From an uncultured Microthrixaceae bacterium (GTDB taxonomy: Bacteria > Actinomycetota > Acidimicrobiia > Acidimicrobiales > VFJN01), in contig CAVRKU010000030.1 of the NCBI GenBank assembly GCA_963721695.1, forward strand, positions 192,762 to 256,761: a stretch of 64,000 nt of DNA, written 5' to 3'. Positions within the stretch are counted from its first letter, which is position 1. Each line of letters starts with the position of its first letter. Shown here piece by piece: positions 1 through 64,000 of the stretch. A program made the translations under genes and the position numbers. Below the pieces are notes generated by a model. It made no database searches, had not been told where the DNA came from, and saw only the letters and a program-made list of their open reading frames with translations.

Positions 1-702
1 AAGCTGAGCTACCTCATCACCGATGACGACCACGAGGCGGTCGACGTCTCGGTGCACCCTCCGTTCACCGACCTGCGCACCGTGCAGACCTACTTCATCA
101 GCGAGAAGGAGCCCATCCCGATCGCGCTCGGCGCGCAGAACTGCCACGCCGAGGACAAGGGTGCGTTCACCGGAGAGGTGTCGGCGGCGATGCTGGCGAA
201 GCTGGACGTCCAGTATGTGATCGCCGGCCACTCCGAGCGGCGGGAGCTGTTCGGCGAGACCGACGACCAGGTGAACGCCAAGGTGCACGCCATCCTGCGC
301 TCGGCGATGACGCCGATCCTGTGCTGCGGGGAGACGCTCGAGGAGCGGGAGGCGGGGTCTACGGAGTCGAAGGTGACCGGCCAGGTCCAGGCGGGTCTCG
401 CGGGGCTCAGCGCGGCCCAGGTCGCCGGGCTGGTGGTCGCCTACGAGCCGATCTGGGCGATCGGAACCGGACGCACGGCCAGCGCTGAGGATGCGCAGGC
501 CGTCTGCGCCCTCGTGCGGGCGGTCGTGGCCGGCGCCGCAGGGGCCGACGCGGCCGCCTCGGTGCGGATCCAGTACGGCGGTTCGGTCAAACCGACCAAC
601 GCGGCCGAGCTCATGGGCCAGCCCGACATCGACGGGGCCCTGGTGGGCGGGGCGAGCCTCGAGGCCGACGACTTTGCCCGAATCGTCCAATATCGTCGCT
701 GA
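1..702 (+). CDS. tpiA: triosephosphate isomerase, 5-prime end cut by the window edge
   Basis: Frame 1 is open from base 1 to the stop at 700-702. TIM motifs are present: AGHSERR, VAYEPIWAIGTG, IQYGGSVKP. Confidence 0.95.
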   Translation, partial: KLSYLITDDDHEAVDVSVHPPFTDLRTVQTYFISEKEPIPIALGAQNCHAEDKGAFTGEVSAAMLAKLDVQYVIAGHSERRELFGETDDQVNAKVHAILRSAMTPILCCGETLEEREAGSTESKVTGQVQAGLAGLSAAQVAGLVVAYEPIWAIGTGRTASAEDAQAVCALVRAVVAGAAGADAAASVRIQYGGSVKPTNAAELMGQPDIDGALVGGASLEADDFARIVQYRR

Positions 703-1011
703 ACCGTCATCATCGGCGAACCACTGGACGTTCCGCTCAACCCCGAATCCTGGGTTGGGCGAACCGCCTAGGGAGGCCCGTCCCCACTGGTCGGATGGGT
801 ATGTCGATCTGGTTACCGCCTCACCGGATGACCACCGACGAGGCGATTCTCTGGGCACCTGCGTCGGTGGGTGATGCCCGCGTCGCCGGGATCCTGCTAA
901 CGTCATCCGCCGTTCGCCTTTATGCGGTCCATCACGTCCGGATCGAGGCGCACCAGCCTGATGGGGGAGATCCCCGAGGCATCCTGACCATGCTATAGGG
1001 AGGTCCACCAC

Positions 1012-2690
1012 GTGAGACTCAAGCGCAAGGGCCTGCAGCTCCTTGCTCTCTTCCTCGGGCTCTCGCTCGTCGCCGCCGCGTGCGGTAGTGACGACGGGGA
1101 TTCGGGGAGCAGTGACACAACCGGAGGTGAGGCACCAACAGCGGCCGGAGGCGACTTCATCGACCTCGGCACGTTCGTGGGTGATCCGCCGGAGCACATC
1201 GACCCGGCGCTCAACTCCACGCTCGACGCCTACCAGGTGATCAACGCGATCTATGACGGTCTCACCGACATCGACGCATCCGATCCCGCCAACCCGCAGA
1301 TCGTGCCGCACGTTGCCGAGTCCTACGAGGCCAACGACGACGCGTCCGTGTGGACCTTCACGATCCGTGACGGCCAGACGTTCGCTGGGGGCGAGGAGAT
1401 CCTTCCGAGCACCTTCAAGGCGTCCTGGGAGCGGGCCGCCGCCCTCGCCGGCGACTACAGCTACCTCCTCACCTTCATCGAAGGTGGCGAGGAAGCCCTC
1501 GACCCGGCCAGTGACCACACCATCTCCGGTGTCGTCGCGGACGACGACGCCATGACCCTCGAGGTCACGCTCTCCGCCCCGTACTCGAACTTCCCCGCAG
1601 TCGCCGGCTTCCAGCTCTTCATGCCGGTGCCCGCCGAAGCGATCGAGGCCGGAGCCGAGTGGGAGAACGGCGTCATGTTCGGCAACGGCCCCTACAAGAT
1701 GGAGAGGCCCGCACCGACCAGCTCATCAAGCGTCGTGAAGAGCGACGAGTGGACCGGCGACTACAACCAGGACACCTGGGACAGCCGCCTCGACACGATC
1801 GAGTTCCGCACGACGGCCGACCCGGACACCTCGTACAACGCGTTCGAGGCCGGCGAGGGCAACAACGCGAACATCCCGCCCGCGCGGGTCGCTGACGCCC
1901 AGGCTGCCTACGGGAACACCCTCGACGTCTCCATCCTCGGGTCCTACCACTGGGTGCTCGAACACCGAGGAAGGCCCCCTCGCAGGCGAGGAGAACCTGA
2001 AGCTCCGCCAGGCCATCTCGGCGGCCGATCAACCGCGAGGAGATCAACGAGGCTGTGTACAGCAACAGCCGCACGAACTCCACCGGTGTCACCCCCGAGG
2101 GCATCCCCGGCTTCCAGGCCGACCTGTGCGAGTACTGCACGTACGACGCGGAGCAGGCGCAGACGTTGTTCGACGAGTGGAAGGCGGAGGGCAACTCGCT
2201 CACCGAGCCCATCCCGCTCCAGTTCAACGCTGATGCCGGCCACGAGCCCGTTGCGGCGATCGTGGTCGACAACCTCGCTGCCATCGGCATCGAGGCCGTC
2301 GCCCAGCCGATGAACGGAGAGACCTACTTCTCCGATCTCGCGGCTGGTGGCTGCATCGCCATGTGCCGGGCCGGTTGGTTCGCCGACTACCCGACGTACG
2401 ACAACTTCATGTTCGACTTGTTCCACACCGACTCCATCGGTGGCAACAACCTCGGACCGTTCTCCAACGAGGAGTTCGACAGCCTCGTTGCGGAGGGCAA
2501 GGAGACCGTTGACCCCGATGATCAGGCCGCCCTGTTCCAGGATGCGGAGAAGATCCTCCTCAACGAGGACACCGGCGTCGTCCCGATGAACTGGTACCTG
2601 GGCGACTACGTCTACAGCGACGACATCGCCAACTTCCCGCAGACCAACTTCGGTCTGATCCTGTGGGAGCAGGTGGCATTCGCCGAGTGA
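1012..2690 (+). pseudogene. ABC transporter substrate-binding lipoprotein (family 5, peptide/nickel type), reading frame broken twice
   Basis: The N-terminus has a lipoprotein signal (LALFLGLSLVAAACGSDDG). The family-5 SBP body continues through three frames: 1012 frame to about 1960, the NTEEGPLAGEENLKLRQAISAA segment from 1961 to 2026, then INREEINEAVYSNS... from 2028 to the stop at 2690. Both breaks are net +1. Confidence 0.8.
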
Positions 2691-2713
2691 CCCACCTTCA
2701 CTGAGGTGAATAT

Positions 2714-2743
2714 GGTCGGGGGGCGCTGAGGCGCCCCCCGACC
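2714..2743 (+). terminator. perfect 13-bp GC-rich hairpin (GGTCGGGGGGCGC tgag GCGCCCCCCGACC) between the binding-protein and permease genes; likely an intra-operon attenuator or terminator
   Basis: The inverted repeat was read directly from the sequence. It lies 24 nt after the SBP stop and 21 nt before the permease start. No clear U-tract follows. Confidence 0.55.
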
Positions 2744-2763
2744 GTCCTCCGGAGACAGCTCAC

Positions 2764-3772
2764 ATGACCGCATACATCACCCGCCGTGTCCTGCTGATCA
2801 TCCCGACTGTCTTCTTCGCGCTCTCGTTCCTCTTCATCGCTCTTCTTCACGCTCCCGGGCGACCCGGCGAACCTCATCGCCGGCGGCGCCAACCGGGTCC
2901 CCGACCCGATCCAGGTCGAGCAGATCAACGAGCGCTACGGCTTCAACGACCCGTTGATCGTGCAGTTCAAGAACTACTGGTCGTCCGTGCTCCACTGGGA
3001 CCTCGGCGAGTCGTTCCAGACCGGCCGCAGCGTCAACGACATCCTCAACGAGCGCACCGTGAACAGCCTGCGGCTGGCGTTCTGGGCGATCCTCATCGAG
3101 ATCGTCGTCGGCATCTCGGTGGGCATCCTGTCCGCCATCCGTCGGTATTCGATGTCCGATCGGCTCACCACGATCGTCACCGCCGCGGCATCGGCGGTGC
3201 CCGTCTTCGTGCTGGGCTTCATCCTCCAGTACATCTTCGCGGTCGTCCCCAACAAGCAGGGATGGCCCGAGTGGATGGCCCTGCGGACCTCGCAGCTCGG
3301 TCCCGACACCTGGGCCTTCTTCTTCATCCCGACCGGGGAGCAGTGGCGCTACCTGCTGCTGCCGGCGATCACGCTGGCCGCCGTGTCCACCGCTCTCGCC
3401 GCTCGCATGACCCGTGGCTCGATGCTCGAGGTGATGCGCGCCGACTACATGCGGACGGCCCGGGCCAAGGGCCTGGGTGAGCGATCGATCGTCACCCGGC
3501 ACGGGCTTCGCAACGCGATGCTCCCCGTGATCACGCTCATCGGCATCGACTTCGGCACGGTGATCGGTGCCGCGGTGCTCACCGAGACCGTCTTCTCCTG
3601 GCCGGGCCTCGGCTCCGCGATCGCCGACTCCGTGATCGACCGGGATCTGCCGATCACCCTCGGCCTCACGCTGGCCGTCGTCATCGCCTACTCCATTATC
3701 AACCTCCTGGTCGACCTGTCGTACGCTTGGTTCGACCCGCGCATCCGCCTGGGCCAAGGGAGCGAAGCATGA
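2764..3772 (+). pseudogene. ABC transporter permease (DppB/OppB-like), one frame break near 2841
   Basis: The N-terminus MTAYITRRVLLIIPTVFFALSFLFIA continues in the next frame as FFTLPGDPANLIAGGANRVPDPIQVEQINERYGFNDPLIVQF..., which merges with ORF 2954-3772. This is a typical BPD transport permease with an EAA-like region. Confidence 0.8.
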
Positions 3773-4698
3773 GCACCCTCACACCGACCGGCGGCGTCGG
3801 CCCGGCCAGCGAGCTCGAGGCCCACGAGAACGTCGCCGACGTCGCCGACATCGGTGAGGCTCGCCCCCTCCGGAAGGACATCTGGAAGCGGTTCAAGCGC
3901 AACAAGCTGGCGATGGTCGGGCTCGTCCTCCTCGTCATCCTCGTGCTCACGGCGATCTTCGCTCCCCTCATCGCCCCGTACACGATCACCCAGCGCTTCA
4001 CCGGGGAGTACCGGCAGCCCCCGTCGGCCGATCACTGCTTCGGCACCGACACGATCGGGCGGGATGTGTTCAGCCGGGTGGTCTACGGCGCCCGGGTGTC
4101 GCTGCGGATCGGCATCATCGCCACCGCGATCCTGCTCGTCATCGGTCTCATCCTGGGCGCCGTGGCGGGCTTCTTCAGTGGGATCACCGACACCCTCATC
4201 ATGCGCGTCACCGACGTCTTCCTGGCGATCCCCTACATCGTGCTGGCCGTGGCGATCGCATCCATGCTCGGGCGCAGCGAGAACACCGTGATCGTCGTGC
4301 TCGGCCTCACCGGATGGCTCGGGGTGTGCCGCATCGTCCGGTCGAGCTTCCTCGGCCTCAAGCAGCTCGAGTACGTCGAAGCGGCCACCGCGCTCGGCTA
4401 CTCGCGCATCCGGATCATGTTCCGGCACATCCTGCCGAACGCTCTGCAGCCGATCATCGTCTACGGCACCATCGCCGTCGGCGGCGTGATCCTCTCGGAG
4501 GCGGCGCTTTCGTTCCTCGGCGTCGGGCCCACCGATCCCACCCCGGCGTGGGGGCTCATGGTGTCGGAGGGCAAGAGCCTCCTGGCCGTCGCCCCCCACC
4601 TGCTCTTCTTCCCCGGCATGGCCATCTTCCTCACCGTCCTCGCCTTCGTCTTCGTCGGCGACGGCCTCCGCGACGCACTGGATCCCAAGCTCAAGTGA
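3769..4698 (+). CDS. ABC transporter permease (DppC/OppC-like)
   Basis: The ATG at 3769 overlaps the previous stop (ATGA). The sequence MSTLTP...CFGTDTIGRDVFSRVVYGARVSL...ILPNALQPIIV is typical of OppC. Confidence 0.9.
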   Translation: MSTLTPTGGVGPASELEAHENVADVADIGEARPLRKDIWKRFKRNKLAMVGLVLLVILVLTAIFAPLIAPYTITQRFTGEYRQPPSADHCFGTDTIGRDVFSRVVYGARVSLRIGIIATAILLVIGLILGAVAGFFSGITDTLIMRVTDVFLAIPYIVLAVAIASMLGRSENTVIVVLGLTGWLGVCRIVRSSFLGLKQLEYVEAATALGYSRIRIMFRHILPNALQPIIVYGTIAVGGVILSEAALSFLGVGPTDPTPAWGLMVSEGKSLLAVAPHLLFFPGMAIFLTVLAFVFVGDGLRDALDPKLK

Positions 4699-5798
4699 CC
4701 CTCAACACCGTTGGCACCCGCGAGGTGCTCCTCTCCGTCCGCGACCTCGAGGCCAAGTTCACCACCGATGACGGCGTCGTCCGCGCCGTCGACGGCGTGT
4801 CGTTCGACGTCCATCGCGGCGAGGTCTTCGCCATCGTCGGCGAGTCGGGCTCCGGGAAGTCCGTCACGGCGATGACGATCCTCGGCCTGATCCCGACGGT
4901 CGAGGTCGACAACGGCGAGATCCTCTGGAAGGGCCGCGATCTCGTCACCGCCAGCGAGGACGAGCGCCGCAAGATCCGCGGGGGCGAGATCGCGATGATC
5001 TTCCAGGATCCGCTCACGGCGTTGAACCCGGTGCACACCGTCGGCCGTCAGATCGGCGAGATGGCACGGGTCCACGAGGGGCTCAACAAGAAGGACGCCT
5101 TCGAGCGCGCCATCGAGATGCTCGATCTGGTGGGCATCCCCGAGGCCCGCAAGCGAGCCAAGATGTACCCGCACGAGTACTCGGGCGGGATGCGCCAGCG
5201 GGCGATGATCGCCATGGCGATCACCTGCAAGCCCGACCTCCTCATCGCTGACGAGCCGACCACGGCCCTCGACGTCACCGTGCAGGCCCAGGTGCTCGAG
5301 GTGCTGATCGACATCAAGGACGAGATCGACTCCGGGATCATCCTGATCACGCACGACCTCGGCGTGGTGGCCGGCCTCGCCGACCAGGTGATGGTGATGT
5401 ACGCCGGCCGGCAGGTGGAGATGGGCACCACCGACGAGATCTTCTACGAGTCGCGCCACCCGTACACGCTGGGGCTCCTGGCCAGCCTGCCCCGCCTCGA
5501 CGACGTGGGCGAGGAGCCGCTGCTGCCCATCGCCGGATCGCCGCCCTCGCTCATCCGCCGCCCCGACGGCTGCGCCTTCCACCCGCGGTGCCGGTTCGCC
5601 CGGATCCCGGGCCTGTGCAACACGGAGGTGCCCGAGCTGCGCCTCGTCGCCGGCGACGCGCATCGGTCCGCGTGCCACTACGCCGAGACCCTCGCCGACG
5701 TCACCGTGGAGAGCATGCGGGCGCAGGTCGACGAGGCCGAGCTGGTCGTGGCCGACGGCTTCGTCGAACCGCTGAGCACCGAGGACGCCGAGGCGTGA
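4695..5798 (+). CDS. ABC transporter ATP-binding protein (OppD/DppD-like)
   Basis: The GTG at 4695 overlaps the upstream TGA. Walker A is GESGSGKS, the signature is YSGGMRQR, and Walker B is [12 protein letters not shown]. An oligopeptide C-terminal domain is present. Confidence 0.9.
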
Positions 5799-6853
5799 CC
5801 GACCTCGCCGCCTCCACGGCCGCTCCCGAGATGAACGGCGAGGGTCCGCTGCTGGTCGCGACCGGCCTCGTCAAGGACTTCCCCATCCGCGGCGGCATCC
5901 TCGGGCGCACCGTCGGGATCGTGTCCGCCGTGGCGGGCGTGTCCCTCTCCGTCAAGCGGGGCGAGACCCTCGGCGTGGTGGGGGAGTCGGGCTGCGGCAA
6001 GTCCACCACCGGCCGGATGCTGCTCGACCTCATCCCCCCGACCGCCGGCGAGGTCCTCTTCGACGGCCAGTCGCTCACCAGGACGTCGGGCAAGGAGCTG
6101 TCGCGGATGCGGCGCCGGTTCCAGATCGTGTTCCAGGACCCGTACGCGTCGCTGAACCCGCGCATGACGATCGGCCACACGTTGGGCGAGCCGCTCAAGT
6201 TCCACTTCGGCTGGAAGGACGAGGCCATCACCGAGCGGGTGCAGGAGCTGCTGACCATCGTCGGCCTCTCACCCGAGCACGCCAACCGCTTCCCGCACGA
6301 GTTCTCCGGCGGCCAGCGGCAGCGGGTGGGGATCGCCCGGGCCCTCGCCCTCGAGCCCGATCTGATCGTGCTCGACGAGCCCGTGTCGGCGCTCGACGTC
6401 TCCATCCAGGCCGGCATCGTCAACCTGCTCGAGATGCTCCAGGACCAGCTCGGCCTCGCCTACGTGTTCATCGCCCACGACCTGTCCGTGGTCCGCCACA
6501 TCGCCGACCGCGTCGCGGTCATGTACCTCGGCAAGGTCGTCGAAGAGGGGACGCGCGACCAGATCTACAACGAGCCGGGGCACCCCTACACGCAGGCCCT
6601 GCTGTCCGCCGTGCCCCTCCCGGACCCCCGTCGGGAGCAGGCCCGGGAGCGGATCATCCTCCGCGGCGACGTCCCGTCGCCCGCCGACCCGCCCAGCGGC
6701 TGTCGCTTCCGGACGCGGTGCTGGAAGAAGCTCGAGCTCGAGGAGGGCGGGGTCGACACGTCGGCGTGCTCCGAGCAGGAGCCGATCCTCGACTCGAAGG
6801 AGGTCGGCCACCCGGTGGCCTGCCACTTCACCACCCTCCGCCAGGTCCTCTGA
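5795..6853 (+). CDS. ABC transporter ATP-binding protein (OppF/DppF-like)
   Basis: The GTG at 5795 overlaps the upstream TGA. Walker A is GESGCGKST, the signature is FSGGQRQR, and Walker B is [12 protein letters not shown]. Confidence 0.9.
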
Positions 6854-6928
6854 CCCGTCTGGGTCTCGACGCGGGCCCCTGCTAGCGTTTCCAGGCCCGC
6901 TGGGCCCATTCCTCGCCAGGAGAACTCG

Positions 6929-7159
6929 TTGCTCGAAGCAGTCGTCATCGGCATCCACCTCATCGCCTCGTGTGCGCTGATCGGGCTCGTGCTGCTCCAC
7001 AGCGGCAAGGGCGGCGGCCTCTCCGACATGTTCGGCGGGAGCGTTGGGGCCACCGCGCTCGGTTCGGCGGCGGCTGAACGGAACCTCGACCGGATCACCG
7101 TCGTCGTCGCCCTCATCTTCGCCTTCACCACCACCGGCCTCGCCTTCCTGCTCGACTGA
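6929..7159 (+). CDS. secG: preprotein translocase subunit SecG
   Basis: This is a 76-aa two-TM protein with the LLHSGKGGGLSDMFGG...AERNLDRIT motif. The apparent start is TTG. Confidence 0.85.
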   Translation: MLEAVVIGIHLIASCALIGLVLLHSGKGGGLSDMFGGSVGATALGSAAAERNLDRITVVVALIFAFTTTGLAFLLD

Positions 7160-7167
7160 GGTCACGG

Positions 7168-8760
7168 ATGCCAGCCGGACGCGGGCGGGGCACCTGGGCG
7201 CTCGTCGGCCTCGCGCTGCTCGTCGCGCTCGCGAGCTGCACGAGCGACGACGGCGCCGATGCGGCGACCACCACGACCAGCACCACCACCACGGCTGGGG
7301 CCGACGCGCAGACCATGCGGCTCGGGATCGGTGGGGATCTCGTCGTCGACCCTGTCGAGGCGTCGCTCGCCTCTCCTCAGGACATGATGGTGATCGATCT
7401 GCTGCACGACGGGCTCACCCGCATGGACGACGCCGGGGTGCCGCAGCCTGCACTCGCCGTCTCGTGGCGGGCGAACGCCGACAACACGGCCTTCCGGTTC
7501 GAGCTCGATCGTGAGGGCACGTTCGCCAGCGGCCGTCCGGTGACGTCAGAGGATGTCATCGCGTCGCTCGAGCGGATCATCCTCGAGGGAGACACGTCGC
7601 TGGCCGCGCTGTCGCTGGAGGGGATCACTGGCTTCCGGGCCTTCGCCGAGGGCGAGGCCGACCATGTCAGCGGCTTGCAGGCCCTGACCTCCCGCACCGT
7701 CCGCTTCGAGCTCGAGACCCCCCTCTCGGTGTTGCCCGAGGTGCTCTCCAGCCCTCTGCTCTCGGTGGTCGATGCGGAGTCCATCGAAGGCGACCTGGGC
7801 GAGCTGGACCTGAGCGGCGACTGGGCGGTGGCGTCGAGCGACGACGATGTGCTGACGGTCGAGCGGCGCGAGGGCGCTCCCGACGAGCTGGCGGCCGTGG
7901 AGCTGCACAGCTACGACGACGACGAAGCCGCCTACGACGCGTTCGTGGCGACGGACGTCGACTGGGCCGGCGTTCCTTCGGCGCGCTTCCAGGAAGCGGT
8001 CGACGACTACGGCGACGGCTCCTTCGCTCCCTTCCAGGCCGAGCTGTTCTTCGGGATGAACCTCAGCAACCCGAACCTCGCCGAGGCACCGTTGCGGGTG
8101 GCCATCGTGCGCGCCATCGACCGGGAGGCCATCGTCGACGAGGTGTACTCGGAGCTCGCCGATCCGCTCTCCACGATCGTCCCGGCGGGGATCGTCGGCC
8201 ATGACGCCGACCGCTGTCCGTCGTGTGCCCACGATCCGGAGGAGGCGGCGCAGATCGTCGACCTCCTGTACCCCGACGGCAAGGTGCCGACCATCGGCAT
8301 CGACTTCGACGAGTCTGAGGCCCAGCAGGAGATGGCCGAGATGGTCGCGGCGGACCTCGAGGCCGTCGGCATCCCCACCAAGCTCCGGCCGCGACCGCTC
8401 GACGAGTACAAGCAGTTCGTGGTGTCCGGTCGGCAGCAGCTCTTCAGCTTCGGCTGGATCGGCGCCTACCAGTCACCCGACGCCTACCTGGCACCGCTGT
8501 TCGGTTCGGCCGCCAACGACAACCTCACCCACTACCGATCGCTCCGCGTCGACGGGCGCCTGGCGCTCGCCCGGCTCGGCGCCGACGGGGCCACGAACCT
8601 GCAGCGCTGGGCCATCGCCGAGACCGATGTCCTCGAGGCGGCGGTGGTCGTGCCGATCGCCCAGTTCCGCACCCAGGTGGTGGTCGCGGACCGGGTGGAG
8701 GGCCTCACCCATGCCGTCGACGGGACGGTCGACTGGACCGTCGTCCACATCGTCGACTGA
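7168..8760 (+). CDS. ABC transporter substrate-binding lipoprotein (family 5), intact
   Basis: A lipobox is present (LLVALASCTSDDG). The 530-aa body has SBP family-5 features. The gene starts 9 nt after secG. Confidence 0.8.
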   Translation: MPAGRGRGTWALVGLALLVALASCTSDDGADAATTTTSTTTTAGADAQTMRLGIGGDLVVDPVEASLASPQDMMVIDLLHDGLTRMDDAGVPQPALAVSWRANADNTAFRFELDREGTFASGRPVTSEDVIASLERIILEGDTSLAALSLEGITGFRAFAEGEADHVSGLQALTSRTVRFELETPLSVLPEVLSSPLLSVVDAESIEGDLGELDLSGDWAVASSDDDVLTVERREGAPDELAAVELHSYDDDEAAYDAFVATDVDWAGVPSARFQEAVDDYGDGSFAPFQAELFFGMNLSNPNLAEAPLRVAIVRAIDREAIVDEVYSELADPLSTIVPAGIVGHDADRCPSCAHDPEEAAQIVDLLYPDGKVPTIGIDFDESEAQQEMAEMVAADLEAVGIPTKLRPRPLDEYKQFVVSGRQQLFSFGWIGAYQSPDAYLAPLFGSAANDNLTHYRSLRVDGRLALARLGADGATNLQRWAIAETDVLEAAVVVPIAQFRTQVVVADRVEGLTHAVDGTVDWTVVHIVD

Positions 8761-8834
8761 CCTCCGATCGGTTGGCCGCCCCCGTGGGCAGCCGTGTACG
8801 GTGACCACTCCCCAGGGGTGACCCGAGGGGCCAC

Positions 8835-8921
8835 GTCGGAGTGGCGGAATTGGCAGACGCGCCAGCTTGAGGGGCTGGTGTCCTCAGGGACGTGGGGGTT
8901 CAAGTCCCCCCTCCGACACCA
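8835..8921 (+). tRNA. tRNA-Leu, anticodon GAG, encoded CCA end
   Basis: I folded the cloverleaf manually. The acceptor is GTCGGAG/CTCCGAC. The anticodon stem CCAGC/GCTGG carries the loop TTGAGGG. There is a long variable arm, and the T-arm is GGGGG TTCAAGT CCCCC. Total length is 87 nt. Confidence 0.9.
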
Positions 8922-8947
8922 CCCAAGGCCGCAGATCCGCTCGCCGA

Positions 8948-9352
8948 TCAGTCAAGCTGCCACCAGTAGTTCACGTCTCCGAGGGCCTTCCGTTCGCCGC
9001 TGAGGGACTCGTACAGCGCTTGAGCGGGGAGGTTGTGGCCACCGGTCGACAGCCAGAACCTCGACGAGCCTCGGCGCCGGGCAAGCTCCATCGAGCTCTC
9101 GATCAGCCCGGTGGCGATGCGACGCCGGCGGAACTCCTCGCGTACGTCGAGCTCGTGCAGGTAGGTGACCAGCCGGCCGTTGGGATATCGGATCTGCACT
9201 CCCCACGCCAGGCCAGCAGGCACATCGTCGACGTACGCCCCGAACCCGAACGAAGCCGGGTCCGCGAGGAAGGTGGACGGCCCGGAACCATCCGCGGCGA
9301 GCCTCTCGGAGAACCCGGGCAGGACAGCATCGAACAGCTCGACCAGCGCCAC
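8948..9352 (-). CDS. GNAT family N-acetyltransferase; start uncertain
   Basis: The acetyl-CoA binding-type segment is VREEFRRRRIATGLIESSMELARRRG. The same frame upstream of the GTG start still reads as protein (HTVRELGSGDP) but has no start codon, so the 5-prime end may be damaged. Confidence 0.7.
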   Translation of the reverse strand: MALVELFDAVLPGFSERLAADGSGPSTFLADPASFGFGAYVDDVPAGLAWGVQIRYPNGRLVTYLHELDVREEFRRRRIATGLIESSMELARRRGSSRFWLSTGGHNLPAQALYESLSGERKALGDVNYWWQLD

Positions 9353-9413
9353 CGGATCGCCCGAACCCAGCTCTCGAACAGTGTGTGTACGAGAGGGACC
9401 TCGACGGTGGGGT

Positions 9414-11650
9414 TCAGCGGTGGGCGTCGCCGAGCCAGGGGTCGCGCTTGAGCTCGGGTTGGCAGGCGCGCAACGGATGACGCTTCGGGTCGAGCCACAC
9501 GTCGGTGTCCCAGGGCTCGAAGGCGTTGGACACGTTGCCGAGGCCCGTCGCCGCCAGCTCGGGGAGGTGGCGGAGGATGACCGTCTTGAGGCTGGCGTCG
9601 TCGACCCACTGCATGCCCTCCTCCGTGTACACCTCCGGGCGGTAGTCGTCGGTGTAGAAGCGGTCGGCCTGGAGGCGACGGCTGGCGTTGAGGATGAAGA
9701 TCTGGAACATCGTCTCGCCGAAGCCGAAGTTGGTCGGGCGCTGGGTCTCCGCGAGGGTCCCGATCAGGAGGTCGAGGTTCTCGACGTTGTCGCCGTAGAC
9801 CTCGGCCAGGGTGGCCACCGTGCCCTTGTCGTCGGTGAGATCGGCGAACGAGCGGATCGGGTTCAGGCCGAGCTGGCGACGGAACTCGTTGTAGCGGGGC
9901 ACGCCGCGCTCCCGGGCCCGCACGAGGTCGACTGCCCCCATGTCGAAGACCGGGTTGCCGGGGATGCTCAGCTCCTGCATGAACCGCGGGTAGTTGTTGA
10001 GCACGAGCTGGCCGGGGTGCTGGTTGCCGAACGAGAAGAAGAGGTCGGTCATCCCCACCTGGGCGGTGACCTTCGGCGAGCCGGCCTGCCGGCTGGCGAC
10101 GAACGGCAGGTCCTCGATGGCGGCGCCGGTGTCGTGGCGGCGCAGGTGGAGCTCCTCTGGAAGGAGCGAGTGCAGCCGGTAGACCTCGACGAACTCCTCG
10201 GCCAGCCCGAAGGGCTTGCCGTGCTTGTTGATGTGGTTGCCCACCAGCCCGCCGAGCTCCGGGTTGGCGACGTTGAACTCGGCGACCGTCTTGCGGCGCC
10301 CCGGCTTGCGGAACTTGTACGTGAGCATGCCGTACCAGTTGGCGTTGAGCCCGAGCGCCAGGCCGGGGTTCGGGAGGATCGCCGGCGTCCACTCGATGGA
10401 GTGGATCTTCGCCATGACCGCGGCGTTGACGAGGCGGGCGACGTTGAAGAGCCGGTTGTCGTCCCAGTCCGGGTAGGAGCGCTTCAGGTGATCGCAGATG
10501 GCGTTGTGCTCGCGGGCGAAGAGCGTGTGCAGCATCGCGACGCCGACCCACCAGTTGCGGGTCATCCCGCTGTCCTCGACACCGTTCGTCGCCCGAGCGG
10601 GAGGGTGCCGTCGTCGGTGAGGCGGAGGTGGCCGTCGACGCCGCTCCGCAGGCGGTCCTGGGTGGCCTGGTCGCTGCCGTAGAGCTGCGAGCCGTCCCAC
10701 CAGTGGGTGACCTCGTTGATGTGGGTCACGGGCGTCGGCTCGCCGACCTCTCGACGGGTCGGGTCGGGCTGGGTCCGGCCGATGAACATCCGCTCCTGAC
10801 CGAAGCGCAGCCGGGCGGGATCGTCCTCCTCGAGGGGGATCTCGATGACCTCCTCCTGGAGCATCTCGCCGTGGGTGATCCAGTCGCTGTTCTGGAACTG
10901 GATCCACGACGCCGCGAGGAGGTTCAGGAACGGGACCTCCTGCATGGTCTCGCCCCGGGTGAGCAGCTTCCGGCTGATCAGGCGCGGGTCCGGTGTCAGC
11001 ACCTCCTCGTCGGTCGGACGCCGGATGGCGGAGCTGGCGACGTTGCGCGGGAAGCGGGTGCCGGCCGCACCTTCCTTCGGGTTGGCCAGGTTGTTCCACG
11101 AGCCATCGGCGGTGCGGAAGTGGGTCACGCCCTCCGGCGGCGTGAGGCCCGACGGTGCGAAGCCGACGTTGACGTCCGGGGGATAGGTCGACTTGAGGTT
11201 GTGGCGATCGAGGTGCTCCCGCATGTACGCGAGCGTGAGGATGCCGGGGTAGAGCGGCTTGCGGTACCAGCTCGTCCACACGCGACCTCGGTAGCTCCGG
11301 CCCACGACGTGCATGAGCGACTCGAACACCGTGCCGCCGAGGTTCCCGACCGCGTGCCCGACCCAGTAGCGGAGCTGGCGCCAATGGGGATCGCCGGGGA
11401 GGTTCCGCGGGCTGGGGAGCGTTGGCTGCGGTGGTGGCGCCAGCAGCTCGTCGGCGTCGAAGAAGCGCAGCTCGGGGACGAACACGTCGACCTCGGCGGT
11501 GGCGTTGGCCGAGGCCTTGGCGAGGAGATCGGTCAAGTCCGGGTTGCCAGGGTCGAGGGCCAGCGCGCGCTCGAAGTGCTCCGCGGCCTCCGCGTAGCGC
11601 TCCTCGCGGAAGAGGGACAGCGCGAGGTCGGCTTCACTCGTGCCTGGCAT
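9414..11650 (-). pseudogene. animal-type heme peroxidase / cyclooxygenase-like dioxygenase family protein, one frame break near 10593
   Basis: The N-terminal part lies in ORF 10562-11668 (FRTADGSWNNL, FLNLLAASWIQFQNSDW, THWWDGSQLYG). The C-terminal part lies in ORF 9414-11384 (NWWVGVAMLHTLFAREHNAICD, IHSIEWTPAIL, VRARERGVPRYNEFRR, FGFGETMFQIF). The two segments join at ...DDGTLPLG / ATNGVEDSG with a net -1 shift. Confidence 0.85.
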
Positions 11651-11694
11651 CGGCGGCGAACGTAGCACCGGGTCTGGGAACTACCGTCGGCGCG

Positions 11695-13209
11695 GTGATC
11701 GGGTTCTTCTGGCGAGTGCGCCGCGCGTTCTGGAACGGCCTCGCCGTCCTCAAGTTCCGGGGCCAGAAGCCGGAGGTGATCCCGCCCGGCGGCGCGGATG
11801 CTCGCCCCGTCCGTCTCGTCCCCTTCGTCACCCGGTACCCGGACATCCCTCTCGATGGCACCGTGGTCGCCGACCGCATCCCCACTGACGAGGCCGACAC
11901 CCCGAAGCGGCTGTTCACCCGCCTGCAGCACAAGCTCGTGCGCTGGTTCTCGCCCATGCAGGACGGCGTGCCACCGATCGCGCCGGACGCGGTCGAAGGC
12001 GCTGATGCACGCCTACACGCCGGCCCACCGGGCGTGCTTCCCCACACCCGAGCGGACGCCGGGGCACGACCTCGGCGCCATGGCCGTGGCCAGCCCCTAC
12101 GCCAGCTACCTCCAGGCCACCGGGGAGGGGGCGTACCGGTGGGACCTGCAGGTCCTGAACGGGTTCGAGTGCCACCCGGGGCTGGTCGAGCTGGGGGCCG
12201 TGGTCGACTTCCGCCTCGACGCCGCGACGAGCGCGCTCGCACCCGTGCGCATCGAGACGGCCCTGGGGGTCGAGAAGCCGGACTCGGCCGGGTGGGAGGC
12301 CGCGGCGCGGATGGCGATGTGCTCGATCACGTCGCACGCGTCGATGGTCCGCCACTTCAACTGGCTGCACCTCACCGGCGGACCGGTGTTCGAGGCCGTC
12401 ACCCGCAACCACCTCCCGGCCGACCACCCGGTGCGTCGCCTGGTGTGGGCCCACGTGTTCGGCACGCACGGTGGCAACGACCTCGTCACCGAGATCCTCA
12501 TGTCGGAGGGCGGCGAGTTCGACGCGATCTTCAGCCTCACGCACCGCGGGAAGTGCCAGCTCTTCGAAGCGACCGCGGGCGACTTCGACCTGGCCGCCAT
12601 CAACCCGTTGACCGACCTGGTGCGTCGCGGCCTCGCCGGCAGCGGCGTGCCCACCCCGGCTCACGAGAACTGGAGCGGCCTCTACGGCGTGTTCCTCGAC
12701 CACGCCCATCGGTACCTCGGGCTGTACTACGCGTCCGACGACGACCTCGCGAACGACCAGGCGCTCGGCGCATGGATCGACGACCTCGACGCCCGGCTGC
12801 CGCACGGGGTGCGGACCGTCCTGGGCCCGGCCACGACGCTCGACGGGGTGGCCTCGCTCGCTGGCGACGATCGTCTACCTGGCCACCGTCGAGCACGAGA
12901 TCACCGGCAGTGGGCTCTGGGACTACCAGCTGTGGAGCGACACCTCGCCGGTGCGCGTGTACGAGGACGGCCGCCGTCTCCCGGTCGGACGTGTACCAGC
13001 GGCTGGTGAACGCCAACTTCAACCTGAACGTGCCCCGCACGATGCTCCTCGACGACGCGATGCCCGGCCTGGCCGTCGACCCCGCCGGCGCGTGGGCGTT
13101 CCAGGAGCTCCAGCAGGACCTCCTGGGGTTCCAGGCCAAGCTCGACACCACCGCGCCGGCGCCGTGGCGCATGGAGCCTCGGCGCCTCAAGGCCAACATC
13201 AACGCGTAG
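11695..13209 (+). pseudogene. lipoxygenase-like non-heme iron protein (catalytic-domain-only size), three frame breaks; start tentative
   Basis: Four co-linear segments are present. Breaks lie near 11997, 12868 and 12986, and all are +1. LOX-like motifs are HFNWLH (H-x4-H), RNHLPADHPVRRLVWAHVFGT (compare HP-x3-LL-x-PH), TVEHEITGSGLWDY (compare HAAVNFGQYDY), and the C-terminal ...RLKANINA. Confidence 0.55.
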
Positions 13210-14827
13210 CGATCGCCCCGAGGTCGGCGAGGAAGCGCAGCGTGCTGATCGACGGACAGAAGAGGTAGGCCGCGCCGACGGTGGTGGTGAACCGGGGGAA
13301 GCCGGTGAGGACGACGGGGTCGCCGCCGTCGATCGGGATCTCGAACCGGCTCGTCTCCGGGCGGTTGGCGCCGATGATCGGGTCGTTCGTGCCGGTGACG
13401 CGCGGATCCTGCAGCCCGAGGTTCGCCCAGTCGTACATGATCGCCTCGTACTGGGCGATCAGGCTGGCGCACATGAAGCTCCCGAGCAGCCCTCGACGCT
13501 CGCCGTCGTGCGGGTGGGCGGGGTCGTAGGGGGGCCCGTACGGCATGCCCCGCCGCACGATCGGCCGGGTGAAGCTGGCGCTGCGCTGCACGATCTGGCT
13601 GCCCCGGGGGTTCGTGCGCCGGATGTGGGCGCCGAGGGGGCAGTGGGTGCCGTCGAAGTCGTCGAGGTCCGCCACCTCGTCGATGTAGTCGAAGTCGTTC
13701 AGGTAGGCCGGGTCCAAGGGGTCGGGCAGGCCCGGACCGAGGAACCGGTCCCGGCCGGGGTGACCCGGCGTCCAGTGGGACAGCGAGAGCGGCTCGCCGT
13801 TGCGCCACCGGCCCATGAGCTTGGCGGCCACCCGCTCCTTGTCCCACACCGGCTCGCCGGGCGCTGGCGCCGCGCCCCTGCGTCGACGGGCGAGCTCCGC
13901 GTTGATCTGCTCGGCGCTGGTCTCGAGGAACTCCTCGAAGGCGTGCACGTCCTGCTCGAGCACCCGAAAGGCGTTGAAGCAGCCGTTCACCCCGAGCTCG
14001 ACGGTCCGGTGCCCGAGGTCCGCCTCCGGCATCTGCCAGCTGACCCCGGGGAACGTGGTGCGGTAGTGCTCGCCCGCGGTCGCCGGGCCGCCGCCCTCGT
14101 CGACGCGGCCGAGGAGGACGGCGCCGACCGTGGCGATCGGCTGGGCGTCCATCCGGCCGACGTAGTCGCCGTTCACGACGAAGCGGGGCTGCGAGATGCT
14201 GTCGCGGTAGCCGAAGTGGACGGTGTCCCGGTCGTTCGGGTCCGCCGTGTAGGTGTCGAGGGTGGCGCCGTCGAGCCGCGCGGTGATCGAGAAGGCGCCG
14301 GACGCTCGCCACGCCGCCTCGATGCGTCCGGCGGCCGCTTCCAGCTGGGCCGTGTCGTCGCGTGCGTAGATCGTCCACATCAGGTGGACCGCATCGGGAT
14401 CGCCGAGGCCGTCCCGCCAGTGCTCCGGCGCGCTCGCATCGATGTCGCCCACCTTCGGGGCTCGGCGGGCGGCTCCTTCGCGGAACTCCTCGGGGAAGGT
14501 GGCGAGCCACTCGTCGCGCAGGCCCAGCGCCCGGAGACCGGTGGCGGTCACGCCCACGTTGAGGCACGTCGGCGGCTTCCCGTCGTCCCACGACTCGGCG
14601 GTGGTGAGCGACGGCAGACCATCCGCCCCGGTGAGGACCGCGCCGATGAACGCGCGGGCGGCGGCGGCATCCTCGACCCGCACCACCAGGTGCCGGACGT
14701 GGCGCATGTTGTAGCCCCGGAGGATGTTCCCCTGGATGTCGGCGAGGATCGAGCCGTCGGGGTCGTCGATGCCGATGCCCGCGGGCAGGACGGAGGGCTC
14801 GGTGGCCGGCTGGCCCATCGACTCCAT
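13199..14827 (-). CDS. DyP-type (dye-decolorizing) heme peroxidase, intact
   Basis: Motifs are DIQGNILRGY, VHFGYRDSISQP and CPLGAHIRRTNPR (proximal His region). The protein is about 542 aa from the ATG at 14827. Confidence 0.9.
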   Translation of the reverse strand: MESMGQPATEPSVLPAGIGIDDPDGSILADIQGNILRGYNMRHVRHLVVRVEDAAAARAFIGAVLTGADGLPSLTTAESWDDGKPPTCLNVGVTATGLRALGLRDEWLATFPEEFREGAARRAPKVGDIDASAPEHWRDGLGDPDAVHLMWTIYARDDTAQLEAAAGRIEAAWRASGAFSITARLDGATLDTYTADPNDRDTVHFGYRDSISQPRFVVNGDYVGRMDAQPIATVGAVLLGRVDEGGGPATAGEHYRTTFPGVSWQMPEADLGHRTVELGVNGCFNAFRVLEQDVHAFEEFLETSAEQINAELARRRRGAAPAPGEPVWDKERVAAKLMGRWRNGEPLSLSHWTPGHPGRDRFLGPGLPDPLDPAYLNDFDYIDEVADLDDFDGTHCPLGAHIRRTNPRGSQIVQRSASFTRPIVRRGMPYGPPYDPAHPHDGERRGLLGSFMCASLIAQYEAIMYDWANLGLQDPRVTGTNDPIIGANRPETSRFEIPIDGGDPVVLTGFPRFTTTVGAAYLFCPSISTLRFLADLGAIATR

Positions 14828-14832
14828 CGCGC

Positions 14833-15486
14833 TCACCAACCGATCTTGAACTTGTCGCGGATCTGCGCCACCGAGAAGCCGGGGTAGGCGCGGTACGCGA
14901 AGAGCTGGACGTTGCGGGGAGGGTCGGATCGCCGGCACTCGTCGAGGAGCAGGACGAGCCGCCGGGTGACCTTCACCGGGTCGCGGTCGTCGGCGGGGCC
15001 GAGCTGGAGCACGGTGTCGGGGAACACCACCTGCAGGGCGTCCCGCTCCATCACCCAGTCGATGAACTCGTCGGGGTGCTCCTCGACGGGCAGGGGCGGC
15101 GGGTCCTTCACGTGCGAGAGCAAGCCGTCGAACGCGGCGCCGACGTTGTAGATGAAGTCGCGGATGTAGTTCGAGAAGTCGCCGTCGTAGAAGCTGAACA
15201 TGCACAGGTTGCCGTCGACGATGGTGAAGCGGCCGAAGTGCACCAGCTGCGTGTTGTCGAGTCCGGCGATCACCTCCTCGACGGCCCCGCCGAGCGTCTG
15301 GATCAGGCGGGCGTGGCCGAGGGGCGAGTTGTCGGCCAGCGGCATCACCAGGTTCATGGGCACCTGGACGTTGTCCGACGGGTTCGGCGAGAACGGGCGC
15401 GACGGGAGCACCGGCGGGTCCTTCCGACGCCAGATGGCGGTGAGCATCCTGACCAGCAGGCGCTCGCCCATGTCTGTGATCGACAT
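14833..15486 (-). CDS. hypothetical protein tightly coupled to the DyP gene
   Basis: This 217-aa ORF has normal amino-acid composition. Its stop lies 5 nt before the DyP ATG. It contains the motif LVHFGRFTIVDGNLCMFSFYDGDFSNYIRDF. I do not recognise the family. Confidence 0.6.
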   Translation of the reverse strand: MSITDMGERLLVRMLTAIWRRKDPPVLPSRPFSPNPSDNVQVPMNLVMPLADNSPLGHARLIQTLGGAVEEVIAGLDNTQLVHFGRFTIVDGNLCMFSFYDGDFSNYIRDFIYNVGAAFDGLLSHVKDPPPLPVEEHPDEFIDWVMERDALQVVFPDTVLQLGPADDRDPVKVTRRLVLLLDECRRSDPPRNVQLFAYRAYPGFSVAQIRDKFKIGW

Positions 15487-15566
15487 CGCGACCCCTTCGC
15501 CCTCGAGCCTGTCCGGCGGCGAACCGTAGCCCGCTCGACCCGCCCGCGGATTCGGTACCGTGCCGC

Positions 15567-16755
15567 ATGGCTGACGACGTCTCGCCCCGGCTGATCGACC
15601 AGATCATCGACGGGATGGCGGTCGACTTCCCCGACCACCAGCCGGGCACCCGCCCGATCCACACCAAGGGGATCGCGGTGGCCGGCCAGTTCCGGGCCAC
15701 GCGCGATGCCAAGGAGTACTGCGTCGCTCCGCAGTTCGACGGGAGCTGGACTCCGGCCATCGTGCGGTTCTCGAACGGCAACGGCCAGCCGGACCCCGAC
15801 GGACGCCTCCAGCCGCGCGGGATGGCCGTGAAGCTGTACCCCGGCGGCACCCGATCGCCGGGTCCGGGCACGGAGCACCAGGATCAGGCCACCGTCGCCG
15901 GGTCGCGGGTGGAGGAGCAGCCGATCGTGCCGGCGACGCCGGGGGGACAGGTCCAGGAGACCGACCTCATCTGCATGTCGGTGCCGGTCTTCATGGCGCA
16001 GAGTGCCGAGGGCGTCCTCGAGTTCGAGAAGGCGTACGTGCCCCGCAAGGTGCGGCCGCCCAGCCTTCCTCAAGCGCCTCGGCGCCCTCGCCCGCATGAG
16101 CCCGCTCCCGCCTCAGGAGGCGGGGGTCTCGATGTCGGGGAACGAGGGCTTCCTCGAGTGGGCAAGGGGCTTCGAGCCGGCCCAGGGGTTCCTGCTCGAG
16201 CTCTCGCTCGAGCGGCTGCCGGCGAGCTACGCGCGCACCGTGTACAACGCGGTGCACGCCTTCGAGGTCGAGGGCGCGGACGGCACCCGTCGCATGGTGC
16301 GGTTCACGTTCGAGCCGTCCGACGGCGTCCGCAACGAAGGACCGCCCGAGGCCGCCCAGTCACCGATCGCCTCGTTCCTCAAGCCCCACCCGGTCAACGA
16401 GTACGGACAGACGCTCCCTCCCGACTACCTCCAAGATGAGCTCCGCCAGCGCATCAGCTACGCCCCGAGCCGCTTCAACCTCCGCATGCAGATCGCCGAT
16501 CCCTGGGACGACACCGCTGATCCCACCAAGGCATGGCCCACCACCCGGCGGCGCGTCCTCATGGGCACCCTCTTCCTGTCCCACGTGCTCACCGACCAGG
16601 TGGGCGGTTGCGAGGAGCTGAGCTTCAACCCCGGTCGGCTCCTGCCGGGGATGGCGCCGTCCGACGATCCGGTCCTGCGCCAGCGAGTGGCGGTGTACGA
16701 GGAGTCGTACCGGCGGCGGATGGAGGCGCGACGTCAGGGCTGCCCGGTCAGCTGA
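15567..16755 (+). pseudogene. small catalase-related hemoprotein (catalase-like peroxidase family), one frame break near 16055
   Basis: The N-terminal segment reads RPIHTKGIAVAGQFRA...VRFSNGNG...RGMAVKL. The C-terminal segment (ORF 16003 frame) reads YNAVHAFEVEG...RMVRFTFEP...LSFNPGRLLPGMAPSDDPVLRQRVAVYEESYRRR. The break is net +1. Confidence 0.8.
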
Positions 16756-19401
16756 CGCCGGGCCAGCGCGATCTCGCCGCGGACGTACTCCATCGCCCCG
16801 TCGAACTCCATCGCCGCCCCGGTGGCGGCCCGGCGTTCGAAGGCATCGGCGCCGAGCACGTTGCGGAGGTGCTCCACCACCTCGGGCAGGTTCGCGATCA
16901 TGCTGACGCCGTGGCGGGTGCTGGTGCCGTAGATCGTCGCGGCGATCTCGGGCCGGTCGATCTGGCTGAACAGCACCGCCACCTGGGCGAGGGTGGTGGC
17001 GACGCTGCCGTGGTTGCCGGCTCGGTGGTAGGACGCCACGGCCGAGTCGAACAGCTCGAGGGCTTGCCCCGGGTCGCCGAGGACCGCTTCGAGGGCGGCG
17101 ATCTCCCGCAGGGTGTTGGCCTCGAAGAACGGGAGACGGTGCTCCCTCGTGTAGTCGAGGACCTCGTCCATGGCGTCCATGGCCAGGCCCGGGTCCTTGT
17201 CGGCGTAGGCCCGCGCGTAGGCCTCCAGCGCGAACGCGATCCAGAACGGGTTCTGCCGGGCGCGGGCGGCGGCCACCGCGTCGTCGGCCACCGCGCGGGC
17301 CTCCTCCGATCGCCCGACTCCCGGCAGCACCGCGGTCGAGAAGATGAGACCGATGAGGTGGGCCAGCCCCTCCTGGGCCATGAGGACGTCGCAGATCTCG
17401 AGCCACCGGTCGAGACGCCCGGCGTAGCGATGCCCGATGGCCTCCCACGCCAGGCTCCAGCCCGCCTCGAAGGAGTCGTACCGGGGATCCGCCTTCGAGG
17501 GCCGCCGCCGCCCGGGCGTAGCCGACGGCTTCGTCGGGCCGCCCCGTGAGCGCGCACACGCTGGCCGCCAGGTACACGCGGGGGAGGGCGGTGAGGTCGG
17601 CCTCGGTGGCCGCGGGCAGGAGCTCGACCGCCCAGCCGACGGGCTCGAAGCGCTGGAGCACCATGGCGACGAGCGTGGTGTGGGCCGCGATCGACGCCGC
17701 CGCCGACAGGTCGTCGTGGTCGGTGGCCCATCGGAAGGCCGCCCGCAGGTCAGCGAACTCCCGCTCCACCCAGTCGAGGGCGACGCGCTGCTCGGGGCCG
17801 TTCCACCGCTCCCACGCGGCGGCGGCCTCGGCGGCGAAGTACGACGCGTGCAGGTGCCGCACCTCGTCGGTGATGCCCTGCCGGTCGAGCTGGTCCTCGC
17901 CGAAGTGACGGATCGTCTCGAGCAGGCCGTACCGGGTCTGCCCCGAGACCGGCTCCGCGGTGATCAGGGACTTGCGCACCAACGAGTCGAGCAGGTCGAG
18001 CACGGCGAGCCGATCCATCCGAGGGTCCGCACAGATGTGCACCGCGGCGGCCACCCCGAACCCGCCGGCGAACACCGCGCACCGGTCGAGCAGGTTCCGC
18101 TCGTCGGCCGCGAGCAGGTCGTAGGACCACGACACCGCCGCGAGCAGGGTCTGATGGTGCTGCGGGCCCCGTCCGGTGCCCGAGAGGAGTCGGAAGCGAT
18201 CACCGAGGTGGTCGAGCACCTCCTGGGCGCTCATCGACACCATGCGGGCGGCGGCCAGCTCGATGGCGAGGGCGATCCCATCGAGGCGCTGGCAGATCTC
18301 GGTCACCGCCGCGGCCTCGTCGGGAGCGTCGAGCGAGAACCGGGGTTGCACGGCCTGCGCTCGTTGGAGGAACAGCTCGACCGCGGGCGCGTCGAGCCCG
18401 GCTCGTGCGTCGAGGGGCGGAACGGGCCACCGGTGCTCCGCCGCGAGGCCCAGGCCCTCGCGGCTGGTGGCCAGGACCCGGACGGTGGTGGCCTGGCTCA
18501 GGATCGCGTCGACGAGGTCCGCGGCCGCGGACAGGACGTGCTCGCAGTTGTCGACCACGACGAGCAGCCGGCGGCCCGAGAGGGCCTCGACGATGCTCTC
18601 GGTCACCGTCCCGCCTGGTCCGGCCGTGACCCCGAGGACCGTCGCCATGGCGTCGGGCACGGCCGCGGGATCGCTGATCGTCGCCAGCTCGACCACCCAG
18701 ACGCCGTCGGTGAACTCGTGGGTCAGCTCGGCGGCGACCTGCACCGAGAGCCGGGTCTTGCCGACCCCGCCCGCACCGGTGAGCGTCACGAGCCGGTGGG
18801 CCTTGACGAGCTCGCCGACCTCCTTCACCTCCACCTCACGGCCGACGAAGCTCGTGACCTGCACCGGCAGGTTCCCGGGGGTGGCGTCCAGCGTCCGCAG
18901 CGCCGGGAACGTGGTCTCGAGGCCGTCCGCCCGCACCTGGTAGAGGCGGACCGACGCCGCCAGGTCCCGCAGCCGGTGCTCGCCCAGATCGACCAGGTCG
19001 ACCCCGGTGACCAGCGCGGCCGCTGAGTCGCTCACGACGATCTGGCCGCCGTGCCCGGTGCCCATCACCCGGGCGGCGCGGTTCAGGGCCGGCCCGAAGT
19101 AGTCGTCGTCACGCTGCTGCACCTCGCCGCTGGCGACCCCCATCCGCACCGGGAGCTCGAGCCGTCGCTGCGCCGCCACGGCGGCCTCGATCGCATCGCG
19201 AGCCGAGTCGAACACGGCGCACACCCCGTCGCCGGTGTGCTTGAACACCTCGCCCCCGTGGGCTTGGACGACCGATCGCATCAGGTCGTCGTGCACTGCG
19301 AGCGCCGCTCGCATCCCGTCCGCGTCGGACTCCCACATCCGGGTGGAACCCTGGATGTCGGTGAAGAGGAAGGTCACCGTCCGCACAGGCCGATCAGCCA
19401 T
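16734..19401 (-). pseudogene. class III adenylate/guanylate cyclase - P-loop NTPase (STAND-like) - TPR signalling protein, one frame break near 17488
   Basis: The cyclase domain reads TFLFTDIQGSTRMWE...GDGVCAVF...NRAARVM. The P-loop is GAGGVGKTRL, and DNCEHV follows. The TPR-like C-terminus continues in ORF 16734-17381 after ...AAAALE / ADPRYDSFEAGW, a net +1 break. Confidence 0.85.
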
Positions 19402-19539
19402 GCGTCAGGTTCGCACACCTGGTCAGGAGGGCCGGGCTTCGAGCCACTTCTGGGCGGCGGCCCGGCCGTTCTCGAAGAGGTGATCCTGGGCCTCTCGGGT
19501 GATGGAGAAGTCGGTCGCCTTGTAGCCGGTGCGTGCGGC

Positions 19540-20939
19540 CTAGATCGGGTGGGTTGGTGGGCCGGACGCCCAGGAGCCGTCTGGCCGCTTGCAGTATGTG
19601 GCGCGGACGGCGCCGGCGGCGACCCGCTCGACGGCGTCGATGACCCGGTCCACGTCGCCGGTGTCGCTGTAGCCACCGAGGCTGATCCGCACCATCCCGT
19701 CGACTCCGCCGGTCGCCGCCGCGTCCAGCATCTCCGCCGGGCGGAGCGACAGCAGGTGGGCGACGTAGGGCTGGGCGCAGAAGCACCCGCTCCGCACGCC
19801 GATGCCGTGCTCGTGGCCGAGGACGGCGGCGACGTAGCCCGCCGGCCACCCGTCGAGCGGTGAACGGCACGACGCCGACCTTCCGCATGGCGGCGTCGTC
19901 GCCGGTCGGTCCGTGGATGGTGAGCCCCGGCACCCGGTCCAGCCGCGCCATGGCGTACCGGGTGAGCGCCTGCTCGTGGGCGGCGATCCGGTCGAGGCCG
20001 ATGGTCGCCAGCCGGCTCGCCGCCGCGGCCAGGGCCACGGCCCCGACGACGTTGGGGCTGCCGCCCTCCTCTCGATCGGGAAGGTCGGCCCACACCACGT
20101 CGTCGACGGTGACCGCCCGCACGGTGCCGCCGCCCGGCTGGTGGGGGTGGGGGACGAACCCGTCGCGCCGGCCGATCAGCGCACCGGTGCCGAGCGGGGC
20201 GTACATCTTGTGGCCTGACAGGGCGAGGAAGTCGAGGTGCCCGGGGTCGTCGTGGGGACGCATGTCGACGGGCCGGTGGGCGACGAGCTGGGCGGCGTCG
20301 ACCAGGATCCGTCCGCCAACTGCGTGCACCCGCTCGGCCAGGTCGTGCACCGGGGGGACCACGCCGGTCACGTTCGACGCCCCGGTGACGGCCAGCAGTC
20401 CGACCCGACCGGCGTGGAGGGCGAGCAACCGGTCGAGGTCGTCGAGGTCGAGTGACCCGTCGGGCAGGGCCCGCACGTGCACAACCCGGGTCCGGGCTCG
20501 CCACGGCAGGTCGTTCGAATGGTGCTCCAGCATCGTTGTCAGCACGATGTCGTCGGGCCCGAGATGGATCGACCCTGCCAGCAGGTTGATGGCGTCGGTC
20601 GTGTGCCGGCCGAACACGACGGTGTCCTGCTCGGGGTCGGCACCGACGAACGCCCCGACGAGCTCCCGGGCCCGCTCGTACGACGCGGTGCTGAACCGTG
20701 ACTTGGCGCCGGTGCCCCGGTGCACGCTCGAGTAGCTCGGCAGGAACTCGGTCGACCGCCTCCAGCACCGACCGCAGCGCCGGCGTGGTCGCGGCGTTGT
20801 CGACGTTGACGTACCTGACCGGCGGCCCGCCGATGACGGGGCTCAGCTCGTCGATGCCGATGACCTCATCGCGCCCGATCGCCGGGCCCGCCAGCGTCTG
20901 CTCGTCCGTGCCGCGGGTGATGGTCGACACGGCGTTCAC
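19540..20939 (-). pseudogene. class V aminotransferase-fold PLP enzyme (cysteine desulfurase-like), two frame breaks
   Basis: Three co-linear segments are present. The first is MNAVSTIT...VNVDNAATTPAL. The second is HRGTGAKS...LSGHKMYAPLGTGALIG (PLP lysine context). The third is GVRSGCFCAQPYVAHLL. Breaks lie near 20750 and 19860. The GTG start overlaps the upstream stop (GTGA). Confidence 0.8.
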
Positions 20940-21595
20940 CGCACCGCGACCGCAGACGGCGTGGCCACCGCGGCCCTCGGCGGGCGGAGGCCGACGGCCG
21001 GGGTGCGGCCGTAGCGCAGGCTCGCGTGCAACATCCGATCGCCGCCGTAGCGGGAGAGGCGCAGATCGATCGGCTCCACCACCGGGCCGTCGAGGGTGAG
21101 CAGTCGGTGGGCGACCGCCAGGTGGTCGTCGGCGAGCGGTCCGAGCCCGGTCCAGCCCCGCCGCACCGTGTCGGCGATGTCCTGCTCGACGCCCAGCTGC
21201 AGGTCGCGGAGGTTCGCGGCCGGCAGCCGCTGGGCGACGAGCGCGTCCAGGGCGGCGGCGGCGAGGTCCCCGTAGAACACCCAGTGCCCGCAGGCGCCAC
21301 GCCAGCGCGACCAGAGGGCGATCAACCCGGCGGTCGCCAGCCCGCCGATCGGCTCGACGGTGGCCTCGATGGACCGTGCCCCTGGAGCCGGCACCCGGTG
21401 GATGAAGCGCTGGGACCCGGTCATCCGGGCGTCGATGACGACGCCGAACACCCAGAGCGAGCCGAGGTCCTCTTCGGTGGCGTCCGCTGCATCAGCGAGG
21501 GGGTCGGACCAATCGAGGGTGAGGAGGGCCATGGCGGAACCATCCGGCACGGCCGTGAACGGGCTGCAAACCTGGTGGGTCTCAGGAGGCGCCAT
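20936..21595 (-). CDS. hypothetical protein, first gene of the aminotransferase-cyclase operon; start uncertain (21595 or 21532)
   Basis: The ORF has a balanced composition (LTLDWSDPLADAADATEEDLGSLWVFGVVIDARMTGSQRFIH...). Its stop overlaps the next gene's start. I recognise no family. Confidence 0.5.
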   Translation of the reverse strand: MAPPETHQVCSPFTAVPDGSAMALLTLDWSDPLADAADATEEDLGSLWVFGVVIDARMTGSQRFIHRVPAPGARSIEATVEPIGGLATAGLIALWSRWRGACGHWVFYGDLAAAALDALVAQRLPAANLRDLQLGVEQDIADTVRRGWTGLGPLADDHLAVAHRLLTLDGPVVEPIDLRLSRYGGDRMLHASLRYGRTPAVGLRPPRAAVATPSAVAVR

Positions 21596-24500
21596 GGCGA
21601 CGACGGAGCCCGCTGCGGCCACCGAGGGCGCGACGACGGCGTCGGAACCGCGCGCCCGCGTCGGGGTCGGCGCCGCCGAACGTCGCCGCACGCGGTCGTC
21701 CGCTCCGCCCTGCTCGACCGGCTCGAGGGCCGCTGGGACCACCCGGTCACGACCGTCGTGGCCGGTGCCGGCTTCGGCAAGTCGGTGCTGCTCGGCCAGG
21801 CCATGCGGGCGAACCGGGCCCGTCCGCGTGGCGTCGAGGCCTACGTGACCTGCCGGGCCGGCTGCGAGAGCGCCGAGCGGCTGGCGGCGTCCATCGAGGC
21901 CGCCTTCGGCGCCACCGACGGCGCCCGGGGCGACCCCGCTCGACCGGCTCTACGCCGTGTTCGCCGAGCAGGCGCCGCTGGACGTGTCGCTGCTCCTCGA
22001 CGACCTCGAGCTGCTGGCCGACGAAGCCGCCGGTGCTGCTCGGCGAGCTGCTGCGCCGGGCGCCGTCGAACCTCCACCTCGTGCTGTGCGGGCGCCGCCT
22101 GCCCGGCGCTGGGCCTGGCCCGCCTCCGGGCCGCCGACGACCTCGTCGAGGTCGGGGCCGATGACCTCCGCTTCGACGCCACCGAGGTCGCGGCCCTCAC
22201 GTCGAGCCTCGGCGCCGCGCCGCTGGAGGCGGACCTCGCCGGTTGGCCGGCGCTGGTCCGCCTCGCGCTCGTGGCCCCACGCCGCACGCGTCGACGACTT
22301 CGTGTGGGAGGAGGTCATCCGGTCGCTGGGCGACGATGACCGCACCGCGCTCCTCGCCCTCTGCCTGCTCGGCCCGTCGAGCATCCGGGACGTCGAGGCC
22401 GTGACCGGGCGCCCGGTCGACGCCGATGCGTTCTGCGACCGGGTGCCGCTGGTCCACCGGACCGGCGAGCTGCTGGTGGCCCACGACCTCTGGATCCCCT
22501 ACCTCGACGACCTCGGCGCCGGCCGAGGGGGCGGTCGCCACCGTCGGCCGGCGGGTCGTCGACGCCGTGGCGGCCCGGGGTGACGCCATCGCCACCGGCT
22601 CCGTCGCTCGCCGCCTCGGCGACCACCAGGCGCTGGCTCGAGCCGCGGTCGACCTGGTCCGCGCCACCATCGGCAGCCTCCCGCTCTCGATCGCGGACCC
22701 GTGGACGGCGGCCCTCCAGGCGGCCCCGGCCGACGGGGCGACCGCGGCCGAGGTCGCCCTCGCGGCGGAGCTGCTCGAGTGCGCCATCGCCAACGCCCGG
22801 TCGGCGGCCGAGCCCCCGGCGGACCGGCTCGACCGGCTCGCCGACGCCTTCCACGAGCGCGGCGACGGGGAGGGCGAAGCCGTCGCCCTCGCCATCGCCA
22901 CGCTGGCCTCCGAGGCCCGGGGCGATCTCGCCCACCTCGTCGGCCTCGCCGCCCGGGCCCGCAGCGCTCGCCGAGGGCCAGGACGAGCTGCGCCTCCAGC
23001 TGCTGGTCGCCAGCGTCGACGGTGCCGTCGCCGCCATGAGCGGCGACCTCGACACCGCCCTCGCCATCCTCGGGGAGCCGGTCGGCGGCCTCGCGCCCGG
23101 GCACCGGCCGGAGGCGATGGTCCGCCTGCACTGGCACTTCCTGATCCTCGCCGGCCGGGCCGGCGACGCCGCCGAGCTCACCGCGGCGGTCGACCCCGTG
23201 CCCGGGCTCGCGGTCCAGCGACGAGCTGCACGCCGTCGCCAGCTTCCTCGACGGGCGCCCGGCCCGGCTCGTCGCCGTCGGCGCCGACATCGGCCCCGGC
23301 CGGTACGAGCAGCTCAGCGAGCGGGACCGGTTCGACCAGGCCGCGTTCATCGCCGTCCTCGCCTCCGCCGGCCCCGACCCCGAACCGGTGCGTCGGGCCC
23401 TCACCGTGCTGGCGACCTCGCCGTTCGCCGCCGCGTCCGGCCCCGACGGTGCCCTCACCGCCGTCGCCCGCGCCTGCGGGGCCGTCGTCGAGCACGACGA
23501 TGCCGCGGCCGAGGCGATCATCACCGGCTTCGTCGAGCAGGCGGCGGGATCCGGAGGCGCCTTCGACCCGCTGACCGACGCCCACCTCCGGCGCAGCCTC
23601 GCCGTCCCCTACGCCTGCTCGCCCGCCTCCGGGCCCAGTGGGACGCCGCCGACCCTGGGTCCGTCGCACGAGCGGGCCCGTGCCGCCGCCCGCCTCCTCG
23701 TCGACGCCCGCGCCGGGAGGGTGCCCGCCGACGGCGACGGTCCCGCTCGACGCCATTGCCACCGCGCTGCCTCTGCGCGTGGTCGGTGGAGCTGGCGGCC
23801 CGAGCGGCGGCGGCGAAGGCGGCGTGGGGCACCGACCTCGCCGTCCGGCTCGTCGACCTGTTCCCCGACGGCGTGCTCCAGGAGATCACACGGCGGCTCG
23901 ACGACCCCGACGACGCGGTCCGCCGGGGCGACGGCCATCGTGCTCGCAGGCGATGCCGGCCCGGCCGCCGGCCACCGTCGCCATCCGGGTGCTCGGCCCG
24001 CTGGCGGTCCACCACGACGGCCTCCCGACCGACGCGCCCGAGATGCACCGCACCCGGGTGCGGGAGCTGCTCTGCCTCCTGGTGGTGGAGGGCACCGTCA
24101 GCCGCGACCGGGCGATCGATCTCCTGTGGCCCGACCTCGACCCGACCAAGGGCCGGGCCAACCTGCGGGTCACCCTGGGCCACCTGCAGCGGCTGCTCGA
24201 ACCGGGGCGGTCACAGGGCGGGGCGACCTACTTCGTGCGGGGCGACGTCCAGCAGCTCCAGCTCGCCGAGGTCCCCGGCCTCGAGGTCGACGCGTGGGCG
24301 GTCGAGGCCGCCCTCGCCGGCGCCGAGGCCGACCGGCGCCGCGGGGACGCCGCCGGCCGCATCGAGCACCTTCGCATCGCCGTCGCCCACTGGCGGGGGC
24401 GGCCCCTCGCCGACCTCGATCGGGTCAGTGAGCTCGACCACGTCGCCCGCGCCTTCGAAGCCCGGCTGGTCGAGGCGGCCGCTGACCCTGGGTGAGCTCG

Positions 24501-24794
24501 AGCTGGTCGGCGGCGCATCCGCCATCGCCGCCGCCCTCGCCGAACAGGTCCTGGCCGCCGACCCCTACCTCGAGCGGGCGCCACCGCCTGGCGATCGCCG
24601 CCCACCTGCAGGGCCGGGACCGGACGGGCACGGCGGCCGCTGTGGGCCGCCTCACCCGAGTCCTCGACGAGCTCGACGCCCACCCCGATCCCGCCACCCA
24701 GATCCTCCTGCGCAACGCCGCCCAGTGGCTCGGCCCGGTCGACCTGACCACCGACGTCGACGAGCCGGCATCCCACCTGACCTCGGGCCCCTGA
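21594..24794 (+). pseudogene. large regulator with N-terminal P-loop NTPase and C-terminal winged-helix plus BTAD (SARP-type) domains, about 14 frame breaks
   Basis: The ATG at 21594 has AGGAGG 5 nt upstream. The Walker A context is VTTVVAGAGFGKSVLLGQ. The C-terminal part reads VAIRVLGPLAVHHDGLP...RVRELLCLLVV...AIDLLWPD...ANLRVTLGHLQRLLEP...HWRGRPLADL. The homologous text hops between frames in the order 0,2,0,1,2,0,1,2,0,1,2,0,1,2,0. Confidence 0.7.
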
Positions 24795-24877
24795 CCATCG
24801 CTGGCCGCTCTGAGCAGTCCCTCTCAGACGCTCGTCGTCACGAGTTCAGTGCCCCCGCCGACCGGCAGCGGTGGGCT

Positions 24878-25183
24878 TCAGCCCACCCCGGGCGCTGCGT
24901 GGGCGAAGGACGGCCCGTCCTCGACGGTGAAGGCGACCTCGTCGATGTAGCACCACCACCAGTCCTCACCCGGCTCGTAGGACTGGATGATCGGGTGCTG
25001 CTCGGCGCGGAAGTGAGCCGTGGCGTGGCGGTTGGGTGAGCTGTCGCAGCAGCCGATGTGCCCGCACGACATGCACATGCGGAGGTGCACCCACCTACCT
25101 CCGATCCGAAGGCAGTCCTCGCACCCGTCGCCGCTGGGAGTGACGTCGGATGCCTGGTCGAGATGACCGCAGGAAGCACTCAC
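24878..25183 (-). CDS. UBP-type zinc-finger domain protein
   Basis: Motifs are CGHL...CEDCLRIGGRWVHLRMCMSCGHIGCCDSSPNRHATAHF...HPIIQSYEPGEDWWWCY. The GTG start overlaps the upstream stop (GTGA). Confidence 0.8.
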   Translation of the reverse strand: MSASCGHLDQASDVTPSGDGCEDCLRIGGRWVHLRMCMSCGHIGCCDSSPNRHATAHFRAEQHPIIQSYEPGEDWWWCYIDEVAFTVEDGPSFAHAAPGVG

Positions 25184-25421
25184 TGCTGGTACCCCTCGAC
25201 CACTCCCTCGGGTCGTACCTGTGCGTCGTCCGGGTCCTGTCCGCTCCGCGACGGGCACGGCGCTGGCGGAGCAGATCCCAGCACTGATCGAGCGACACCT
25301 CGATCGCTCGCAGGCGAGACAGCTCCTCGTCGGCGAGGCCGGTGCCCGCGTGCGTCCGCTCGAGGCGGTGTTCCTCGTCGGCGAGCTCGTTGATGTGGCG
25401 CACGATCTCCTGGTCATCCAT
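25180..25421 (-). pseudogene. DUF2630-like small protein, one frame break near 25242
   Basis: The sequence MDDQEIVRHINELADEEHRLE...LDQCWDLLRQRRARRGA is followed, after a net -1 shift, by GQDPDDAQVRPEGVVEGYQQ and a stop at 25180-25182. Confidence 0.7.
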
Positions 25422-25528
25422 GGTGAGCTCCCTCTCTTGGTCGTGGTCTCGTGCTCGCGAACCGTATTCCCACTCGGGTCATGAGAGCCTGGCGATGAGT
25501 TTCGGGCCGGGATGGAGTCTCAAGAACC

Positions 25529-26059
25529 ATGCAGACAGCAAACCTTGGTGAAGCCGATGGGCTGCCCACGATCGAGTGGGCCCTCGTCGAGGCACAGCTC
25601 GCCGACCTCCAGACGCACGACGACCCGCGCTCGCCGGACCGGCCGACGTTCTGGCTGACGACCCTGAACGCCGATGGAAGCCCGCACGTCACGAGTGTGG
25701 GGGCGCTCTGGCACGCGGGCTCGTGCTGGTTCCAGACCGGCGAACGCACCCGCAAGGCGAAGAACGTCGCACGCGACCCGCGCTGCACGATCAGCGTCGC
25801 CACGAAGGGCTTCGACGTGATGGTCTCCGGCGAAGCTCGACGCGTGACGGACCCGGCCATCGTGGCCGAGATCGCGGCGCTGTGGGCCAAGGGCGGATGG
25901 CCCGCGGAGCCTGACGAGTCGGGAGCCGGCATCACCGCCCCGTTCAACGCGCCGACGCTCGGACCGCCGCCGTGGTTCGTCTACGAGGTCAAGCCGAGCA
26001 CCGCGACCGCAGTCGGTACCGCCGAGGAGACGCCGGGTTCGACGCGTTGGCGGTTCTGA
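25529..26059 (+). CDS. pyridoxamine 5-prime-phosphate oxidase-like FMN-binding family protein
   Basis: The 176-aa protein contains TFWLTTLNADGSPHVTSVGALW...RKAKNVARDPRCTISV, which is typical of the split-barrel family. Confidence 0.7.
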   Translation: MQTANLGEADGLPTIEWALVEAQLADLQTHDDPRSPDRPTFWLTTLNADGSPHVTSVGALWHAGSCWFQTGERTRKAKNVARDPRCTISVATKGFDVMVSGEARRVTDPAIVAEIAALWAKGGWPAEPDESGAGITAPFNAPTLGPPPWFVYEVKPSTATAVGTAEETPGSTRWRF

Positions 26060-26115
26060 AGGTCGCGCGTGACGCTCGCCTCCTGACCGGATCGTCGTCC
26101 AGTACGGTCGCCGCC

Positions 26116-26919
26116 ATGGCACCGCAGCGAGCGCTCATCACCGGTTGTTCGACGGGGATCGGACGGGCCACGGCCGTCGACCTCCATGCACGCGGCTACG
26201 AGGTGATCGCCACGGCCCGGCGACTCGAGACGATCGAGGATCTCGAGGTGGCCGGCAGGATGGCCCTCGACGTCGACTCCGACGAATCGGTCGCGAACGT
26301 GGTGGCCGAGGCCGGACCGATCGATGTGCTCGTCAACAACGCCGGGTTCGGTGTCGAGGGCTCGATCGAGACCGTGCCGCTCGATGAGGTGCGGCGGATG
26401 TTCGAGACCAACGTCTTCGGGTCGGCCCGGATGATCCAGGCCTTCCTGCCCGGGATGCGGGAGCGCGGCACCGGCACCATCGTGAACGTCACCTCGACGG
26501 CGGCCATCGCCGCGCCGCCGCTGGGGGGCTACTACTCGGCCACCAAGTACGCCATGACGGCCATCTCAGAAGCGCTCAAGCTCGAGGCGGGCCACTTCGG
26601 CATCCGGGTGTTCGCGATCGAGCCCGGGGTGATCGAGACGAGCTTCGGCGCGAACGCCCTCGACCACCGCGCCGAACCCGGCCCGTACGAGGAGCTCGGC
26701 GTGCTGTGGACCAAGGCGCAGGAGATCCTCGGTGGAGGCCAGGCTGCCCCCGGACCGGAGCTCGTCGCCACCGCGATCGCCGCCGCGCTCGAGTCGGACG
26801 GCAGCCGGCTCCGCTGGCCCGTCGGACAGGACGCCGAGCTCGTCGCCGCCGCGCGCAACGGAACCGACTACGACGAGTTCGTGGCGGGCATGCGCACCGT
26901 CCTCAACCTGGACTGGTAG
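26116..26919 (+). CDS. short-chain dehydrogenase/reductase (SDR)
   Basis: Motifs are TGCSTGIGRA, NNAG, and the YSATKYA catalytic motif. The ATG is at 26116. Confidence 0.9.
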   Translation: MAPQRALITGCSTGIGRATAVDLHARGYEVIATARRLETIEDLEVAGRMALDVDSDESVANVVAEAGPIDVLVNNAGFGVEGSIETVPLDEVRRMFETNVFGSARMIQAFLPGMRERGTGTIVNVTSTAAIAAPPLGGYYSATKYAMTAISEALKLEAGHFGIRVFAIEPGVIETSFGANALDHRAEPGPYEELGVLWTKAQEILGGGQAAPGPELVATAIAAALESDGSRLRWPVGQDAELVAAARNGTDYDEFVAGMRTVLNLDW

Positions 26920-27012
26920 CGGCGAGGCGAGGAGCTCGGCGTCGCCGCTGAGCGTGCAGCGCTCGCCCTTGGGCTTGTCGGAGAACCCGAACCCAGGGAG
27001 GTCGAGCAGGGA

Positions 27013-29718
27013 GTGCGCGAGACTCGCTCGGTGGTCGAGCAGCCCTCGGGTGAGGTGTGCTTCTTGTTCACCGACGTGCAGGGCTCGACGCGGCTGTGGG
27101 CCGAGCACACGTCTGCGATGGAGGTCGCCCTTGCGCGACACGATGAGCTCCTGTGCGCCGCGATCGAGTCCGCGGGCGGGTATGTGTTCTCGACCGCTGG
27201 GGACGGTGTCGGAGCGGCCTTTCCAACGGCACATGCCGCGGTCGGGGCGGCGATTGCAGCTCAGACCGAGCTGCACCACGAGCCTTGGGGTGGGCTTCCC
27301 GACGGTCTCGACGTGCGCATGGGCCTGCACCTCGGAACCGCGCAAGAACGCGCGCGGAACTACTTCGGGCCCGTGGTGAACCTCGCGGCCCGCGTGATGT
27401 CGGCGGCGTGGGGAGGTCAGGTGCTCTGCACGACGGCGGTCGCGGACGCAGTCGACGTCACAACCGATCCACTCGGAGAGCATCGCCTTCGTGACGTGCC
27501 GGGCACGACGACCCTCCTCCAGGTCACCGTGCCCGGCCTTCGCAGCGACTTTCCGCACGTCCGCACGCTCGACGCGGCACCCTCGACGATCCCCGCCCAG
27601 CGCGCGACCTTCTTCGGTCGTCACGATGACATCGCGGCGGTGCGTCGCGTCCTGCTCGACCAACGCCTCGTCACGCTGACCGGCCCCGGGGGGGTGGGCA
27701 AGACACGGTTGGCGATCGAGGTTGCAGGGCGCGAACAGACGCGCCGGTCGGGCGGCGCGTTCTTCGTGGACCTCGCGTCGGTCGACGGCCGCGTGGACAT
27801 AGCGGCGTACGTTGCCGCCGCCTGTCAGGTGGAGCTGGATGCGAGTCAGCCGCCACTCGACCAGCTGATCGCGGCTCTCATCGGTCGCGAGTGCTTGATC
27901 GTCTTCGACAACTGCGAGCACGTGCTCGACGCAAGTGCCGAGGTCGTCGATGAGCTGCTCACGCGCTGCCCCGGTGTCTCAGTGGTGGCGACGAGTCGTG
28001 AGGTGCTCGGTCTCGCTGGTGAGCACGTGCACATCGTCGGATCGCTTGACCTGGACACCGGTTCGGAAGCGGGCGCGCTGTTCGTCGAACGGGCGGCAGC
28101 CGTAGCCGGTGGGAACTTCGAGGCCGACGATCCGCGCGTGTCGCTGCTGTGCACACGGCTGGACGGGATCCCGCTCGCGATCGAGCTGGCGGCGGCGCGC
28201 ACGCGCACGTTGCAGCTCGAGGAGATCATCGAGCGTCTGGAGCACGGATTCGACCTCCTCGCCGCGAACGCGGCGCGGGAGCCCTGATCGTCACCAGACG
28301 CTGCGCGCCACGATCGAGTGGAGCTACCGCTTGCTCGATGCCGATGAGCGAGCGCTGTTCGACCTGCTCGGCGTGTTCTCAGGGTCGTTCGACCTGGATG
28401 CGGTCGGGAACATCTCGGGGAAGGCGGACGTGGCTGATCTCGTCGAGGGCCTGGTTCTCAAGTCCATGGTGGTCACCGAGCCCGATGAGGGGACGACCCG
28501 GCGCTACCGGTTGCTCGATTCGCTCCGGGCCTTCGCGATGGAGCAGCTCGCCACGCGTCCTGAGGAGAACGAGCGTGCCCTCGACACCCATGCTCGGCAC
28601 TACCTCGCGCGTGTCGCAGGCTTGCCGCCGTCACGGTCGATGGCACGCGAGCTTCGTTCCGAGCTCGAACCCGATCTCGGCAACATCCTGGTCGCGAGTG
28701 ATCGCGCGGTCGCCGACGTGACGGAGCCGCTGGTGTTCCTGCTCACGAACATGGGGCTGTTCGACGAGGCGAGGCGCTCGTGTGACGCGGCGCTGGCGAG
28801 CGACATCGACGACCAGCGTCGTGGCCGGCTCCTTGTCGCGCGTGCGTACGTCGAGGCCACGCAGGACGGAACGAGCGACTTTCGACTGCGTGCCGCGGAT
28901 GCGCTCCGGTACCTGACGCCCGGCGACGGCGTGTGGTCGGCGGCGTTGGGCATGACCTCCGTGGTCGAGCAGATGTTCGCGCCCGACAGGGCAGTACCCG
29001 CGTTGCAGGAAGCGATCGCGAGCATCGACGACCAGGTGTCGGCAACGGCTGACCACGATCGGGCCGTGCTGGGCTTCTATCTCGGCGGCGCACTCATGAA
29101 CCAGCGGGCGTACGAGCTCGCCGCCGAGACCCAGCTGGAGGCGGCGCGGAGGCTCGAGGTCATCGAGCCGACGAGCCTCGTTCGCCTGTGGACTGGCGCC
29201 GGTGCCGCGATGAGCTTCACGATGCTCGGCCAGCTGGACGAGGCGTCGGCCGCGATCGACGAGGTGTCTGGTCTCGCGGGCTGGACGGACTGGAGTGCTG
29301 ACTGGTACTTCGCGCGTGCCGTGCTGCTCGCGGATCGAGGACAGATCGACGAGGGCGCGAGGCGTTGCGAGCGATCGGAGCACGCTTCGACAACGTCAGC
29401 TTGGCGCCGATGGTCAGCACGGTGGTTGCCGGGTTTGGCGTGCTGGCCTGCCTCGAGGGCCGTCACGGTCGAGCGACGGAGCTCTTCGATCTGCTCACCG
29501 CCACGCGAGCCGCCGCATCGACGGCGGTCATGTACGAAGCCATCGGTGACCTCGAGGGTTGGAGCGACGAGGAGTTCGCGAACCGACGGATCGAGCGGGT
29601 CCTCGGAGTCGTCCAGCAACACGGGACGATGGAACGGTCAGCGTTCTTCGCCGCCCTCGGCATCCGGCTGCGCGAGGAGCTGGGCGGTCTCGACCCGGCG
29701 GCGCCGCACGCTGGCTGA
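27013..29718 (+). pseudogene. class III adenylate cyclase - P-loop NTPase - TPR signalling protein (paralog of 16734-19401), two frame breaks
   Basis: Motifs are CFLFTDVQGSTRLWA, GDGVGAAF, NLAARVM, GPGGVGKTRL and DNCEHV. Breaks lie near 28275 (+1) and 29360 (-1). The C-terminal segment ends at 29718. Confidence 0.85.
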
Positions 29719-29766
29719 CGCCCCGCCGATACGCCTCAGCCGGCACAGGCGCTCCTCGAAGAGGCG

Positions 29767-30882
29767 TCAGGGCGTCGTCAGCGCCCGTGCGATGGCGGCC
29801 ACCGCTGCCGGGCCGTAGCTCATCGACTCCTCGTAGCCGTCCGTGAACGGCACCGGGAGGTAGCCGTGCCACTCGGGCGCGAGGCCGGCAACGAGCACAT
29901 GCGGGCCGCGGCGCTCGATCTCACGCCCAAGGGCGTGGAAGGCCTCGCCGGGCACCGATACGAGGCGCACCGGACCGATCGCCCACTCGACGAGCTCGAT
30001 CGACAGGTGCCGCCCCGCCTGCCCTGACGTGAGCAGCGTCTCGCCCATGGTCACGTCGAGGGTGCGCACCCGCTCGACCGTGGGGCCGGTGGTCTCGACG
30101 TGCTCTGTGGATGGGAGCGCCGCGTCGATGGCCTCGGCCACGTCGCAGCCGAGCTGGTGGGCCTCCGCGAACCCGTCGCCACGACAGTCGTTGTCCTGGC
30201 GGTGGACGTGGTGCGGGTTGACGTCGCCGAGCGCGCCGGACAGCAGCATCGTGGACCCGCCGGCACGCGCCTGGAGCGCCGTGCGAAACGAGCCGACCCA
30301 GTCGCTCGACACGGCCAGGCACTCCGGCCCGAGCGCCACCGGGTGGATCGCGACGTTGGCGAGCGTCCCCACGCGCGAACCGTCGGGCGCGATGGCATCG
30401 AGGACCGCGAACGTGGGCTCGTACGGCAGGCCGCGCCGGTTGATGGACAGCTCGGCGGGGAGCGGGAACCTCCCGGCGCGGAGCGAGGCGGGAACCGCGG
30501 TGGCCGCGGCCGCTCGCGCGGCAGCGGTGCACTGCTCGACGAGCAGCTCGCGGTAGCCCTCCGGCGTCACCCAGCCGAGCGCCTCGCTGCCCGCGATCGT
30601 GCTCGGACCAGCGTGCGTGTGCACGCACGACGTCAGGACGGCCCCCAGATCGAGGCCGAGGGCGGCTGCGACCGACTCGCGCACGGGCCGGGCGAAGGAG
30701 CGCGACATGCCGAGCAGGTCGCAGACGACCAGGCACACCGCGCCGAGCTGGCCGCGCACGTACATGACGCGCACCTCGAGGTCGTCGTGGACCTCCGTCG
30801 CCGGCTGGTCCTCCGCGAACCCCGCGAGCTGGACGGGCGTGGGCGGCGTGATGACCGCGGAGCCGAAGCCGACGTCGAGCAT
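29767..30882 (-). CDS. neutral/alkaline ceramidase-like N-terminal-domain hydrolase (function uncertain)
   Basis: The 371-aa protein contains AVITPPTPVQLAGF...HDDLEVRVMYV...VVCDLLGMS...TSCVHTHAGPS, which resembles the ceramidase-like fold. Its ATG overlaps the upstream stop (ATGA). Confidence 0.55.
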   Translation of the reverse strand: MLDVGFGSAVITPPTPVQLAGFAEDQPATEVHDDLEVRVMYVRGQLGAVCLVVCDLLGMSRSFARPVRESVAAALGLDLGAVLTSCVHTHAGPSTIAGSEALGWVTPEGYRELLVEQCTAAARAAAATAVPASLRAGRFPLPAELSINRRGLPYEPTFAVLDAIAPDGSRVGTLANVAIHPVALGPECLAVSSDWVGSFRTALQARAGGSTMLLSGALGDVNPHHVHRQDNDCRGDGFAEAHQLGCDVAEAIDAALPSTEHVETTGPTVERVRTLDVTMGETLLTSGQAGRHLSIELVEWAIGPVRLVSVPGEAFHALGREIERRGPHVLVAGLAPEWHGYLPVPFTDGYEESMSYGPAAVAAIARALTTP

Positions 30883-31859
30883 CAGTGGACCTCGGTCAGC
30901 TCAGCGGTGGTCGCCGAGCGGTACGCGGCCTCGACCACGGCAACCGCGGCGCGACCGTCGGCCGCGGTGACCGCGGGTGGGCGCTCGCCGTTCACGGCCG
31001 CCAGGAACTCGTCGAGGGGCGAGCTCGTGGTGGCGGGCAGCTCGACCCGGCTGCGCTCGCCGGAGGCGGTCACCAGGGTCAGCGGCGTGCGGGAGTCGAG
31101 GTGGAGCGTGCCCTCGGTGCCGAACACCGTGAGCTGGTGGTCGGGGCCTGGCCGCGCCGACCAGCTGGCGTGGATCGAGCCGATCGCACCGGCCCGCATG
31201 CGAACAAGGAGCTGCGCATCCGTCTCGACATCGCCCGCCTGGCCGTTCAGGACCGCCGAGACGTGGGTGACGTCGTCACCCGTCACGCTCCGCACGAGAT
31301 CGACAGCGTGCACACCAAGGTCGATCAAGCAGCCGCCGCCCGCCGCGGCGCGCTCGAAGAACCACGTCGCCCGAGGGGCCCACGCCTGCGGACCCGCATG
31401 CCCGAAGGCGACCCGGAAGCCCGTGACATCACCGATGGCCCCCTCGCGCACCTGCTGGGCGGCCGCGGCGAACGGTGCCGCGAACCGCGTGTTCTGGAAG
31501 GGGACGAGGACGCGCTGGGCTCGTTCGGCGGCGGCGATCATGTCGTCGGCATCGGCGACCGTGCACGCCATCGGCTTGTCGACCAGAACGTGCTTGCCCG
31601 CGCTGAGCGCGGCCATCGCGACGGCGGGGTGCTGCGCGTTCGGCGTGGCGATGACGACCGCGTCGACGTCGTCGCGCCCGACGGCGTCCTCCCAGCGAGC
31701 CTCGACCGCTCCCGAGCCCCACGCGGCGCAGGTCGCTTCCGATGACGCGAGCGATCGACTCGCGAACACGGTGACCTCTGCCCCCGCCGATCGCAGCGCC
31801 GGCAGGTGGATGTGGTTGGCAGCGGTGCCGCAGCCGACGACCGCGAACCGAACGGTCAC
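30882..31859 (-). CDS. Gfo/Idh/MocA family NAD(P)-dependent oxidoreductase
   Basis: The N-terminal Rossmann segment is VRFAVVGCGTAANHIHLPAL, followed by HVLVDKPMA. The GTG start overlaps the DegT stop (GTGA). Confidence 0.9.
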   Translation of the reverse strand: MTVRFAVVGCGTAANHIHLPALRSAGAEVTVFASRSLASSEATCAAWGSGAVEARWEDAVGRDDVDAVVIATPNAQHPAVAMAALSAGKHVLVDKPMACTVADADDMIAAAERAQRVLVPFQNTRFAAPFAAAAQQVREGAIGDVTGFRVAFGHAGPQAWAPRATWFFERAAAGGGCLIDLGVHAVDLVRSVTGDDVTHVSAVLNGQAGDVETDAQLLVRMRAGAIGSIHASWSARPGPDHQLTVFGTEGTLHLDSRTPLTLVTASGERSRVELPATTSSPLDEFLAAVNGERPPAVTAADGRAAVAVVEAAYRSATTAELTEVH

Positions 31860-33058
31860 GAGAGGTGCTGCTCGGCCAGCTTGCGGACGGCTGAACCCAC
31901 GTGCTCGCAGTCGGCCTCCGAGTACGTGACGCCGACCGGCACGATGAGCGACCGGCCGACGAGCGCTTCGGTCTGCGGGCACAGGCCAGGTCCGTACTCG
32001 CGATCGGTGGGGTAGTGGCCGGCAGCCGTCCGGCGCGCCAGCACGGCCGGGTTCAGGTAGACGGGCCGCCCCCGGTACATCTGCGCGGCGGGCACTCCCT
32101 CGTCTCGAAGCAGCGCCGCGAACCGCTTGGCGGTGGTGGCGTCGCGCAGGAACCACGTGATGCTCGAGCCGCCGTCGCCGTCGGGATCGGGGAGGCGGCG
32201 TCGCACCAGGCCGGGCACCGCGCCGATGGTGTCGAGGATCCGTGCCTTGTTCGACCGCATCCGCTGGAGGATCTCGGGGAGACGCTGCAGCTGCACGCCC
32301 GCCACGGCACCGGCGAGCTCGCCCATGCGCAGGTTCTCGCCCGCGAACGGCTCGGTGAGCTCGTCGCCCCGCTCGCTCATGTAGCTGGTGACGAACTGCC
32401 CGCCCTGGTCGCTGTAGCGCGTCGCGCGCAGGTAGAGGTGTTCGTCGTCGGTGACGACGAACCCGCCTTCGCCAGCGGTGATGTTCTTGTCCTGCTGGAG
32501 CGAGTACGCGCCCAGAGCACCGAACGTGCCGAGCGGTCTTCCGTGGTACGTCGCGCCGAACGCCTGGGCCGTGTCCTCGATCACTGCGATGTCGTGGCGG
32601 CCGGCGATCGGCAACAGGGCGTCGAGGTCGGCCGCGACGTTCTCCAGGTGCACGACGATGACCGCCGCGGTGCGCTCGTTGATGTGCCGTTCGAGGTCGG
32701 CCGGGTCGAGCCCCAGCGTGTCGTCGACCTCGGCGAACACGGGTACGGCCCCCGCGGCGACCACGGCGTTCACCGTCGCGATGAAGGTGAAGGCGGGGAC
32801 GATGACCTCGTCGCCATGCCCCACACCGAGGGCCGCGAGAGCACAGCGCAACGCGGCGGTGCCGTTGGCCACCCCGACGCCGAAGGTCGAGCCGAGCACG
32901 CGGCACGCGGCGCGCTCAAAGGCGGCGACGGCGCCGGTTTCGTGGCCGCCCTGGTAGCGGAAGAGCGAGCGGCTCGCCACGACTGCCGCGACCGCGTCGG
33001 CTTCCTCCCGGCCGAGGAGCGCGGCGCCCTTCGAGAAGTCGAGCGGCACAGCCGGCAT
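31856..33058 (-). CDS. DegT/DnrJ/EryC1/StrS family PLP-dependent aminotransferase
   Basis: The sequence reads VANGTAALRCAL...EVIVPAFTFIATVNAV...SLQQDKNITAGEGGFV (PLP lysine context). The protein is about 400 aa. Confidence 0.9.
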   Translation of the reverse strand: MPAVPLDFSKGAALLGREEADAVAAVVASRSLFRYQGGHETGAVAAFERAACRVLGSTFGVGVANGTAALRCALAALGVGHGDEVIVPAFTFIATVNAVVAAGAVPVFAEVDDTLGLDPADLERHINERTAAVIVVHLENVAADLDALLPIAGRHDIAVIEDTAQAFGATYHGRPLGTFGALGAYSLQQDKNITAGEGGFVVTDDEHLYLRATRYSDQGGQFVTSYMSERGDELTEPFAGENLRMGELAGAVAGVQLQRLPEILQRMRSNKARILDTIGAVPGLVRRRLPDPDGDGGSSITWFLRDATTAKRFAALLRDEGVPAAQMYRGRPVYLNPAVLARRTAAGHYPTDREYGPGLCPQTEALVGRSLIVPVGVTYSEADCEHVGSAVRKLAEQHLS

Positions 33059-33081
33059 CGTATGGCACGGGTACCCGGGCT

Positions 33082-33693
33082 GTGACGACTGCCACACGCG
33101 CAGCACGTATGCAGCAAGCGCAAGCGGGTAGCAAGCGGGCCCCCAACCCCCCGTGGAGTGAACCCGTGCCCGAAGACACCCCTGACACCAGCGGCGGTGT
33201 GCTCGACAAGCTGGCCGGCAAGGCCAAGCAGGTCGTCGGCAACATCGTCGGCAACGAGACCCTCGCCGAAGAGGGATCGCTGCAGGAGCGCAAGGCCGCC
33301 ACCGCCCAGGACGCCACGCGCCTCGCCGCCGAAGCCGAGCAGGCCGAGCGTGAGGCCGACCTCGCGGCGGAGCAAGAGCAGAACCGGCTCGATCAGGCCC
33401 GTGTCGAGGCCGAGCTCGCCGAGCAGACCCGCGCCGACCAGATCGAGCGCGAGGAGGCGGCCGAGCGCGCGGCGGTCGCCGCCGAGGCCGCCCGCAAGGA
33501 GGCCGCCGCCGCCCAACAGGAGCAGGCGGAGCAGGCCCGCCTCGACCGCAAGCAGGCGGAGGTCGTCGCCGACCGGATCGACGGGACCCAGGAGGCGGCG
33601 CAGATCGAGCAGGACGCCCGCCGCGCCGAGGCCACCGCCGAGGCGCTCGACGCCGCCCAGCACGATCTCGACCAGCAGACGAACAGAGGATGA
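33082..33693 (+). CDS. CsbD-like stress-protein domain fused to a long Ala/Glu/Gln-rich coiled coil; start uncertain (33082, 33109 or GTG 33166)
   Basis: The CsbD-like N-terminus is GVLDKLAGKAKQVVGNIVGNETLAEEGSLQ. A highly charged helical repeat region follows. Confidence 0.6.
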   Translation: MTTATRAARMQQAQAGSKRAPNPPWSEPVPEDTPDTSGGVLDKLAGKAKQVVGNIVGNETLAEEGSLQERKAATAQDATRLAAEAEQAEREADLAAEQEQNRLDQARVEAELAEQTRADQIEREEAAERAAVAAEAARKEAAAAQQEQAEQARLDRKQAEVVADRIDGTQEAAQIEQDARRAEATAEALDAAQHDLDQQTNRG

Positions 33694-34316
33694 CCATGGA
33701 CATCGCCAAGCTCCGACGTGACACCCTCGCCCTGTGGCTGCAGGGCCTCCGCCTCCCCCTTACGGCGGTCGAAGCCATCCTGAGACCGGGTGAGGACACG
33801 GCCAGCTGGCCGCCCGCCATCGCCTTCGAGAAGGTCGAGGCCGCGGTCAAGGAGGCGGTGGGCAACGTTGTGCGTGATGACACGCTCGTCGCCATGGCCC
33901 GCCTCCAGCGCGCCGAGGTGTCGAAGCGGGAGGAGGCTCTCACCAAGCGAGCCGACGCCGAGGCCACGCGCGCCGAGGCTCGCGGCACCGCCGAGGCCAA
34001 GGCGGCGGACGTCGAGCGTCAGCGCGAGCAGACCGAGCAGGCCGCCGACGAGCGCGGCCAGCGCATCGACGAGGAGCGCCTCAAGGCCGAGCAGCAGGTG
34101 GCCCAGAAGGCCGCCCGCAAGAGGGCCGCCACCCGCAAGCAGGCGGCTGCCCGCAAGGCGGCCGTCGAGAAGGCCGCCACCAAGGCCGAGTCCGATCGCC
34201 TCCGCAAGGAGGCCGCCACGCTCCGCGCCAAGAAGCGGGCCGTGGCCGCGCAGGGCGAGGTGCGCAAGCTCGACCGCAAGGTCCAGGCCAAGAAGGCGGT
34301 CCGCCGAGCGGGCTGA
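33690..34316 (+). CDS. hypothetical charged coiled-coil protein (Ala/Lys/Arg/Glu-rich)
   Basis: Its ATG overlaps the upstream stop (ATGA). The composition is consistent with a helical, basic C-terminal half. I recognise no family. Confidence 0.5.
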   Translation: MTMDIAKLRRDTLALWLQGLRLPLTAVEAILRPGEDTASWPPAIAFEKVEAAVKEAVGNVVRDDTLVAMARLQRAEVSKREEALTKRADAEATRAEARGTAEAKAADVERQREQTEQAADERGQRIDEERLKAEQQVAQKAARKRAATRKQAAARKAAVEKAATKAESDRLRKEAATLRAKKRAVAAQGEVRKLDRKVQAKKAVRRAG

Positions 34317-34395
34317 TGCCGACTGCACTGCCTCGGCTGGCGGCCCGCGTGTGTCGGGGTACCGTTGGGTCCCGCCAGCCCGAGGAGGACTCGAC

Positions 34396-35235
34396 ATGGC
34401 CAGCACCATCCGGGCCGCGCTGGTCCAGACGACCTGGACGGGCGACAAGGAGACGATGATCAAGGCCCACGAGGAGTACGCCCGCGAGGCGGCCTCCCAA
34501 GGGGCGAAGGTCATCTGCTTCCAGGAGCTCTTCTACGGCCCCTACTTCTGCCAGGTGCAGGAGGCGGAGTACTACGAGTACGCCGAGTCGATCCCCGGCC
34601 CCACCACCGAGCGGTTCCAGGCGCTGGCCGCCGAGCTCGAGATGGTGTTCGTCCTGCCGATGTACGAGCAGGAGCAGCCGGGGATGCTCTACAACACCGC
34701 CGCGGTCGTCGACGCCGACGGGTCCTACCTCGGCAAGTACCGCAAGCACCACATCCCGCAGGTGAAGGGCTTCTGGGAGAAGTTCTACTTCCGGCCCGGA
34801 AACCTCGGGTTCCCCGTGTTCGACACCGCCGTGGGCAAGGTCGGGGTGTACATCTGCTACGACCGGCACTTCCCGGAGGGGTGGCGGGCGCTCGGCCTCA
34901 ACGGGGCCGAGATCGTGTTCAACCCGTCGGCGACGCACCGCGGCCTGTCGTCGTACCTGTGGAAGCTCGAGCAGCCCGCCTCGGCGGTCGCCAACGAGTA
35001 CTTCGTCGGCGCCATCAACCGGGTCGGGATCGAGGACCTGGGCGACAACGACTTCTACGGCACGTCCTACTTCGTCGACCCTGAGGGCAAGTTCGTCGGC
35101 GAGCCCGCCGATGCCCACGAGCCGGAGCTCGTCGTGCGCGACCTCGACATGGACCTGCTCGCCGAGGTGCGCAACCGCTGGGCCTTCTACCGCGACCGGC
35201 GGCCCGAGGAGTACGGGCGCCTCACCGAGCAGTAG
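34396..35235 (+). CDS. nitrilase-superfamily N-carbamoyl amidohydrolase (beta-ureidopropionase-like)
   Basis: GAGGAGGA lies upstream of the ATG. Motifs are ICFQELF, YRKHHIP, and VYICYDRHFPEGWR (catalytic Cys context). Confidence 0.85.
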   Translation: MASTIRAALVQTTWTGDKETMIKAHEEYAREAASQGAKVICFQELFYGPYFCQVQEAEYYEYAESIPGPTTERFQALAAELEMVFVLPMYEQEQPGMLYNTAAVVDADGSYLGKYRKHHIPQVKGFWEKFYFRPGNLGFPVFDTAVGKVGVYICYDRHFPEGWRALGLNGAEIVFNPSATHRGLSSYLWKLEQPASAVANEYFVGAINRVGIEDLGDNDFYGTSYFVDPEGKFVGEPADAHEPELVVRDLDMDLLAEVRNRWAFYRDRRPEEYGRLTEQ

Positions 35236-35246
35236 GGGAGACCGCC

Positions 35247-36663
35247 ATGGCACGCACGCTCATCACCGGCGGCAAGGTCGTGAACCCCACGGGTGCGATC
35301 ACCGCCGACGTCCTCGTGGACGGCGAGGTCATCGCCGCGCTCTACGCGCCCGGGGTGGCCGCCGCCACCGGCGTCACGGCCGATCGCACCATCGACGCCA
35401 CGGGCAAGTACGTGGTGCCGGGTGGGATCGACCCGCACGTGCACATGAACCTGCCGTTCGGCGGCACGTTCTCGTCCGACGACTTCGAGACCGGGACCGC
35501 GGCAGCGGCGTGGGGCGGCACCACCACCGTCATCGACTTCGGCCTGCAGACCACCGGTGCGATCGTCCAGGACCAGCTCGCGGCCCGCCACGAGGAGGCG
35601 GCCGGGGTGTGTGCCATCGACTACGGGTTCCACATGATCCTCGGCGATGTCACCGATGAGGCCCTCAAGGCCATGGACGAGCTCGTCCACAACGAGGGCG
35701 TCACGAGCTTCAAGCTCTTCATGGCCTACCCGGGCGTCTTCTACAGCGACGACGCCCAGATCCTGCGAGCCATGCAGAGCGCGTCGAACAACGGCGCCAC
35801 GATCATGATGCACGCCGAGAACGGCATCGCCATCGACGTGCTGGCTGCGCAGGCCGTGGAGCGCGGCGAGACCGATCCCGTGCACCACGGCATCGTCCGT
35901 CGTTCAGCCCTCGAGGGTGAGGCCACCCACCGGGCGATCGTGCTCGCCGACGTCGCGGGCAACGTCCCGCTCTACATCGTGCACCTCTCCGCGTCCGAGG
36001 CGCTCGAACAGGTGGCGGCGGCCCGCAACCTCGGTCGCAACGTGTTCGCCGAGACCTGCCCGCAGTACCTGTACCTCACGCTCGAGGACCAGCTCGGCGC
36101 GCCTGGCTTCGAGGGCGCCAAGTGGGTGTGCTCGCCGCCGCTCCGCACCAAGCACGAACACCATCACGCCGACCTCTGGAACGGGCTTGCGCACGAACGA
36201 CCTCGCGGTCGTGTCCACCGACCACTGCCCCTTCTGCTTCAAGGACCAGAAGGAGCTCGGCGTCGACGACTTCCGGGCCATCCCCAACGGCATGGCCGGG
36301 GTCGAGCACCGGATGGACCTCATCTACCAGGGCGTCGTCGACGGCAAGCTGTCCCTCGAGCGGTGGGTCGAGACGTGCTCGACCACGCCGGCGCGGATGT
36401 TCGGCCTGTACCCGCGCAAGGGGATCGTCGCCCCCGGCTCGGACGCCGATCTCGTCGTGTACGACCCGGGCCGCCGCCAGACGATCTCGCACGCGACGGC
36501 GCACATGAACGTCGACCACTCGTCGTGGGAGGGCTTCGAGATCGAGGGTGGCGTCGACGTCGTCCTCTCCCGGGGCTCGTTCGTCATCGATGCCGGCACG
36601 TTCACGGGCCGGGCCGGCCACGGCCAGTTCCTGAAGCGAGCGACGAACGGCTACCTGCAGTGA
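35247..36663 (+). pseudogene. dihydropyrimidinase / D-hydantoinase, one frame break near 36185
   Basis: Motifs are GGIDPHVHMNLPFGG, SFKLFMAY and IMMHAEN. After ...HHADLWNGL the text continues in the next frame as TNDLAVVSTDHCPF...GVEHRM... to the stop at 36663. The break is net +1. Confidence 0.85.
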
Positions 36664-36673
36664 GCCGCCGCTG

Positions 36674-37696
36674 ATGGACATCGGCGTCGTCCTCCAGACC
36701 AACCCGCCCGCGGCGGGCGTCGTCGAGCTGGCCCGCCGGGCCGAGCTCCTCGGCTTCACCCATGCCTGGACGTTCGACTCGCACCTGCTCTGGGAGGAGC
36801 CGTTCGTCATCTACAGCCGCATCCTCGCCGAGACGCGCAAGATCGTCGTCGGACCGATGGTGACGAACCCGTCGACCCGCGACTGGACCGTCACCGCCTC
36901 GTTGTTCGCCACCCTCAACGAGATGTACGGCAACCGCACGATCTGCGGCATCGGTCGGGGTGACTCCGCCGTCCGGGTCACGAACGGTGCCCCAGCCACC
37001 CTGGCCACGCTCCGCGAGGCCGTCCACGTCATCCGCGAGCTCGGCAACGGTCGTGAGGTGGAGTACAAGGGCTCGACCTTGCGCTTCCCGTGGGCCGGCG
37101 GCAGCGCCCTCGACGTGTGGATCGCCGCGTACGGCCCCAAGGCGCTGGCGCTCACGGGTGAGGTCGGCGACGGCTTCATCCTCCAGCTCGCCGACCCCGA
37201 CATCACGGCGTGGACGGTGAAGGCGGTGCGGGACGCGGCGGCGGCCGCAGGGCGCGACCCCGACGCGATCACGATCTGCGTGGCGGCGCCGGCCTACGTG
37301 TCCGACGATGTCGCGCACGCTCGCGACCAGTGCCGCTGGTTCGGCGGCATGGTGGGCAACCACGTCGCCGACCTGGTCGCTCGCTACGGCGACGACGTCA
37401 CCCAGGCGGTGCCAGCGGCCCTCACCTCCTACATCGAGGGCCGGCACGGCTACGACTACAACGAGCACGGCCGAGCGGGGAACACCCACACCGACTTCGT
37501 CCCCGACGACGTGATCGACCGGTTCTGCATCGTCGGCCCGATCGACGCCCACGTGGCGCGGTTGCGAGAGCTGCAGGCGCTCGGCGTCGACCAGTTCGCC
37601 GTCTACCTCCAGCACGACGCCAAGGAGGCGACCCTCGCGGCGTACGGGGAGCACGTGATCCCGGCGATGCGCGAACAGGTCATCGCCAAGCGCTGA
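36674..37696 (+). CDS. luciferase-like monooxygenase (LLM) class flavin/F420-dependent oxidoreductase
   Basis: The 340-aa protein contains LGFTHAWTFDSHLLW and GIGRGDSAVR, consistent with a TIM-barrel LLM signature. It starts 11 nt after the dihydropyrimidinase stop. Confidence 0.8.
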   Translation: MDIGVVLQTNPPAAGVVELARRAELLGFTHAWTFDSHLLWEEPFVIYSRILAETRKIVVGPMVTNPSTRDWTVTASLFATLNEMYGNRTICGIGRGDSAVRVTNGAPATLATLREAVHVIRELGNGREVEYKGSTLRFPWAGGSALDVWIAAYGPKALALTGEVGDGFILQLADPDITAWTVKAVRDAAAAAGRDPDAITICVAAPAYVSDDVAHARDQCRWFGGMVGNHVADLVARYGDDVTQAVPAALTSYIEGRHGYDYNEHGRAGNTHTDFVPDDVIDRFCIVGPIDAHVARLRELQALGVDQFAVYLQHDAKEATLAAYGEHVIPAMREQVIAKR

Positions 37697-37714
37697 ACGG
37701 TGCGGCCGCGTCCG

Positions 37715-39308
37715 TCAGGCGGCGCGGCGTCGGGCGCGCAGCACCACGTCGTCGACGTGGTGCGAGGCGGACGCCGCCCCCGGTGGCCGCGATCGCCGCT
37801 CGTGCACCTCGATGTCCCACTGCGTCGAGTCGGCGAGCACCGCGGCGACGTCGGCGACCCGCACGTAGGCATCTGGGTCGAAGGGGCGGCTTTGCTCGTG
37901 CGTGTCGAGCGCCGCTCGCATCGGCTCGAGGTCGTGGCCGACCACGAGGAGCGTGCCCCCGGGGGCTACAGCGTCGAGCAGGTTGCGGACGCCGCGGCCG
38001 TCGGGAGTGCGGGGGATCGACGCGTACGACGCCGACACGAGCTCGAACGCCCCGCGCTCGAACGCGTGGAGCGCGTTGGCGTCGGCGTGGTGGCACTCGA
38101 TCCGCAGCCCGCGTCGCTGGGCCTCGGCGGCGACGCGGTCCAGTGCACGCTGCGAGATGTCGCTCGCGGTCACGGTCCATCCCTGTTCGGCCAGCCAGAC
38201 CGCGTCGCCGCCCTCACCGGAGCCCACGTCGAGGGCGTGGCCCGCAGGCATGCCGTCGATCTCCTTCACGAGCGTGCCGTTCGGGTTGCCGCTCCACATC
38301 TGGTCGCCTCCGTAGCGGTGGTCCCAGTCGGTCTCGTTGGCCGACGGTCGCGCGGCGCGCTCGATGTCCTCGTGGGCGAGGCTGAAGCTGATCATGCCGC
38401 CGACCCGGCTGCCGTCGGCGGCCGCCTGCAGCACCTGCTGCGTCGGGTCGGCCACGTTGCCGGCGGCGTACAGGCCAGGGCAGGACGTCGCCCCCGTGGC
38501 GTCTGTCTCGACGAAGTCCCCGAGTCCGGTCGGGTGCTCCGCCGGCTCGAGGCCGAGCGTTGCGAACGGCTCGGCGCGCACCTTGAACCGGGGACCGATC
38601 ACGACCGCGTCGGCATCGATGCGGTCGCCGTCGGTCAGCTCGACCGCGGCGACGTGCCCGTCATCGCCCGTGACGATCCGTCGGACGCGCCCGTCGACGA
38701 CGATCACCCCCGCGGCCCGCAGTGCATCGAGCTCAGGGTCGTCGGCATCGACGCCCGTCGTGGAGCACCAACGTGCACCGGGCACTCAGCTGGCGGAACA
38801 ACCCGGCGCGGCGGAGGTCCATGGGGTGGGTGACGATCTGGACGATGCGCTGGTCACGGACCTCGAAGCCGTGGCAGAACGGGCAGTGGATGACGTCGCC
38901 GCCCCAGTGCTCGGCCAGGCCGTCGATGTCGGGGAGCTCGTCGACCAGCCCGGTGGCGGCGAGCACACGGCGCGCGAACACGGTGTGGCCGCCGGTGAGG
39001 TCGACGCGGAAGCGGTCGTCGTCGGTGCGGGTCACGTCGACGACACGTCCGGTGACCACCTCACCGCCATAGCTGCGGACCTCCTCGCGACCGATCGCGG
39101 CCAGGTCCGACGGCGGTAGTCCCTCGTGACCCAGGTAGCTGTGCATGTGGGCGGCCGGGGCGTTCCGCGGCTCGCCCGCGTCGACGACGATCACCGAGCG
39201 GCGCTGGCGCCCCAGCTGGAGGGCGGCGGCGAGACCGGCGGCCGACCCGCCGACGACGGCGACGTCAGCGTGCCGCTCCACGATGGGTGCGTGCTGTTGG
39301 TGGCTCAT
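37715..39308 (-). pseudogene. thioredoxin-reductase-like FAD/NAD(P) oxidoreductase fused to a class I SAM methyltransferase, one frame break near 38760
   Basis: The N-terminal part reads DVAVVGGSAAGLAAAL...HCPFCHGFE. The C-terminal part reads PGLYAAGNV, then ALDVGSGEGGDAVWLAEQGWTVTASD (SAM-binding motif). Confidence 0.8.
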
Positions 39309-39336
39309 GGTCCGACGATAGGGTCGACCGTGGCGA

Positions 39337-39364
39337 CTGCAAGGTCTCTTGCGGGATCTGCAAG
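39337..39364. promoter_or_regulatory. candidate operator in the divergent intergenic region: CTGCAAG-gtct-CTTGC-gggat-CTGCAAG
   Basis: I read the inverted and direct repeats of GCAAG/CTTGC directly. They lie between the divergent starts at 39308 and 39384. Confidence 0.35.
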
Positions 39365-39383
39365 AGGACGTCGGAGGCAACGC

Positions 39384-39972
39384 ATGGCCGAGCAGAACGA
39401 GATCGAGCAGGTCGTCCGCACCCGGCTGCGCAGCCTGCGCAACACCTTGGGCCTGTCGCTCGACGAGCTCGGCGCGCGCGCCAACCTCAGCCCGTCGACC
39501 ATCAGTCGGATCGAGACCGGCAAGCGGACGATCAGCCTCGACGTCCTGCTCCCGCTCGCCGATGCCCTGCAGATCGGCCTTGACGCGCTGCTCGACGTCC
39601 GGAGCGACGACGACGTGGTCATCCGCCCCGTGCCGAGCAGCGCGGGTGGGCGCACGACCTGGATGCTGAGCCAACCGACCGGCAACACGATCGCGATCAA
39701 GATGCGGCTCGAACCGACCCGACCGGATGCCTGAGCCACGCGTCCACCCGGGTCACGACTGGTTCTTCGTCACCGAAGGACGGGTGCGCTTGCTGCTCGG
39801 CGAGCGCGAGATCCTCGTCGAGGCGGGCGAAGCCGCCGAGTTCGCCACCATGACCCCGCACGCCTTCGCAGCGAGCGACGGCCCCGCTGAGCTCGTCATG
39901 ATCTTCGACCGCGACGGCCAGCGCGCTCACGTCCACCACGAGCCGCACGACGAGCGCGCCGCGGCCGACTAG
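39384..39972 (+). pseudogene. XRE-family HTH regulator with C-terminal cupin domain, one frame break near 39725
   Basis: The HTH segment is LGLSLDELGARANLSPSTISRIETGKR. The cupin part HPGHDWFFVTEGRVRLLLG...EAGEAAEF lies in the next frame. The break is net +1. Confidence 0.8.
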
Positions 39973-40052
39973 ATCGTCGAGGAACCGGTGGAGCTCGGCG
40001 AGGATCAGCGGTAGCGCTCAGGTCATGAGCCTGGGGCGAGAGGATCCTGGCC

Positions 40053-41146
40053 CTAGCGCGCGTAGTGCGCGCCCCCTCGTCCGGCGGACCGGGACCGCGA
40101 CTGGATCACGAGGACGCCTCCGCCCAGAAGGATCAGGACGAGCCCGGCAGCGGTCAGAGGAGCCAGCTCCAAACCGGTCCGCGGAAGGGCCTCAGCGGCC
40201 ACGGCCTGTGCGGCCACCTCGCGGGGACCCGACGTGGGCGCCGCGCTGGGCAGGGGTCCGCTGGAGGTCCCGGGATCGTCCGGCGGCTCCGTCGCCGGCG
40301 GACCAGCCGTCTCGCTTCCGACCACCGGGGTGCACGTGGGGTCGTCGGCGGCGAGCGTGCTGTCGTAGGGCAGGGGTCGGGCTCGGCGGGTGGGGTGCAG
40401 GCGGGGTCGTCGGCGGCGAGGGTGTTGTCGTAGGTGCAGGGGTCGGGTTCGGCGGGTGGGGTGCAGGCGGGGTCGTCGGCGGCGAGGGTGTTGTCGTAGG
40501 TGCAGGGGTCGGGTTCGACCGGTGGGGTGCAGGCGGGGTCGTCGGCGGCGAGGGTGTTGTCGTAGGTGCAGGGGTCGGGTTCGACGGGTGGGGTGCAGGC
40601 GGGGTCGTCGGCGGCGAGGGTGTTGTCGTAGGTGCAGGGGTCGGGTTCGACCGGTGGGGTGCAGGCGGGGTCGTCGGCGGCGAGGGTGTTGTCGTAGGTG
40701 CAGGGGTCGGGTTCGACCGGTGGGGTGCAGGCGGGGTCGTCGGCGGCCAGCGCGCTGTCGTAGGTGCACGGCTCGGGTGCCACCGGCGCCGCGCAGCCCG
40801 CGGCATGGATGGCCTGGCCCGCGGCGGTCCAGTTGAGCCCGGAGTGCTCGCCCATCGGCGGGATGATGTCGCCCCACCCACTGTTCGAGCTCGGGTTCGT
40901 GAAGTCGAACACGCCGCCCGTGTGTCCGCCGTGGCCGTTGTTGCCGTAGACCGCGCTCTCATCCACCGACTGCTCCCGGTAGGGGTTGGAGGTGGCGCTG
41001 GTCGCGTGGCAGATGGTCACGTCCGCCGACGGCGCCGCGCCAGCCGGCTGGATCACCGCACCAGAGGCGGCGAGGACGAGCCCCGCCACGAGAGATGCAA
41101 CACCGGTCGCAGCGATCGCTCGCCGGTTGGCCCGCCTGGTCGTCAC
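40053..41146 (-). pseudogene. LPXTG-type sortase-anchored surface protein with seven 22-aa Cys-containing repeats, one frame break near 40369
   Basis: The GTG start at 41146 has AAGGAG 8 nt upstream. A signal peptide is present, and the N-terminal domain reads TICHATSATSNPY...WGDIIPP. The repeats read [22 protein letters not shown]. The C-terminal LPRTG, hydrophobic stretch and RSRSAGRGG tail are reachable only after a -1 shift in the last repeat. Confidence 0.8.
40322..40785. repeat. tandem repeat, period 66 bp, about 7 copies (the central 5 nearly identical)
   Basis: The unit cggcgggtggggtgcag recurs at 40384 and 40450, and further units follow in register. The array encodes the 22-aa protein repeat. 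Confidence 0.9.
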
Positions 41147-41409
41147 TTGAGGAGCTCCTTGGATGGTGGGGCGCCACCAGGCCCGCAAGCGCGAACCGGC
41201 AGCACGTGCTGACGTGCTGAAGGGCCGGGTTCGCTGTAGCTCCTCGCCGACAAAGCGACCAGTTCAGTCGGCGGATCAGTGCTTCCCTTCGGGGAGCGAG
41301 TATCCCGGTTGCGAGCGGCGCCCCGCATGAGTCGCACGGCCCAAAACGGACGGATCGTGCCGTCACCACCACTGTGGGCGTCTGGAGCGCCGACGGCAGG
41401 AACGGGAGC

Positions 41410-41935
41410 TCAGGTGTGCCTGAGCAGACCGGCCCGGAGCTCGATCTCAGCCAGCTCCTGGCGGGCTTCCTCCAGTGCGGACACCCGCTCGAGGAGGCGG
41501 GCCGGCCCGAAGCGGCTCGGCCGGGGAGGCCGGTTCACTCGACAGCGTGGCGAGCCGCCGGGCGACCACCTCGAGCTCCGAGACCCGGGTCGACAGGTCG
41601 CGACGCGCCGACCACCCCGCCCGGCGGGTCCGGGCGACGGCGATCACCCGTGGTTCGATCGCGACGGCCTCCGCGACGAGGTCGTCAGCCAGCGGCGCGA
41701 CTCCCGGGTCGAGGGTCGAGGCGAGCCGCGCCGATGCGGCGACGGTGCACAGTCGGCGGTGCAGCCGGGCCGGGGCGGTAGGCGAGATGATCCACACGGT
41801 CGGGGCCTTGGAAGGCACTCGAGGTGCGATGCGCAGACGACGCCGGAGCCGGTGCCGCACCCACGCCGCGGCGAGGACGCAGAGGACCCACACGACCAGA
41901 CCGGCGATCAGCAGCCCCTCGAGAACGGCGCGCAC
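41410..41935 (-). pseudogene. hypothetical N-terminally membrane-anchored protein, probable frame break near 41525
   Basis: The N-terminal TM segment is LLIAGLVVWVLCVLAAAW. The C-terminal helical text RLLERVSALEEARQELAEIELRAG lies in another frame and ends at the TGA at 41410-41412. Confidence 0.4.
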
Positions 41936-41944
41936 GAGGCAACG

Positions 41945-43360
41945 CTACTGCCGTTCGTCCCCAGGATGCGGCGCGGTGTGGGCGAGCTCGGTCATCCCGG
42001 CGAGCCCGCGCTCGACGACGTCAGCCAGGCGGGCGAAGGCCGCCTGCACCCCCGGATCGTCGCGCTGCGAGGGCTCGATGCGCGCCGGGTTCAACGAGCA
42101 GCCGTTCGTCCAGGCCGCGATGTCCTGCTCGGCGCCGTAGCTGCGCGTCGCCAGGGTCCCGTGCGCCTGCATCCACGCCCAGTCAGCGGCACGGTTGGGG
42201 AGGATGTTCGCCGGACACAGCCGATTGCGCTCTCGGTCGTCGTCGCGGGTCGCTTCCACGTACCCCGCCAGCGCCGCGTTGAAGCACGGAAAGCCCGCCC
42301 GGATCGTCTGGAGTCGGATCTTGTCCGGTTCCCAGATGGGAACCAAGGGTGGGTACGTCAGGCCGGAGGCGGCGCAGTGCACCACGAGCGAGTCCGGCGG
42401 CAGTGGAACGACACCGTCGTCGAGGACGATCTCGCGACCGGTGACGTGCTTGATGTGCCCGAGCCGAACGACGTGCTCGATGGTGCGGAGCAGGTCGAGC
42501 TCCCACGTGCCGAGGGTCGGGGTCTTGGCCATCGTGGGCGTGACGTCCCGATCGATCCGAAGCATGACGCCGGCCGCCTCCAGGCGCAGGAAGAGGTCGT
42601 CGAGCGACTCGGCGTCGGCGGCTGCGGTCATGGTGTCCGCCGCCAGCCCGAGCGCCACCACCGGATCGGGCTGCACGACGGCGCGGTTGAGCATCCAGGG
42701 GTCACGGGGCCGCACCCACACGATCCGCTCAGGCTGCACCCCGTTCGCCAACAGCCACACGATCCCGTCCGTGGCGGTCTTGCCGGAGCCGACGATCACG
42801 TAGGTGCTCGGCACCGCGGGCAGCCGGGCGAGGTCGTTGATGGCGATGACCCGTGCGTCGACGGCAACCCCGAACGGCGCAGGGGTCGTCGCGGGGATGG
42901 TCGGCGCGAGGTAGGTGGCGTCCACGACCCGGCGTCGCACGTCGACCTCCAGGGTCTCTCCCGACACCAGTGACGTCACGAGATGGGACGCGTCGAGAGC
43001 CTGGTACTCGCTGGTCGGGAGGAAGGTGACGCGGCCCGACCCCAGGAAGCGCCGATGCAGGATGTCGTCGTAGTACGCCCGGATCTCCGGTTGACGGGCC
43101 CGTTCCTGGAGGCCCGCCTCCGGGCCGGACTCCTGGATCGTGCCGTGACCGAGCACGGTCGACGCGACGCCGTAGAACACCGACGCCTGATGGAGCTGGA
43201 CGAAGGGATACGCGTCTTGCCAGTGCCCGCCGGCTGCGTGGCGACGGTCGACGAGCGTGACGTGGACGTCCGCATGATCGACCAAGGCGTCCGTGAACGC
43301 CATGCCCATGGCACCTGCACCGACGACCAGGTAGTCGGTCTCGATCGATCGGGTGACCAT
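41945..43360 (-). CDS. FAD/NAD(P)-binding oxidoreductase (flavin monooxygenase-like), intact
   Basis: The dinucleotide-binding motif is DYLVVGAGAMGMAF, and a second one is YVIVGSGKTATD. The protein is 471 aa. Confidence 0.75.
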   Translation of the reverse strand: MVTRSIETDYLVVGAGAMGMAFTDALVDHADVHVTLVDRRHAAGGHWQDAYPFVQLHQASVFYGVASTVLGHGTIQESGPEAGLQERARQPEIRAYYDDILHRRFLGSGRVTFLPTSEYQALDASHLVTSLVSGETLEVDVRRRVVDATYLAPTIPATTPAPFGVAVDARVIAINDLARLPAVPSTYVIVGSGKTATDGIVWLLANGVQPERIVWVRPRDPWMLNRAVVQPDPVVALGLAADTMTAAADAESLDDLFLRLEAAGVMLRIDRDVTPTMAKTPTLGTWELDLLRTIEHVVRLGHIKHVTGREIVLDDGVVPLPPDSLVVHCAASGLTYPPLVPIWEPDKIRLQTIRAGFPCFNAALAGYVEATRDDDRERNRLCPANILPNRAADWAWMQAHGTLATRSYGAEQDIAAWTNGCSLNPARIEPSQRDDPGVQAAFARLADVVERGLAGMTELAHTAPHPGDERQ

Positions 43361-43476
43361 GGTGCTCGGCCTCCAGCCCGCCTCGACGAGGGTCGAGCGG
43401 TCGATGGATCTTACGGCTCAGTCAGCGCCTCGCACCGGCGACCCGAGCTGGCCGAGGTCGAACCTAGGATCGCGCG

Positions 43477-43936
43477 GTGCCACGTAGGGACCAGGCGTCG
43501 CGGGTGATCGCGTCGCCGCTCGAGCGGGTCTACGCCGCCCTCGTCGATCCCGAGGCGCTGGTGGCCTGGCTGCCTCCGGACGGGATGCGTGGCCGGTTCG
43601 AGCGCTTCGACGCCAGGCCCGGCGGGTCCTACCGGATGGTCCTGACCTACGCCGACGCATCGGCCGCTCCGGGCAAGGCCACCCCGGACTCCGACATCGT
43701 CGAAGGCCGGTTCGTCGAGATCGTGCCCGGTGCGCGGGTGGTGCAATCGGTGGACTTCGTCTCCGACGACCCCGCCTACGCCGGCACCATGACCATGACC
43801 TGGGAGGTCACCGCGGTCGATGGGGGGACGCGCGTCGACATCCGAGCTGACGATGTCCCGGACGGGATCTCCGCGGACGACCACGCGGCCGGACTCGCCT
43901 CGTCGTCTGGCGAACCTCGCCGCCCACCTCGAGTAG
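43477..43936 (+). pseudogene. SRPBCC / AHSA1-like domain protein, frame break near 43904 close to the C-terminus
   Basis: The sequence reads SRVIASPLERVYAALVDPEALVAWLPP...GGSYRMVL...MTWEV. After an extra T, the natural-looking end GLASSLANLAAHLE-stop lies in the next frame. Confidence 0.7.
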
Positions 43937-43983
43937 CGCGGCGGGCGATCCGGGGTGTCACACGCCGGACGTAGGGTGACCCT

Positions 43984-46900
43984 GTGTCCGCCCCGACGCA
44001 GGAACCGCTGTTCGATCCCCTCGAGCTGGGGGGCGTCACCGTCGACACCACGCTCCTGCCCTCGGTCGAGCTGCATCCGGCCGTCGCGGCCTGGTTCCGG
44101 GAGCGGTTCCCGGAGGGGCCGACCCCAGCGCAGGAAGCGGCCTGGCCGCCGATCGCGGCGGGGAGCACACCCTGGTCGCCGCCCCGACGGGGTCCGGCAA
44201 GACGCTGGCCGGCTTCCTCATGGCCATCAACCGCCTGTACCTCGCCTACGCGCGCGGCCAACCGGTCAGCGGCACGAGGGTCGTCTACGTCTCGCCGTTG
44301 AAGGCCCTGGCGGTCGACATCGCGGAGAACCTCGAACGGCCGCTCGCCGAGATCAGCGCCAAGGCGAGACAGCTCGGCCTGGCCGCGCCCGATCTGTCGG
44401 TCGGGGTCCGCACGGGCGACACCACCGCCAGCGAGCGGGCGGCGATGGTCCGGAGCCCGCGCACCTTCGTCGTCACCACGCCCGAGTCGCTCTACCTCCT
44501 CGTCACCGCGACGAAGAGCCGCGCCACGCTCGACACCGTCGAGACCGTCATCGTGGACGAGATCCACGCGCTGGCTCGGGACAAGCGGGGGAGCCATCTC
44601 TGCCTCACGCTCGAACGGCTCGCCCACGTCTGCGCCGTACCGCCGGCCCGCGTGGGCCTGTCGGCGACGCAGAAGCCGATCGAGGTCGTCGCGGCGCTGC
44701 TCGTCGGCGCCCGTACGGATCCTGACGGCCGGCCGGATTGCACGATCATCGACACGGGCCACCGGCGCGCGCTCGACGTCGTCCCTCGAGCTTCCCGACG
44801 GCGAGCTCGAGGCGATGGCATCGGCGGCGCAGATGGACAACGTGCTCGATCGGATCGCCGAGCACGTCACCGGTCACCGCACCACCATCGTGTTCGTCAA
44901 CACCCGCCGGCTCGCGGAGCGGCTGGCCCACGAGCTGGGGGAGCGGCTCGGCGACGACGTGGTCGCCGCCCACCACGGGAGCCTCTCGAAGGACCGCCGA
45001 CTGCGCGTCGAGACTCGGCTCCGAGCGGGGGAGCTGAAGGCGTTGGTCGCCACCGCGTCGCTGGAGCTGGGGATCGACATCGGTCCGGTGGAGCTCGTGT
45101 GCCAGATCGGCTCCCCCCGATCGATCGCAACGTTCCTCCAGCGCGTCGGTCGGTCCAACCACACCCGCACCGGCACGCCGAGGGGCCGCCTCTACCCGCT
45201 CACCCGCGACGAGCTCGTCGAGTGCACGGGGCTCCTGGCGGCCGTGCGGGCGGGGCGACTCGACGCCCTCGAGGTCCCCGTGGCCCCGCTCGACATCCTC
45301 GCCCAGCAGATCATCGCCGAGACCGCCGCCCAGGAGTGGAAGGTCGACGACCTCTACGCCCTCGTCACCACCGCCCATCCGTACCGCACCCTCACCCGGG
45401 AGGTGTTCGACGAGGTGCTGGACCTCGTGAGCAACGGCATCGAGACCGGCCGGGGAACCCGAGCCGCCTACGTCCACCACGACCGGGTCAACGGTGAGCT
45501 GCGGGGCCGCAAGGGGGCGCGCCTCGCCTCCCTCACCAGCGGTGGCGCCATCCCCGAGCTCGGCGACTTCCGCGTGATCGCCGAGCCCGACGAGACGTTG
45601 ATCGGCAGCGTCAACGAGGACTGGGCCACGGAGTCGATGGCCGGCGACGTGTTCATCCTCGGGACGCACCACTGGCAGATCCGGCAGGTCACCGGCGGCG
45701 AGGTCCGGGTGGTCGACGCGGGCGACAAGCACCCGACGATCCCCTTCTGGCGCGGCGAAGCCCCCGCCCGCACGATGGAGCTGAGCGAGGAGGTCGCCCG
45801 CATCCGGTCCGTGGTGGACCGGGGAGTGGTCGACGACGACCTGGCCCGATCGGTCGACGAGATCGTCGAGCTGGCTGGGGTCGAGCGCGACGCGGCCGCC
45901 ACCATCGTCACCTACCTGGCGGCGGCTCGGGCCGTCCTCGGCGTCATGCCCACCCAGGACGACCTGGTGATCGAGCGGTTCTTCGACGAGTCGGGCGGGA
46001 TGCAGCTCGTGGTGCACTCGCCCTACGGCGGCCGGCTCAACCGGGCGATGGGGTACGCGCTGCGGAAGAAGTTCTGCGCCGGGTTCAACTTCGAGCTCCA
46101 GGCGAGCGCCAACGACGATGCGATCGTCATCTCCCTCGGGCCCCACCACAGCTTCCCGTTGGCCGACGTGCCCCGCTTCCTCACCTCGGGCTCGATCCGG
46201 GCCACGCTGCAGCAGGCCATCCTCGACCAGCCGGTCTTCCAGAGCCGCTGGCGGTGGAACCTGAACCGGGGCCTCGTCGTGCTGCGCTTCCGTGGCGGGC
46301 GGAAGGTACCGCCGCCGTTCCAGCGGATGCAGAGCGACGACCTGCTCGCCGTCGTGTTCCCCGGCGCCGCCGCGTGCCAGGAGAACGTCACGGGCCCCAT
46401 CGAGGTGCCCGACACCCCACTGCCTCGGCAGGCCGTGCACGACTGCCTCACCGAAGCGCTCGACTGCGACGGCCTCATCGAGCTGTGGCGGCGGGTCGAG
46501 GCCGGCGAGGTGCGCTTCCACTTCGTCGACTCCACCGAGCCGTCCCTGCTCGCCCATGAGATCCTCAATGCCGCGCCGTACGCGTTCCTCGACGACGGTG
46601 AGGCCATCGACCGGCGCTCGCGCACCGTGCCGTTGCGGCGGGGCCTCCCGCTGGCGATCCACGAGATGGGCCGGGTCACCCAGGAGGCCATCGATCGGGT
46701 CCGGGCGGAGATCGAGCCGGCGCCCACCACCCCCGACGAGCTCCACGATCTCCTGAGCACGCTCCTGCTGAGTCCCTGCCCGCCGGAGTGGGCCGAGCTC
46801 CTCGATGCCCTCCAGGCCCGTGGCCGGGTGGCGTCGATCGTCGGCGACGACGGCTCGCCGCGTTGGCACACCGTCGAGGCGACGGCTGCGGTGCGAGCGC

Positions 46901-48225
46901 TCGTCGAGGGTGTGGACGTCGACGGGAGCACCGCCGAGCAGGCGGCAGCCCAGGTGCTGCGCGGGCACCTGGAGGTGGCCTCTCCGCTGACGCACGGAGC
47001 GCTGGTCGGGCGCACCGGCCTCCCATCGGGCCGTGTCACCGTCGCTCTTGCCACCCTCGAGGCGGAGGGCTTCGCCATCCAGGGGCGCTTCAGCGAGCGG
47101 GCGGTCGACGCCGGAGACGACCCGGCCTCGGTCGAGTGGTCGAGCCGTCGCCTCCTCACCCGCATCCACGCCTACTCGCGCGCCCAGCGACGCCGGCGGG
47201 TCGAACCGATCACCGCCGAGCAGCTCATGCGCTTCCTGGCGCAGTGGCAGCACGTCACCGGCGCGACCCAGCACCGTGGCGTCGAGGGGGTGGCACGGGT
47301 CATCGGGCAGCTGCAGGGCTACGAGACCGCGGTCGGGGCCTGGGAGTCAGAGGTCCTGGCCCGCCGAGTGCGCGACTACGAGCCCGCCTGGCTCGACCGC
47401 CTCTGCCACCAGGGGGAGGTCACGTGGCTGCGGCTCCGACCCCCGTCGCCGGACGATCCGGATCGACGCCTCGCGGGCGCCACCCGCACCACCCCGGTGT
47501 CGCTCGTGCTCCGCGCCGACCTGCCGTGGCTGCTCGCGGCGCACCGCGGCGAGACGTCTCCGCCGGTGCCGGCCTGCGGGGCGGTGGCCGAGGTGGTCGA
47601 GGTGCTCACGGACAAGGGTGCGTGCTTCGCCAGCGAGCTGGCGCGAGCCACCGGCCGCGTCCTGGCGGACGTGGAGGCCGCGCTGTGGGAGGGCATGGCG
47701 CGCGGCTTGCTGGTCTCGGACGGGTTCGAGCCCGTACGGGCCATCGCCTCGGGTCGCCGGCATGCGTCGTCCAGCGCACCCCGACGAGCCCGGTTGCGGT
47801 CCGGCGGCTTGCGAGCCACGGAGACGGCGGGGAGGTGGTCCCTCGTGCCCGCCGCGGCGACCGACATCGATCGGGAGGAGCTGGCTGAGGCGCTGGCGGA
47901 CCAGCTCCTGGAGCGATGGGGTGTCGTGTTCTACGACCTCGTGGCCGCCGAACATCCGGCCGTGCGCTGGCGAGACCTCCAGTGGGCGCTGCGCCGCATG
48001 GAGGACCGTGGGCTGGTCGCCGGCGGCCGGTTCGTGCGGGGCTTCACCGGCGAGCAGTTCGCGCTGCCGCAGGCGGCCGAGGCCCTGCAGGCCATCCGCC
48101 GTGCCGACCCGACGGGGCGCAGCGTGCGCCTGTCCGGCACCGATCCGCTCAACCTCACGGGCGTGGTGCTCCCCGGCGAGCGGGTCCCGGCCCGTTCCAC
48201 CGAGTGGGTCGACCTACCGGTCTGA
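43984..48225 (+). pseudogene. lhr: Lhr-family ATP-dependent DEAD/DEAH-box helicase (about 1400 aa), two frame breaks in the N-terminal motor domain
   Basis: Motor-domain motifs are TPAQEAAWPPIAAG / (T)LVAAPTGSGKTLAGF, VIVDEIHAL and GLSATQ. The 3.4-kb segment 44815-48225 is intact and contains VAAHHGSLSKDRR and ATASLELGIDIG. Breaks lie near 44165 (-1) and 44790 (+1). Confidence 0.9.
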
Positions 48226-48261
48226 TCGATCGTGGTGCGAGCGGGGCCCCACCAGGCGGAC

Positions 48262-48277
48262 GAGCGGGGCCCCGCTC
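48262..48277 (+). terminator. perfect 16-nt GC palindrome GAGCGGGGCCCCGCTC 37 nt after the lhr stop, followed by a second GCCCGGG/CCCGGGC hairpin
   Basis: I read the palindrome directly. No U-tract follows. Confidence 0.4.
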
Positions 48278-48599
48278 TGGGCCCGGGTCCCCCGGGCATT
48301 CGGGGATCAACCGGGCTTGAAGCCAACGATAGGCCTGTCCCGCCGGAGGCGCAGCCCGTTCGCGATGGATCGGAGAGGGTTCGTTCGGCCCATCAATCGG
48401 GACGCGTCGTCGCGCCGATGGGGTGGTGGGTCCCCTGCCTCCCACCCATCAGGCGGACGGGGCAGGGGGCCCGCCAGCACGCGGTCATGGCCGAGGGTCG
48501 GCCTTGACAGGTAGCAGACCGAGGGTCACGTTGGAACGTGGGCTCCTGGTTCGGGGGGAAACATGCGAAACCTGCAACGGTTCGGTGTCCTGACCCTGC

Positions 48600-49082
48600 A
48601 TGATCATCGGATCGACGATGGCTGGATCGGCTCCCGCAGGCGCGGCGTCGAACCAGATCTCGGGGGTCGGGGTCTTTGACTTCACGGGTAGCGAGTGCTC
48701 CGGCCCTCCTGCGGGGTTCGCCGACTTCGTGAGCTATCCGCCGATCGTGTTGACCGGCAGCCTCGAAGGCTGCTGGTACACCAAGGTCGACACCTTCAAG
48801 GACAACGGGGCACCGAGCGGTGTCTACCTCGAGACCGGGCGAGAGGTCTTCGTCGGCAGCCTCAACGGGGGACCGGCCGGTGTGTTCACCACGACCTACA
48901 AGTTCGAGTCCAAGTGGGATCCGGACGTCTCCACCGGCCCAGAGGTTCGTGGGCGCTGCCAGCACCCCATCGTGACGGGCAGCGGAACGGGCGGCTTCGC
49001 CGGTGCCACCGGGCGCCTCGACTTCAAGGACATCGTGACGGACGGAAGCTACGTCTATCGAGGGCACATCAAGAGTCCGTGA
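48600..49082 (+). CDS. hypothetical, probably secreted, beta-barrel protein with a dirigent / allene-oxide-cyclase-like C-terminal motif; start uncertain
   Basis: The motif HPIVTGSGTGGFAGATGRLDF resembles the TGG(S/T)G-F-GA-G motif of the AOC/dirigent barrel family. An upstream ATG at 48563 in another frame encodes MRNLQRFGVLTL, which could be the true signal-peptide start if an indel is present. Confidence 0.45.
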   Translation: MIIGSTMAGSAPAGAASNQISGVGVFDFTGSECSGPPAGFADFVSYPPIVLTGSLEGCWYTKVDTFKDNGAPSGVYLETGREVFVGSLNGGPAGVFTTTYKFESKWDPDVSTGPEVRGRCQHPIVTGSGTGGFAGATGRLDFKDIVTDGSYVYRGHIKSP

Positions 49083-49896
49083 CCTGCAGGAGCATCTCCT
49101 GGGCCATGGACGCCACGATCGAACCCTGAGCGTTCCGGATCACACCGCGCAGGGTGCCACGGCCGCCGGCGTTGATCAGCGCCTGCACGTCCTGGAGGAG
49201 CCACTCGTCGACCCGGGCGGGCCGGTGGAACCACGCCGCGTGATCGAGGCTGATCATGCCCGTGGTGTCACCCTCCAGGTGGAGGGGCCGTCCACCGATC
49301 CCGGTCCAATCGGTCGCGTAGCCGAGCAGCGCGCTGTGCACGCGCGGGTCGTCGTCGAGCGCTCGGGGCATCCGGAACCAATGGCGGTGCGTCGCCTCCC
49401 GCGTGCCGTCGGGTCGCACGGCGGTGGGCCCGATCCAACGCGTGTCCCACGGTCCGACGAAGTCGGGGTCGTCAGCGGGTTCCGGCAAGTCCTCGGGCAG
49501 AGGCACATCGTCGGGGATCCCTGAGACGTTGTACTCGTACCCGTCGGTGTCGGCCGTGAACGAACAGGTCATGACGATGACCGGCTTCCCGTCTTGTGAC
49601 GCGGTCACTCGGTGCAGGTTGAACGTCCGGCCGGCCTTCACCACCTCCCGCCCGAAGACGATCTCGCGCCCGCCGAGCACCGGTCGGAGGAAGTGAGCGT
49701 GCAGCGAGTGGAGCCGACCGTCCGCCGGAGCGTCGCTGCATGCCGCGCTGATCGTGAGGGCCAGCCCGATGCCACCGAAGACAACCGGGCCGAACCAGTC
49801 GGGCGTCTGTCCGACCCACTCGTCGCCGCGCCGCTCGTGCTGGAGCAGATCCAGGAACTCGTCGATCGCAGCCTGCTGCTGCTCGGCCCGATCCAT
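49069..49896 (-). CDS. acyl-CoA thioesterase II (TesB-like, double hot-dog)
   Basis: The sequence reads FGGIGLALTISAA...LHSLHAHFLRP...GRTFNLHRV...DHAAWFHRP. The start at 49896 lies 4 nt after the hydratase stop. Confidence 0.85.
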   Translation of the reverse strand: MDRAEQQQAAIDEFLDLLQHERRGDEWVGQTPDWFGPVVFGGIGLALTISAACSDAPADGRLHSLHAHFLRPVLGGREIVFGREVVKAGRTFNLHRVTASQDGKPVIVMTCSFTADTDGYEYNVSGIPDDVPLPEDLPEPADDPDFVGPWDTRWIGPTAVRPDGTREATHRHWFRMPRALDDDPRVHSALLGYATDWTGIGGRPLHLEGDTTGMISLDHAAWFHRPARVDEWLLQDVQALINAGGRGTLRGVIRNAQGSIVASMAQEMLLQVTDS

Positions 49897-49900
49897 CGCG

Positions 49901-50701
49901 TCAGCGCCCGCGGAACTCCGGCGTGCGCTTCTCGATGATCGCCTGCACCGCCTCCTGCCCGTCCTCGCTGGCGAGGCCGGCGAGCGCGTTGCGGATCTCA
50001 TCGGTCACGCGGGCGTCGACGTCGGTGACCAGGGGCGTTCTGGCGACCAGGCGCTTCGTCCGCCGCACTCCCAGGGGGGCCTGAGCGGCGATCGCCTCGC
50101 AGAGCTCCAGCAGCCGTGCCTGGAGCTGATCGGACGGGACGACCTCCGACACGAACCCCCGTCGGAAGGCCTCTTCGGCATCCACGAATCGGGACTCCAG
50201 CAGGAAGCGCATCGCCGTCTCGTGACCGACCAGCGTCGGAAGGGACCACGTCAGGCCGCCGTCGGGCGACGTGCCTGCGCGCAGGTACCCCGGGTGCAGG
50301 CGGGCGGTGTCGGCCGCGAGTCGGATGTCGGCGGCCATCGCCAACGAGAGGCCCGCACCCACGGCCACCCCGTTGATCCCGGCGACGACGGGCTTGTCGG
50401 TGTCGAACCGCAGCGCCACGAGGAACCGGCCGACCCATCCCTTCTCGTCGAGCGCCTGTGCCTGGTCGGACAGCCCCGTCTCGACCGGCGTGTCGTCACC
50501 GCCCCCCAGGTCGAGGCCGGAGCAGAACGCGTCGCCGTTGCCGGTCAGCGCCACCACCCGGATGTTGTCGTCCGCATCGGCCTCGCCGATCGCACGCACG
50601 ATGCTCCAGCCGAGTGAGGAGGTGAGGGCGTTCTTCCGTTCGGGACGGTCGAGCTTCAGGATCCTCACGTGCCCGACTGTTTCGGCGATGAGCTGTGGCA
50701 T
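49901..50701 (-). CDS. enoyl-CoA hydratase/isomerase (crotonase) family protein
   Basis: The sequence reads LDRPERKNAL...VVALTGNGDAFCSGLDL...VVAGINGVAVGAGLSLAMAAD. Confidence 0.9.
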   Translation of the reverse strand: MPQLIAETVGHVRILKLDRPERKNALTSSLGWSIVRAIGEADADDNIRVVALTGNGDAFCSGLDLGGGDDTPVETGLSDQAQALDEKGWVGRFLVALRFDTDKPVVAGINGVAVGAGLSLAMAADIRLAADTARLHPGYLRAGTSPDGGLTWSLPTLVGHETAMRFLLESRFVDAEEAFRRGFVSEVVPSDQLQARLLELCEAIAAQAPLGVRRTKRLVARTPLVTDVDARVTDEIRNALAGLASEDGQEAVQAIIEKRTPEFRGR

Positions 50702-50767
50702 CTCCAGAGGCTGCCACGCCTGGCTGCGCTCCGCCGTCGGAGTACGGCGTAGCGAGCGAGTGCCGCT

Positions 50768-52000
50768 CTAGTCCGCCGGGGCGACGGCGGCGGCGGTCGC
50801 GACACCCACCGTCGCGTGCGTGCCGAGGCGCAAGGTGTGCTCGACCAGGCCCACGGTGATCGCGACGCCCATCAACGGCGTGGCGATCTGTTCGAGCGCC
50901 GTCGATTCGGCCAGGAGGCTGACGAAGAACCCGACCAGGCCGAGGTTCATCCCCCAGAACACGAAGTCGTCGATCCGTGGCCAGCGCACGTCGGTGAGGG
51001 TGGCCAGGGCGAGCATGGCGAAGATGGCGTTGGTGAGGACACCGATGAACATCATGTGATCGAGCGCCAGGAGCTGGTGCTCCGCGACGAGGTCGAAGTC
51101 GCCTTCGTTCGCGGCCGCGAGGTAGTTGATGAAGACGATGTTGCCCACGATGGCCATCCCCGCGGCCGCCGCGTAGCGGCCGGGTCCTCGCGTCGTCCAG
51201 CTCACTCGACGGACATCGGGGGCCAGCCGGATGACGAAGATGACGACGCCGACCAGCTCGATGAGCGCAGCCAGGGGAGGCAACGGGTCGACGTCCGCCA
51301 GCAACCCGATCATGAGGAGCACACCACCGAGGAAGGGGAGGCCGATCTGGGCCCGTCCGAGACGCCCGGCGGGGCGCACCGCGTCGCCGTTGAGGCCCCA
51401 CTCCACGAGCGCCATCCCCACCGGGATGAGGAAGCCGACGACCATCGTGGCGGGGTGAGCGTCCTCGCCTCCGCTTGGCACGACGTCGCGGCCGGTGGCC
51501 ACCTCGGTGGCGAGGAGCACGCCGAGCACGCCGCCGACGACGGACGTCGCAACGGCGGCGAGGAAGCCGAGGTGCACGGTGGTGAGCTCGAGGTGCCGGG
51601 CCCGTGCGACGGTCCACGTGAAGAAGCCGACGATCGTGGCCAGCGCGCAGGTGCCGAGGATCGCCCGCGGGTCGTCGTAGGTGAACGCGAACGTGAACGC
51701 GAACAGGGGAAGGGTCACCATCGCAGCTCGGGCCAGCCAGCGGGCCGTCCGGATCTGGCCGGGTGTCGCCGTCTCGCCGAAGAGCCACAACGTCGCGGCG
51801 AAGACGCTGGTGGTGATCCAGCCGAGCGTCCCGGCATGGACGTGGGAGAGCAGGACCTTGCGGCTGAAGTCGACGAGGTCGGTGCCGTTGAGGATGCCGA
51901 TGGCCACCGTCCACACGAACACGACCATGGCCAGCTGGAGGAGGAGCACGACCTCCCGGCGAAGCGGGTGGGCGGCGTCGCTCGTCGTCATCTCGGTCAT
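50768..52000 (-). CDS. polytopic integral membrane protein (about 12 predicted TM segments) with conserved-looking His motifs; function unknown
   Basis: The 410-aa protein is very hydrophobic. Motifs are LLSHVHAGTLGW, EDAHPATMVVGF and LALDHMMFIGVL. Confidence 0.65.
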   Translation of the reverse strand: MTEMTTSDAAHPLRREVVLLLQLAMVVFVWTVAIGILNGTDLVDFSRKVLLSHVHAGTLGWITTSVFAATLWLFGETATPGQIRTARWLARAAMVTLPLFAFTFAFTYDDPRAILGTCALATIVGFFTWTVARARHLELTTVHLGFLAAVATSVVGGVLGVLLATEVATGRDVVPSGGEDAHPATMVVGFLIPVGMALVEWGLNGDAVRPAGRLGRAQIGLPFLGGVLLMIGLLADVDPLPPLAALIELVGVVIFVIRLAPDVRRVSWTTRGPGRYAAAAGMAIVGNIVFINYLAAANEGDFDLVAEHQLLALDHMMFIGVLTNAIFAMLALATLTDVRWPRIDDFVFWGMNLGLVGFFVSLLAESTALEQIATPLMGVAITVGLVEHTLRLGTHATVGVATAAAVAPAD

Positions 52001-52058
52001 CGGTTCCCCCCGGTCCCAGCGAACGGGGCGACGATACGCGCCCCAAGCCGAGCGCGCT

Positions 52059-55000
52059 CTATGTGCCCCCGTCCAGGACGAAGCGGGCGTCGCGTTCGAC
52101 GTAGCCGTACCCGCGTTCGGTCGCGATCGGTAGGGCCAGGCCGGCGAGCAGTCGCGCTCGCCTTGCGTCGTCGTGCTGGTTGCGATGAGCGAGTAGGTGC
52201 GCGAACGCGACCTGCGTCCACGCCACGAAGAACGGTGCCTCCATCGCTTCGTGGAGCGCGAGCGCCTGCTCGAACCACGCCTCGGCCTCGTCGTGCCGTT
52301 CGAGGCAGTGGCTCAGAAGACCGAGGTAGTGCGCAATCCCGCCGTGGACCGAGATGTGGGTGGTTGCGAACTGGTCATGCCAAGGCAAGAGACGGCGATA
52401 CAAGAGTGATGCTGCCGGTCGATGGCTCGTGCGGGCGGCGGCCTCGGCCCAGAGGGCCTGGGCCGCGAGCCACACCGAGTCAGGGAACATCGGGAAGTCC
52501 GCCGCGAGCTCGGCGTCGAGGAGCGGAGCCGCCCGCTCGGGGGAGTCGCCGAGGCTTGTGACGAAGGCAGCCGTCACCCGAAAGATGTCGAGCCCAGGGC
52601 CCATCGGCGGTGGCTGGCTCAGCGATCGCGACCGTCCGTTGAGGCGACCTTGCATGTAGCGGAGGCTCATGAGCTGGAAGCGATAGATCGTGAGGGCATC
52701 GTCGGGCTGTCCGGCCGCGGTGCCGAGGGCCAGTCCCTCTGTTGCGGCCTGTTGCGCGGCGTCGAGGTCACCCTCGAGCGCTTGTTGCCACGCGCCGTGG
52801 TAAGCGATCTGCCACCGGTTCCACGGCTGTCCGATCCGCTCGGAGACCGAGTCGAAGATCGAGCGCGCCTCGTTCATCGTGGCTACATCGCCTGCTTCCA
52901 ACGCCGCGTACATCCGGTAGTCGTTCGCATGGAGGACGGCAGTCGGGTCGCCGACACCGTCCGCGAGCGGCGCATGCCTCGGCGATCCAGCGACGGCGCC
53001 GCTCGAGCGTCTGCGGCATGGTGATCGACTCGTGGCTGTGTCGGATCGCGTCGACGAACGCGGCATCGTCGTGCAGACGCCGAGCGATGTCCACAGCCTC
53101 CGTCGCCATGGCCAGACGTTCGTCGAACCCGCACTCCCAGGTGACCTCCACGCACAGGAGCGCGAGCAATCGGGCCCGGTCGGCGCGGTCCGTGTCACCG
53201 AGTCGGACGAGGGCGCGCCTGAGCATGAGGACCCGGTCGTGATCGACCCCGCCCACGATGCTGTTCCACCCTCGGTTGTTCCGCAGGGCGGCGCCGACGA
53301 GGACATCGATCGCGCCGATCTCGTCGGCGAGCTGTCCTGCCGCGAACAACGTCTCGCGGTGCGCGGGGTCGCCGATCTGGCGCTGCGCATCCCCGAACCC
53401 GAGCAGGAGCGCTGCTCGACGCGTCGGGTCGTCGGTGCGCGGACCGGTCCAGCAGCTCGAGCGCATCGCGGTACCACCGCAGCGCGTCGTCAGGGGCGAG
53501 CTTCGCGAGCGCTCGATCGCCCGCCCGCTGTGCGTAGGTGACCGCCTGGCTCACGTCCGGTGGCTGGCTGGCGTGCCCCCAGTGGTAGGCGAGCTCCCCG
53601 ATCCGATCGCCAGGATCGTCGCCACAGATCGCTTCCAGGGCCTCGGCGATCGCCCGGTGGGCGCGCCCCCGCCGAGCGTGCCGAGAGACGGTCGTAGAGC
53701 GCGTGCTCGATGAGCGTGTGCCTGAACACGTAGCGCCCCGCCATCTCCCCTTCGGCGAGCAGTGAGGCGAGGACGGCTTGATCGCACAGGTCGCCCAGGT
53801 CGTCCTCGTCGATGCCTGCGACCACGGCGAGGAGGCTGGCGTCGAACTCCCGACCGATGACGGCGGCCAGCGACAGCACACCTTCAGTTGGCGCACCCAG
53901 GCGAGCGACCCGTTGGCGGATCACGTCGCGGATGCTGACCGGCAGGTCGAGTCAGCGTCAGCTCAGCGCTTGTGACTCCATCGACCGTGCTGGTCCTGAC
54001 GGATCGTCTGTGTCTCGGCCAGGTGCCGCAGCAGCTCGCCGACGAAGAAGGGATTGCCATCGGTCTCGGCCGACAGCGTGTCCGAAGGGCAAGACCGTTC
54101 TCGTGCAGAGGTTTGACCGGAAGACGGTTTCGAGCAGGGTGACGAGCTCCTCATCGCTGAGGCCGCGCAGCGTGAGTCGCTCGATCCCCGGTTCCCGGTG
54201 CATCGCCGCGAGCTCTGCCAGCAAGAGGGTGGTCGGGCTCGACGTCGGATTCCCGGAACGTTCCGATCACGAGCAGGCGGAGCGATGCGTCCGTAGACGA
54301 TGACGTGACGTAGGAGCTGGAGCGTCGGGGGATCGGCCCAATGCAGATCGTCGAGCACGAGGACGAGGGGCGTAAGTACCGAGACCCGCTCCAACAGGTC
54401 CACAACTGCGCCGAACAGCAGGTAGCGGTCCGCCTCGGTGTCGACGGACGGACTGCGGTCGGCGGTGACTCGGTGAGCGAGACTGGGGACGAGTCGCGCC
54501 AGCTCACTGCCTCGTGCGCCGACGTGCGCGGCGATCACCTCTTGGGGCGCGTGGCCAACGACGTGGGCGAGGGCATCGACCCAGGGCTGATAGGGGATCC
54601 CCAGGTCTTCATCGCAGCGTCCGTACAGCACGGCGGCACCTTCGGTCGCCGCCGCGGGCGAAGGCCCCGGCCAGGGACGTCTTGCCGATCCCAGGCTCGC
54701 CGAGACAGCAGCACGACACGCCGCTGCCCGGACGCGGCGGCCCTCAGCGACCGCTGGAGGCCGTGGAGCTCAGGCTCTCTCCCGACGAACAACGCCGACG
54801 GTGCCTCCCGCATGCGGCGGGGGAGCGGGATCGTGAGCTCGCCAAGGAGCTCGTCGCCTTCGGCGGCCCGAGGGGCCTCGGGTGAATCCAGGATCGGGTC
54901 GTTGGCGAGCACGGCAGCCTCGAGCCGGCGCAGCTCCCGGCCTGGCTCCATGCCCAGCTCCCCGACGAGCATCTCGCGTGCTCGCTGAAAGGCGCGCACC

Positions 55001-55637
55001 GAGTCGGCCTGCCGGCCCGAGCGGTACAGCGCGAGCATCAGGGATGCCCACAGCCGCTCGCGATACGGGTGCTGGGTGAGCAACGACTCGAGCTCGCCGA
55101 CGGCCGCACCGTGCTGCCCGAGCATCAGGCCAGCGTCGATCCTGTCCTCGACCGTCGAGAGCCGCAGGTCGTCGAGTCGATGCGCCTCGGCACTCGCCCA
55201 ACCCCCTGCGCGACAGTCGACGAGGGCATCGCCCCGCCAGAGCCCCAGGGCGTCGTTGAGCTCAGCCATCGCCAGCGCGGCATCGCCCGCCGACGAGCGC
55301 TTCTCTGCCCGCAGCAGCATGGAGTCTCGAACCTCGCGACATCGGTGCCACCAGGGGGGCTGGACAGCACGTAGCCGGGAGCTCGCGTGGCCAGGACCTC
55401 CGCCAGCCCGGCCGCATCGAGGGCCTTCCGCACCCTCGCCACGTAGCCCTGCATCGTCTTCACGGCCGTCGCGGGCGGATCGTCACCCCACAGCGCATCC
55501 ACCAGCGCGTCGCGTGACACCACCTCGTCGGCGCGCAGGGCGAGGAGGGCCAGCACCAGACGTTCCTTCGCGCCACCGATTCGGACCTGCCCGTTTGGCC
55601 CCGTGACGTCCAGCGGGCCCAGGAGGCTGACCTTCAC
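52059..55637 (-). pseudogene. AfsR/SARP-type large regulator (wHTH - BTAD - P-loop NTPase - TPR), about 11 frame breaks
   Basis: The N-terminal part reads MKVSLLGPLDVTG...VSRDALVDALWGDD. The BTAD part reads LGLWRGDAL...HPYRERLWASLMLALYRSGRQADSVRAF. The P-loop is GEPGIGKTSL, followed by LVLDDLHWAD and TDGNPFFVGELL. The TPR-like C-terminus ends at 52059. The segments are spread over all three frames. Confidence 0.75.
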
Positions 55638-55743
55638 GCGCGCAGCCTAGGTGGGGCCCGCGACCGCCACACCACCGCCGCACCACCGCGCCCGTGCACG
55701 CTCACACCGCACGGCTCGCGCCAGATCCGAGAGGGATGTGACC

Positions 55744-57247
55744 ATGTCTGACTCGTACAACATGTCGAGGCGAACGATGCTCGCGGGGGGCGTCGGCATG
55801 GCGGCGCTACCTCGCCGGCTGCCGGTCGGGTCCGGAGCTCCGACGTCGGAGCGTGCGGCGACGGAAGGAACGCTGCCGCCGCCGACGGTGCCCAGTCGCC
55901 GCCCGTCGCCGAACCCGTACCTGTCCAACAACTACGCGCCCGTCGACACCGAGGTCAGCCGGCTCCGCCTCCCGATCGAGGGGAGCATCCCTTGGCGAGC
56001 TCGAGGGCACGCTGCTGCGCAACGGTCCGAACCCGATCGCACCCGATCCCGCGACCTACCACTGGTTCGTTGGTGACGGGATGGTGCACGCGATCGATCT
56101 ACGCGATGGCGAGGCCAGCTACCGGAACCGCTGGGTTCGCACCGACGACGCAACGGAGCTGCTCCATGAGGAGCCGGATCCCCGCGAGCTCAGCCCGCCG
56201 ATCAGTCGGCGTTGCCCGAACCGCGCGAACACGAGCATCGTCTCGCACGCGGGCAGGATCCTGGCGCTGAACGAGGTGGCGCTGCCCACCGAGATCGATG
56301 TGAAGGCGAAGACGCTCGGCCGCTACGACTTCGCTGGCGCGTTGCGTACGTCCGATGACCGCCCATCCCAAGATCGACCCGGTGACCGGCGAGATGCTGT
56401 TCTTCGGGTACGACATCTTCGGACCGCCATTCGTGCGCTTCCACATCGTGGACCGCGGCGGCCACCTCGTCCTCTCGAAGGACATCGCGATCCCTGGCCG
56501 ATCGATGATGCACGACTTTGCGATCACCGAGCGCCACGTCGTGTTCCTTGACCTGCCGGTCGTCTACGACCTCAGCCCTGAGCGGCACGCGGCCGCTGCT
56601 CGCCCTTTGGACACCCGAGTACGGCGCTCGCATCGGGGTCATGCCCCGAGACGGAAGCGTGGACCCACGGTGGTTCGAGGTGGAGCCGTGCTACATCTTC
56701 CACACCGTCAACGCCTACGACGACGGCGACACGGTGGTGTTGGACGTCGGTGCGGCACGAGGAGATGTTCTCGGATGATCTCTACGGCGTCGCCGACGGC
56801 ACCGGAACGCTCGACCGGTGGACGATCGATCTGGGAGCCGGGCGGGTCCGGGAGGAGCGGATCGACGATCGCACCCAGGAGTTCCCCCGCGTAGACCCGC
56901 GAATCGTCGGCCGCCGTCATCGGTATGCGTATACGACCGAGGCGCACCTGGACGACTTCACGGCACCACTGGGAACCCTGATGCAGCACGACCTGAGGTC
57001 CGGCACCGTCACGGCGGCCAAGCTCGGGGCGGGCAGACAGGCCGGTGAGGGAGTCTTCGTGCCCAGCAGCTCGACGGCCGCCGAGGACGAGGGATGGGTG
57101 CTCGCGGTCGTGTACAACGCGGTGGAGGACAGCAGCGATCTGGTGATCTTGGACACCACGAGCTTCGGCGGCGACCCGGTTGCGACGATCCGGCTTCCCC
57201 AGCGCGTTCCGTTCGGGTTCCACGGCATCTGGGTGCCGCGCCGGTAG
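55744..57247 (+). pseudogene. carotenoid/stilbene cleavage oxygenase (RPE65/CCD family) with a Tat-type signal, four frame breaks
   Basis: The N-terminus is MSDSYNMSRRTMLAGGVGMAAL. CCD motifs are NPYLSNNYAPV, GTLLRNGPNP, HWFVGDGMVHAI, TAHPKIDPVTGEM, MMHDFAITERHVVF, CYIFHTVNAYD and VPFGFHGIW. The frames run 1,2,0,1,2, so all four breaks are +1, near 55990, 56350, 56590 and 56760. Confidence 0.8.
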
Positions 57248-57267
57248 GGCTCCACCCCGCCGGACGC

Positions 57268-57304
57268 GGCACGGCCCCCGGGGTGTGAACCGGGGGTCCG
57301 TGCC
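57268..57304. terminator. strong GC hairpin (GGCACGGCCCCCGG ggtgtgaa CCGGGGGTCCGTGCC) between convergent genes; candidate bidirectional terminator
   Basis: I read the inverted repeat directly. It starts 21 nt after the oxygenase stop. A second 7-bp hairpin lies at 57392-57416, nearer the PAP2 gene end. Confidence 0.55.
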
Positions 57305-57425
57305 AGACGACTCTGACCGACAGGAAGCCAGCAATCGCCCGGGTGCTCCCGGAGCCGTGCGGGGCCACGAGAGTCCTCCCGGCCATCATCGCGCGAGCGG
57401 GCGCACGGTGCTCGCGAGGACAGGG

Positions 57426-58286
57426 CTAGGACGCGGCGGCCATCTGCTTCGAGCGAGATGCGAACCGGGCGGGGGCGCGGTTCGCCACCACCACCCCGAT
57501 GACGACCAGCACCCCCGCGGCCGCCGCGTCGAGCCAGTAGTGGTTGGCCGTGGCGGTGATGGCGAGCAGGGTGATGACGGGATGGGCGACGAACAACCAT
57601 CGCCACCACCGGCGCCCCATCTGGACCGCGCCGTAGGCGACGAGCACCGCCCAGCCGAAGTGCATCGATGGCATCGCGGCGTACTGGTTGGCGACGCTCG
57701 AGACGTCGGCTCGGTCGTAGATGGAAGGTCCGTAGAGGGCGATCGTGTCCACGAACCCGGGCATCATGCGCGGCGGGGCGAGGGGGTAGACCACGTGCAT
57801 CGCGAGCCCGAGGCCCGTGACGACGACGAACAGGTATCGGACGTGGCGATAGACGTCGGGTGTGCGGAGGTAGGCAAAGACCAGGAACGCGATGGTGACC
57901 GGGAAGTGCGCGCGTGCGTAGAAGTTGTTGAGGACGGTGGTCATCCAGGGGTGCTCGAGCACGAGCCGCTGCACGTCGGCCTCGATGGCGAGCCCGAGCT
58001 GCCGCTCCAGGTTGAGGATGGCCGTGGCGTGGTCGAACGCCACGGCGACCTGATCGCGGCTCAGATAGCGGCCGAGCCGGTAGAGCAGCAAGAGCCCGGC
58101 GACCAGGCTGGCCTCCACCGCGAGCTCCCGGCCGTGACGACCTCGCCACCACCGGGACATCCACGCCGCCGTTGCGGACGGCGGCCGAGGGACGGCCACG
58201 CCTTCGGCGCGGTCACCGTGCGGCACGGTGACCGTGTCCTCCCCGGTCGGAGCCGATCGCCTCTCGAACGTTCTGATCTCCCACAA
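57426..58286 (-). CDS. PAP2-superfamily membrane protein (inositolphosphorylceramide-synthase-like PAP2_C type)
   Basis: The protein is multi-TM. The sequence reads YPLAPPRM...ANQYAAMPSMHFGWA...HPVITLLAITATANHYWLD. Confidence 0.7.
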   Translation of the reverse strand: MWEIRTFERRSAPTGEDTVTVPHGDRAEGVAVPRPPSATAAWMSRWWRGRHGRELAVEASLVAGLLLLYRLGRYLSRDQVAVAFDHATAILNLERQLGLAIEADVQRLVLEHPWMTTVLNNFYARAHFPVTIAFLVFAYLRTPDVYRHVRYLFVVVTGLGLAMHVVYPLAPPRMMPGFVDTIALYGPSIYDRADVSSVANQYAAMPSMHFGWAVLVAYGAVQMGRRWWRWLFVAHPVITLLAITATANHYWLDAAAAGVLVVIGVVVANRAPARFASRSKQMAAAS

Positions 58287-58356
58287 CTACCACCGATGCC
58301 ATCGTCGAAACCCGCGCGAATCGATCGGCGCCGATCGAACGCTCGGCGCATGCGCG

Positions 58357-59922
58357 CTAGTGCTTGGCTTGGTCACGTAGGACGCGACGCAGGATCTTGC
58401 CCGACGGGGACTTCGGGATCTCATCGACGAACGTGAGCTTGCGGATCTGCTTGTAGCTCGCGACCTGGTCCGCGACGAAGCGTTGGATGTCGGCGGCAGT
58501 GGTGTCCTGCCCCGCCTTGCGCACGACGTACGCGGCCGGGATCTCCCCGGCCTCGTCATCGGGGAGGCCGATCACGGCGGCATCCGCGATCTGGGGATGG
58601 GTGAGCAGCAGAGCCTCGAGCTCGGCGGGGGGCACCTGGAAGCCCTTGTACTTGATGAGCTCCTTCAGGCGGTCGACCACGAACAGGTGCCCGTCGGCGT
58701 CCAGGTGGCCGATGTCACCGGTGTGCAGCCACCCGTCGGCGTCGATCGTGCTCTTCGTCGCGGCCTCGTTGTTCAGGTATCCCTTCATGACCTGTGGCCC
58801 CCGGATCCAGACCTCGCCGTCCTGATCGAGGCCGAGCGAGGCCTGCGTCGCGGGGTCGACGATGTTGACCTCTGTGTTCGGCACCGTGACCCCGGCCGAA
58901 CCGGGCTTGAACTGGCCCGGCGGCGTGGCGTGGCTCACCGGAGACAGCTCGGTCATGCCGTATCCCTGCACCACCTCGCAGCCGAGCCGTTGGCCGCACT
59001 CGATCGCGAGCTCGGCGGACAGCGGGGCGGCGCCCGAGAGGATCCACTCCAACGCGGAGAGATCGAACTGGTCGACCAGGGGATGCTTCGCCAGTGCGAC
59101 GACCATCGGGGGCGCCACGAACGCCCTCGTGAGGCTGTGCTCCTGATGCAGCCGTAGGAACTGCTCGAGATCGAAGCGTGGCATCGTGACGATCGTGGCG
59201 CCGGCCCGCAGGCCCAGGTTCATGAGCACCTGCATGCCGTAGATGTGGAAGAACGGCAGCACCGCCACGAAGGCCGCCTCCTCGTTCAACGGGATGGCGG
59301 CGAGCGACTGCTCGATGTTCGCGACGAGGTTGCGGTGCGTGAGCATCACGCCCTTGGACAGCCCGGTCGTGCCCGAGGAGTAGGGGAGCACGACGACGTC
59401 GTCGAGGTCGACGGGGACCTGGTCCGCGAGCGGCGGGCCCTCAACCGACGAGATCGACGTGTAGCCGTCGGCATCGCCGATGACGAACACCTCCGTCACG
59501 GGCGAGTCTGCGATCGCCGCGGTGACCGTCTCGAGGAACATCGGGACGGTGATGAGGCGTGTCGCGCCGGAGTCGACGAGCTGGTGGTGGACCTCGCCCG
59601 GCGTGTACGTGGGGTTGACCGTGGTGAGCACACCGCCCGCCAGGGCGACGGCGTGGAAGATGACCCCGTACTCGGGACAGTTGGGCGCCATCACGGCGAT
59701 GACCTCGCCCTTCGCGAGCCCACGCTCGAGCCAGCCCGCGGCCTGACCGCGGATGGCGGCTTGGAGCTCGCCGTAGGTCATCGTCCGCCCGGTGGCCCCG
59801 TCGATGAACGCGGGCCTGGCGGACCGCTGGTCGGCGTGCTCCAGGACGTACGGCGCCAGAGGCAACGTAGGCAGGCTGACCGACGGCAGTGGACTGGCGA
59901 ACGACAACGTCCCACCCCTCAC
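58357..59922 (-). CDS. AMP-dependent acyl/aryl-CoA ligase (4-coumarate-CoA ligase-like / FadD-like)
   Basis: Motifs are LPYSSGTTGLSKGVMLTHRN, QGYGMTE, GWLHTGDIG and SPSGKILRR. An alternative TTG start lies at 59907. Confidence 0.9.
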   Translation of the reverse strand: MRGGTLSFASPLPSVSLPTLPLAPYVLEHADQRSARPAFIDGATGRTMTYGELQAAIRGQAAGWLERGLAKGEVIAVMAPNCPEYGVIFHAVALAGGVLTTVNPTYTPGEVHHQLVDSGATRLITVPMFLETVTAAIADSPVTEVFVIGDADGYTSISSVEGPPLADQVPVDLDDVVVLPYSSGTTGLSKGVMLTHRNLVANIEQSLAAIPLNEEAAFVAVLPFFHIYGMQVLMNLGLRAGATIVTMPRFDLEQFLRLHQEHSLTRAFVAPPMVVALAKHPLVDQFDLSALEWILSGAAPLSAELAIECGQRLGCEVVQGYGMTELSPVSHATPPGQFKPGSAGVTVPNTEVNIVDPATQASLGLDQDGEVWIRGPQVMKGYLNNEAATKSTIDADGWLHTGDIGHLDADGHLFVVDRLKELIKYKGFQVPPAELEALLLTHPQIADAAVIGLPDDEAGEIPAAYVVRKAGQDTTAADIQRFVADQVASYKQIRKLTFVDEIPKSPSGKILRRVLRDQAKH

Positions 59923-59981
59923 GATGCTGGCAACCGGACCGGGCGAGTCTGGCCTCTTTCGGCTGCCCGCGCACGCGGCGC

Positions 59982-60420
59982 TCAGCCGAGGGAGGAGGCG
60001 CGCCGGTCCAGCTCCCGAAGGCGGGCGGTCTGGATCAGCAGCAGCCGCTTCGACATGGCTGGCACGTCGTCGAGCAGCTTCTGGAACGCCGTGCGGTAGA
60101 GCTCGATCGCCTCGACCTCGGTCTCGGCGATCACCGAGGCCGAGGTCGTGTGGCCGTCGATGATCGACATCTCACCGATCGCATCACCAGCTCGAACGGT
60201 GGCGATCGTGCGCCCGTTCCTGACGACCCGCGCCGTCGCCCGACAGCATCGTGACCATCCGCTGGCCGTAGTCGTTCTCCCGGACGATCACGTCGCCTGG
60301 CTCGAAGTGCTGCTCGAAGCACGCCTTCGCCACGGCGTTGAGCTGCCGGCGCGTGAGGCCGCGGAACAGCGCGCTCTGCTCGAGCACCGAGATGAGCTCC
60401 GATCGAGTCCGGTTGGCCAT
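59982..60420 (-). pseudogene. stand-alone cyclic-nucleotide-binding domain protein, one frame break near 60232
   Basis: The sequence reads LFRGLTRRQLNAVAKACFEQHFEPGDVIVRENDYG. After an extra G it continues as VVRNGRTIATVRAGDAIGEMSIIDGHTTSASVIA. No HTH domain follows. Confidence 0.75.
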
Positions 60421-60510
60421 CGCCCCTCCTCGTCAACGCGCTGAAGACGGCGCCGACCCTACCTTGACCCCTCTCGGTGCCGGCCGTTCGTGGGGCATGG
60501 ATCGTGCTGG

Positions 60511-61026
60511 CTAGAGCAGATCGTGAGCCAGCGCGTCGACGGCCACCGTGATGGCGACGACCAGGATCGCTTCGCGCGCGTCGAACACCTCGACGCCGTA
60601 GGTGTCGCGCACCCGGAACCACTTCTTCGAGACCTCTGCGACCTTGTCGCCGTCCCGCTCGATCTTGTACTCGTGGTCGACGATGTTTCCCTTGACCTTC
60701 ATGTCGGGCCCATCCTCGACCTCGACGTGGAAGCGGTCCCGCAGCCCGACCAGCGCCTTCTTCACGGTCGCGGAACGACCGCCATCGAGCTCGATCTTGA
60801 TCTTGTCGCGGACGGTGAGCTTCTTCTCCTGGATCTTGGCGACCGTGTTGCCGTCTCGGTCCTCCAGCTCCCAGGTGTCGCGGATGCGGGCGGCCTTGCC
60901 GTTGACCTTGAAGACCTTGTCGCCCGACTCGTCCTCGATCCAGTAGTCGTCGCCGATCGAGATCATCTTCTCGCGCATCTGGAACCGGACCTGCGGTTCG
61001 TCGTCGCGTCCTCGTAGGAGACCCAT
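60511..61026 (-). CDS. LURP-one-related / tubby-C-terminal-like (DUF567-type) small protein
   Basis: The 171-aa protein reads FQMREKMISIGDDYWIEDESGDKVFKVNGK...IERDGDKVAEVSKKWFRVRDTYGVEV. Its GC content is visibly lower than that of its neighbours. Confidence 0.65.
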   Translation of the reverse strand: MGLLRGRDDEPQVRFQMREKMISIGDDYWIEDESGDKVFKVNGKAARIRDTWELEDRDGNTVAKIQEKKLTVRDKIKIELDGGRSATVKKALVGLRDRFHVEVEDGPDMKVKGNIVDHEYKIERDGDKVAEVSKKWFRVRDTYGVEVFDAREAILVVAITVAVDALAHDLL

Positions 61027-61122
61027 GGGCTCCTCACTTCCTGTGGGATCGGGGAGGGGACGGGCAGTCTCCACCGTCACGGGCCATGGAGGCCAGGCCA
61101 CCAGCCAATAGCCTGCCGCCGC

Positions 61123-62331
61123 ATGGACCGTGCGGACGTGCTGGTGGTCGGCGGTGGGATCGTGGGCTTGGCCACCGCTCGAGCCGTCCTGCGCTCGCAC
61201 CCCGGCCTGGCGCTCACGCTCGTCGAGAAGGAAGCGTCCGTGGGGTTCCATCAGAGCGGCCGCAACTCCGGGGTGATCCACGCGGGCGTCTACTACGCGC
61301 CGGGTTCGGCGAAGGCGAGGCTCTGTCACGCCGGGCGGGCGTCGATGATCGAGTACTGCCGGGACAACGAGATCGACCACGTGGTGTGCGGCAAGCTGGT
61401 CGTCGCCACTGACGCCCTCGAGCGGGAGCGGCTGGTGGAGCTGGAGCGTCGCTGTGCCGCCAACGGCGTGCGAGCCGAGCTGCTGGCACCCGCGGCGCTG
61501 CGGGAGCGCGAGCCCCACGTGGCCGGCGTTGCCGCGCTGCACGTCCTCGACACCGGGATCGTCGACTACGCCGCGGTGTGCCGCTCGCTGGCGGCGGAGA
61601 TCGAGGCACTGGGGGCCACGATCAGACTCGGGTGCGGGGTCGTGTCGGCGGTGGACGGAGCGACCGGCCTGGTGGTCGAGACGACGAGCGACCCGATCGA
61701 AGCCCAGCGGGTCGTGACGTGCGCGGGCCTGCAGGCCGACCAGGTCGCGGAGGCCGTGAGCGGTCCCGGCGGTGCCGGCGGGATGCGGGTGGTGGCCTTC
61801 CGAGGCGAGTACCGCGAGCTCGTGCCCGACCGCGCCCACCTCGTGCAGGGGCTCGTCTATCCCGTGCCTGACCCGCAGTACCCGTTCCTCGGCGTCCACC
61901 TGACCCGTGGGATCGACGGCCACGTCCACGTCGGCCCCAACGCCGTGCTCGCCTTCGCCCGCGAGGGCTACTCGTGGCGCCAGCTGGACTGGAGACACCT
62001 CCGAGACACCGCCACCGCTCCTGGGTTTCGGCACTTCGCGGCGCAGAACTGGCGCTTCGGGCTGAACGAGATGGCGAGGTCGCTGAGCACACGCCGGTTC
62101 ACGGCTGCCGCGCGGCGATTGCTGCCGGAGCTGGAGCGAGCCGACCTGGCGCCGTCCATGGCCGGAGTGCGGGCCCAGGCGATGACACCGGAGGGCGAGC
62201 TGGTCGACGACTTCGTCATCCACTCCGTCGGGCGGGCGGTGCACGTGCTCAACGCTCCCTCGCCGGCCGCGACCGCGTCCCTGGAGATCGGGGAGACCAT
62301 CGCCGACCGCTTGGGGCTGGACGCCCGCTGA
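61123..62331 (+). CDS. lhgO: L-2-hydroxyglutarate oxidase-like FAD-dependent oxidoreductase
   Basis: Motifs are DVLVVGGGIVGLATA, HQSGRNSGVIHAGVYY, FRGEY and VLNAPSPAATASL. Confidence 0.8.
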   Translation: MDRADVLVVGGGIVGLATARAVLRSHPGLALTLVEKEASVGFHQSGRNSGVIHAGVYYAPGSAKARLCHAGRASMIEYCRDNEIDHVVCGKLVVATDALERERLVELERRCAANGVRAELLAPAALREREPHVAGVAALHVLDTGIVDYAAVCRSLAAEIEALGATIRLGCGVVSAVDGATGLVVETTSDPIEAQRVVTCAGLQADQVAEAVSGPGGAGGMRVVAFRGEYRELVPDRAHLVQGLVYPVPDPQYPFLGVHLTRGIDGHVHVGPNAVLAFAREGYSWRQLDWRHLRDTATAPGFRHFAAQNWRFGLNEMARSLSTRRFTAAARRLLPELERADLAPSMAGVRAQAMTPEGELVDDFVIHSVGRAVHVLNAPSPAATASLEIGETIADRLGLDAR

Positions 62332-62335
62332 TCCG

Positions 62336-63262
62336 CTAGATCGGCAGGCTCTCGTTCGCCTGGCTGAGGACCTCGATCGAGCGCTCCCACCCGGCCCGCT
62401 CCGACTCCATCATCGGCGGCCAGAGGGGCGCACTCGGCCCCTCGTGGCCCAGGACGCACGGAAGGCTCGCGCACACACCCTCGCCGACCCGGACCGACAC
62501 GGGGATGAGCGCGCCGACCTCATGGGTCAGGGCTTGGACCAAGCCGCTCACGGTGAGGCCGATGCCTTGGACGGCCGAGCCCTTCAGGTCGCGGATCTGG
62601 TACGCCGCGCTGCGGACCTCCCGCTCGATCTCGGCCAGGCGGTCGTCGCTCAGGTCGACGCCGCGCTGGCTCGCGAAGGCTCGGACCGGCAGGGTCCCGA
62701 CGACCGCCGACTCGAGCAGGAACGCACACGAGTCGCCGTGCTCGCCGATCACCCACGCGTGCACGCTCCGGACGTGCACGCCGCACGCTCGGGCGATCGA
62801 GTCCGTCAACCGAAGGGTCTCGAGGGCGGTGCCCGAGCCCATCACGGCGACGGGCCGGCCGGCCCATCGGCGCGTGAGGTACTCGGTGAGGACGTCGACG
62901 GGGTTGGTCACGACGAGCGCGATCCCGGGAAGCTCGGCGGCCTCGACGGCACTCGCGATCGAGTCCATCACCTTGATGTTCTCGCGCAGCACATCGAGGC
63001 GCGTCTGACCCGGCATCGTGTGGTGGCCGGCCGTGATCACCAGGATGTCCTCGCGGTCGATGTCGTCGAGGCTGCGGCCGCGGACCTCGACGCGGGCGAG
63101 CAGCGGCCGACCGTTCATGAAGTCGAGCGCCAGGCCGTGGGCGGCGCCGCCGTTCCGGCCGTAGATGGTCACCCGGCCCGCGATGCCCCGCATGATGAGC
63201 GCGGACGCGGTGGCCACGCCCACGCCTCCCGTCCCGATGATCCCGACCGCCGCTCCTGCCAT
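62336..63262 (-). CDS. ldh: L-lactate/malate dehydrogenase family protein
   Basis: Motifs are VGIIGTGGVGVATA, ITAGHHTMPGQTRLDVL, VTNPVDV and VIGEHGDS. The ATG is at 63262. Confidence 0.85.
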   Translation of the reverse strand: MAGAAVGIIGTGGVGVATASALIMRGIAGRVTIYGRNGGAAHGLALDFMNGRPLLARVEVRGRSLDDIDREDILVITAGHHTMPGQTRLDVLRENIKVMDSIASAVEAAELPGIALVVTNPVDVLTEYLTRRWAGRPVAVMGSGTALETLRLTDSIARACGVHVRSVHAWVIGEHGDSCAFLLESAVVGTLPVRAFASQRGVDLSDDRLAEIEREVRSAAYQIRDLKGSAVQGIGLTVSGLVQALTHEVGALIPVSVRVGEGVCASLPCVLGHEGPSAPLWPPMMESERAGWERSIEVLSQANESLPI

Positions 63263-63278
63263 GTCGACGCGGCGAGGC

Positions 63279-64000
63279 TCAGGTGATCGCCGGCGACTCG
63301 AGGCCGGCGAGGGCGGCTTCCTTGGCCCAGCGGTAGTCGGGCTTGCCCGAGGGGGACCGGACGGTGGCATCCACGAACACCACGGCACGCGGGACCTTGT
63401 ACCCCGCGAGATGCCCGCGGCAGTGCTCCTGCAGGTCGGCGAGGTCTGGTGGGGCGTCGGCCATCCCGGGCCGCAGCTCGACCACGGCGGTCACCTGCGC
63501 GCCGAATCGCTCGTGCGGGGTGCCGACGACGGTGGCGTCGAACACCGCCGGATGGCTCTTGAGCGCCATCTCGACCTCCTCGGGGAAGATCTTCTCCCCG
63601 CCCGAGTTGATCGACACGGACCCGCGGCCGTACACGACGATCGATCCGTCTGCGTGCACCGCGGCGATGTCGCCCGGCACGGCGTAGCGAACGCCGTTCA
63701 CCACCGGGAACGTGGCTGCCGTCTTGGCGTCGTCCTTGTAGTACCCGAGGGGGATGTGACCGCTGGTCGCGAGCATGCCGGTCCGTCCGTCGCCGGGCTG
63801 GCACAGGGTCCCGTCGTCGGCGATGACCACGTTGGTCTCGTCCATCGCGAAGCGGGGTGCGCCGTCCTCGGAGGTGCCGACCAGCCGACCTTGGCCTCCC
63901 GTCTCGGACGCGCCGAACCCGTCATGGACGATCGTGTTCGGGAGCACCCGGGCGAGGCCTTCCTTCACCGACGGCGACAGGATCGCGCCTCCCGACCCGT
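63279..64000 (-). CDS. AMP-dependent acyl-CoA synthetase, C-terminal part only (5-prime end beyond the window)
   Basis: The frame is open to base 64000. Motifs are DGFGASETGG, YKDD, VPGDIA, SGGEKIFPEEVE and SPSGKPDYR. Confidence 0.85.
   Translation of the reverse strand, partial: GSGGAILSPSVKEGLARVLPNTIVHDGFGASETGGQGRLVGTSEDGAPRFAMDETNVVIADDGTLCQPGDGRTGMLATSGHIPLGYYKDDAKTAATFPVVNGVRYAVPGDIAAVHADGSIVVYGRGSVSINSGGEKIFPEEVEMALKSHPAVFDATVVGTPHERFGAQVTAVVELRPGMADAPPDLADLQEHCRGHLAGYKVPRAVVFVDATVRSPSGKPDYRWAKEAALAGLESPAIT

What the first reader, a model, noticed from the sequence alone, without database searches (positions are those of the whole stretch)
1012..60420. About 50 reading-frame breaks in conserved genes, strongly biased to net +1
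I followed recognisable homologous protein text from ORF to ORF and compared coordinate phase (mod 3) at each hop.
- Plus-strand genes show 32 frame changes: 29 are +1 and 3 are -1.
- Minus-strand genes show about 20 changes: about 16 insertion-type and 4 deletion-type.

Affected genes include housekeeping-type functions: ABC binding protein and permease, Lhr, dihydropyrimidinase and the PLP enzyme. Natural bacterial gene decay is deletion-biased and rarely hits dozens of neighbouring genes. An 87% single-base-insertion signature therefore points to assembly or consensus indel error. The contexts I inspected are not all homopolymers, for example tcgtcg(t)ctgg at 43904. A missing t also occurs inside an otherwise exact repeat at 40369.
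Basis: seen in the sequence. Interest (0 to 1): 0.6.

Follow-up and report, generated by a model that had tools for sequence, protein, structure and literature searches.

The report
Single-base insertion errors in assembly
About 55 one-base slips, 50 of them extra bases, break some twenty otherwise healthy genes in this stretch, and nearly all are consensus mistakes of this particular assembly rather than real gene decay, so it is an ordinary data-quality problem.

Summary
My catalogue holds 50 one-base insertions and 5 one-base deletions in about 20 genes (binomial p about 1e-10). The insertion bias is stronger than reported, because several "-1" hops are really two nearby +1 insertions.

The interpretation as assembly or consensus error is supported.
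- **Repair:** removing one base per break restores full-length, co-linear matches to Pfam domains and intact homologs, with no in-frame stops.
- **Selection:** differences from relatives stay concentrated at third codon positions downstream of the breaks.
- **Private to this assembly:** four sister assemblies (92-99% identical to the window, by region; contigs named contig_N, up to 631 kb) lack 22 of the 26 breaks they cover.
- **Sisters err too:** each sister carries its own private one-base insertions, which fragment other genes.
- **Short-read copies:** versions of the same proteins from short-read assemblies are full length.

Breaks are 6 times denser in three segments that the sisters lack. 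The insertions are mostly G or C, rarely extend a homopolymer, and form CpG 59% of the time. That is a pipeline signature.

Four breaks shared with sisters could be real alleles or recurrent errors. Biological interest is low.

The parts
1012..2690 (+). Peptide/nickel ABC substrate-binding protein (SBP_bac_5). Events: -1 at 1703, +1 at 1728 (a compensating pair), +1 at 1961, +1 at 2027.
   Evidence: Pfam single stretch 1-365/368 on the repaired protein. Sisters A, C and D all differ from the window at 1703 and 1728. The extra base at 1961 is absent in C and D. The extra base at 2027 is absent in C. Both 1961 and 2027 are shared with sister A, and 2027 also with D.
2764..3772 (+). ABC permease, +1 at 2839 (ATC[G]CTC).
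   Evidence: BPD_transp_1_N stretch spans the junction. The extra base is absent in sisters A, C and D.
9414..11668 (-). TPR + animal-haem-peroxidase protein, with two +1 insertions at 10589 and 10595.
   Evidence: An_peroxidase 1-522/530 in one stretch. Frameshift-aware alignment gives +2 nt against five homologs. Both extra bases are absent in sisters A and C.
11631..13209 (+). Lipoxygenase-like protein, +1 at 11996, 12861 and 12988.
   Evidence: Weak lipoxygenase match (E = 1.2e-5, 24.5 bits against a cut-off of 23.6) whose stretch spans 12861. The extra bases are absent in sister C, and 11996 is also absent in A. C encodes an intact 501-aa protein.
15567..16755 (+). Catalase-related protein, +1 at 16063.
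   Evidence: Two co-linear catalase stretches. The extra G is absent in sister C, which encodes an intact 395-aa protein.
16734..19401 (-). Adenylate cyclase / NB-ARC / TPR regulator, +1 at 17494.
   Evidence: Frame path. The extra T is absent in sister C.
19605..20940 (-). Class V aminotransferase, +1 at about 19858 and +1 at 20753.
   Evidence: Aminotran_5 2-371/371 in one stretch. The extra C at 20753 is absent in JGI contig L005. The break at 19858 rests on Pfam and the frame path only.
21594..24780 (+). AAA / BTAD regulator with about 13 insertions: 21931, 22033, 22101, 22287, 22525, 22962, about 23218, about 23740, about 23775, about 23930, about 23962, about 24474, about 24574. The N-terminal stretch 21646-21688 is unresolved.
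   Evidence: The first six are single extra bases relative to L005 (90% nt). AAA_22 and BTAD stretches span junctions. The rest come from the frame path and reading of the frames.
25150..25420 (-). DUF2630 protein, -1 at about 25242 (GGG to GG).
   Evidence: DUF2630 1-80/80 on the repaired protein. Frames read.
27013..29720 (+). Adenylate cyclase / NB-ARC regulator, +1 at about 28281 and -1 at about 29360.
   Evidence: NB-ARC stretch spans 28281. The paralog alignment with the 16734-19401 gene spans it too. The break at 29360 comes from reading the frames.
35247..36660 (+). Dihydropyrimidinase, +1 at 36183-36187.
   Evidence: 97% identical to intact 471-aa orthologs. It is the single gap against L004. 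It is absent in L052 and in sisters A and B.
37732..39307 (-). Pyr_redox_2-methyltransferase fusion, +1 at about 38757, shared with both sisters.
   Evidence: Pyr_redox_2 2-289/291 spans the junction. Frames. There is no gap against A or B at this site.
39385..39972 (+). XRE-cupin regulator, +1 at 39721 (CCC[G]ACC).
   Evidence: The extra base is absent in sisters A and B. A encodes an intact 195-aa protein.
40060..41130 (-). LPXTG-anchored protein with 7 x 66-nt repeats, -1 at 40370.
   Evidence: TRF array 40327-40786. The LPXTG tail is in frame only after repair. The other repeat units carry the T.
41393..41920 (-). Gene of 174 aa that is intact in the sisters, +1 at 41513. A further private extra base lies at 41314.
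   Evidence: The extra bases are absent in A and B. Both sisters call a 174-aa gene here.
43477..43940 (+). AHSA1/SRPBCC protein, +1 at 43905.
   Evidence: AHSA1 2-124/125 spans the junction. The extra base is absent in A and B.
43984..48225 (+). Lhr helicase, -1 at 44159 (G5 to G4) and +1 at 44781.
   Evidence: Frameshift-aware alignment to three intact 1417-aa JGI orthologs (91% identity) gives exactly these two events. At 44159 both sisters have one more base. The extra base at 44781 is absent in B but shared with A.
52071..55637 (-). SARP-family regulator (BTAD + ATPase + TPR) with 12 insertions: about 55322, 55291, 54702, 54653, 54298, 54219, 54116, 53977, 53949, 53678, 53437, 52968.
   Evidence: Frameshift-aware alignment to 1182-1185-aa homologs covers residues 1-1182. 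The repaired protein is 1183 aa with 0 stops.
55780..57247 (+). Carotenoid cleavage oxygenase (RPE65) with 4 insertions: about 55993-56011, 56351, 56574, 56749.
   Evidence: RPE65 1-469/469 in one stretch. One stretch 1-441 against 502-aa P0509. Frameshift-aware alignment gives four +1 events.
59987..60420 (-). cNMP-binding protein, +1 at 60237.
   Evidence: cNMP_binding stretch spans the junction. The extra base is absent in A and B.
19536..24869 (.). Segment absent from sister assemblies A and B (island 1); the most error-dense part of the window.
   Evidence: Alignment break points. Event density.
26930..29760 (.). Segment absent from sisters A and B (island 2).
   Evidence: Alignment break points.
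52052..57261 (.). Segment absent from sisters A and B (island 3; SARP regulator + oxygenase), with 16 insertions in 5.2 kb.
   Evidence: Alignment break points. Gene tables.

Best explanation
The frame breaks are consensus errors of the assembly this window comes from, not lesions in the organism's DNA.

**Source (inferred).** The source is a 278,711-bp contig of a 70% G+C Acidimicrobiia genome reconstructed from a metagenome. It was probably assembled from error-prone long reads without short-read polishing. That last point is an inference.

**Shown.**
- An extra base, usually G or C and often forming a CpG, was written into the consensus about once per 2.4 kb on average.
- The rate rises to about once per 0.4 kb in three segments that sister populations lack.
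- Gene callers then split each affected gene into fragments.

**Inferred mechanism for the clustering.** The dense segments had lower or more heterogeneous read support. They are carried by only part of a mixed population, so the consensus and polishing step had less evidence to suppress spurious insertions.

A few breaks shared with sister assemblies may be recurrent context-specific errors or real alleles.
For: 1. **Repairability.** Deleting one base per break gives full-length co-linear proteins.
   - Pfam single stretches span the junctions.
   - Dihydropyrimidinase is 97% identical to intact 471-aa orthologs.
   - The SARP regulator covers residues 1-1182 of its homologs after 12 one-base skips and has 0 stops.
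   - Lhr against 1417-aa orthologs shows exactly two events.
   - The oxygenase aligns in one stretch and shows four +1 events.
2. **Private to this assembly.**
   - The window's proteins are exact members of a collection entry on a 278,711-bp NCBI+ENA contig.
   - Sister contigs from four other ENA assemblies (ERZ25039504, ERZ25039494, ERZ25039591, ERZ25039536), 92-99% identical to the window by region, lack 22 of the 26 window breaks they cover.
3. **The sisters have the same problem at other sites.**
   - In 28.7 kb of three-way alignment, private one-base insertions number W 10, A 13 and B 19. Private deletions number 4, 2 and 12.
   - Their gene tables show split Lhr, SBP, thioesterase and other genes.
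   - At 38052 two sisters carry an extra base of different identity (T and G) at the same site, while the window's frame is intact.
4. **Assembly type, not lineage.** In the 90% protein clusters, most members on long ENA contigs are truncated, while JGI and Logan members, all on contigs of 19 kb or less, are full length except a few on 1-kb contigs.
5. **No sign of decay.**
   - Differences from relatives are third-position dominated upstream and downstream of breaks. For dihydropyrimidinase downstream, 33 of 39 differences are at position 3. For the AAA/BTAD regulator, 62 of 99 are.
   - There are no in-frame stops after repair.
6. **Non-biological spectrum.**
   - 50 insertions against 5 deletions.
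   - The 41 private insertions across the three assemblies are 85% G/C. Only 32% match a neighbouring base, against 51% expected (p = 0.01). CpG is formed by 59%, against 25% expected (p = 5e-6).
7. **Literature.**
   - Nanopore-only metagenome bins below about 40x coverage retain indels that fragment genes (PMC9262707).
   - A large Nanopore-only Flye + Medaka soil catalogue reports such errors at low coverage (PMC12313526).
   - The closest species-representative genome (L052, 92.7% nt) belongs to that catalogue, and it carries its own extra base in the dihydropyrimidinase gene.
Against: - **Atypical spectrum.** The literature I read describes long-read consensus errors as deletion-rich and homopolymer-associated (PMC12007338; PMC9262707). 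Here insertions dominate and avoid homopolymers. The exact source of the errors (basecaller, assembler or polisher) is therefore not identified.
- **No metadata.** No reads, depth profile or assembly metadata could be seen.
- **Unlinked accessions.** A link between the ERZ25039xxx assemblies and any named project could not be made.
- **Shared breaks.** Four breaks are shared with sisters (1961, 2027, about 38757, 44781). Three of them follow the closer relationship of the window to sister A, as real inherited alleles would.
- **Thin evidence in the densest segments.** The segments with most breaks have no near-identical sister. Evidence there is a 90% relative for the first half of one gene, plus protein-level alignments.
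- **No essential gene is broken,** so lethality cannot be used as an argument.
Confidence: 0.9

Rival explanations
1. Genuine, very recent mass pseudogenisation. The organism really carries about 55 one-base lesions, concentrated in accessory segments that are being lost. Sister populations have already deleted those segments.
For: - The densest clusters lie exactly in the three segments missing from the sister assemblies.
- All broken genes are accessory.
- Four breaks are shared with sisters in a pattern compatible with descent.
Against: - 22 of 26 testable breaks are private to this assembly.
- Each sister has a comparable load of its own private insertions in other genes, including core ones.
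- The spectrum is 91% insertions with a CpG-forming bias shared by all three assemblies. Natural bacterial decay is deletion-biased (established knowledge: Mira, Ochman and Moran 2001; not checked here).
- There are no nonsense mutations or larger lesions, and third-position-dominated divergence persists downstream of the breaks.
- Short-read copies are intact.
Confidence: 0.03
2. Mostly artefact, but the breaks shared between independent assemblies are real frameshift alleles segregating in this species. These are about 38757 in the flavoprotein-methyltransferase (all three assemblies), 44781 in Lhr, and 1961 and 2027 in the binding protein (window plus its closest sister).
For: - The window and sister A share 1961, 2027 and 44781, while sister B or C lacks them. 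All three assemblies share about 38757.
- The window and A are each other's closest relatives by private substitutions (W 134, A 200, B 363). The sharing therefore fits the phylogeny.
Against: - Recurrent errors at identical sites do occur in these assemblies. At 38052, A and B each have an extra base of different identity.
- More similar sequences share error-prone contexts.
- The Lhr portion downstream of 44781 is 91% identical to intact orthologs over 1147 residues with no further lesion.
Confidence: 0.2
3. The errors come from collapsing several co-occurring strains into one consensus (mixed-haplotype consensus) rather than from low depth.
For: - Several 97-99% identical populations exist across samples.
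- The islands are strain-variable.
- Collapsed alleles are known to create apparent frameshifts in another system (abstract of PMC8445201, listed).
Against: - Strain-specific segments should be the least mixed parts of the contig, yet they carry the most errors.
- A one-base insertion with a CpG bias is not an obvious product of merging substitution-level variants.
Confidence: 0.15
4. Programmed recoding: +1 ribosomal frameshifting, transcriptional slippage or RNA editing restores the frames in vivo.
For: Only the strong +1 direction of the breaks.
Against: - Orthologs and sister assemblies read straight through the same positions in one frame.
- I saw no shared sequence motif in the contexts listed, beyond a tendency to form CpG; no motif search was run.
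- The breaks occur in about 20 unrelated genes, up to 13 per gene.
Confidence: 0.005

Closest known systems
Gene-fragmenting indel errors in long-read (Nanopore or PacBio) assemblies and MAGs, as measured by IDEEL-type tests
   Same: One-base indels split genes into adjacent fragments. Repaired genes match full-length orthologs. The load varies between assemblies and is reported to rise at low coverage (PMC9262707, PMC12313526, PMC12007338). Sister assemblies from the same series show the same defect at different sites.
   Different: Published profiles stress homopolymer-associated errors, often with more deletions than insertions. Here 91% are insertions. They avoid homopolymers (32% against 51% expected) and form CpG 59% of the time. 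They are 6 times denser in strain-specific segments.
Reductive-evolution pseudogene landscapes (for example Mycobacterium leprae or recently host-restricted bacteria)
   Same: Many neighbouring genes are interrupted by frameshifts.
   Different: There are no nonsense mutations or large deletions, no relaxed selection, and the indel bias is the opposite. Most lesions are absent from independent assemblies of the same population.
Programmed +1 ribosomal frameshifting (for example prfB)
   Same: The net +1 direction.
   Different: The position is not conserved in orthologs, there is no slippery or stop-codon context, and there are up to 13 events in one gene.

Membership tests
Assembly/consensus indel artefact | Removing or adding a single base restores a full-length protein co-linear with orthologs. 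| tested here: met
   Pfam single stretches; homolog coverage; frameshift-aware alignments.
Assembly/consensus indel artefact | Lesions are absent from independent assemblies of the same or a very close population. | tested here: met
   22 of the 26 breaks covered by relatives are private to the window. Four are shared.
Assembly/consensus indel artefact | Assemblies of the same kind carry their own, different lesions, while short-read assemblies do not. | tested here: met
   Private insertions W 10, A 13, B 19 in 28.7 kb. Gene tables. Truncated members on long ENA contigs against full-length JGI and Logan members.
Assembly/consensus indel artefact | No evolutionary trace of inactivation (no stops, and purifying selection downstream of the break). 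| tested here: met
   Codon-position counts and 0 stops.
Assembly/consensus indel artefact | Errors fall at sites of poor read support or low depth. | not testable with these tools
   No reads or depth are available. The only indirect hint is the 6-fold enrichment in strain-specific segments.
Typical Nanopore/PacBio consensus error profile | Indels associated with homopolymers, with deletions at least as common as insertions. | tested here: not met
   13 of 41 insertions match a neighbouring base against 51% expected. The window has 50 insertions and 5 deletions. Literature profile.
Genuine mass pseudogenisation | Lesions shared by independent samples of the lineage. | tested here: not met
   Only 4 of 26 are shared.
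Genuine mass pseudogenisation | Mixed lesion types (nonsense, deletions) with deletion bias and relaxed selection. | tested here: not met
   0 in-frame stops, 91% insertions, third-position-dominated divergence.
Programmed +1 frameshifting | The frameshift site and its motif are conserved in orthologs. | tested here: not met
   Orthologs and sisters are in a single frame at the sites. No common motif was seen in the contexts listed.

The most novel reading that the evidence does not exclude
The extra bases are real. On this reading an insertion-biased, CpG-forming mutational process (for example an error-prone polymerase or targeted hypermutation) is acting right now in these soil Acidimicrobiia populations. 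It would be hitting strain-specific segments hardest, and each sampled population would carry its own fresh set of +1 lesions.
Probability: 0.02. Interest if true: 0.7.

Novelty: not a real feature. Interest (0 to 1): 0.1.

Why it matters
Biologically it does not matter: the genes are almost certainly intact in the organism.

Practically it does.
- **Annotation.** About 20 genes in 64 kb would be annotated as fragments or pseudogenes. Affected functions include a helicase, transport genes, an oxylipin-type enzyme cluster, and regulators.
- **False contrast.** The strain-specific accessory segments are hit 6 times harder. That could be misread as decaying islands or inflate pseudogene counts in pangenome work.
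- **Tool tuning.** The signature is one-base G/C insertions that avoid homopolymers and form CpG, and it recurs across sister assemblies. It could help tune polishing or frameshift-correction tools for high-G+C metagenome bins.

Tried and rejected
- **All inserted bases are T (idea).** Rejected. Closer sisters show the dihydropyrimidinase extra base is a G in a GG run, and other insertions are mostly G or C.
- **High local G+C drives the clusters.** Rejected. Only one of the three dense segments is unusually G+C rich (0.76). The other two are 0.69, against 0.705 elsewhere.
- **Homopolymer slippage as the cause.** Rejected for the insertions. It does fit three of the five deletions.
- **Large concatenated protein queries.** A 3.6-kaa concatenated query timed out. 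A 1.6-kaa concatenation returned only peroxidase homologs.
- **Cyclase homologs.** They were too distant to test the 17494 and 28281 breaks. Sister C and a paralog alignment were used instead.
- **Naming the source.**
  - Exact look-ups of window proteins returned the sisters but never the 278,711-bp source record.
  - A plasmid megablast was irrelevant.
  - An exact 32-mer scan of species-representative genomes found only relatives at 92.7% identity or less.
- **Tying the ERZ25039xxx assemblies to a named project.** This failed. No supplementary text was held, there were no literature hits, and L085 matches none of the fetched genome loci closely.
- **N-terminal 21646-21688 of the AAA/BTAD regulator.** It differs from L005 by a net -22 nt. 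I could not resolve it into discrete events.

Full report
**1. What is in the window.**
The window is 70% G+C. It encodes typical actinobacterial genes. Its closest species-representative genome is an uncultured Microthrixaceae (Acidimicrobiia) MAG, at 92.7% nt identity over 3.3 kb.

A frame-path model based on codon-position G+C shows many same-strand frame switches inside recognisable genes. In plus-strand coordinates nearly all intragenic switches are +1 on both strands. That corresponds to one extra base.

**2. The pieces belong together.**
I joined the pieces at the predicted junctions and scanned the repaired proteins against Pfam. Single uninterrupted stretches cross the junctions:

| Family | Profile positions covered |
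|---|---|
| SBP_bac_5 | 1-365/368 |
| BPD_transp_1_N | spans junction |
| An_peroxidase | 1-522/530 |
| Aminotran_5 | 2-371/371 |
| NB-ARC | spans junction |
| Pyr_redox_2 | 2-289/291 |
| RPE65 | 1-469/469 |
| AHSA1 | spans junction |
| DUF2630 | 1-80/80 |
| cNMP_binding, DEAD, BTAD, AAA_22 | span junctions |

Homologs agree:
- The repaired dihydropyrimidinase is 97% identical over its whole length to intact 471-aa proteins.
- The repaired SARP regulator covers 100% of 1182-1190-aa homologs.
- The repaired oxygenase aligns in one stretch to 442-513-aa homologs.

I wrote a frameshift-aware protein-to-DNA aligner. It gives these results:
- SARP regulator: 12 one-base skips and no deletion.
- Oxygenase: four one-base skips.
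- Peroxidase: +2 nt.
- Lhr: exactly one deletion (44159) and one insertion (44781), against three intact 1417-aa orthologs at 91% identity.

**3. DNA-level comparison with relatives.**
- A 94%-identical JGI contig (L004) aligns to the dihydropyrimidinase region with a single gap, which is an extra base in the window.
- A 90%-identical JGI contig (L005) aligns over 20469-23083. Inside coding DNA, seven gaps are each one extra base in the window: 20753, 21931, 22033, 22101, 22287, 22525 and 22962. One further gap pair, at about 21470, cancels out. Multi-base indels occur only around the poorly conserved N-terminus of the regulator.

**4. The source and its sisters.**
Exact look-ups show that the window's proteins are on record on a 278,711-bp NCBI+ENA contig. 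The record itself was never returned.

Identical or clustered proteins led to sister contigs from other ENA assemblies:

| Sister | ENA assembly and contig | Length | Loci |
|---|---|---|---|
| A | ERZ25039504 contig_104929 | 243,772 bp | L075, L077, L079 |
| B | ERZ25039494 contig_2141 | 263,189 bp | L076, L078 |
| C | ERZ25039591 contig_22314 | 631,284 bp | L080 |
| D | ERZ25039536 contig_166629 | 13,594 bp | L081 |

 A and B are about 98% identical to the window. C is 97.9% identical over 9.4-17.6 kb and 92% elsewhere. D is 95.5% identical.

Against these sisters, the following window breaks are private one-base insertions: 1728, 2839, 10589, 10595, 11996, 12861, 12988, 16063, 17494, 36183, 39721, 41513, 43905 and 60237. 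Positions 1703 and 44159 are private deletions.

The sisters are just as damaged, but at other sites:
- In 28.7 kb of three-way alignment, private one-base insertions number 10 (window), 13 (A) and 19 (B). Private deletions number 4, 2 and 12.
- Their gene tables show split Lhr, binding protein, thioesterase, membrane protein and flavoprotein genes.
- At 38052, A and B each have an extra base of different identity, while the window's methyltransferase domain reads through. This is a recurrent error site.
- In the 90% protein clusters, most members on long ENA contigs are truncated. JGI and Logan members, all on contigs of 19 kb or less, are full length except a few on 1-kb contigs.
- The species-representative relative L052 also carries its own extra base in the dihydropyrimidinase gene.

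**5. Tally.**
My catalogue has 50 insertions and 5 deletions.

The bias is stronger because some '-1' hops are two nearby +1 events:
- 55322/55291.
- 10589/10595.
- Probably 23740/23775 and 23930/23962.

Three of the five deletions sit in short G or C runs (44159, about 25242, about 29360). The deletion at 40370 removes a T between G's in the last 66-nt repeat of an LPXTG protein, and the one at 1703 lies in GGAGGAGG.

**6. No evolutionary footprint.**
After the extra bases are removed, the window sequences have no in-frame stops. This holds for dihydropyrimidinase, 463 codons of the AAA/BTAD regulator, the 1183-aa SARP regulator, and the oxygenase.

Differences from relatives are concentrated at third codon positions, both upstream and downstream of the breaks. 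For dihydropyrimidinase, the counts at position 3 are 51 of 58 upstream and 33 of 39 downstream. For the AAA/BTAD regulator, 62 of 99 differences are at position 3. On an evolutionary scale the breaks are instantaneous.

**7. Clustering.**
The events are strongly clumped. The index of dispersion per 4 kb is 4.2 (p = 8e-8).

Sisters A and B lack three window segments: 19536-24869, 26930-29760 and 52052-57261. These segments carry 33 events in 13.4 kb (2.47 per kb), against 0.41 per kb elsewhere (p = 2e-10).

G+C content does not explain the difference. The three segments are 0.76, 0.69 and 0.69, against 0.705 elsewhere.

My inference, which I could not test, is that segments carried by only part of a mixed population had thinner read support.

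**8. Signature and technology.**
Across the three assemblies, the 41 private insertions have these properties:
- 85% are G or C.
- Only 32% match a neighbouring base, against 51% expected (p = 0.01).
- 59% form a CpG, against 25% expected (p = 5e-6).

A shared, non-random signature in independent assemblies points to the pipeline. It differs from the deletion-rich, homopolymer-centred profiles described for long-read assemblies. I therefore cannot say which step produces it.

Three facts suggest Nanopore-only Flye/Medaka-type assemblies, for which residual gene-fragmenting indels at low coverage are documented:
- The contigs are named contig_N.
- Metagenome contigs reach lengths of up to 631 kb among the sisters (over 1 Mb on related contigs in the cluster tables).
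- The nearest catalogue genome is a Nanopore MAG.

This remains an inference. I could not link the accessions to a project.

**9. Residual doubt.**
Four breaks are shared with sisters:
- 1961 and 2027 with A; 2027 also with D.
- 44781 with A but not B.
- About 38757 with both A and B.

They may be recurrent errors, as at 38052, or real alleles. Evidence in the densest segments rests on a 90% relative for part of one gene, plus protein-level alignments.

**10. Verdict.**
This is a known kind of artefact with a somewhat unusual error spectrum. It is not a biological feature.

Noticed in passing
window 9414-16755: Divergent cluster of a TPR + animal-haem-peroxidase, a lipoxygenase-like protein (weak Pfam match), a 542-aa protein that looks like a Dyp-type peroxidase by eye (not scanned), a 217-aa conserved hypothetical, and a catalase-related protein. 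Homologs elsewhere occur as single fused proteins (peroxidase + catalase, + lipoxygenase, + P450). This suggests one oxylipin-type pathway.
   Followed up: partly
window 52052-57261: A 5.2-kb segment (SARP regulator + carotenoid cleavage oxygenase) is precisely absent from sister assemblies A and B. In them the flanking membrane-protein and PAP2 genes abut, and in sister B they are called as one 718-aa product.
   Followed up: partly
window 19536-24869 and 26930-29760: Two further segments (aminotransferase, a 246-aa protein, the AAA/BTAD regulator, and a cyclase/NB-ARC regulator) are absent from sisters A and B. Sister A has a patatin-like gene at the first site.
   Followed up: partly
window 38052 (L075 about 11376; L076 about 11377): Both sister assemblies carry an extra base at the same site inside GCC-CCG, but with different identity (T and G), while the window reads through. 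This is a recurrent, context-specific error site.
   Followed up: partly
three-way alignment of window 29761-39799, 40905-52051 and 57262-64000: Private one-base insertions in all three assemblies form a CpG 59% of the time (25% expected) and avoid homopolymer extension. This looks like a pipeline-specific error signature. I did not find it described in the papers I read.
   Followed up: partly
window 40327-40786 (-): Seven tandem 66-nt units encode [22 protein letters not shown] repeats in a secreted protein. The protein ends in LPRTG, a hydrophobic stretch and a basic tail. Alignment with sister A breaks up in the repeat array, so copy number or unit sequence may differ.
   Followed up: partly
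L052 (GTDB representative MAG MFD04212.bin.2.38), equivalent to window 36498: This representative genome has its own extra base inside the dihydropyrimidinase gene, relative to the window. Neither the JGI contig L004 nor sisters A and B show a gap against the window at this site.
   Followed up: no
window 21646-21688: The N-terminal low-complexity part of the AAA/BTAD regulator differs from the 90% relative by a net -22 nt. The frame relation to the likely ATG at 21594 is unresolved.
   Followed up: partly
window 1-8760: A five-gene peptide ABC transporter operon sits between tpiA and secG, which are usually adjacent in the gap-pgk-tpiA-secG block. The sisters share this arrangement.
   Followed up: no
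window 41093-41966: This stretch looked non-coding to the composition model. It holds a 174-aa minus-strand gene that is intact in both sisters and broken in the window at 41513.
   Followed up: partly

What the first reader, a model, noticed from the sequence alone, without database searches (positions are those of the whole stretch)
11695..13209. Lipoxygenase-like protein with a non-canonical metal-ligand set
After frame repair, the protein aligns by eye with LOX catalytic-domain landmarks at four points.
- H-x4-H: HFNWLH.
- The HP-x3-L-x2-H helix: HPVRRLVWAH.
- The HAAVNFGQYDY block, which reads here as HEITGSGLWDY.
- A short C-terminal tail.

The Asn (or His/Ser) ligand position is Gly, and the C-terminal residue is Ala (...ANINA) instead of Ile or Val. 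At about 500 aa it has no PLAT/beta-barrel domain. It could be a LOX with altered coordination (the C-terminal carboxylate can still bind), a different metal, or a non-oxygenase relative.
Basis: partly seen in the sequence, partly recalled or inferred. Interest (0 to 1): 0.6.

Follow-up and report, generated by a model that had tools for sequence, protein, structure and literature searches.

The report
Divergent lipoxygenase paired with alpha-dioxygenase
The gene encodes a small, divergent lipoxygenase-type metal enzyme that lacks one of the usual metal-binding residues, and in hundreds of soil bacteria it sits next to, or is fused to, a haem fatty-acid dioxygenase, which points to an undescribed bacterial fatty-acid oxidation pathway.

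Summary
Window 11695-13209 (+) runs from a GTG start to a TAG stop and encodes a 503-aa lipoxygenase (LOX)-fold protein once three single-base insertions are removed (about 11998, 12861 and 12987). Indels occur all over this window, so these are most likely assembly errors, not decay. An intact homologue 97% identical exists.

Profile, profile-profile and fold comparisons place it in the LOX catalytic domain. The HxxxxH pair, the third His and the exact C-terminus align with canonical ligands. The fifth ligand (Asn/His/Ser) is a nearly invariant Gly, and the terminal Ile is Ala (...NINA in 110 of 115 relatives). There is no PLAT domain.

New findings:
- It belongs to a large uncharacterised clade found in many phyla.
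- In 76 of 82 loci it lies beside an alpha-dioxygenase-like haem enzyme, and in several metagenomic proteins it is fused C-terminally to one.
- In one genome it is fused to a DyP peroxidase.
- This lineage adds a DyP, a catalase-related haem protein and a cyclase-STAND (signalling NTPase) regulator.

The most likely role is the non-haem partner in a coupled fatty-acid oxygenation pathway. Metal, substrate and reaction are untested. I rate it a new variant of a known kind, with moderately high interest.

The parts
11695..13209 (+). LOX-like gene, from GTG start to TAG stop. It gives 503 aa after removal of three single-base insertions at about 11998, 12861 and 12987.
   Evidence: The product is 97% identical to the intact 501-aa P0001. 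The fold is LOX.
12353..12370 (+). HFNWLH, the H-x4-H pair (H220, H225) aligned with the first two metal-ligand histidines of LOX.
   Evidence: hmmsearch and hhalign alignments to 11R-LOX, CspLOX2 and cyanobacterial LOX. Both His are invariant in 44 relatives.
12425..12454 (+). HPVRRLVWAH, the conserved non-ligand 'HP...PH' LOX helix motif.
   Evidence: Aligned to NHPxxxLLxPH of canonical LOX. Both His are invariant.
12894..12926 (+). HEITGSGLWDY. H400 (12894-12896) is the third ligand His. G404 (12906-12908) occupies the Asn/His/Ser ligand position.
   Evidence: VEHEITGSG aligns with (A/P/V)QHAAVN(F/Y)(P/S). The His is invariant and the Gly nearly invariant.
13192..13206 (+). C-terminal ANINA. 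The terminal Ala aligns with the terminal Ile whose carboxylate binds the metal in LOX.
   Evidence: RLKANINA aligns with RIPQSINI end to end. 110 of 115 full-length relatives end in [N/S/T]INA.
9417..11668 (-). Divergently transcribed alpha-dioxygenase-like haem protein (An_peroxidase with an N-terminal TPR region). One frameshift lies near 10590.
   Evidence: The orthologue scores Pfam PF03098 at 371 bits and rice alpha-DOX 4kvj at E 1.5e-113. It is adjacent to the LOX-like gene in 76 of 82 loci.
13199..14806 (-). DyP-type peroxidase, convergent with the LOX-like gene and overlapping its 3' end by 11 bp. The start coordinate is approximate.
   Evidence: The orthologue matches DyP_N and PDB DyPs at E 5e-31. 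It is fused in frame to the LOX-like domain in L067.
14836..15486 (-). Conserved 217-aa protein of unknown function, upstream of the DyP gene.
   Evidence: tblastn gives 72% identity to the L002 orthologue. It has no Pfam hit and co-occurs in 14 loci.
15579..16740 (+). Small catalase-related haem protein. One frameshift lies near 16062.
   Evidence: The orthologue matches Pfam Catalase at E 1.4e-19. Its best PDB match is 3e4w, a 320-residue chain deposited as 'putative uncharacterized protein', at E 2.5e-32.
16749..19401 (-). Class III nucleotidyl-cyclase domain, AAA_16/STAND NTPase and TPR signalling protein. One frameshift lies near 17495.
   Evidence: Homologues flank the pair in about 46 loci.

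Best explanation
The gene encodes a roughly 503-aa, PLAT-less, divergent lipoxygenase-fold metalloenzyme.

It keeps three His ligands and a precisely positioned C-terminal carboxylate (Ala). It has lost the fifth protein ligand (Asn/His/Ser is now Gly). It has also lost the two Gln/Glu positions that hydrogen-bond that ligand in canonical LOX (now Ser and Leu/Val). The predicted site is therefore 3-His/1-carboxylate with an extra solvent- or substrate-accessible coordination position.

The enzyme does not act alone. Its clade is almost always encoded next to an alpha-dioxygenase-like haem fatty-acid dioxygenase, and in some proteins it is fused downstream of one. In this lineage the locus also carries a DyP peroxidase, a catalase-related haem protein and a cyclase-STAND signalling protein.

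I propose it is the non-haem partner of a coupled fatty-acid oxygenation (oxylipin-type) pathway. My preferred sub-mechanism, at about 45%, is that it still performs LOX-type chemistry: a metal-bound hydroxide abstracts a hydrogen from a fatty acyl chain and O2 adds, giving a hydroperoxide. The neighbouring haem enzymes would then consume that hydroperoxide, and it could also prime the tyrosyl radical of the alpha-dioxygenase.

Shown: homology, fold, ligand mapping, conservation, synteny and fusions. Inferred: metal binding, lipid substrate, reaction and signalling role. The three frameshifts in the window are most likely assembly errors.
For: Fold and homology.

Ligand mapping and conservation:
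- H218, H223, H398, I499 and N500 are invariant, and G402 and A501 at least 90% conserved, in 44 sequences down to 46% identity.
- 110 of 115 proteins end in [N/S/T]INA.
- The end-to-end MAFFT alignment gives RLKANINA against RIPQSINI.
- The modelled C-terminal tail has pLDDT about 91, so it is not predicted as a floppy tail.

Functional coupling:
- An alpha-DOX-like gene lies within the flank in 76 of 82 non-redundant loci from Acidimicrobiia, Pseudonocardiales, Geodermatophilus, Sorangium, Archangium, Nitrospira, Rokubacteria, Pyrinomonadaceae, Burkholderiales and Verrucomicrobia. In 47 of these it is immediately upstream on the same strand, with a median gap of 33 nt.
- Natural An_peroxidase-LOX-like fusions exist: P0133, P0134 (1143 aa, seen in three independent sources), P0136, P0137, P0145 and P0156.
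- A DyP-LOX-like fusion exists: P0132, which is the L067 ORF 4264-7494.
- In every fusion the LOX-like domain is C-terminal, as a free terminal carboxylate requires.

The partner looks catalytically competent. It matches rice alpha-DOX at E 1.5e-113 and conserves the catalytic Tyr (YRLH), the proximal His and the carboxylate-binding His311/Thr316/Arg559 equivalents (residue roles from PMC8720084).

Lipid context:
- The catalase-related neighbour best matches PDB 3e4w.
- A fatty-acid desaturase lies next to the pair in Hyalangium.
- A patatin-like phospholipase lies upstream of the pair in at least one Burkholderiales locus (L057; homologous ORFs in L054, L071, L042 and L035).

Assembly errors:
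- Frameshifts also occur in the peroxidase, catalase and STAND genes.
- Same-strand frame switches occur throughout the window.
- There are 33 gap openings in 13.8 kb against a 97%-identical relative.
- Codon bias is intact in every frame segment of the gene.
Against: - No experiment exists on any member. Metal content and activity are unknown.
- I could not read model coordinates, so the geometry of the three His and the C-terminus around a metal is inferred from alignment, not measured.
- From memory, unverified: replacing the Asn ligand of soybean LOX-1 with small residues costs iron and activity.
- Most host phyla are not known for polyunsaturated fatty acids, which canonical LOX chemistry needs.
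- Known natural fusions pair a hydroperoxide generator with a converter, so a fusion of two dioxygenases would be unprecedented.
- Gly at the fifth position also occurs in sister clades that have no alpha-DOX neighbour, so the ligand loss is not specifically tied to the pairing.
- The window protein itself falls just below the Pfam gathering score.
Confidence: 0.7

Rival explanations
1. It is a hydroperoxide-converting enzyme, not a dioxygenase. The alpha-DOX-like partner makes a fatty-acid hydroperoxide (2-hydroperoxide). The LOX-like metal site, with its extra open position, binds and isomerises, cleaves or reduces that product, in the way eLOX3 acts as a hydroperoxide isomerase.
For: - Every known natural fusion in oxylipin pathways joins one generator to one converter (coral AOS-LOX, fungal DOX-CYP; my knowledge and PMC13049297).
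- The partner keeps all alpha-DOX catalytic and carboxylate-binding residues, so it is a plausible generator.
- The Asn ligand and its Gln network are remodelled together.
- Host phyla mostly lack polyunsaturated substrates (my knowledge).
Against: - The DyP-LOX-like fusion and the catalase-related neighbour already supply hydroperoxide consumers, which makes the LOX-like protein the more natural generator.
- Gly at this position also occurs in sister clades without an alpha-DOX neighbour.
Confidence: 0.3
2. It is a non-catalytic LOX-fold protein: a lipid-binding, substrate-delivery or regulatory subunit of the alpha-DOX-like enzyme that no longer binds a redox metal.
For: One canonical ligand and its second-sphere network are lost. 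The protein is obligatorily paired with a catalytic partner. Its score against the Pfam LOX model is weak.
Against: The three ligand His are invariant and the C-terminal end is exactly conserved across sequences down to about 40% identity and across phyla. The LOX-like domain is C-terminal in all fusions. These are the constraints expected only if the metal site is used.
Confidence: 0.08
3. In this genome the gene is a true pseudogene, and the three +1 insertions are real.
For: There are three frame changes in 1.5 kb, somewhat denser than in the neighbouring genes. One insertion (12861) is not in a homopolymer.
Against: - Frame switches are frequent across the whole 64-kb window and in four of the six cluster genes.
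- Once the three bases are removed, the sequence is 97% identical to an intact orthologue, with no stop codons or further damage.
- The GC3 codon signal is intact in every segment.
- The close relative L001 itself shows fragmented genes typical of indel-prone long-read assemblies.
Confidence: 0.12

Closest known systems
Cyanobacterial 'mini-lipoxygenases' without a PLAT domain (Cyanothece CspLOX2, PDB 5med; Nostoc/Anabaena mini 9R-LOX)
   Same: Both have the LOX catalytic fold without an N-terminal beta-barrel. The H-x4-H motif, the third His and the C-terminal carboxylate position align (Foldseek TM 0.71, E 9e-17; profile E 6e-17). The C-terminal tails are recognisably related (SINI against NINA).
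   Different: The canonical enzymes have Asn as fifth ligand, a Gln/Glu second sphere and a terminal Ile. Here these are Gly, Ser/Leu and Ala. Identity is only about 15%. This clade is paired with an alpha-DOX-like haem enzyme.
Coral allene oxide synthase-8R-lipoxygenase fusion (PDB 3dy5), and the Anabaena catalase-related-LOX fusion (the latter from my knowledge)
   Same: A haem enzyme is fused N-terminally to a LOX domain that must stay C-terminal. This locus also holds a catalase-related small haem protein.
   Different: Here the fused haem partner belongs to the peroxidase-cyclooxygenase superfamily (alpha-DOX-like) or is a DyP, not a catalase. The LOX domain is canonical in the coral protein.
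Plant and cyanobacterial fatty-acid alpha-dioxygenases (rice 4kvj, Arabidopsis 4hhr, CalDOX/LepDOX in PMC8720084), compared with the neighbouring gene
   Same: The match is E 1.5e-113 over about 540 residues. The catalytic Tyr, the proximal His and the His311/Thr316/Arg559 equivalents are conserved.
   Different: The bacterial partner carries an extra N-terminal TPR region of about 200 aa in this subclade. Its distal-His position is variable and is Ser in this window. It is coupled to a LOX-like gene, and none of the papers I searched mentions such a pairing.
Fungal DOX-CYP fusion enzymes (linoleate diol synthases, PpoA)
   Same: An An_peroxidase-family fatty-acid dioxygenase is fused to a second oxygen-chemistry domain that acts on the same lipid (PMC13049297).
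   Different: The second domain there is a cytochrome P450. Here it is a non-haem LOX-fold domain.

Membership tests
Lipoxygenase (catalytic domain, Pfam PF00305) | LOX catalytic-domain fold | tested here: met
   The AF2 model has pLDDT 94.6 and pTM 0.94. The 50 best Foldseek PDB hits are all LOX, with TM 0.64-0.77 (normalised to the query) and E about 1e-16.
Lipoxygenase (catalytic domain, Pfam PF00305) | Score above the curated Pfam gathering threshold | tested here: inconclusive
   The window protein scores 21.9 bits against a cut-off of 23.6. Relatives pass, for example P0134 at 45 bits, and most have precomputed hits. hhalign to canonical LOX gives 99.1% probability.
Lipoxygenase (catalytic domain, Pfam PF00305) | Two metal-ligand His in an H-x4-H motif on the long central helix | tested here: met
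   HFNWLH aligns with SHLARTH and THLLRCH. Both His are invariant.
Lipoxygenase (catalytic domain, Pfam PF00305) | Third metal-ligand His (HAAVN helix) | tested here: met
   The His of VEHEI aligns with the His of QHAAVN and is invariant.
Lipoxygenase (catalytic domain, Pfam PF00305) | Fifth protein ligand (Asn, His or Ser) four residues after the third His | tested here: not met
   The position is Gly in the window and in at least 90% of 44 relatives. The Gln three residues further on is Leu/Val, and the Glu/Gln four residues before the first ligand His is Ser.
Lipoxygenase (catalytic domain, Pfam PF00305) | The protein ends exactly at the residue (Ile, rarely Val) whose main-chain carboxylate binds the metal | tested here: inconclusive
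   The chain end aligns with the canonical end and is conserved, but the residue is Ala.
Lipoxygenase (catalytic domain, Pfam PF00305) | Non-haem Fe or Mn content and dioxygenation of a 1,4-pentadiene fatty acid | not testable with these tools
   This needs ICP-MS or EPR and activity assays on recombinant protein.
Eukaryote-type LOX with N-terminal PLAT/C2-like domain | N-terminal PLAT beta-barrel | tested here: not met
   The protein is 503 aa with no PLAT hit in Pfam. The model starts with a helix at residues 2-21. Absence of PLAT is common in bacterial LOX (PMC13319228).
Fatty-acid alpha-dioxygenase (neighbouring gene 9417-11668) | An_peroxidase fold with the catalytic Tyr and proximal His (YRxH), and the carboxylate-binding His311/Arg559 and Thr316 | tested here: met
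   Pfam gives 371 bits. Rice alpha-DOX matches at E 1.5e-113 with these residues aligned. Residue roles are taken from PMC8720084. The window translation shows YRLH, KIHSIEWT and SRRL.
Fatty-acid alpha-dioxygenase (neighbouring gene 9417-11668) | Distal haem His (His157 of the rice enzyme) | tested here: not met
   The window and L001 have Ser (WIQFQNSDW). Across the loci the position is His in 49, Gly in 14, Arg in 9, Ser in 4 and Asn in 1.

The most novel reading that the evidence does not exclude
The LOX-like/alpha-DOX-like pair is the core of an unrecognised, widespread bacterial oxylipin signalling module. In different lineages it is joined by a patatin-like phospholipase, a fatty-acid desaturase, DyP and catalase-related hydroperoxide enzymes, and cyclase-STAND, GAF-histidine-kinase or Ser/Thr-kinase-STAND proteins.

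In this reading the LOX fold has been repurposed. With only four protein ligands, the metal has two adjacent open positions. It could bind the partner's alpha-hydroperoxy or alpha-hydroxy acid product directly, which no known LOX does. The resulting lipid would be sensed by the adjacent signalling protein.
Probability: 0.2. Interest if true: 0.8.

Novelty: new variant of a known kind. Interest (0 to 1): 0.62.

Why it matters
In the canonical LOX sequences compared here, and in the literature as I know it, the metal site has five protein ligands. A large, conserved natural clade with only four (three His plus a terminal Ala carboxylate) would test how much of that site is needed for hydrogen abstraction, for tuning the redox potential and for choosing the metal.

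The near-obligate pairing with an alpha-dioxygenase-like haem enzyme, and the occasional fusion to one, defines a two-enzyme lipid-oxidation module in common soil phyla (Acidimicrobiia, Pseudonocardiales, myxobacteria, Nitrospira, Burkholderiales, Acidobacteriota). Oxylipin biology in these groups is essentially unexplored.

Cultured carriers exist: Sorangium cellulosum So0157-2, Archangium gephyra, Pseudonocardia eucalypti, Geodermatophilus maliterrae and Hyalangium gracile. The question is therefore directly testable. Such enzymes could also serve fatty-acid oxyfunctionalisation.

Tried and rejected
- NCBIfam gave no hit for the repaired protein.
- A profile of only the last 120 residues found no LOX in PDB. 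The C-terminal homology shows up only with profile-profile or full-length alignment.
- A search seeded with a CspLOX2 segment returned only 11 partial cyanobacterial LOX proteins. Five of them, all with an intact C-terminus, served as the canonical reference (A3).
- Eight literature searches or look-ups found no description of this clade, of Gly or Ala ligand variants, or of an alpha-DOX/LOX pairing.
- I tried to test whether Gly at the fifth position tracks the alpha-DOX pairing. The Asn-type sister proteins sit on contigs too short to tell. The Gly-type sisters P0176 and P0184 have no alpha-DOX neighbour. The idea that the Gly evolved for the pairing is therefore weakened.
- I considered the N-terminal 'RRAFW' as a Tat signal and rejected it. 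The segment is a confident, conserved helix and is retained internally in the fusion proteins.
- I considered pseudogenisation and judged it less likely than assembly error.
Full report
**1. What is in the sequence**

The window is 70.7% G+C. Between 11695 and 13209 on the + strand there is no single long ORF. The coding signal passes through three frames.

A GC3-based frame model places the switches at about 11995, 12859 and 12970 and shows strong codon bias in every segment. Comparison with P0001, an intact 501-aa homologue from a 631-kb metagenomic contig, identifies three single-base insertions at about 11998, 12861 and 12987. Removing them gives a 503-aa protein from GTG 11695 to TAG 13207-13209 that is identical to P0001 at 488 of 501 positions.

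**2. Are the frameshifts real?** Probably not.
- The same 10-kb neighbourhood has further frameshifts in the peroxidase, catalase-like and STAND genes.
- The frame model shows same-strand frame switches all over the window, for example thirteen between 21.6 and 24.8 kb.
- The window differs from the 97%-identical locus L001 by 33 gap openings in 13.8 kb.
- L001 itself carries fragmented genes.

This is the signature of an indel-prone assembly. I give a true pseudogene about 12%.

**3. Is it lipoxygenase-like?** Yes.
- Pfam LOX is only a near miss for this single sequence (21.9 bits against 23.6), and NCBIfam is silent.
- phmmer finds rabbit 15-LOX at 6e-10 and about 50 other LOX structures.
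- A profile of 44 relatives (A1) finds 11R-LOX at 2.6e-20 and Cyanothece LOX2 at 6e-17.
- hhalign against canonical cyanobacterial LOX C-terminal halves gives 99.1% probability and E 1.2e-18. The 322 aligned columns run to the penultimate residue of both profiles.
- An AlphaFold2 model of P0001 is very confident (pLDDT 94.6, pTM 0.94). Its 50 best Foldseek matches in PDB are all lipoxygenase catalytic domains, with TM 0.64-0.77 normalised to the query.
- There is no PLAT domain. That is usual for bacterial LOX (PMC13319228).

**4. The metal site**

Numbering is for the window protein; P0001 numbering is two lower. Three independent alignments agree (hmmsearch, hhalign, MAFFT).
- H220 and H225 (HFNWLH) match the two His of the canonical H-x4-H.
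- H400 (VEHEI) matches the His of QHAAVN.
- G404 sits where the Asn ligand is.
- The chain ends at A503, where canonical enzymes end in Ile (RLKANINA against RIPQSINI).

Across 44 relatives down to 46% identity the three His are invariant, and the Gly and the terminal Ala are at least 90% conserved. Of 115 full-length relatives, 110 end in [N/S/T]INA.

The residues that flank the Asn in canonical sequences are also replaced. These are Glu/Gln four residues before the first ligand His, and Gln three residues after the Asn. They become Ser and Leu/Val. That whole side of the site has therefore been remodelled together.

The modelled C-terminal tail has high confidence (about 91), consistent with a buried tail. 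I could not read coordinates, so the clustering of the ligands around a metal remains an inference.

**5. The family**

An exhaustive profile search of 1.84 billion representatives gives 2,504 hits at E up to 1e-3 and 192 at E up to 1e-30. A scan of one genome per species found 151 carriers. They include:
- Acidimicrobiia, Pseudonocardiales and Geodermatophilus
- Sorangium cellulosum and Archangium gephyra
- Nitrospira, Rokubacteria and Pyrinomonadaceae
- Burkholderiales and Verrucomicrobia

Databases label these proteins 'lipoxygenase family protein' or 'arachidonate 15-lipoxygenase'. I found no paper on them.

More distant sister clades have Gly, Asn or Ser at the fifth position. Their C-terminal residues are Ser, Thr, Val, Ala, Asn, Gln or Lys, and several carry signal peptides.

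**6. Genomic context, the main new result**

In 76 of 82 non-redundant loci an An_peroxidase-family gene lies within the flank.
- 47 lie immediately upstream on the same strand (median gap 33 nt).
- 13 lie downstream on the same strand.
- 15 are divergent, as in this window.
- 1 is convergent.

Three of the six exceptions are very short contigs.

The partner resembles plant fatty-acid alpha-dioxygenase: rice 4kvj matches at E 1.5e-113. It keeps the catalytic Tyr and proximal His (YRLH) and the carboxylate-binding His311, Thr316 and Arg559 equivalents. Residue roles are from PMC8720084, and the motifs are visible in the window translation. Its distal-His position varies: Ser in the window and in L001, and across the loci His in 49, Gly in 14 and Arg in 9.

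The representative search also revealed natural fusions.
- An_peroxidase-LOX-like: P0133 (1115 aa), P0134 (1143 aa, recovered from three independent sources), P0136, P0137, P0145 and P0156.
- DyP-LOX-like: P0132, which is the uninterrupted ORF 4264-7494 of the short-read MAG locus L067.

In every fusion the LOX-like domain is C-terminal and ends at the last profile position. This is what a ligand role for the free terminal carboxylate demands.

**7. The wider locus**

The window lineage adds four genes, and the set recurs in 13-15 Acidimicrobiia-type loci.
- A D-type DyP (13199-14806, −), convergent with the LOX-like gene and overlapping it by 11 bp.
- A conserved 217-aa unknown (14836-15486, −).
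- A small catalase-related protein (15579-16740, +). Its best PDB match is the 320-residue chain 3e4w. From memory, that is a mycobacterial protein reported to act on organic and fatty-acid hydroperoxides.
- A cyclase-AAA_16-TPR STAND protein (16749-19401, −).

Across phyla, the third recurrent neighbour is a signalling protein.
- A cyclase-STAND protein occurs in about 46 loci.
- A GAF-histidine kinase occurs in Nitrospira and next to the P0134 fusion.
- A Ser/Thr-kinase-STAND protein occurs in myxobacteria.

A fatty-acid desaturase follows the pair in Hyalangium. A patatin-like phospholipase precedes it in the Burkholderiales locus L057, and homologous ORFs occur in L054, L071, L042 and L035.

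**8. Interpretation**

The conserved His triad, the fixed chain end and the C-terminal placement in fusions argue that the metal site is used. The pairing and fusions argue that the protein works on the same lipid as the alpha-DOX-like enzyme.

Which enzyme makes the hydroperoxide and which converts it cannot be decided here.

I slightly prefer a LOX-type dioxygenase (about 45%):
- all characterised LOX-fold enzymes perform this chemistry;
- the Asn is only a weak ligand in plant LOX (my knowledge);
- the DyP fusion and the catalase-related neighbour look like hydroperoxide consumers.

The rival, a hydroperoxide-converting enzyme acting on the alpha-DOX product, gets about 30%:
- generator-plus-converter fusions are the known precedent;
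- the site is remodelled;
- these hosts have few polyunsaturated lipids.

A non-catalytic role (about 8%) fits the conservation poorly.

**9. Verdict**

The protein is homologous to LOX but fails one defining feature of the canonical family, the fifth ligand. I therefore file it as a divergent LOX-like clade: a new variant of a known kind. What makes it interesting is less the single substitution than the conserved four-ligand site combined with near-obligate coupling to an alpha-dioxygenase-like enzyme.

Noticed in passing
window 1-64000, e.g. 21670-24765: A GC3 frame model shows many same-strand frame switches across the whole window, including thirteen segments of 78-537 nt between 21.6 and 24.8 kb. 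This indicates a high indel error rate, probably from an uncorrected long-read assembly. Any ORF-based reading of this window needs frame repair.
   Followed up: partly
window about 11080-11110 (− strand; motif WIQFQNSDW in ORF 10562-11668): The alpha-DOX-like partner has Ser where plant alpha-DOX has the distal haem His157. The close relative L001 shares the Ser, so it is not a sequencing error. Across the loci the position is His in 49, Gly in 14, Arg in 9, Ser in 4 and Asn in 1. This suggests altered haem activation in many partners.
   Followed up: partly
window 11668-11695: The divergent alpha-DOX-like and LOX-like genes have start codons only about 26-45 bp apart. That leaves almost no room for two promoters, so overlapping promoters or leaderless transcripts are possible.
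   Followed up: no
window 13199-13209: The LOX-like gene and the convergent DyP gene overlap by 11 bp at their 3' ends. The same overlap is seen in L001 and L002.
   Followed up: no
window 14836-15486 (−): A conserved 217-aa protein with no Pfam match always accompanies the DyP gene in the Acidimicrobiia-type clusters (14 loci). Its function is unknown.
   Followed up: partly
window 27031-28603 (+): This is a second, frameshifted paralogue of the cyclase-STAND regulator (42% identity to the L002 protein), about 8 kb from the cluster.
   Followed up: no
L067 4264-7494; also L008 and L044: In some Acidimicrobiia-type MAGs the cluster is co-directional, in the order 217-aa gene, DyP, LOX-like, alpha-DOX-like. 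In L067, DyP and LOX-like form one 1076-aa ORF. The window lineage has the LOX-like gene inverted relative to this arrangement.
   Followed up: partly
contig of P0134 (JGI 3300056388), genes after the fusion: The An_peroxidase-LOX-like fusion gene is followed by a RoxA-like di-haem cytochrome c (the rubber-oxygenase family) and a GAF-histidine kinase.
   Followed up: no
P0136, P0145, P0156 (1542-1768 aa): These longer fusions carry an unannotated stretch of about 350-600 aa between the An_peroxidase and LOX-like domains. It has no Pfam hit.
   Followed up: no
P0184 / L088 (GCA_004210305.1) and similar sister-clade proteins (P0186, P0192, P0194, P0198, P0207, P0220, P0247, P0260): This is a more distant LOX-like clade from low-G+C organisms. 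It has N-terminal signal peptides, Gly or Ser at the fifth-ligand position and C-termini ending in Ser, Thr, Ala, Lys or Gln. In L088 it sits among housekeeping genes with no alpha-DOX neighbour.
   Followed up: partly
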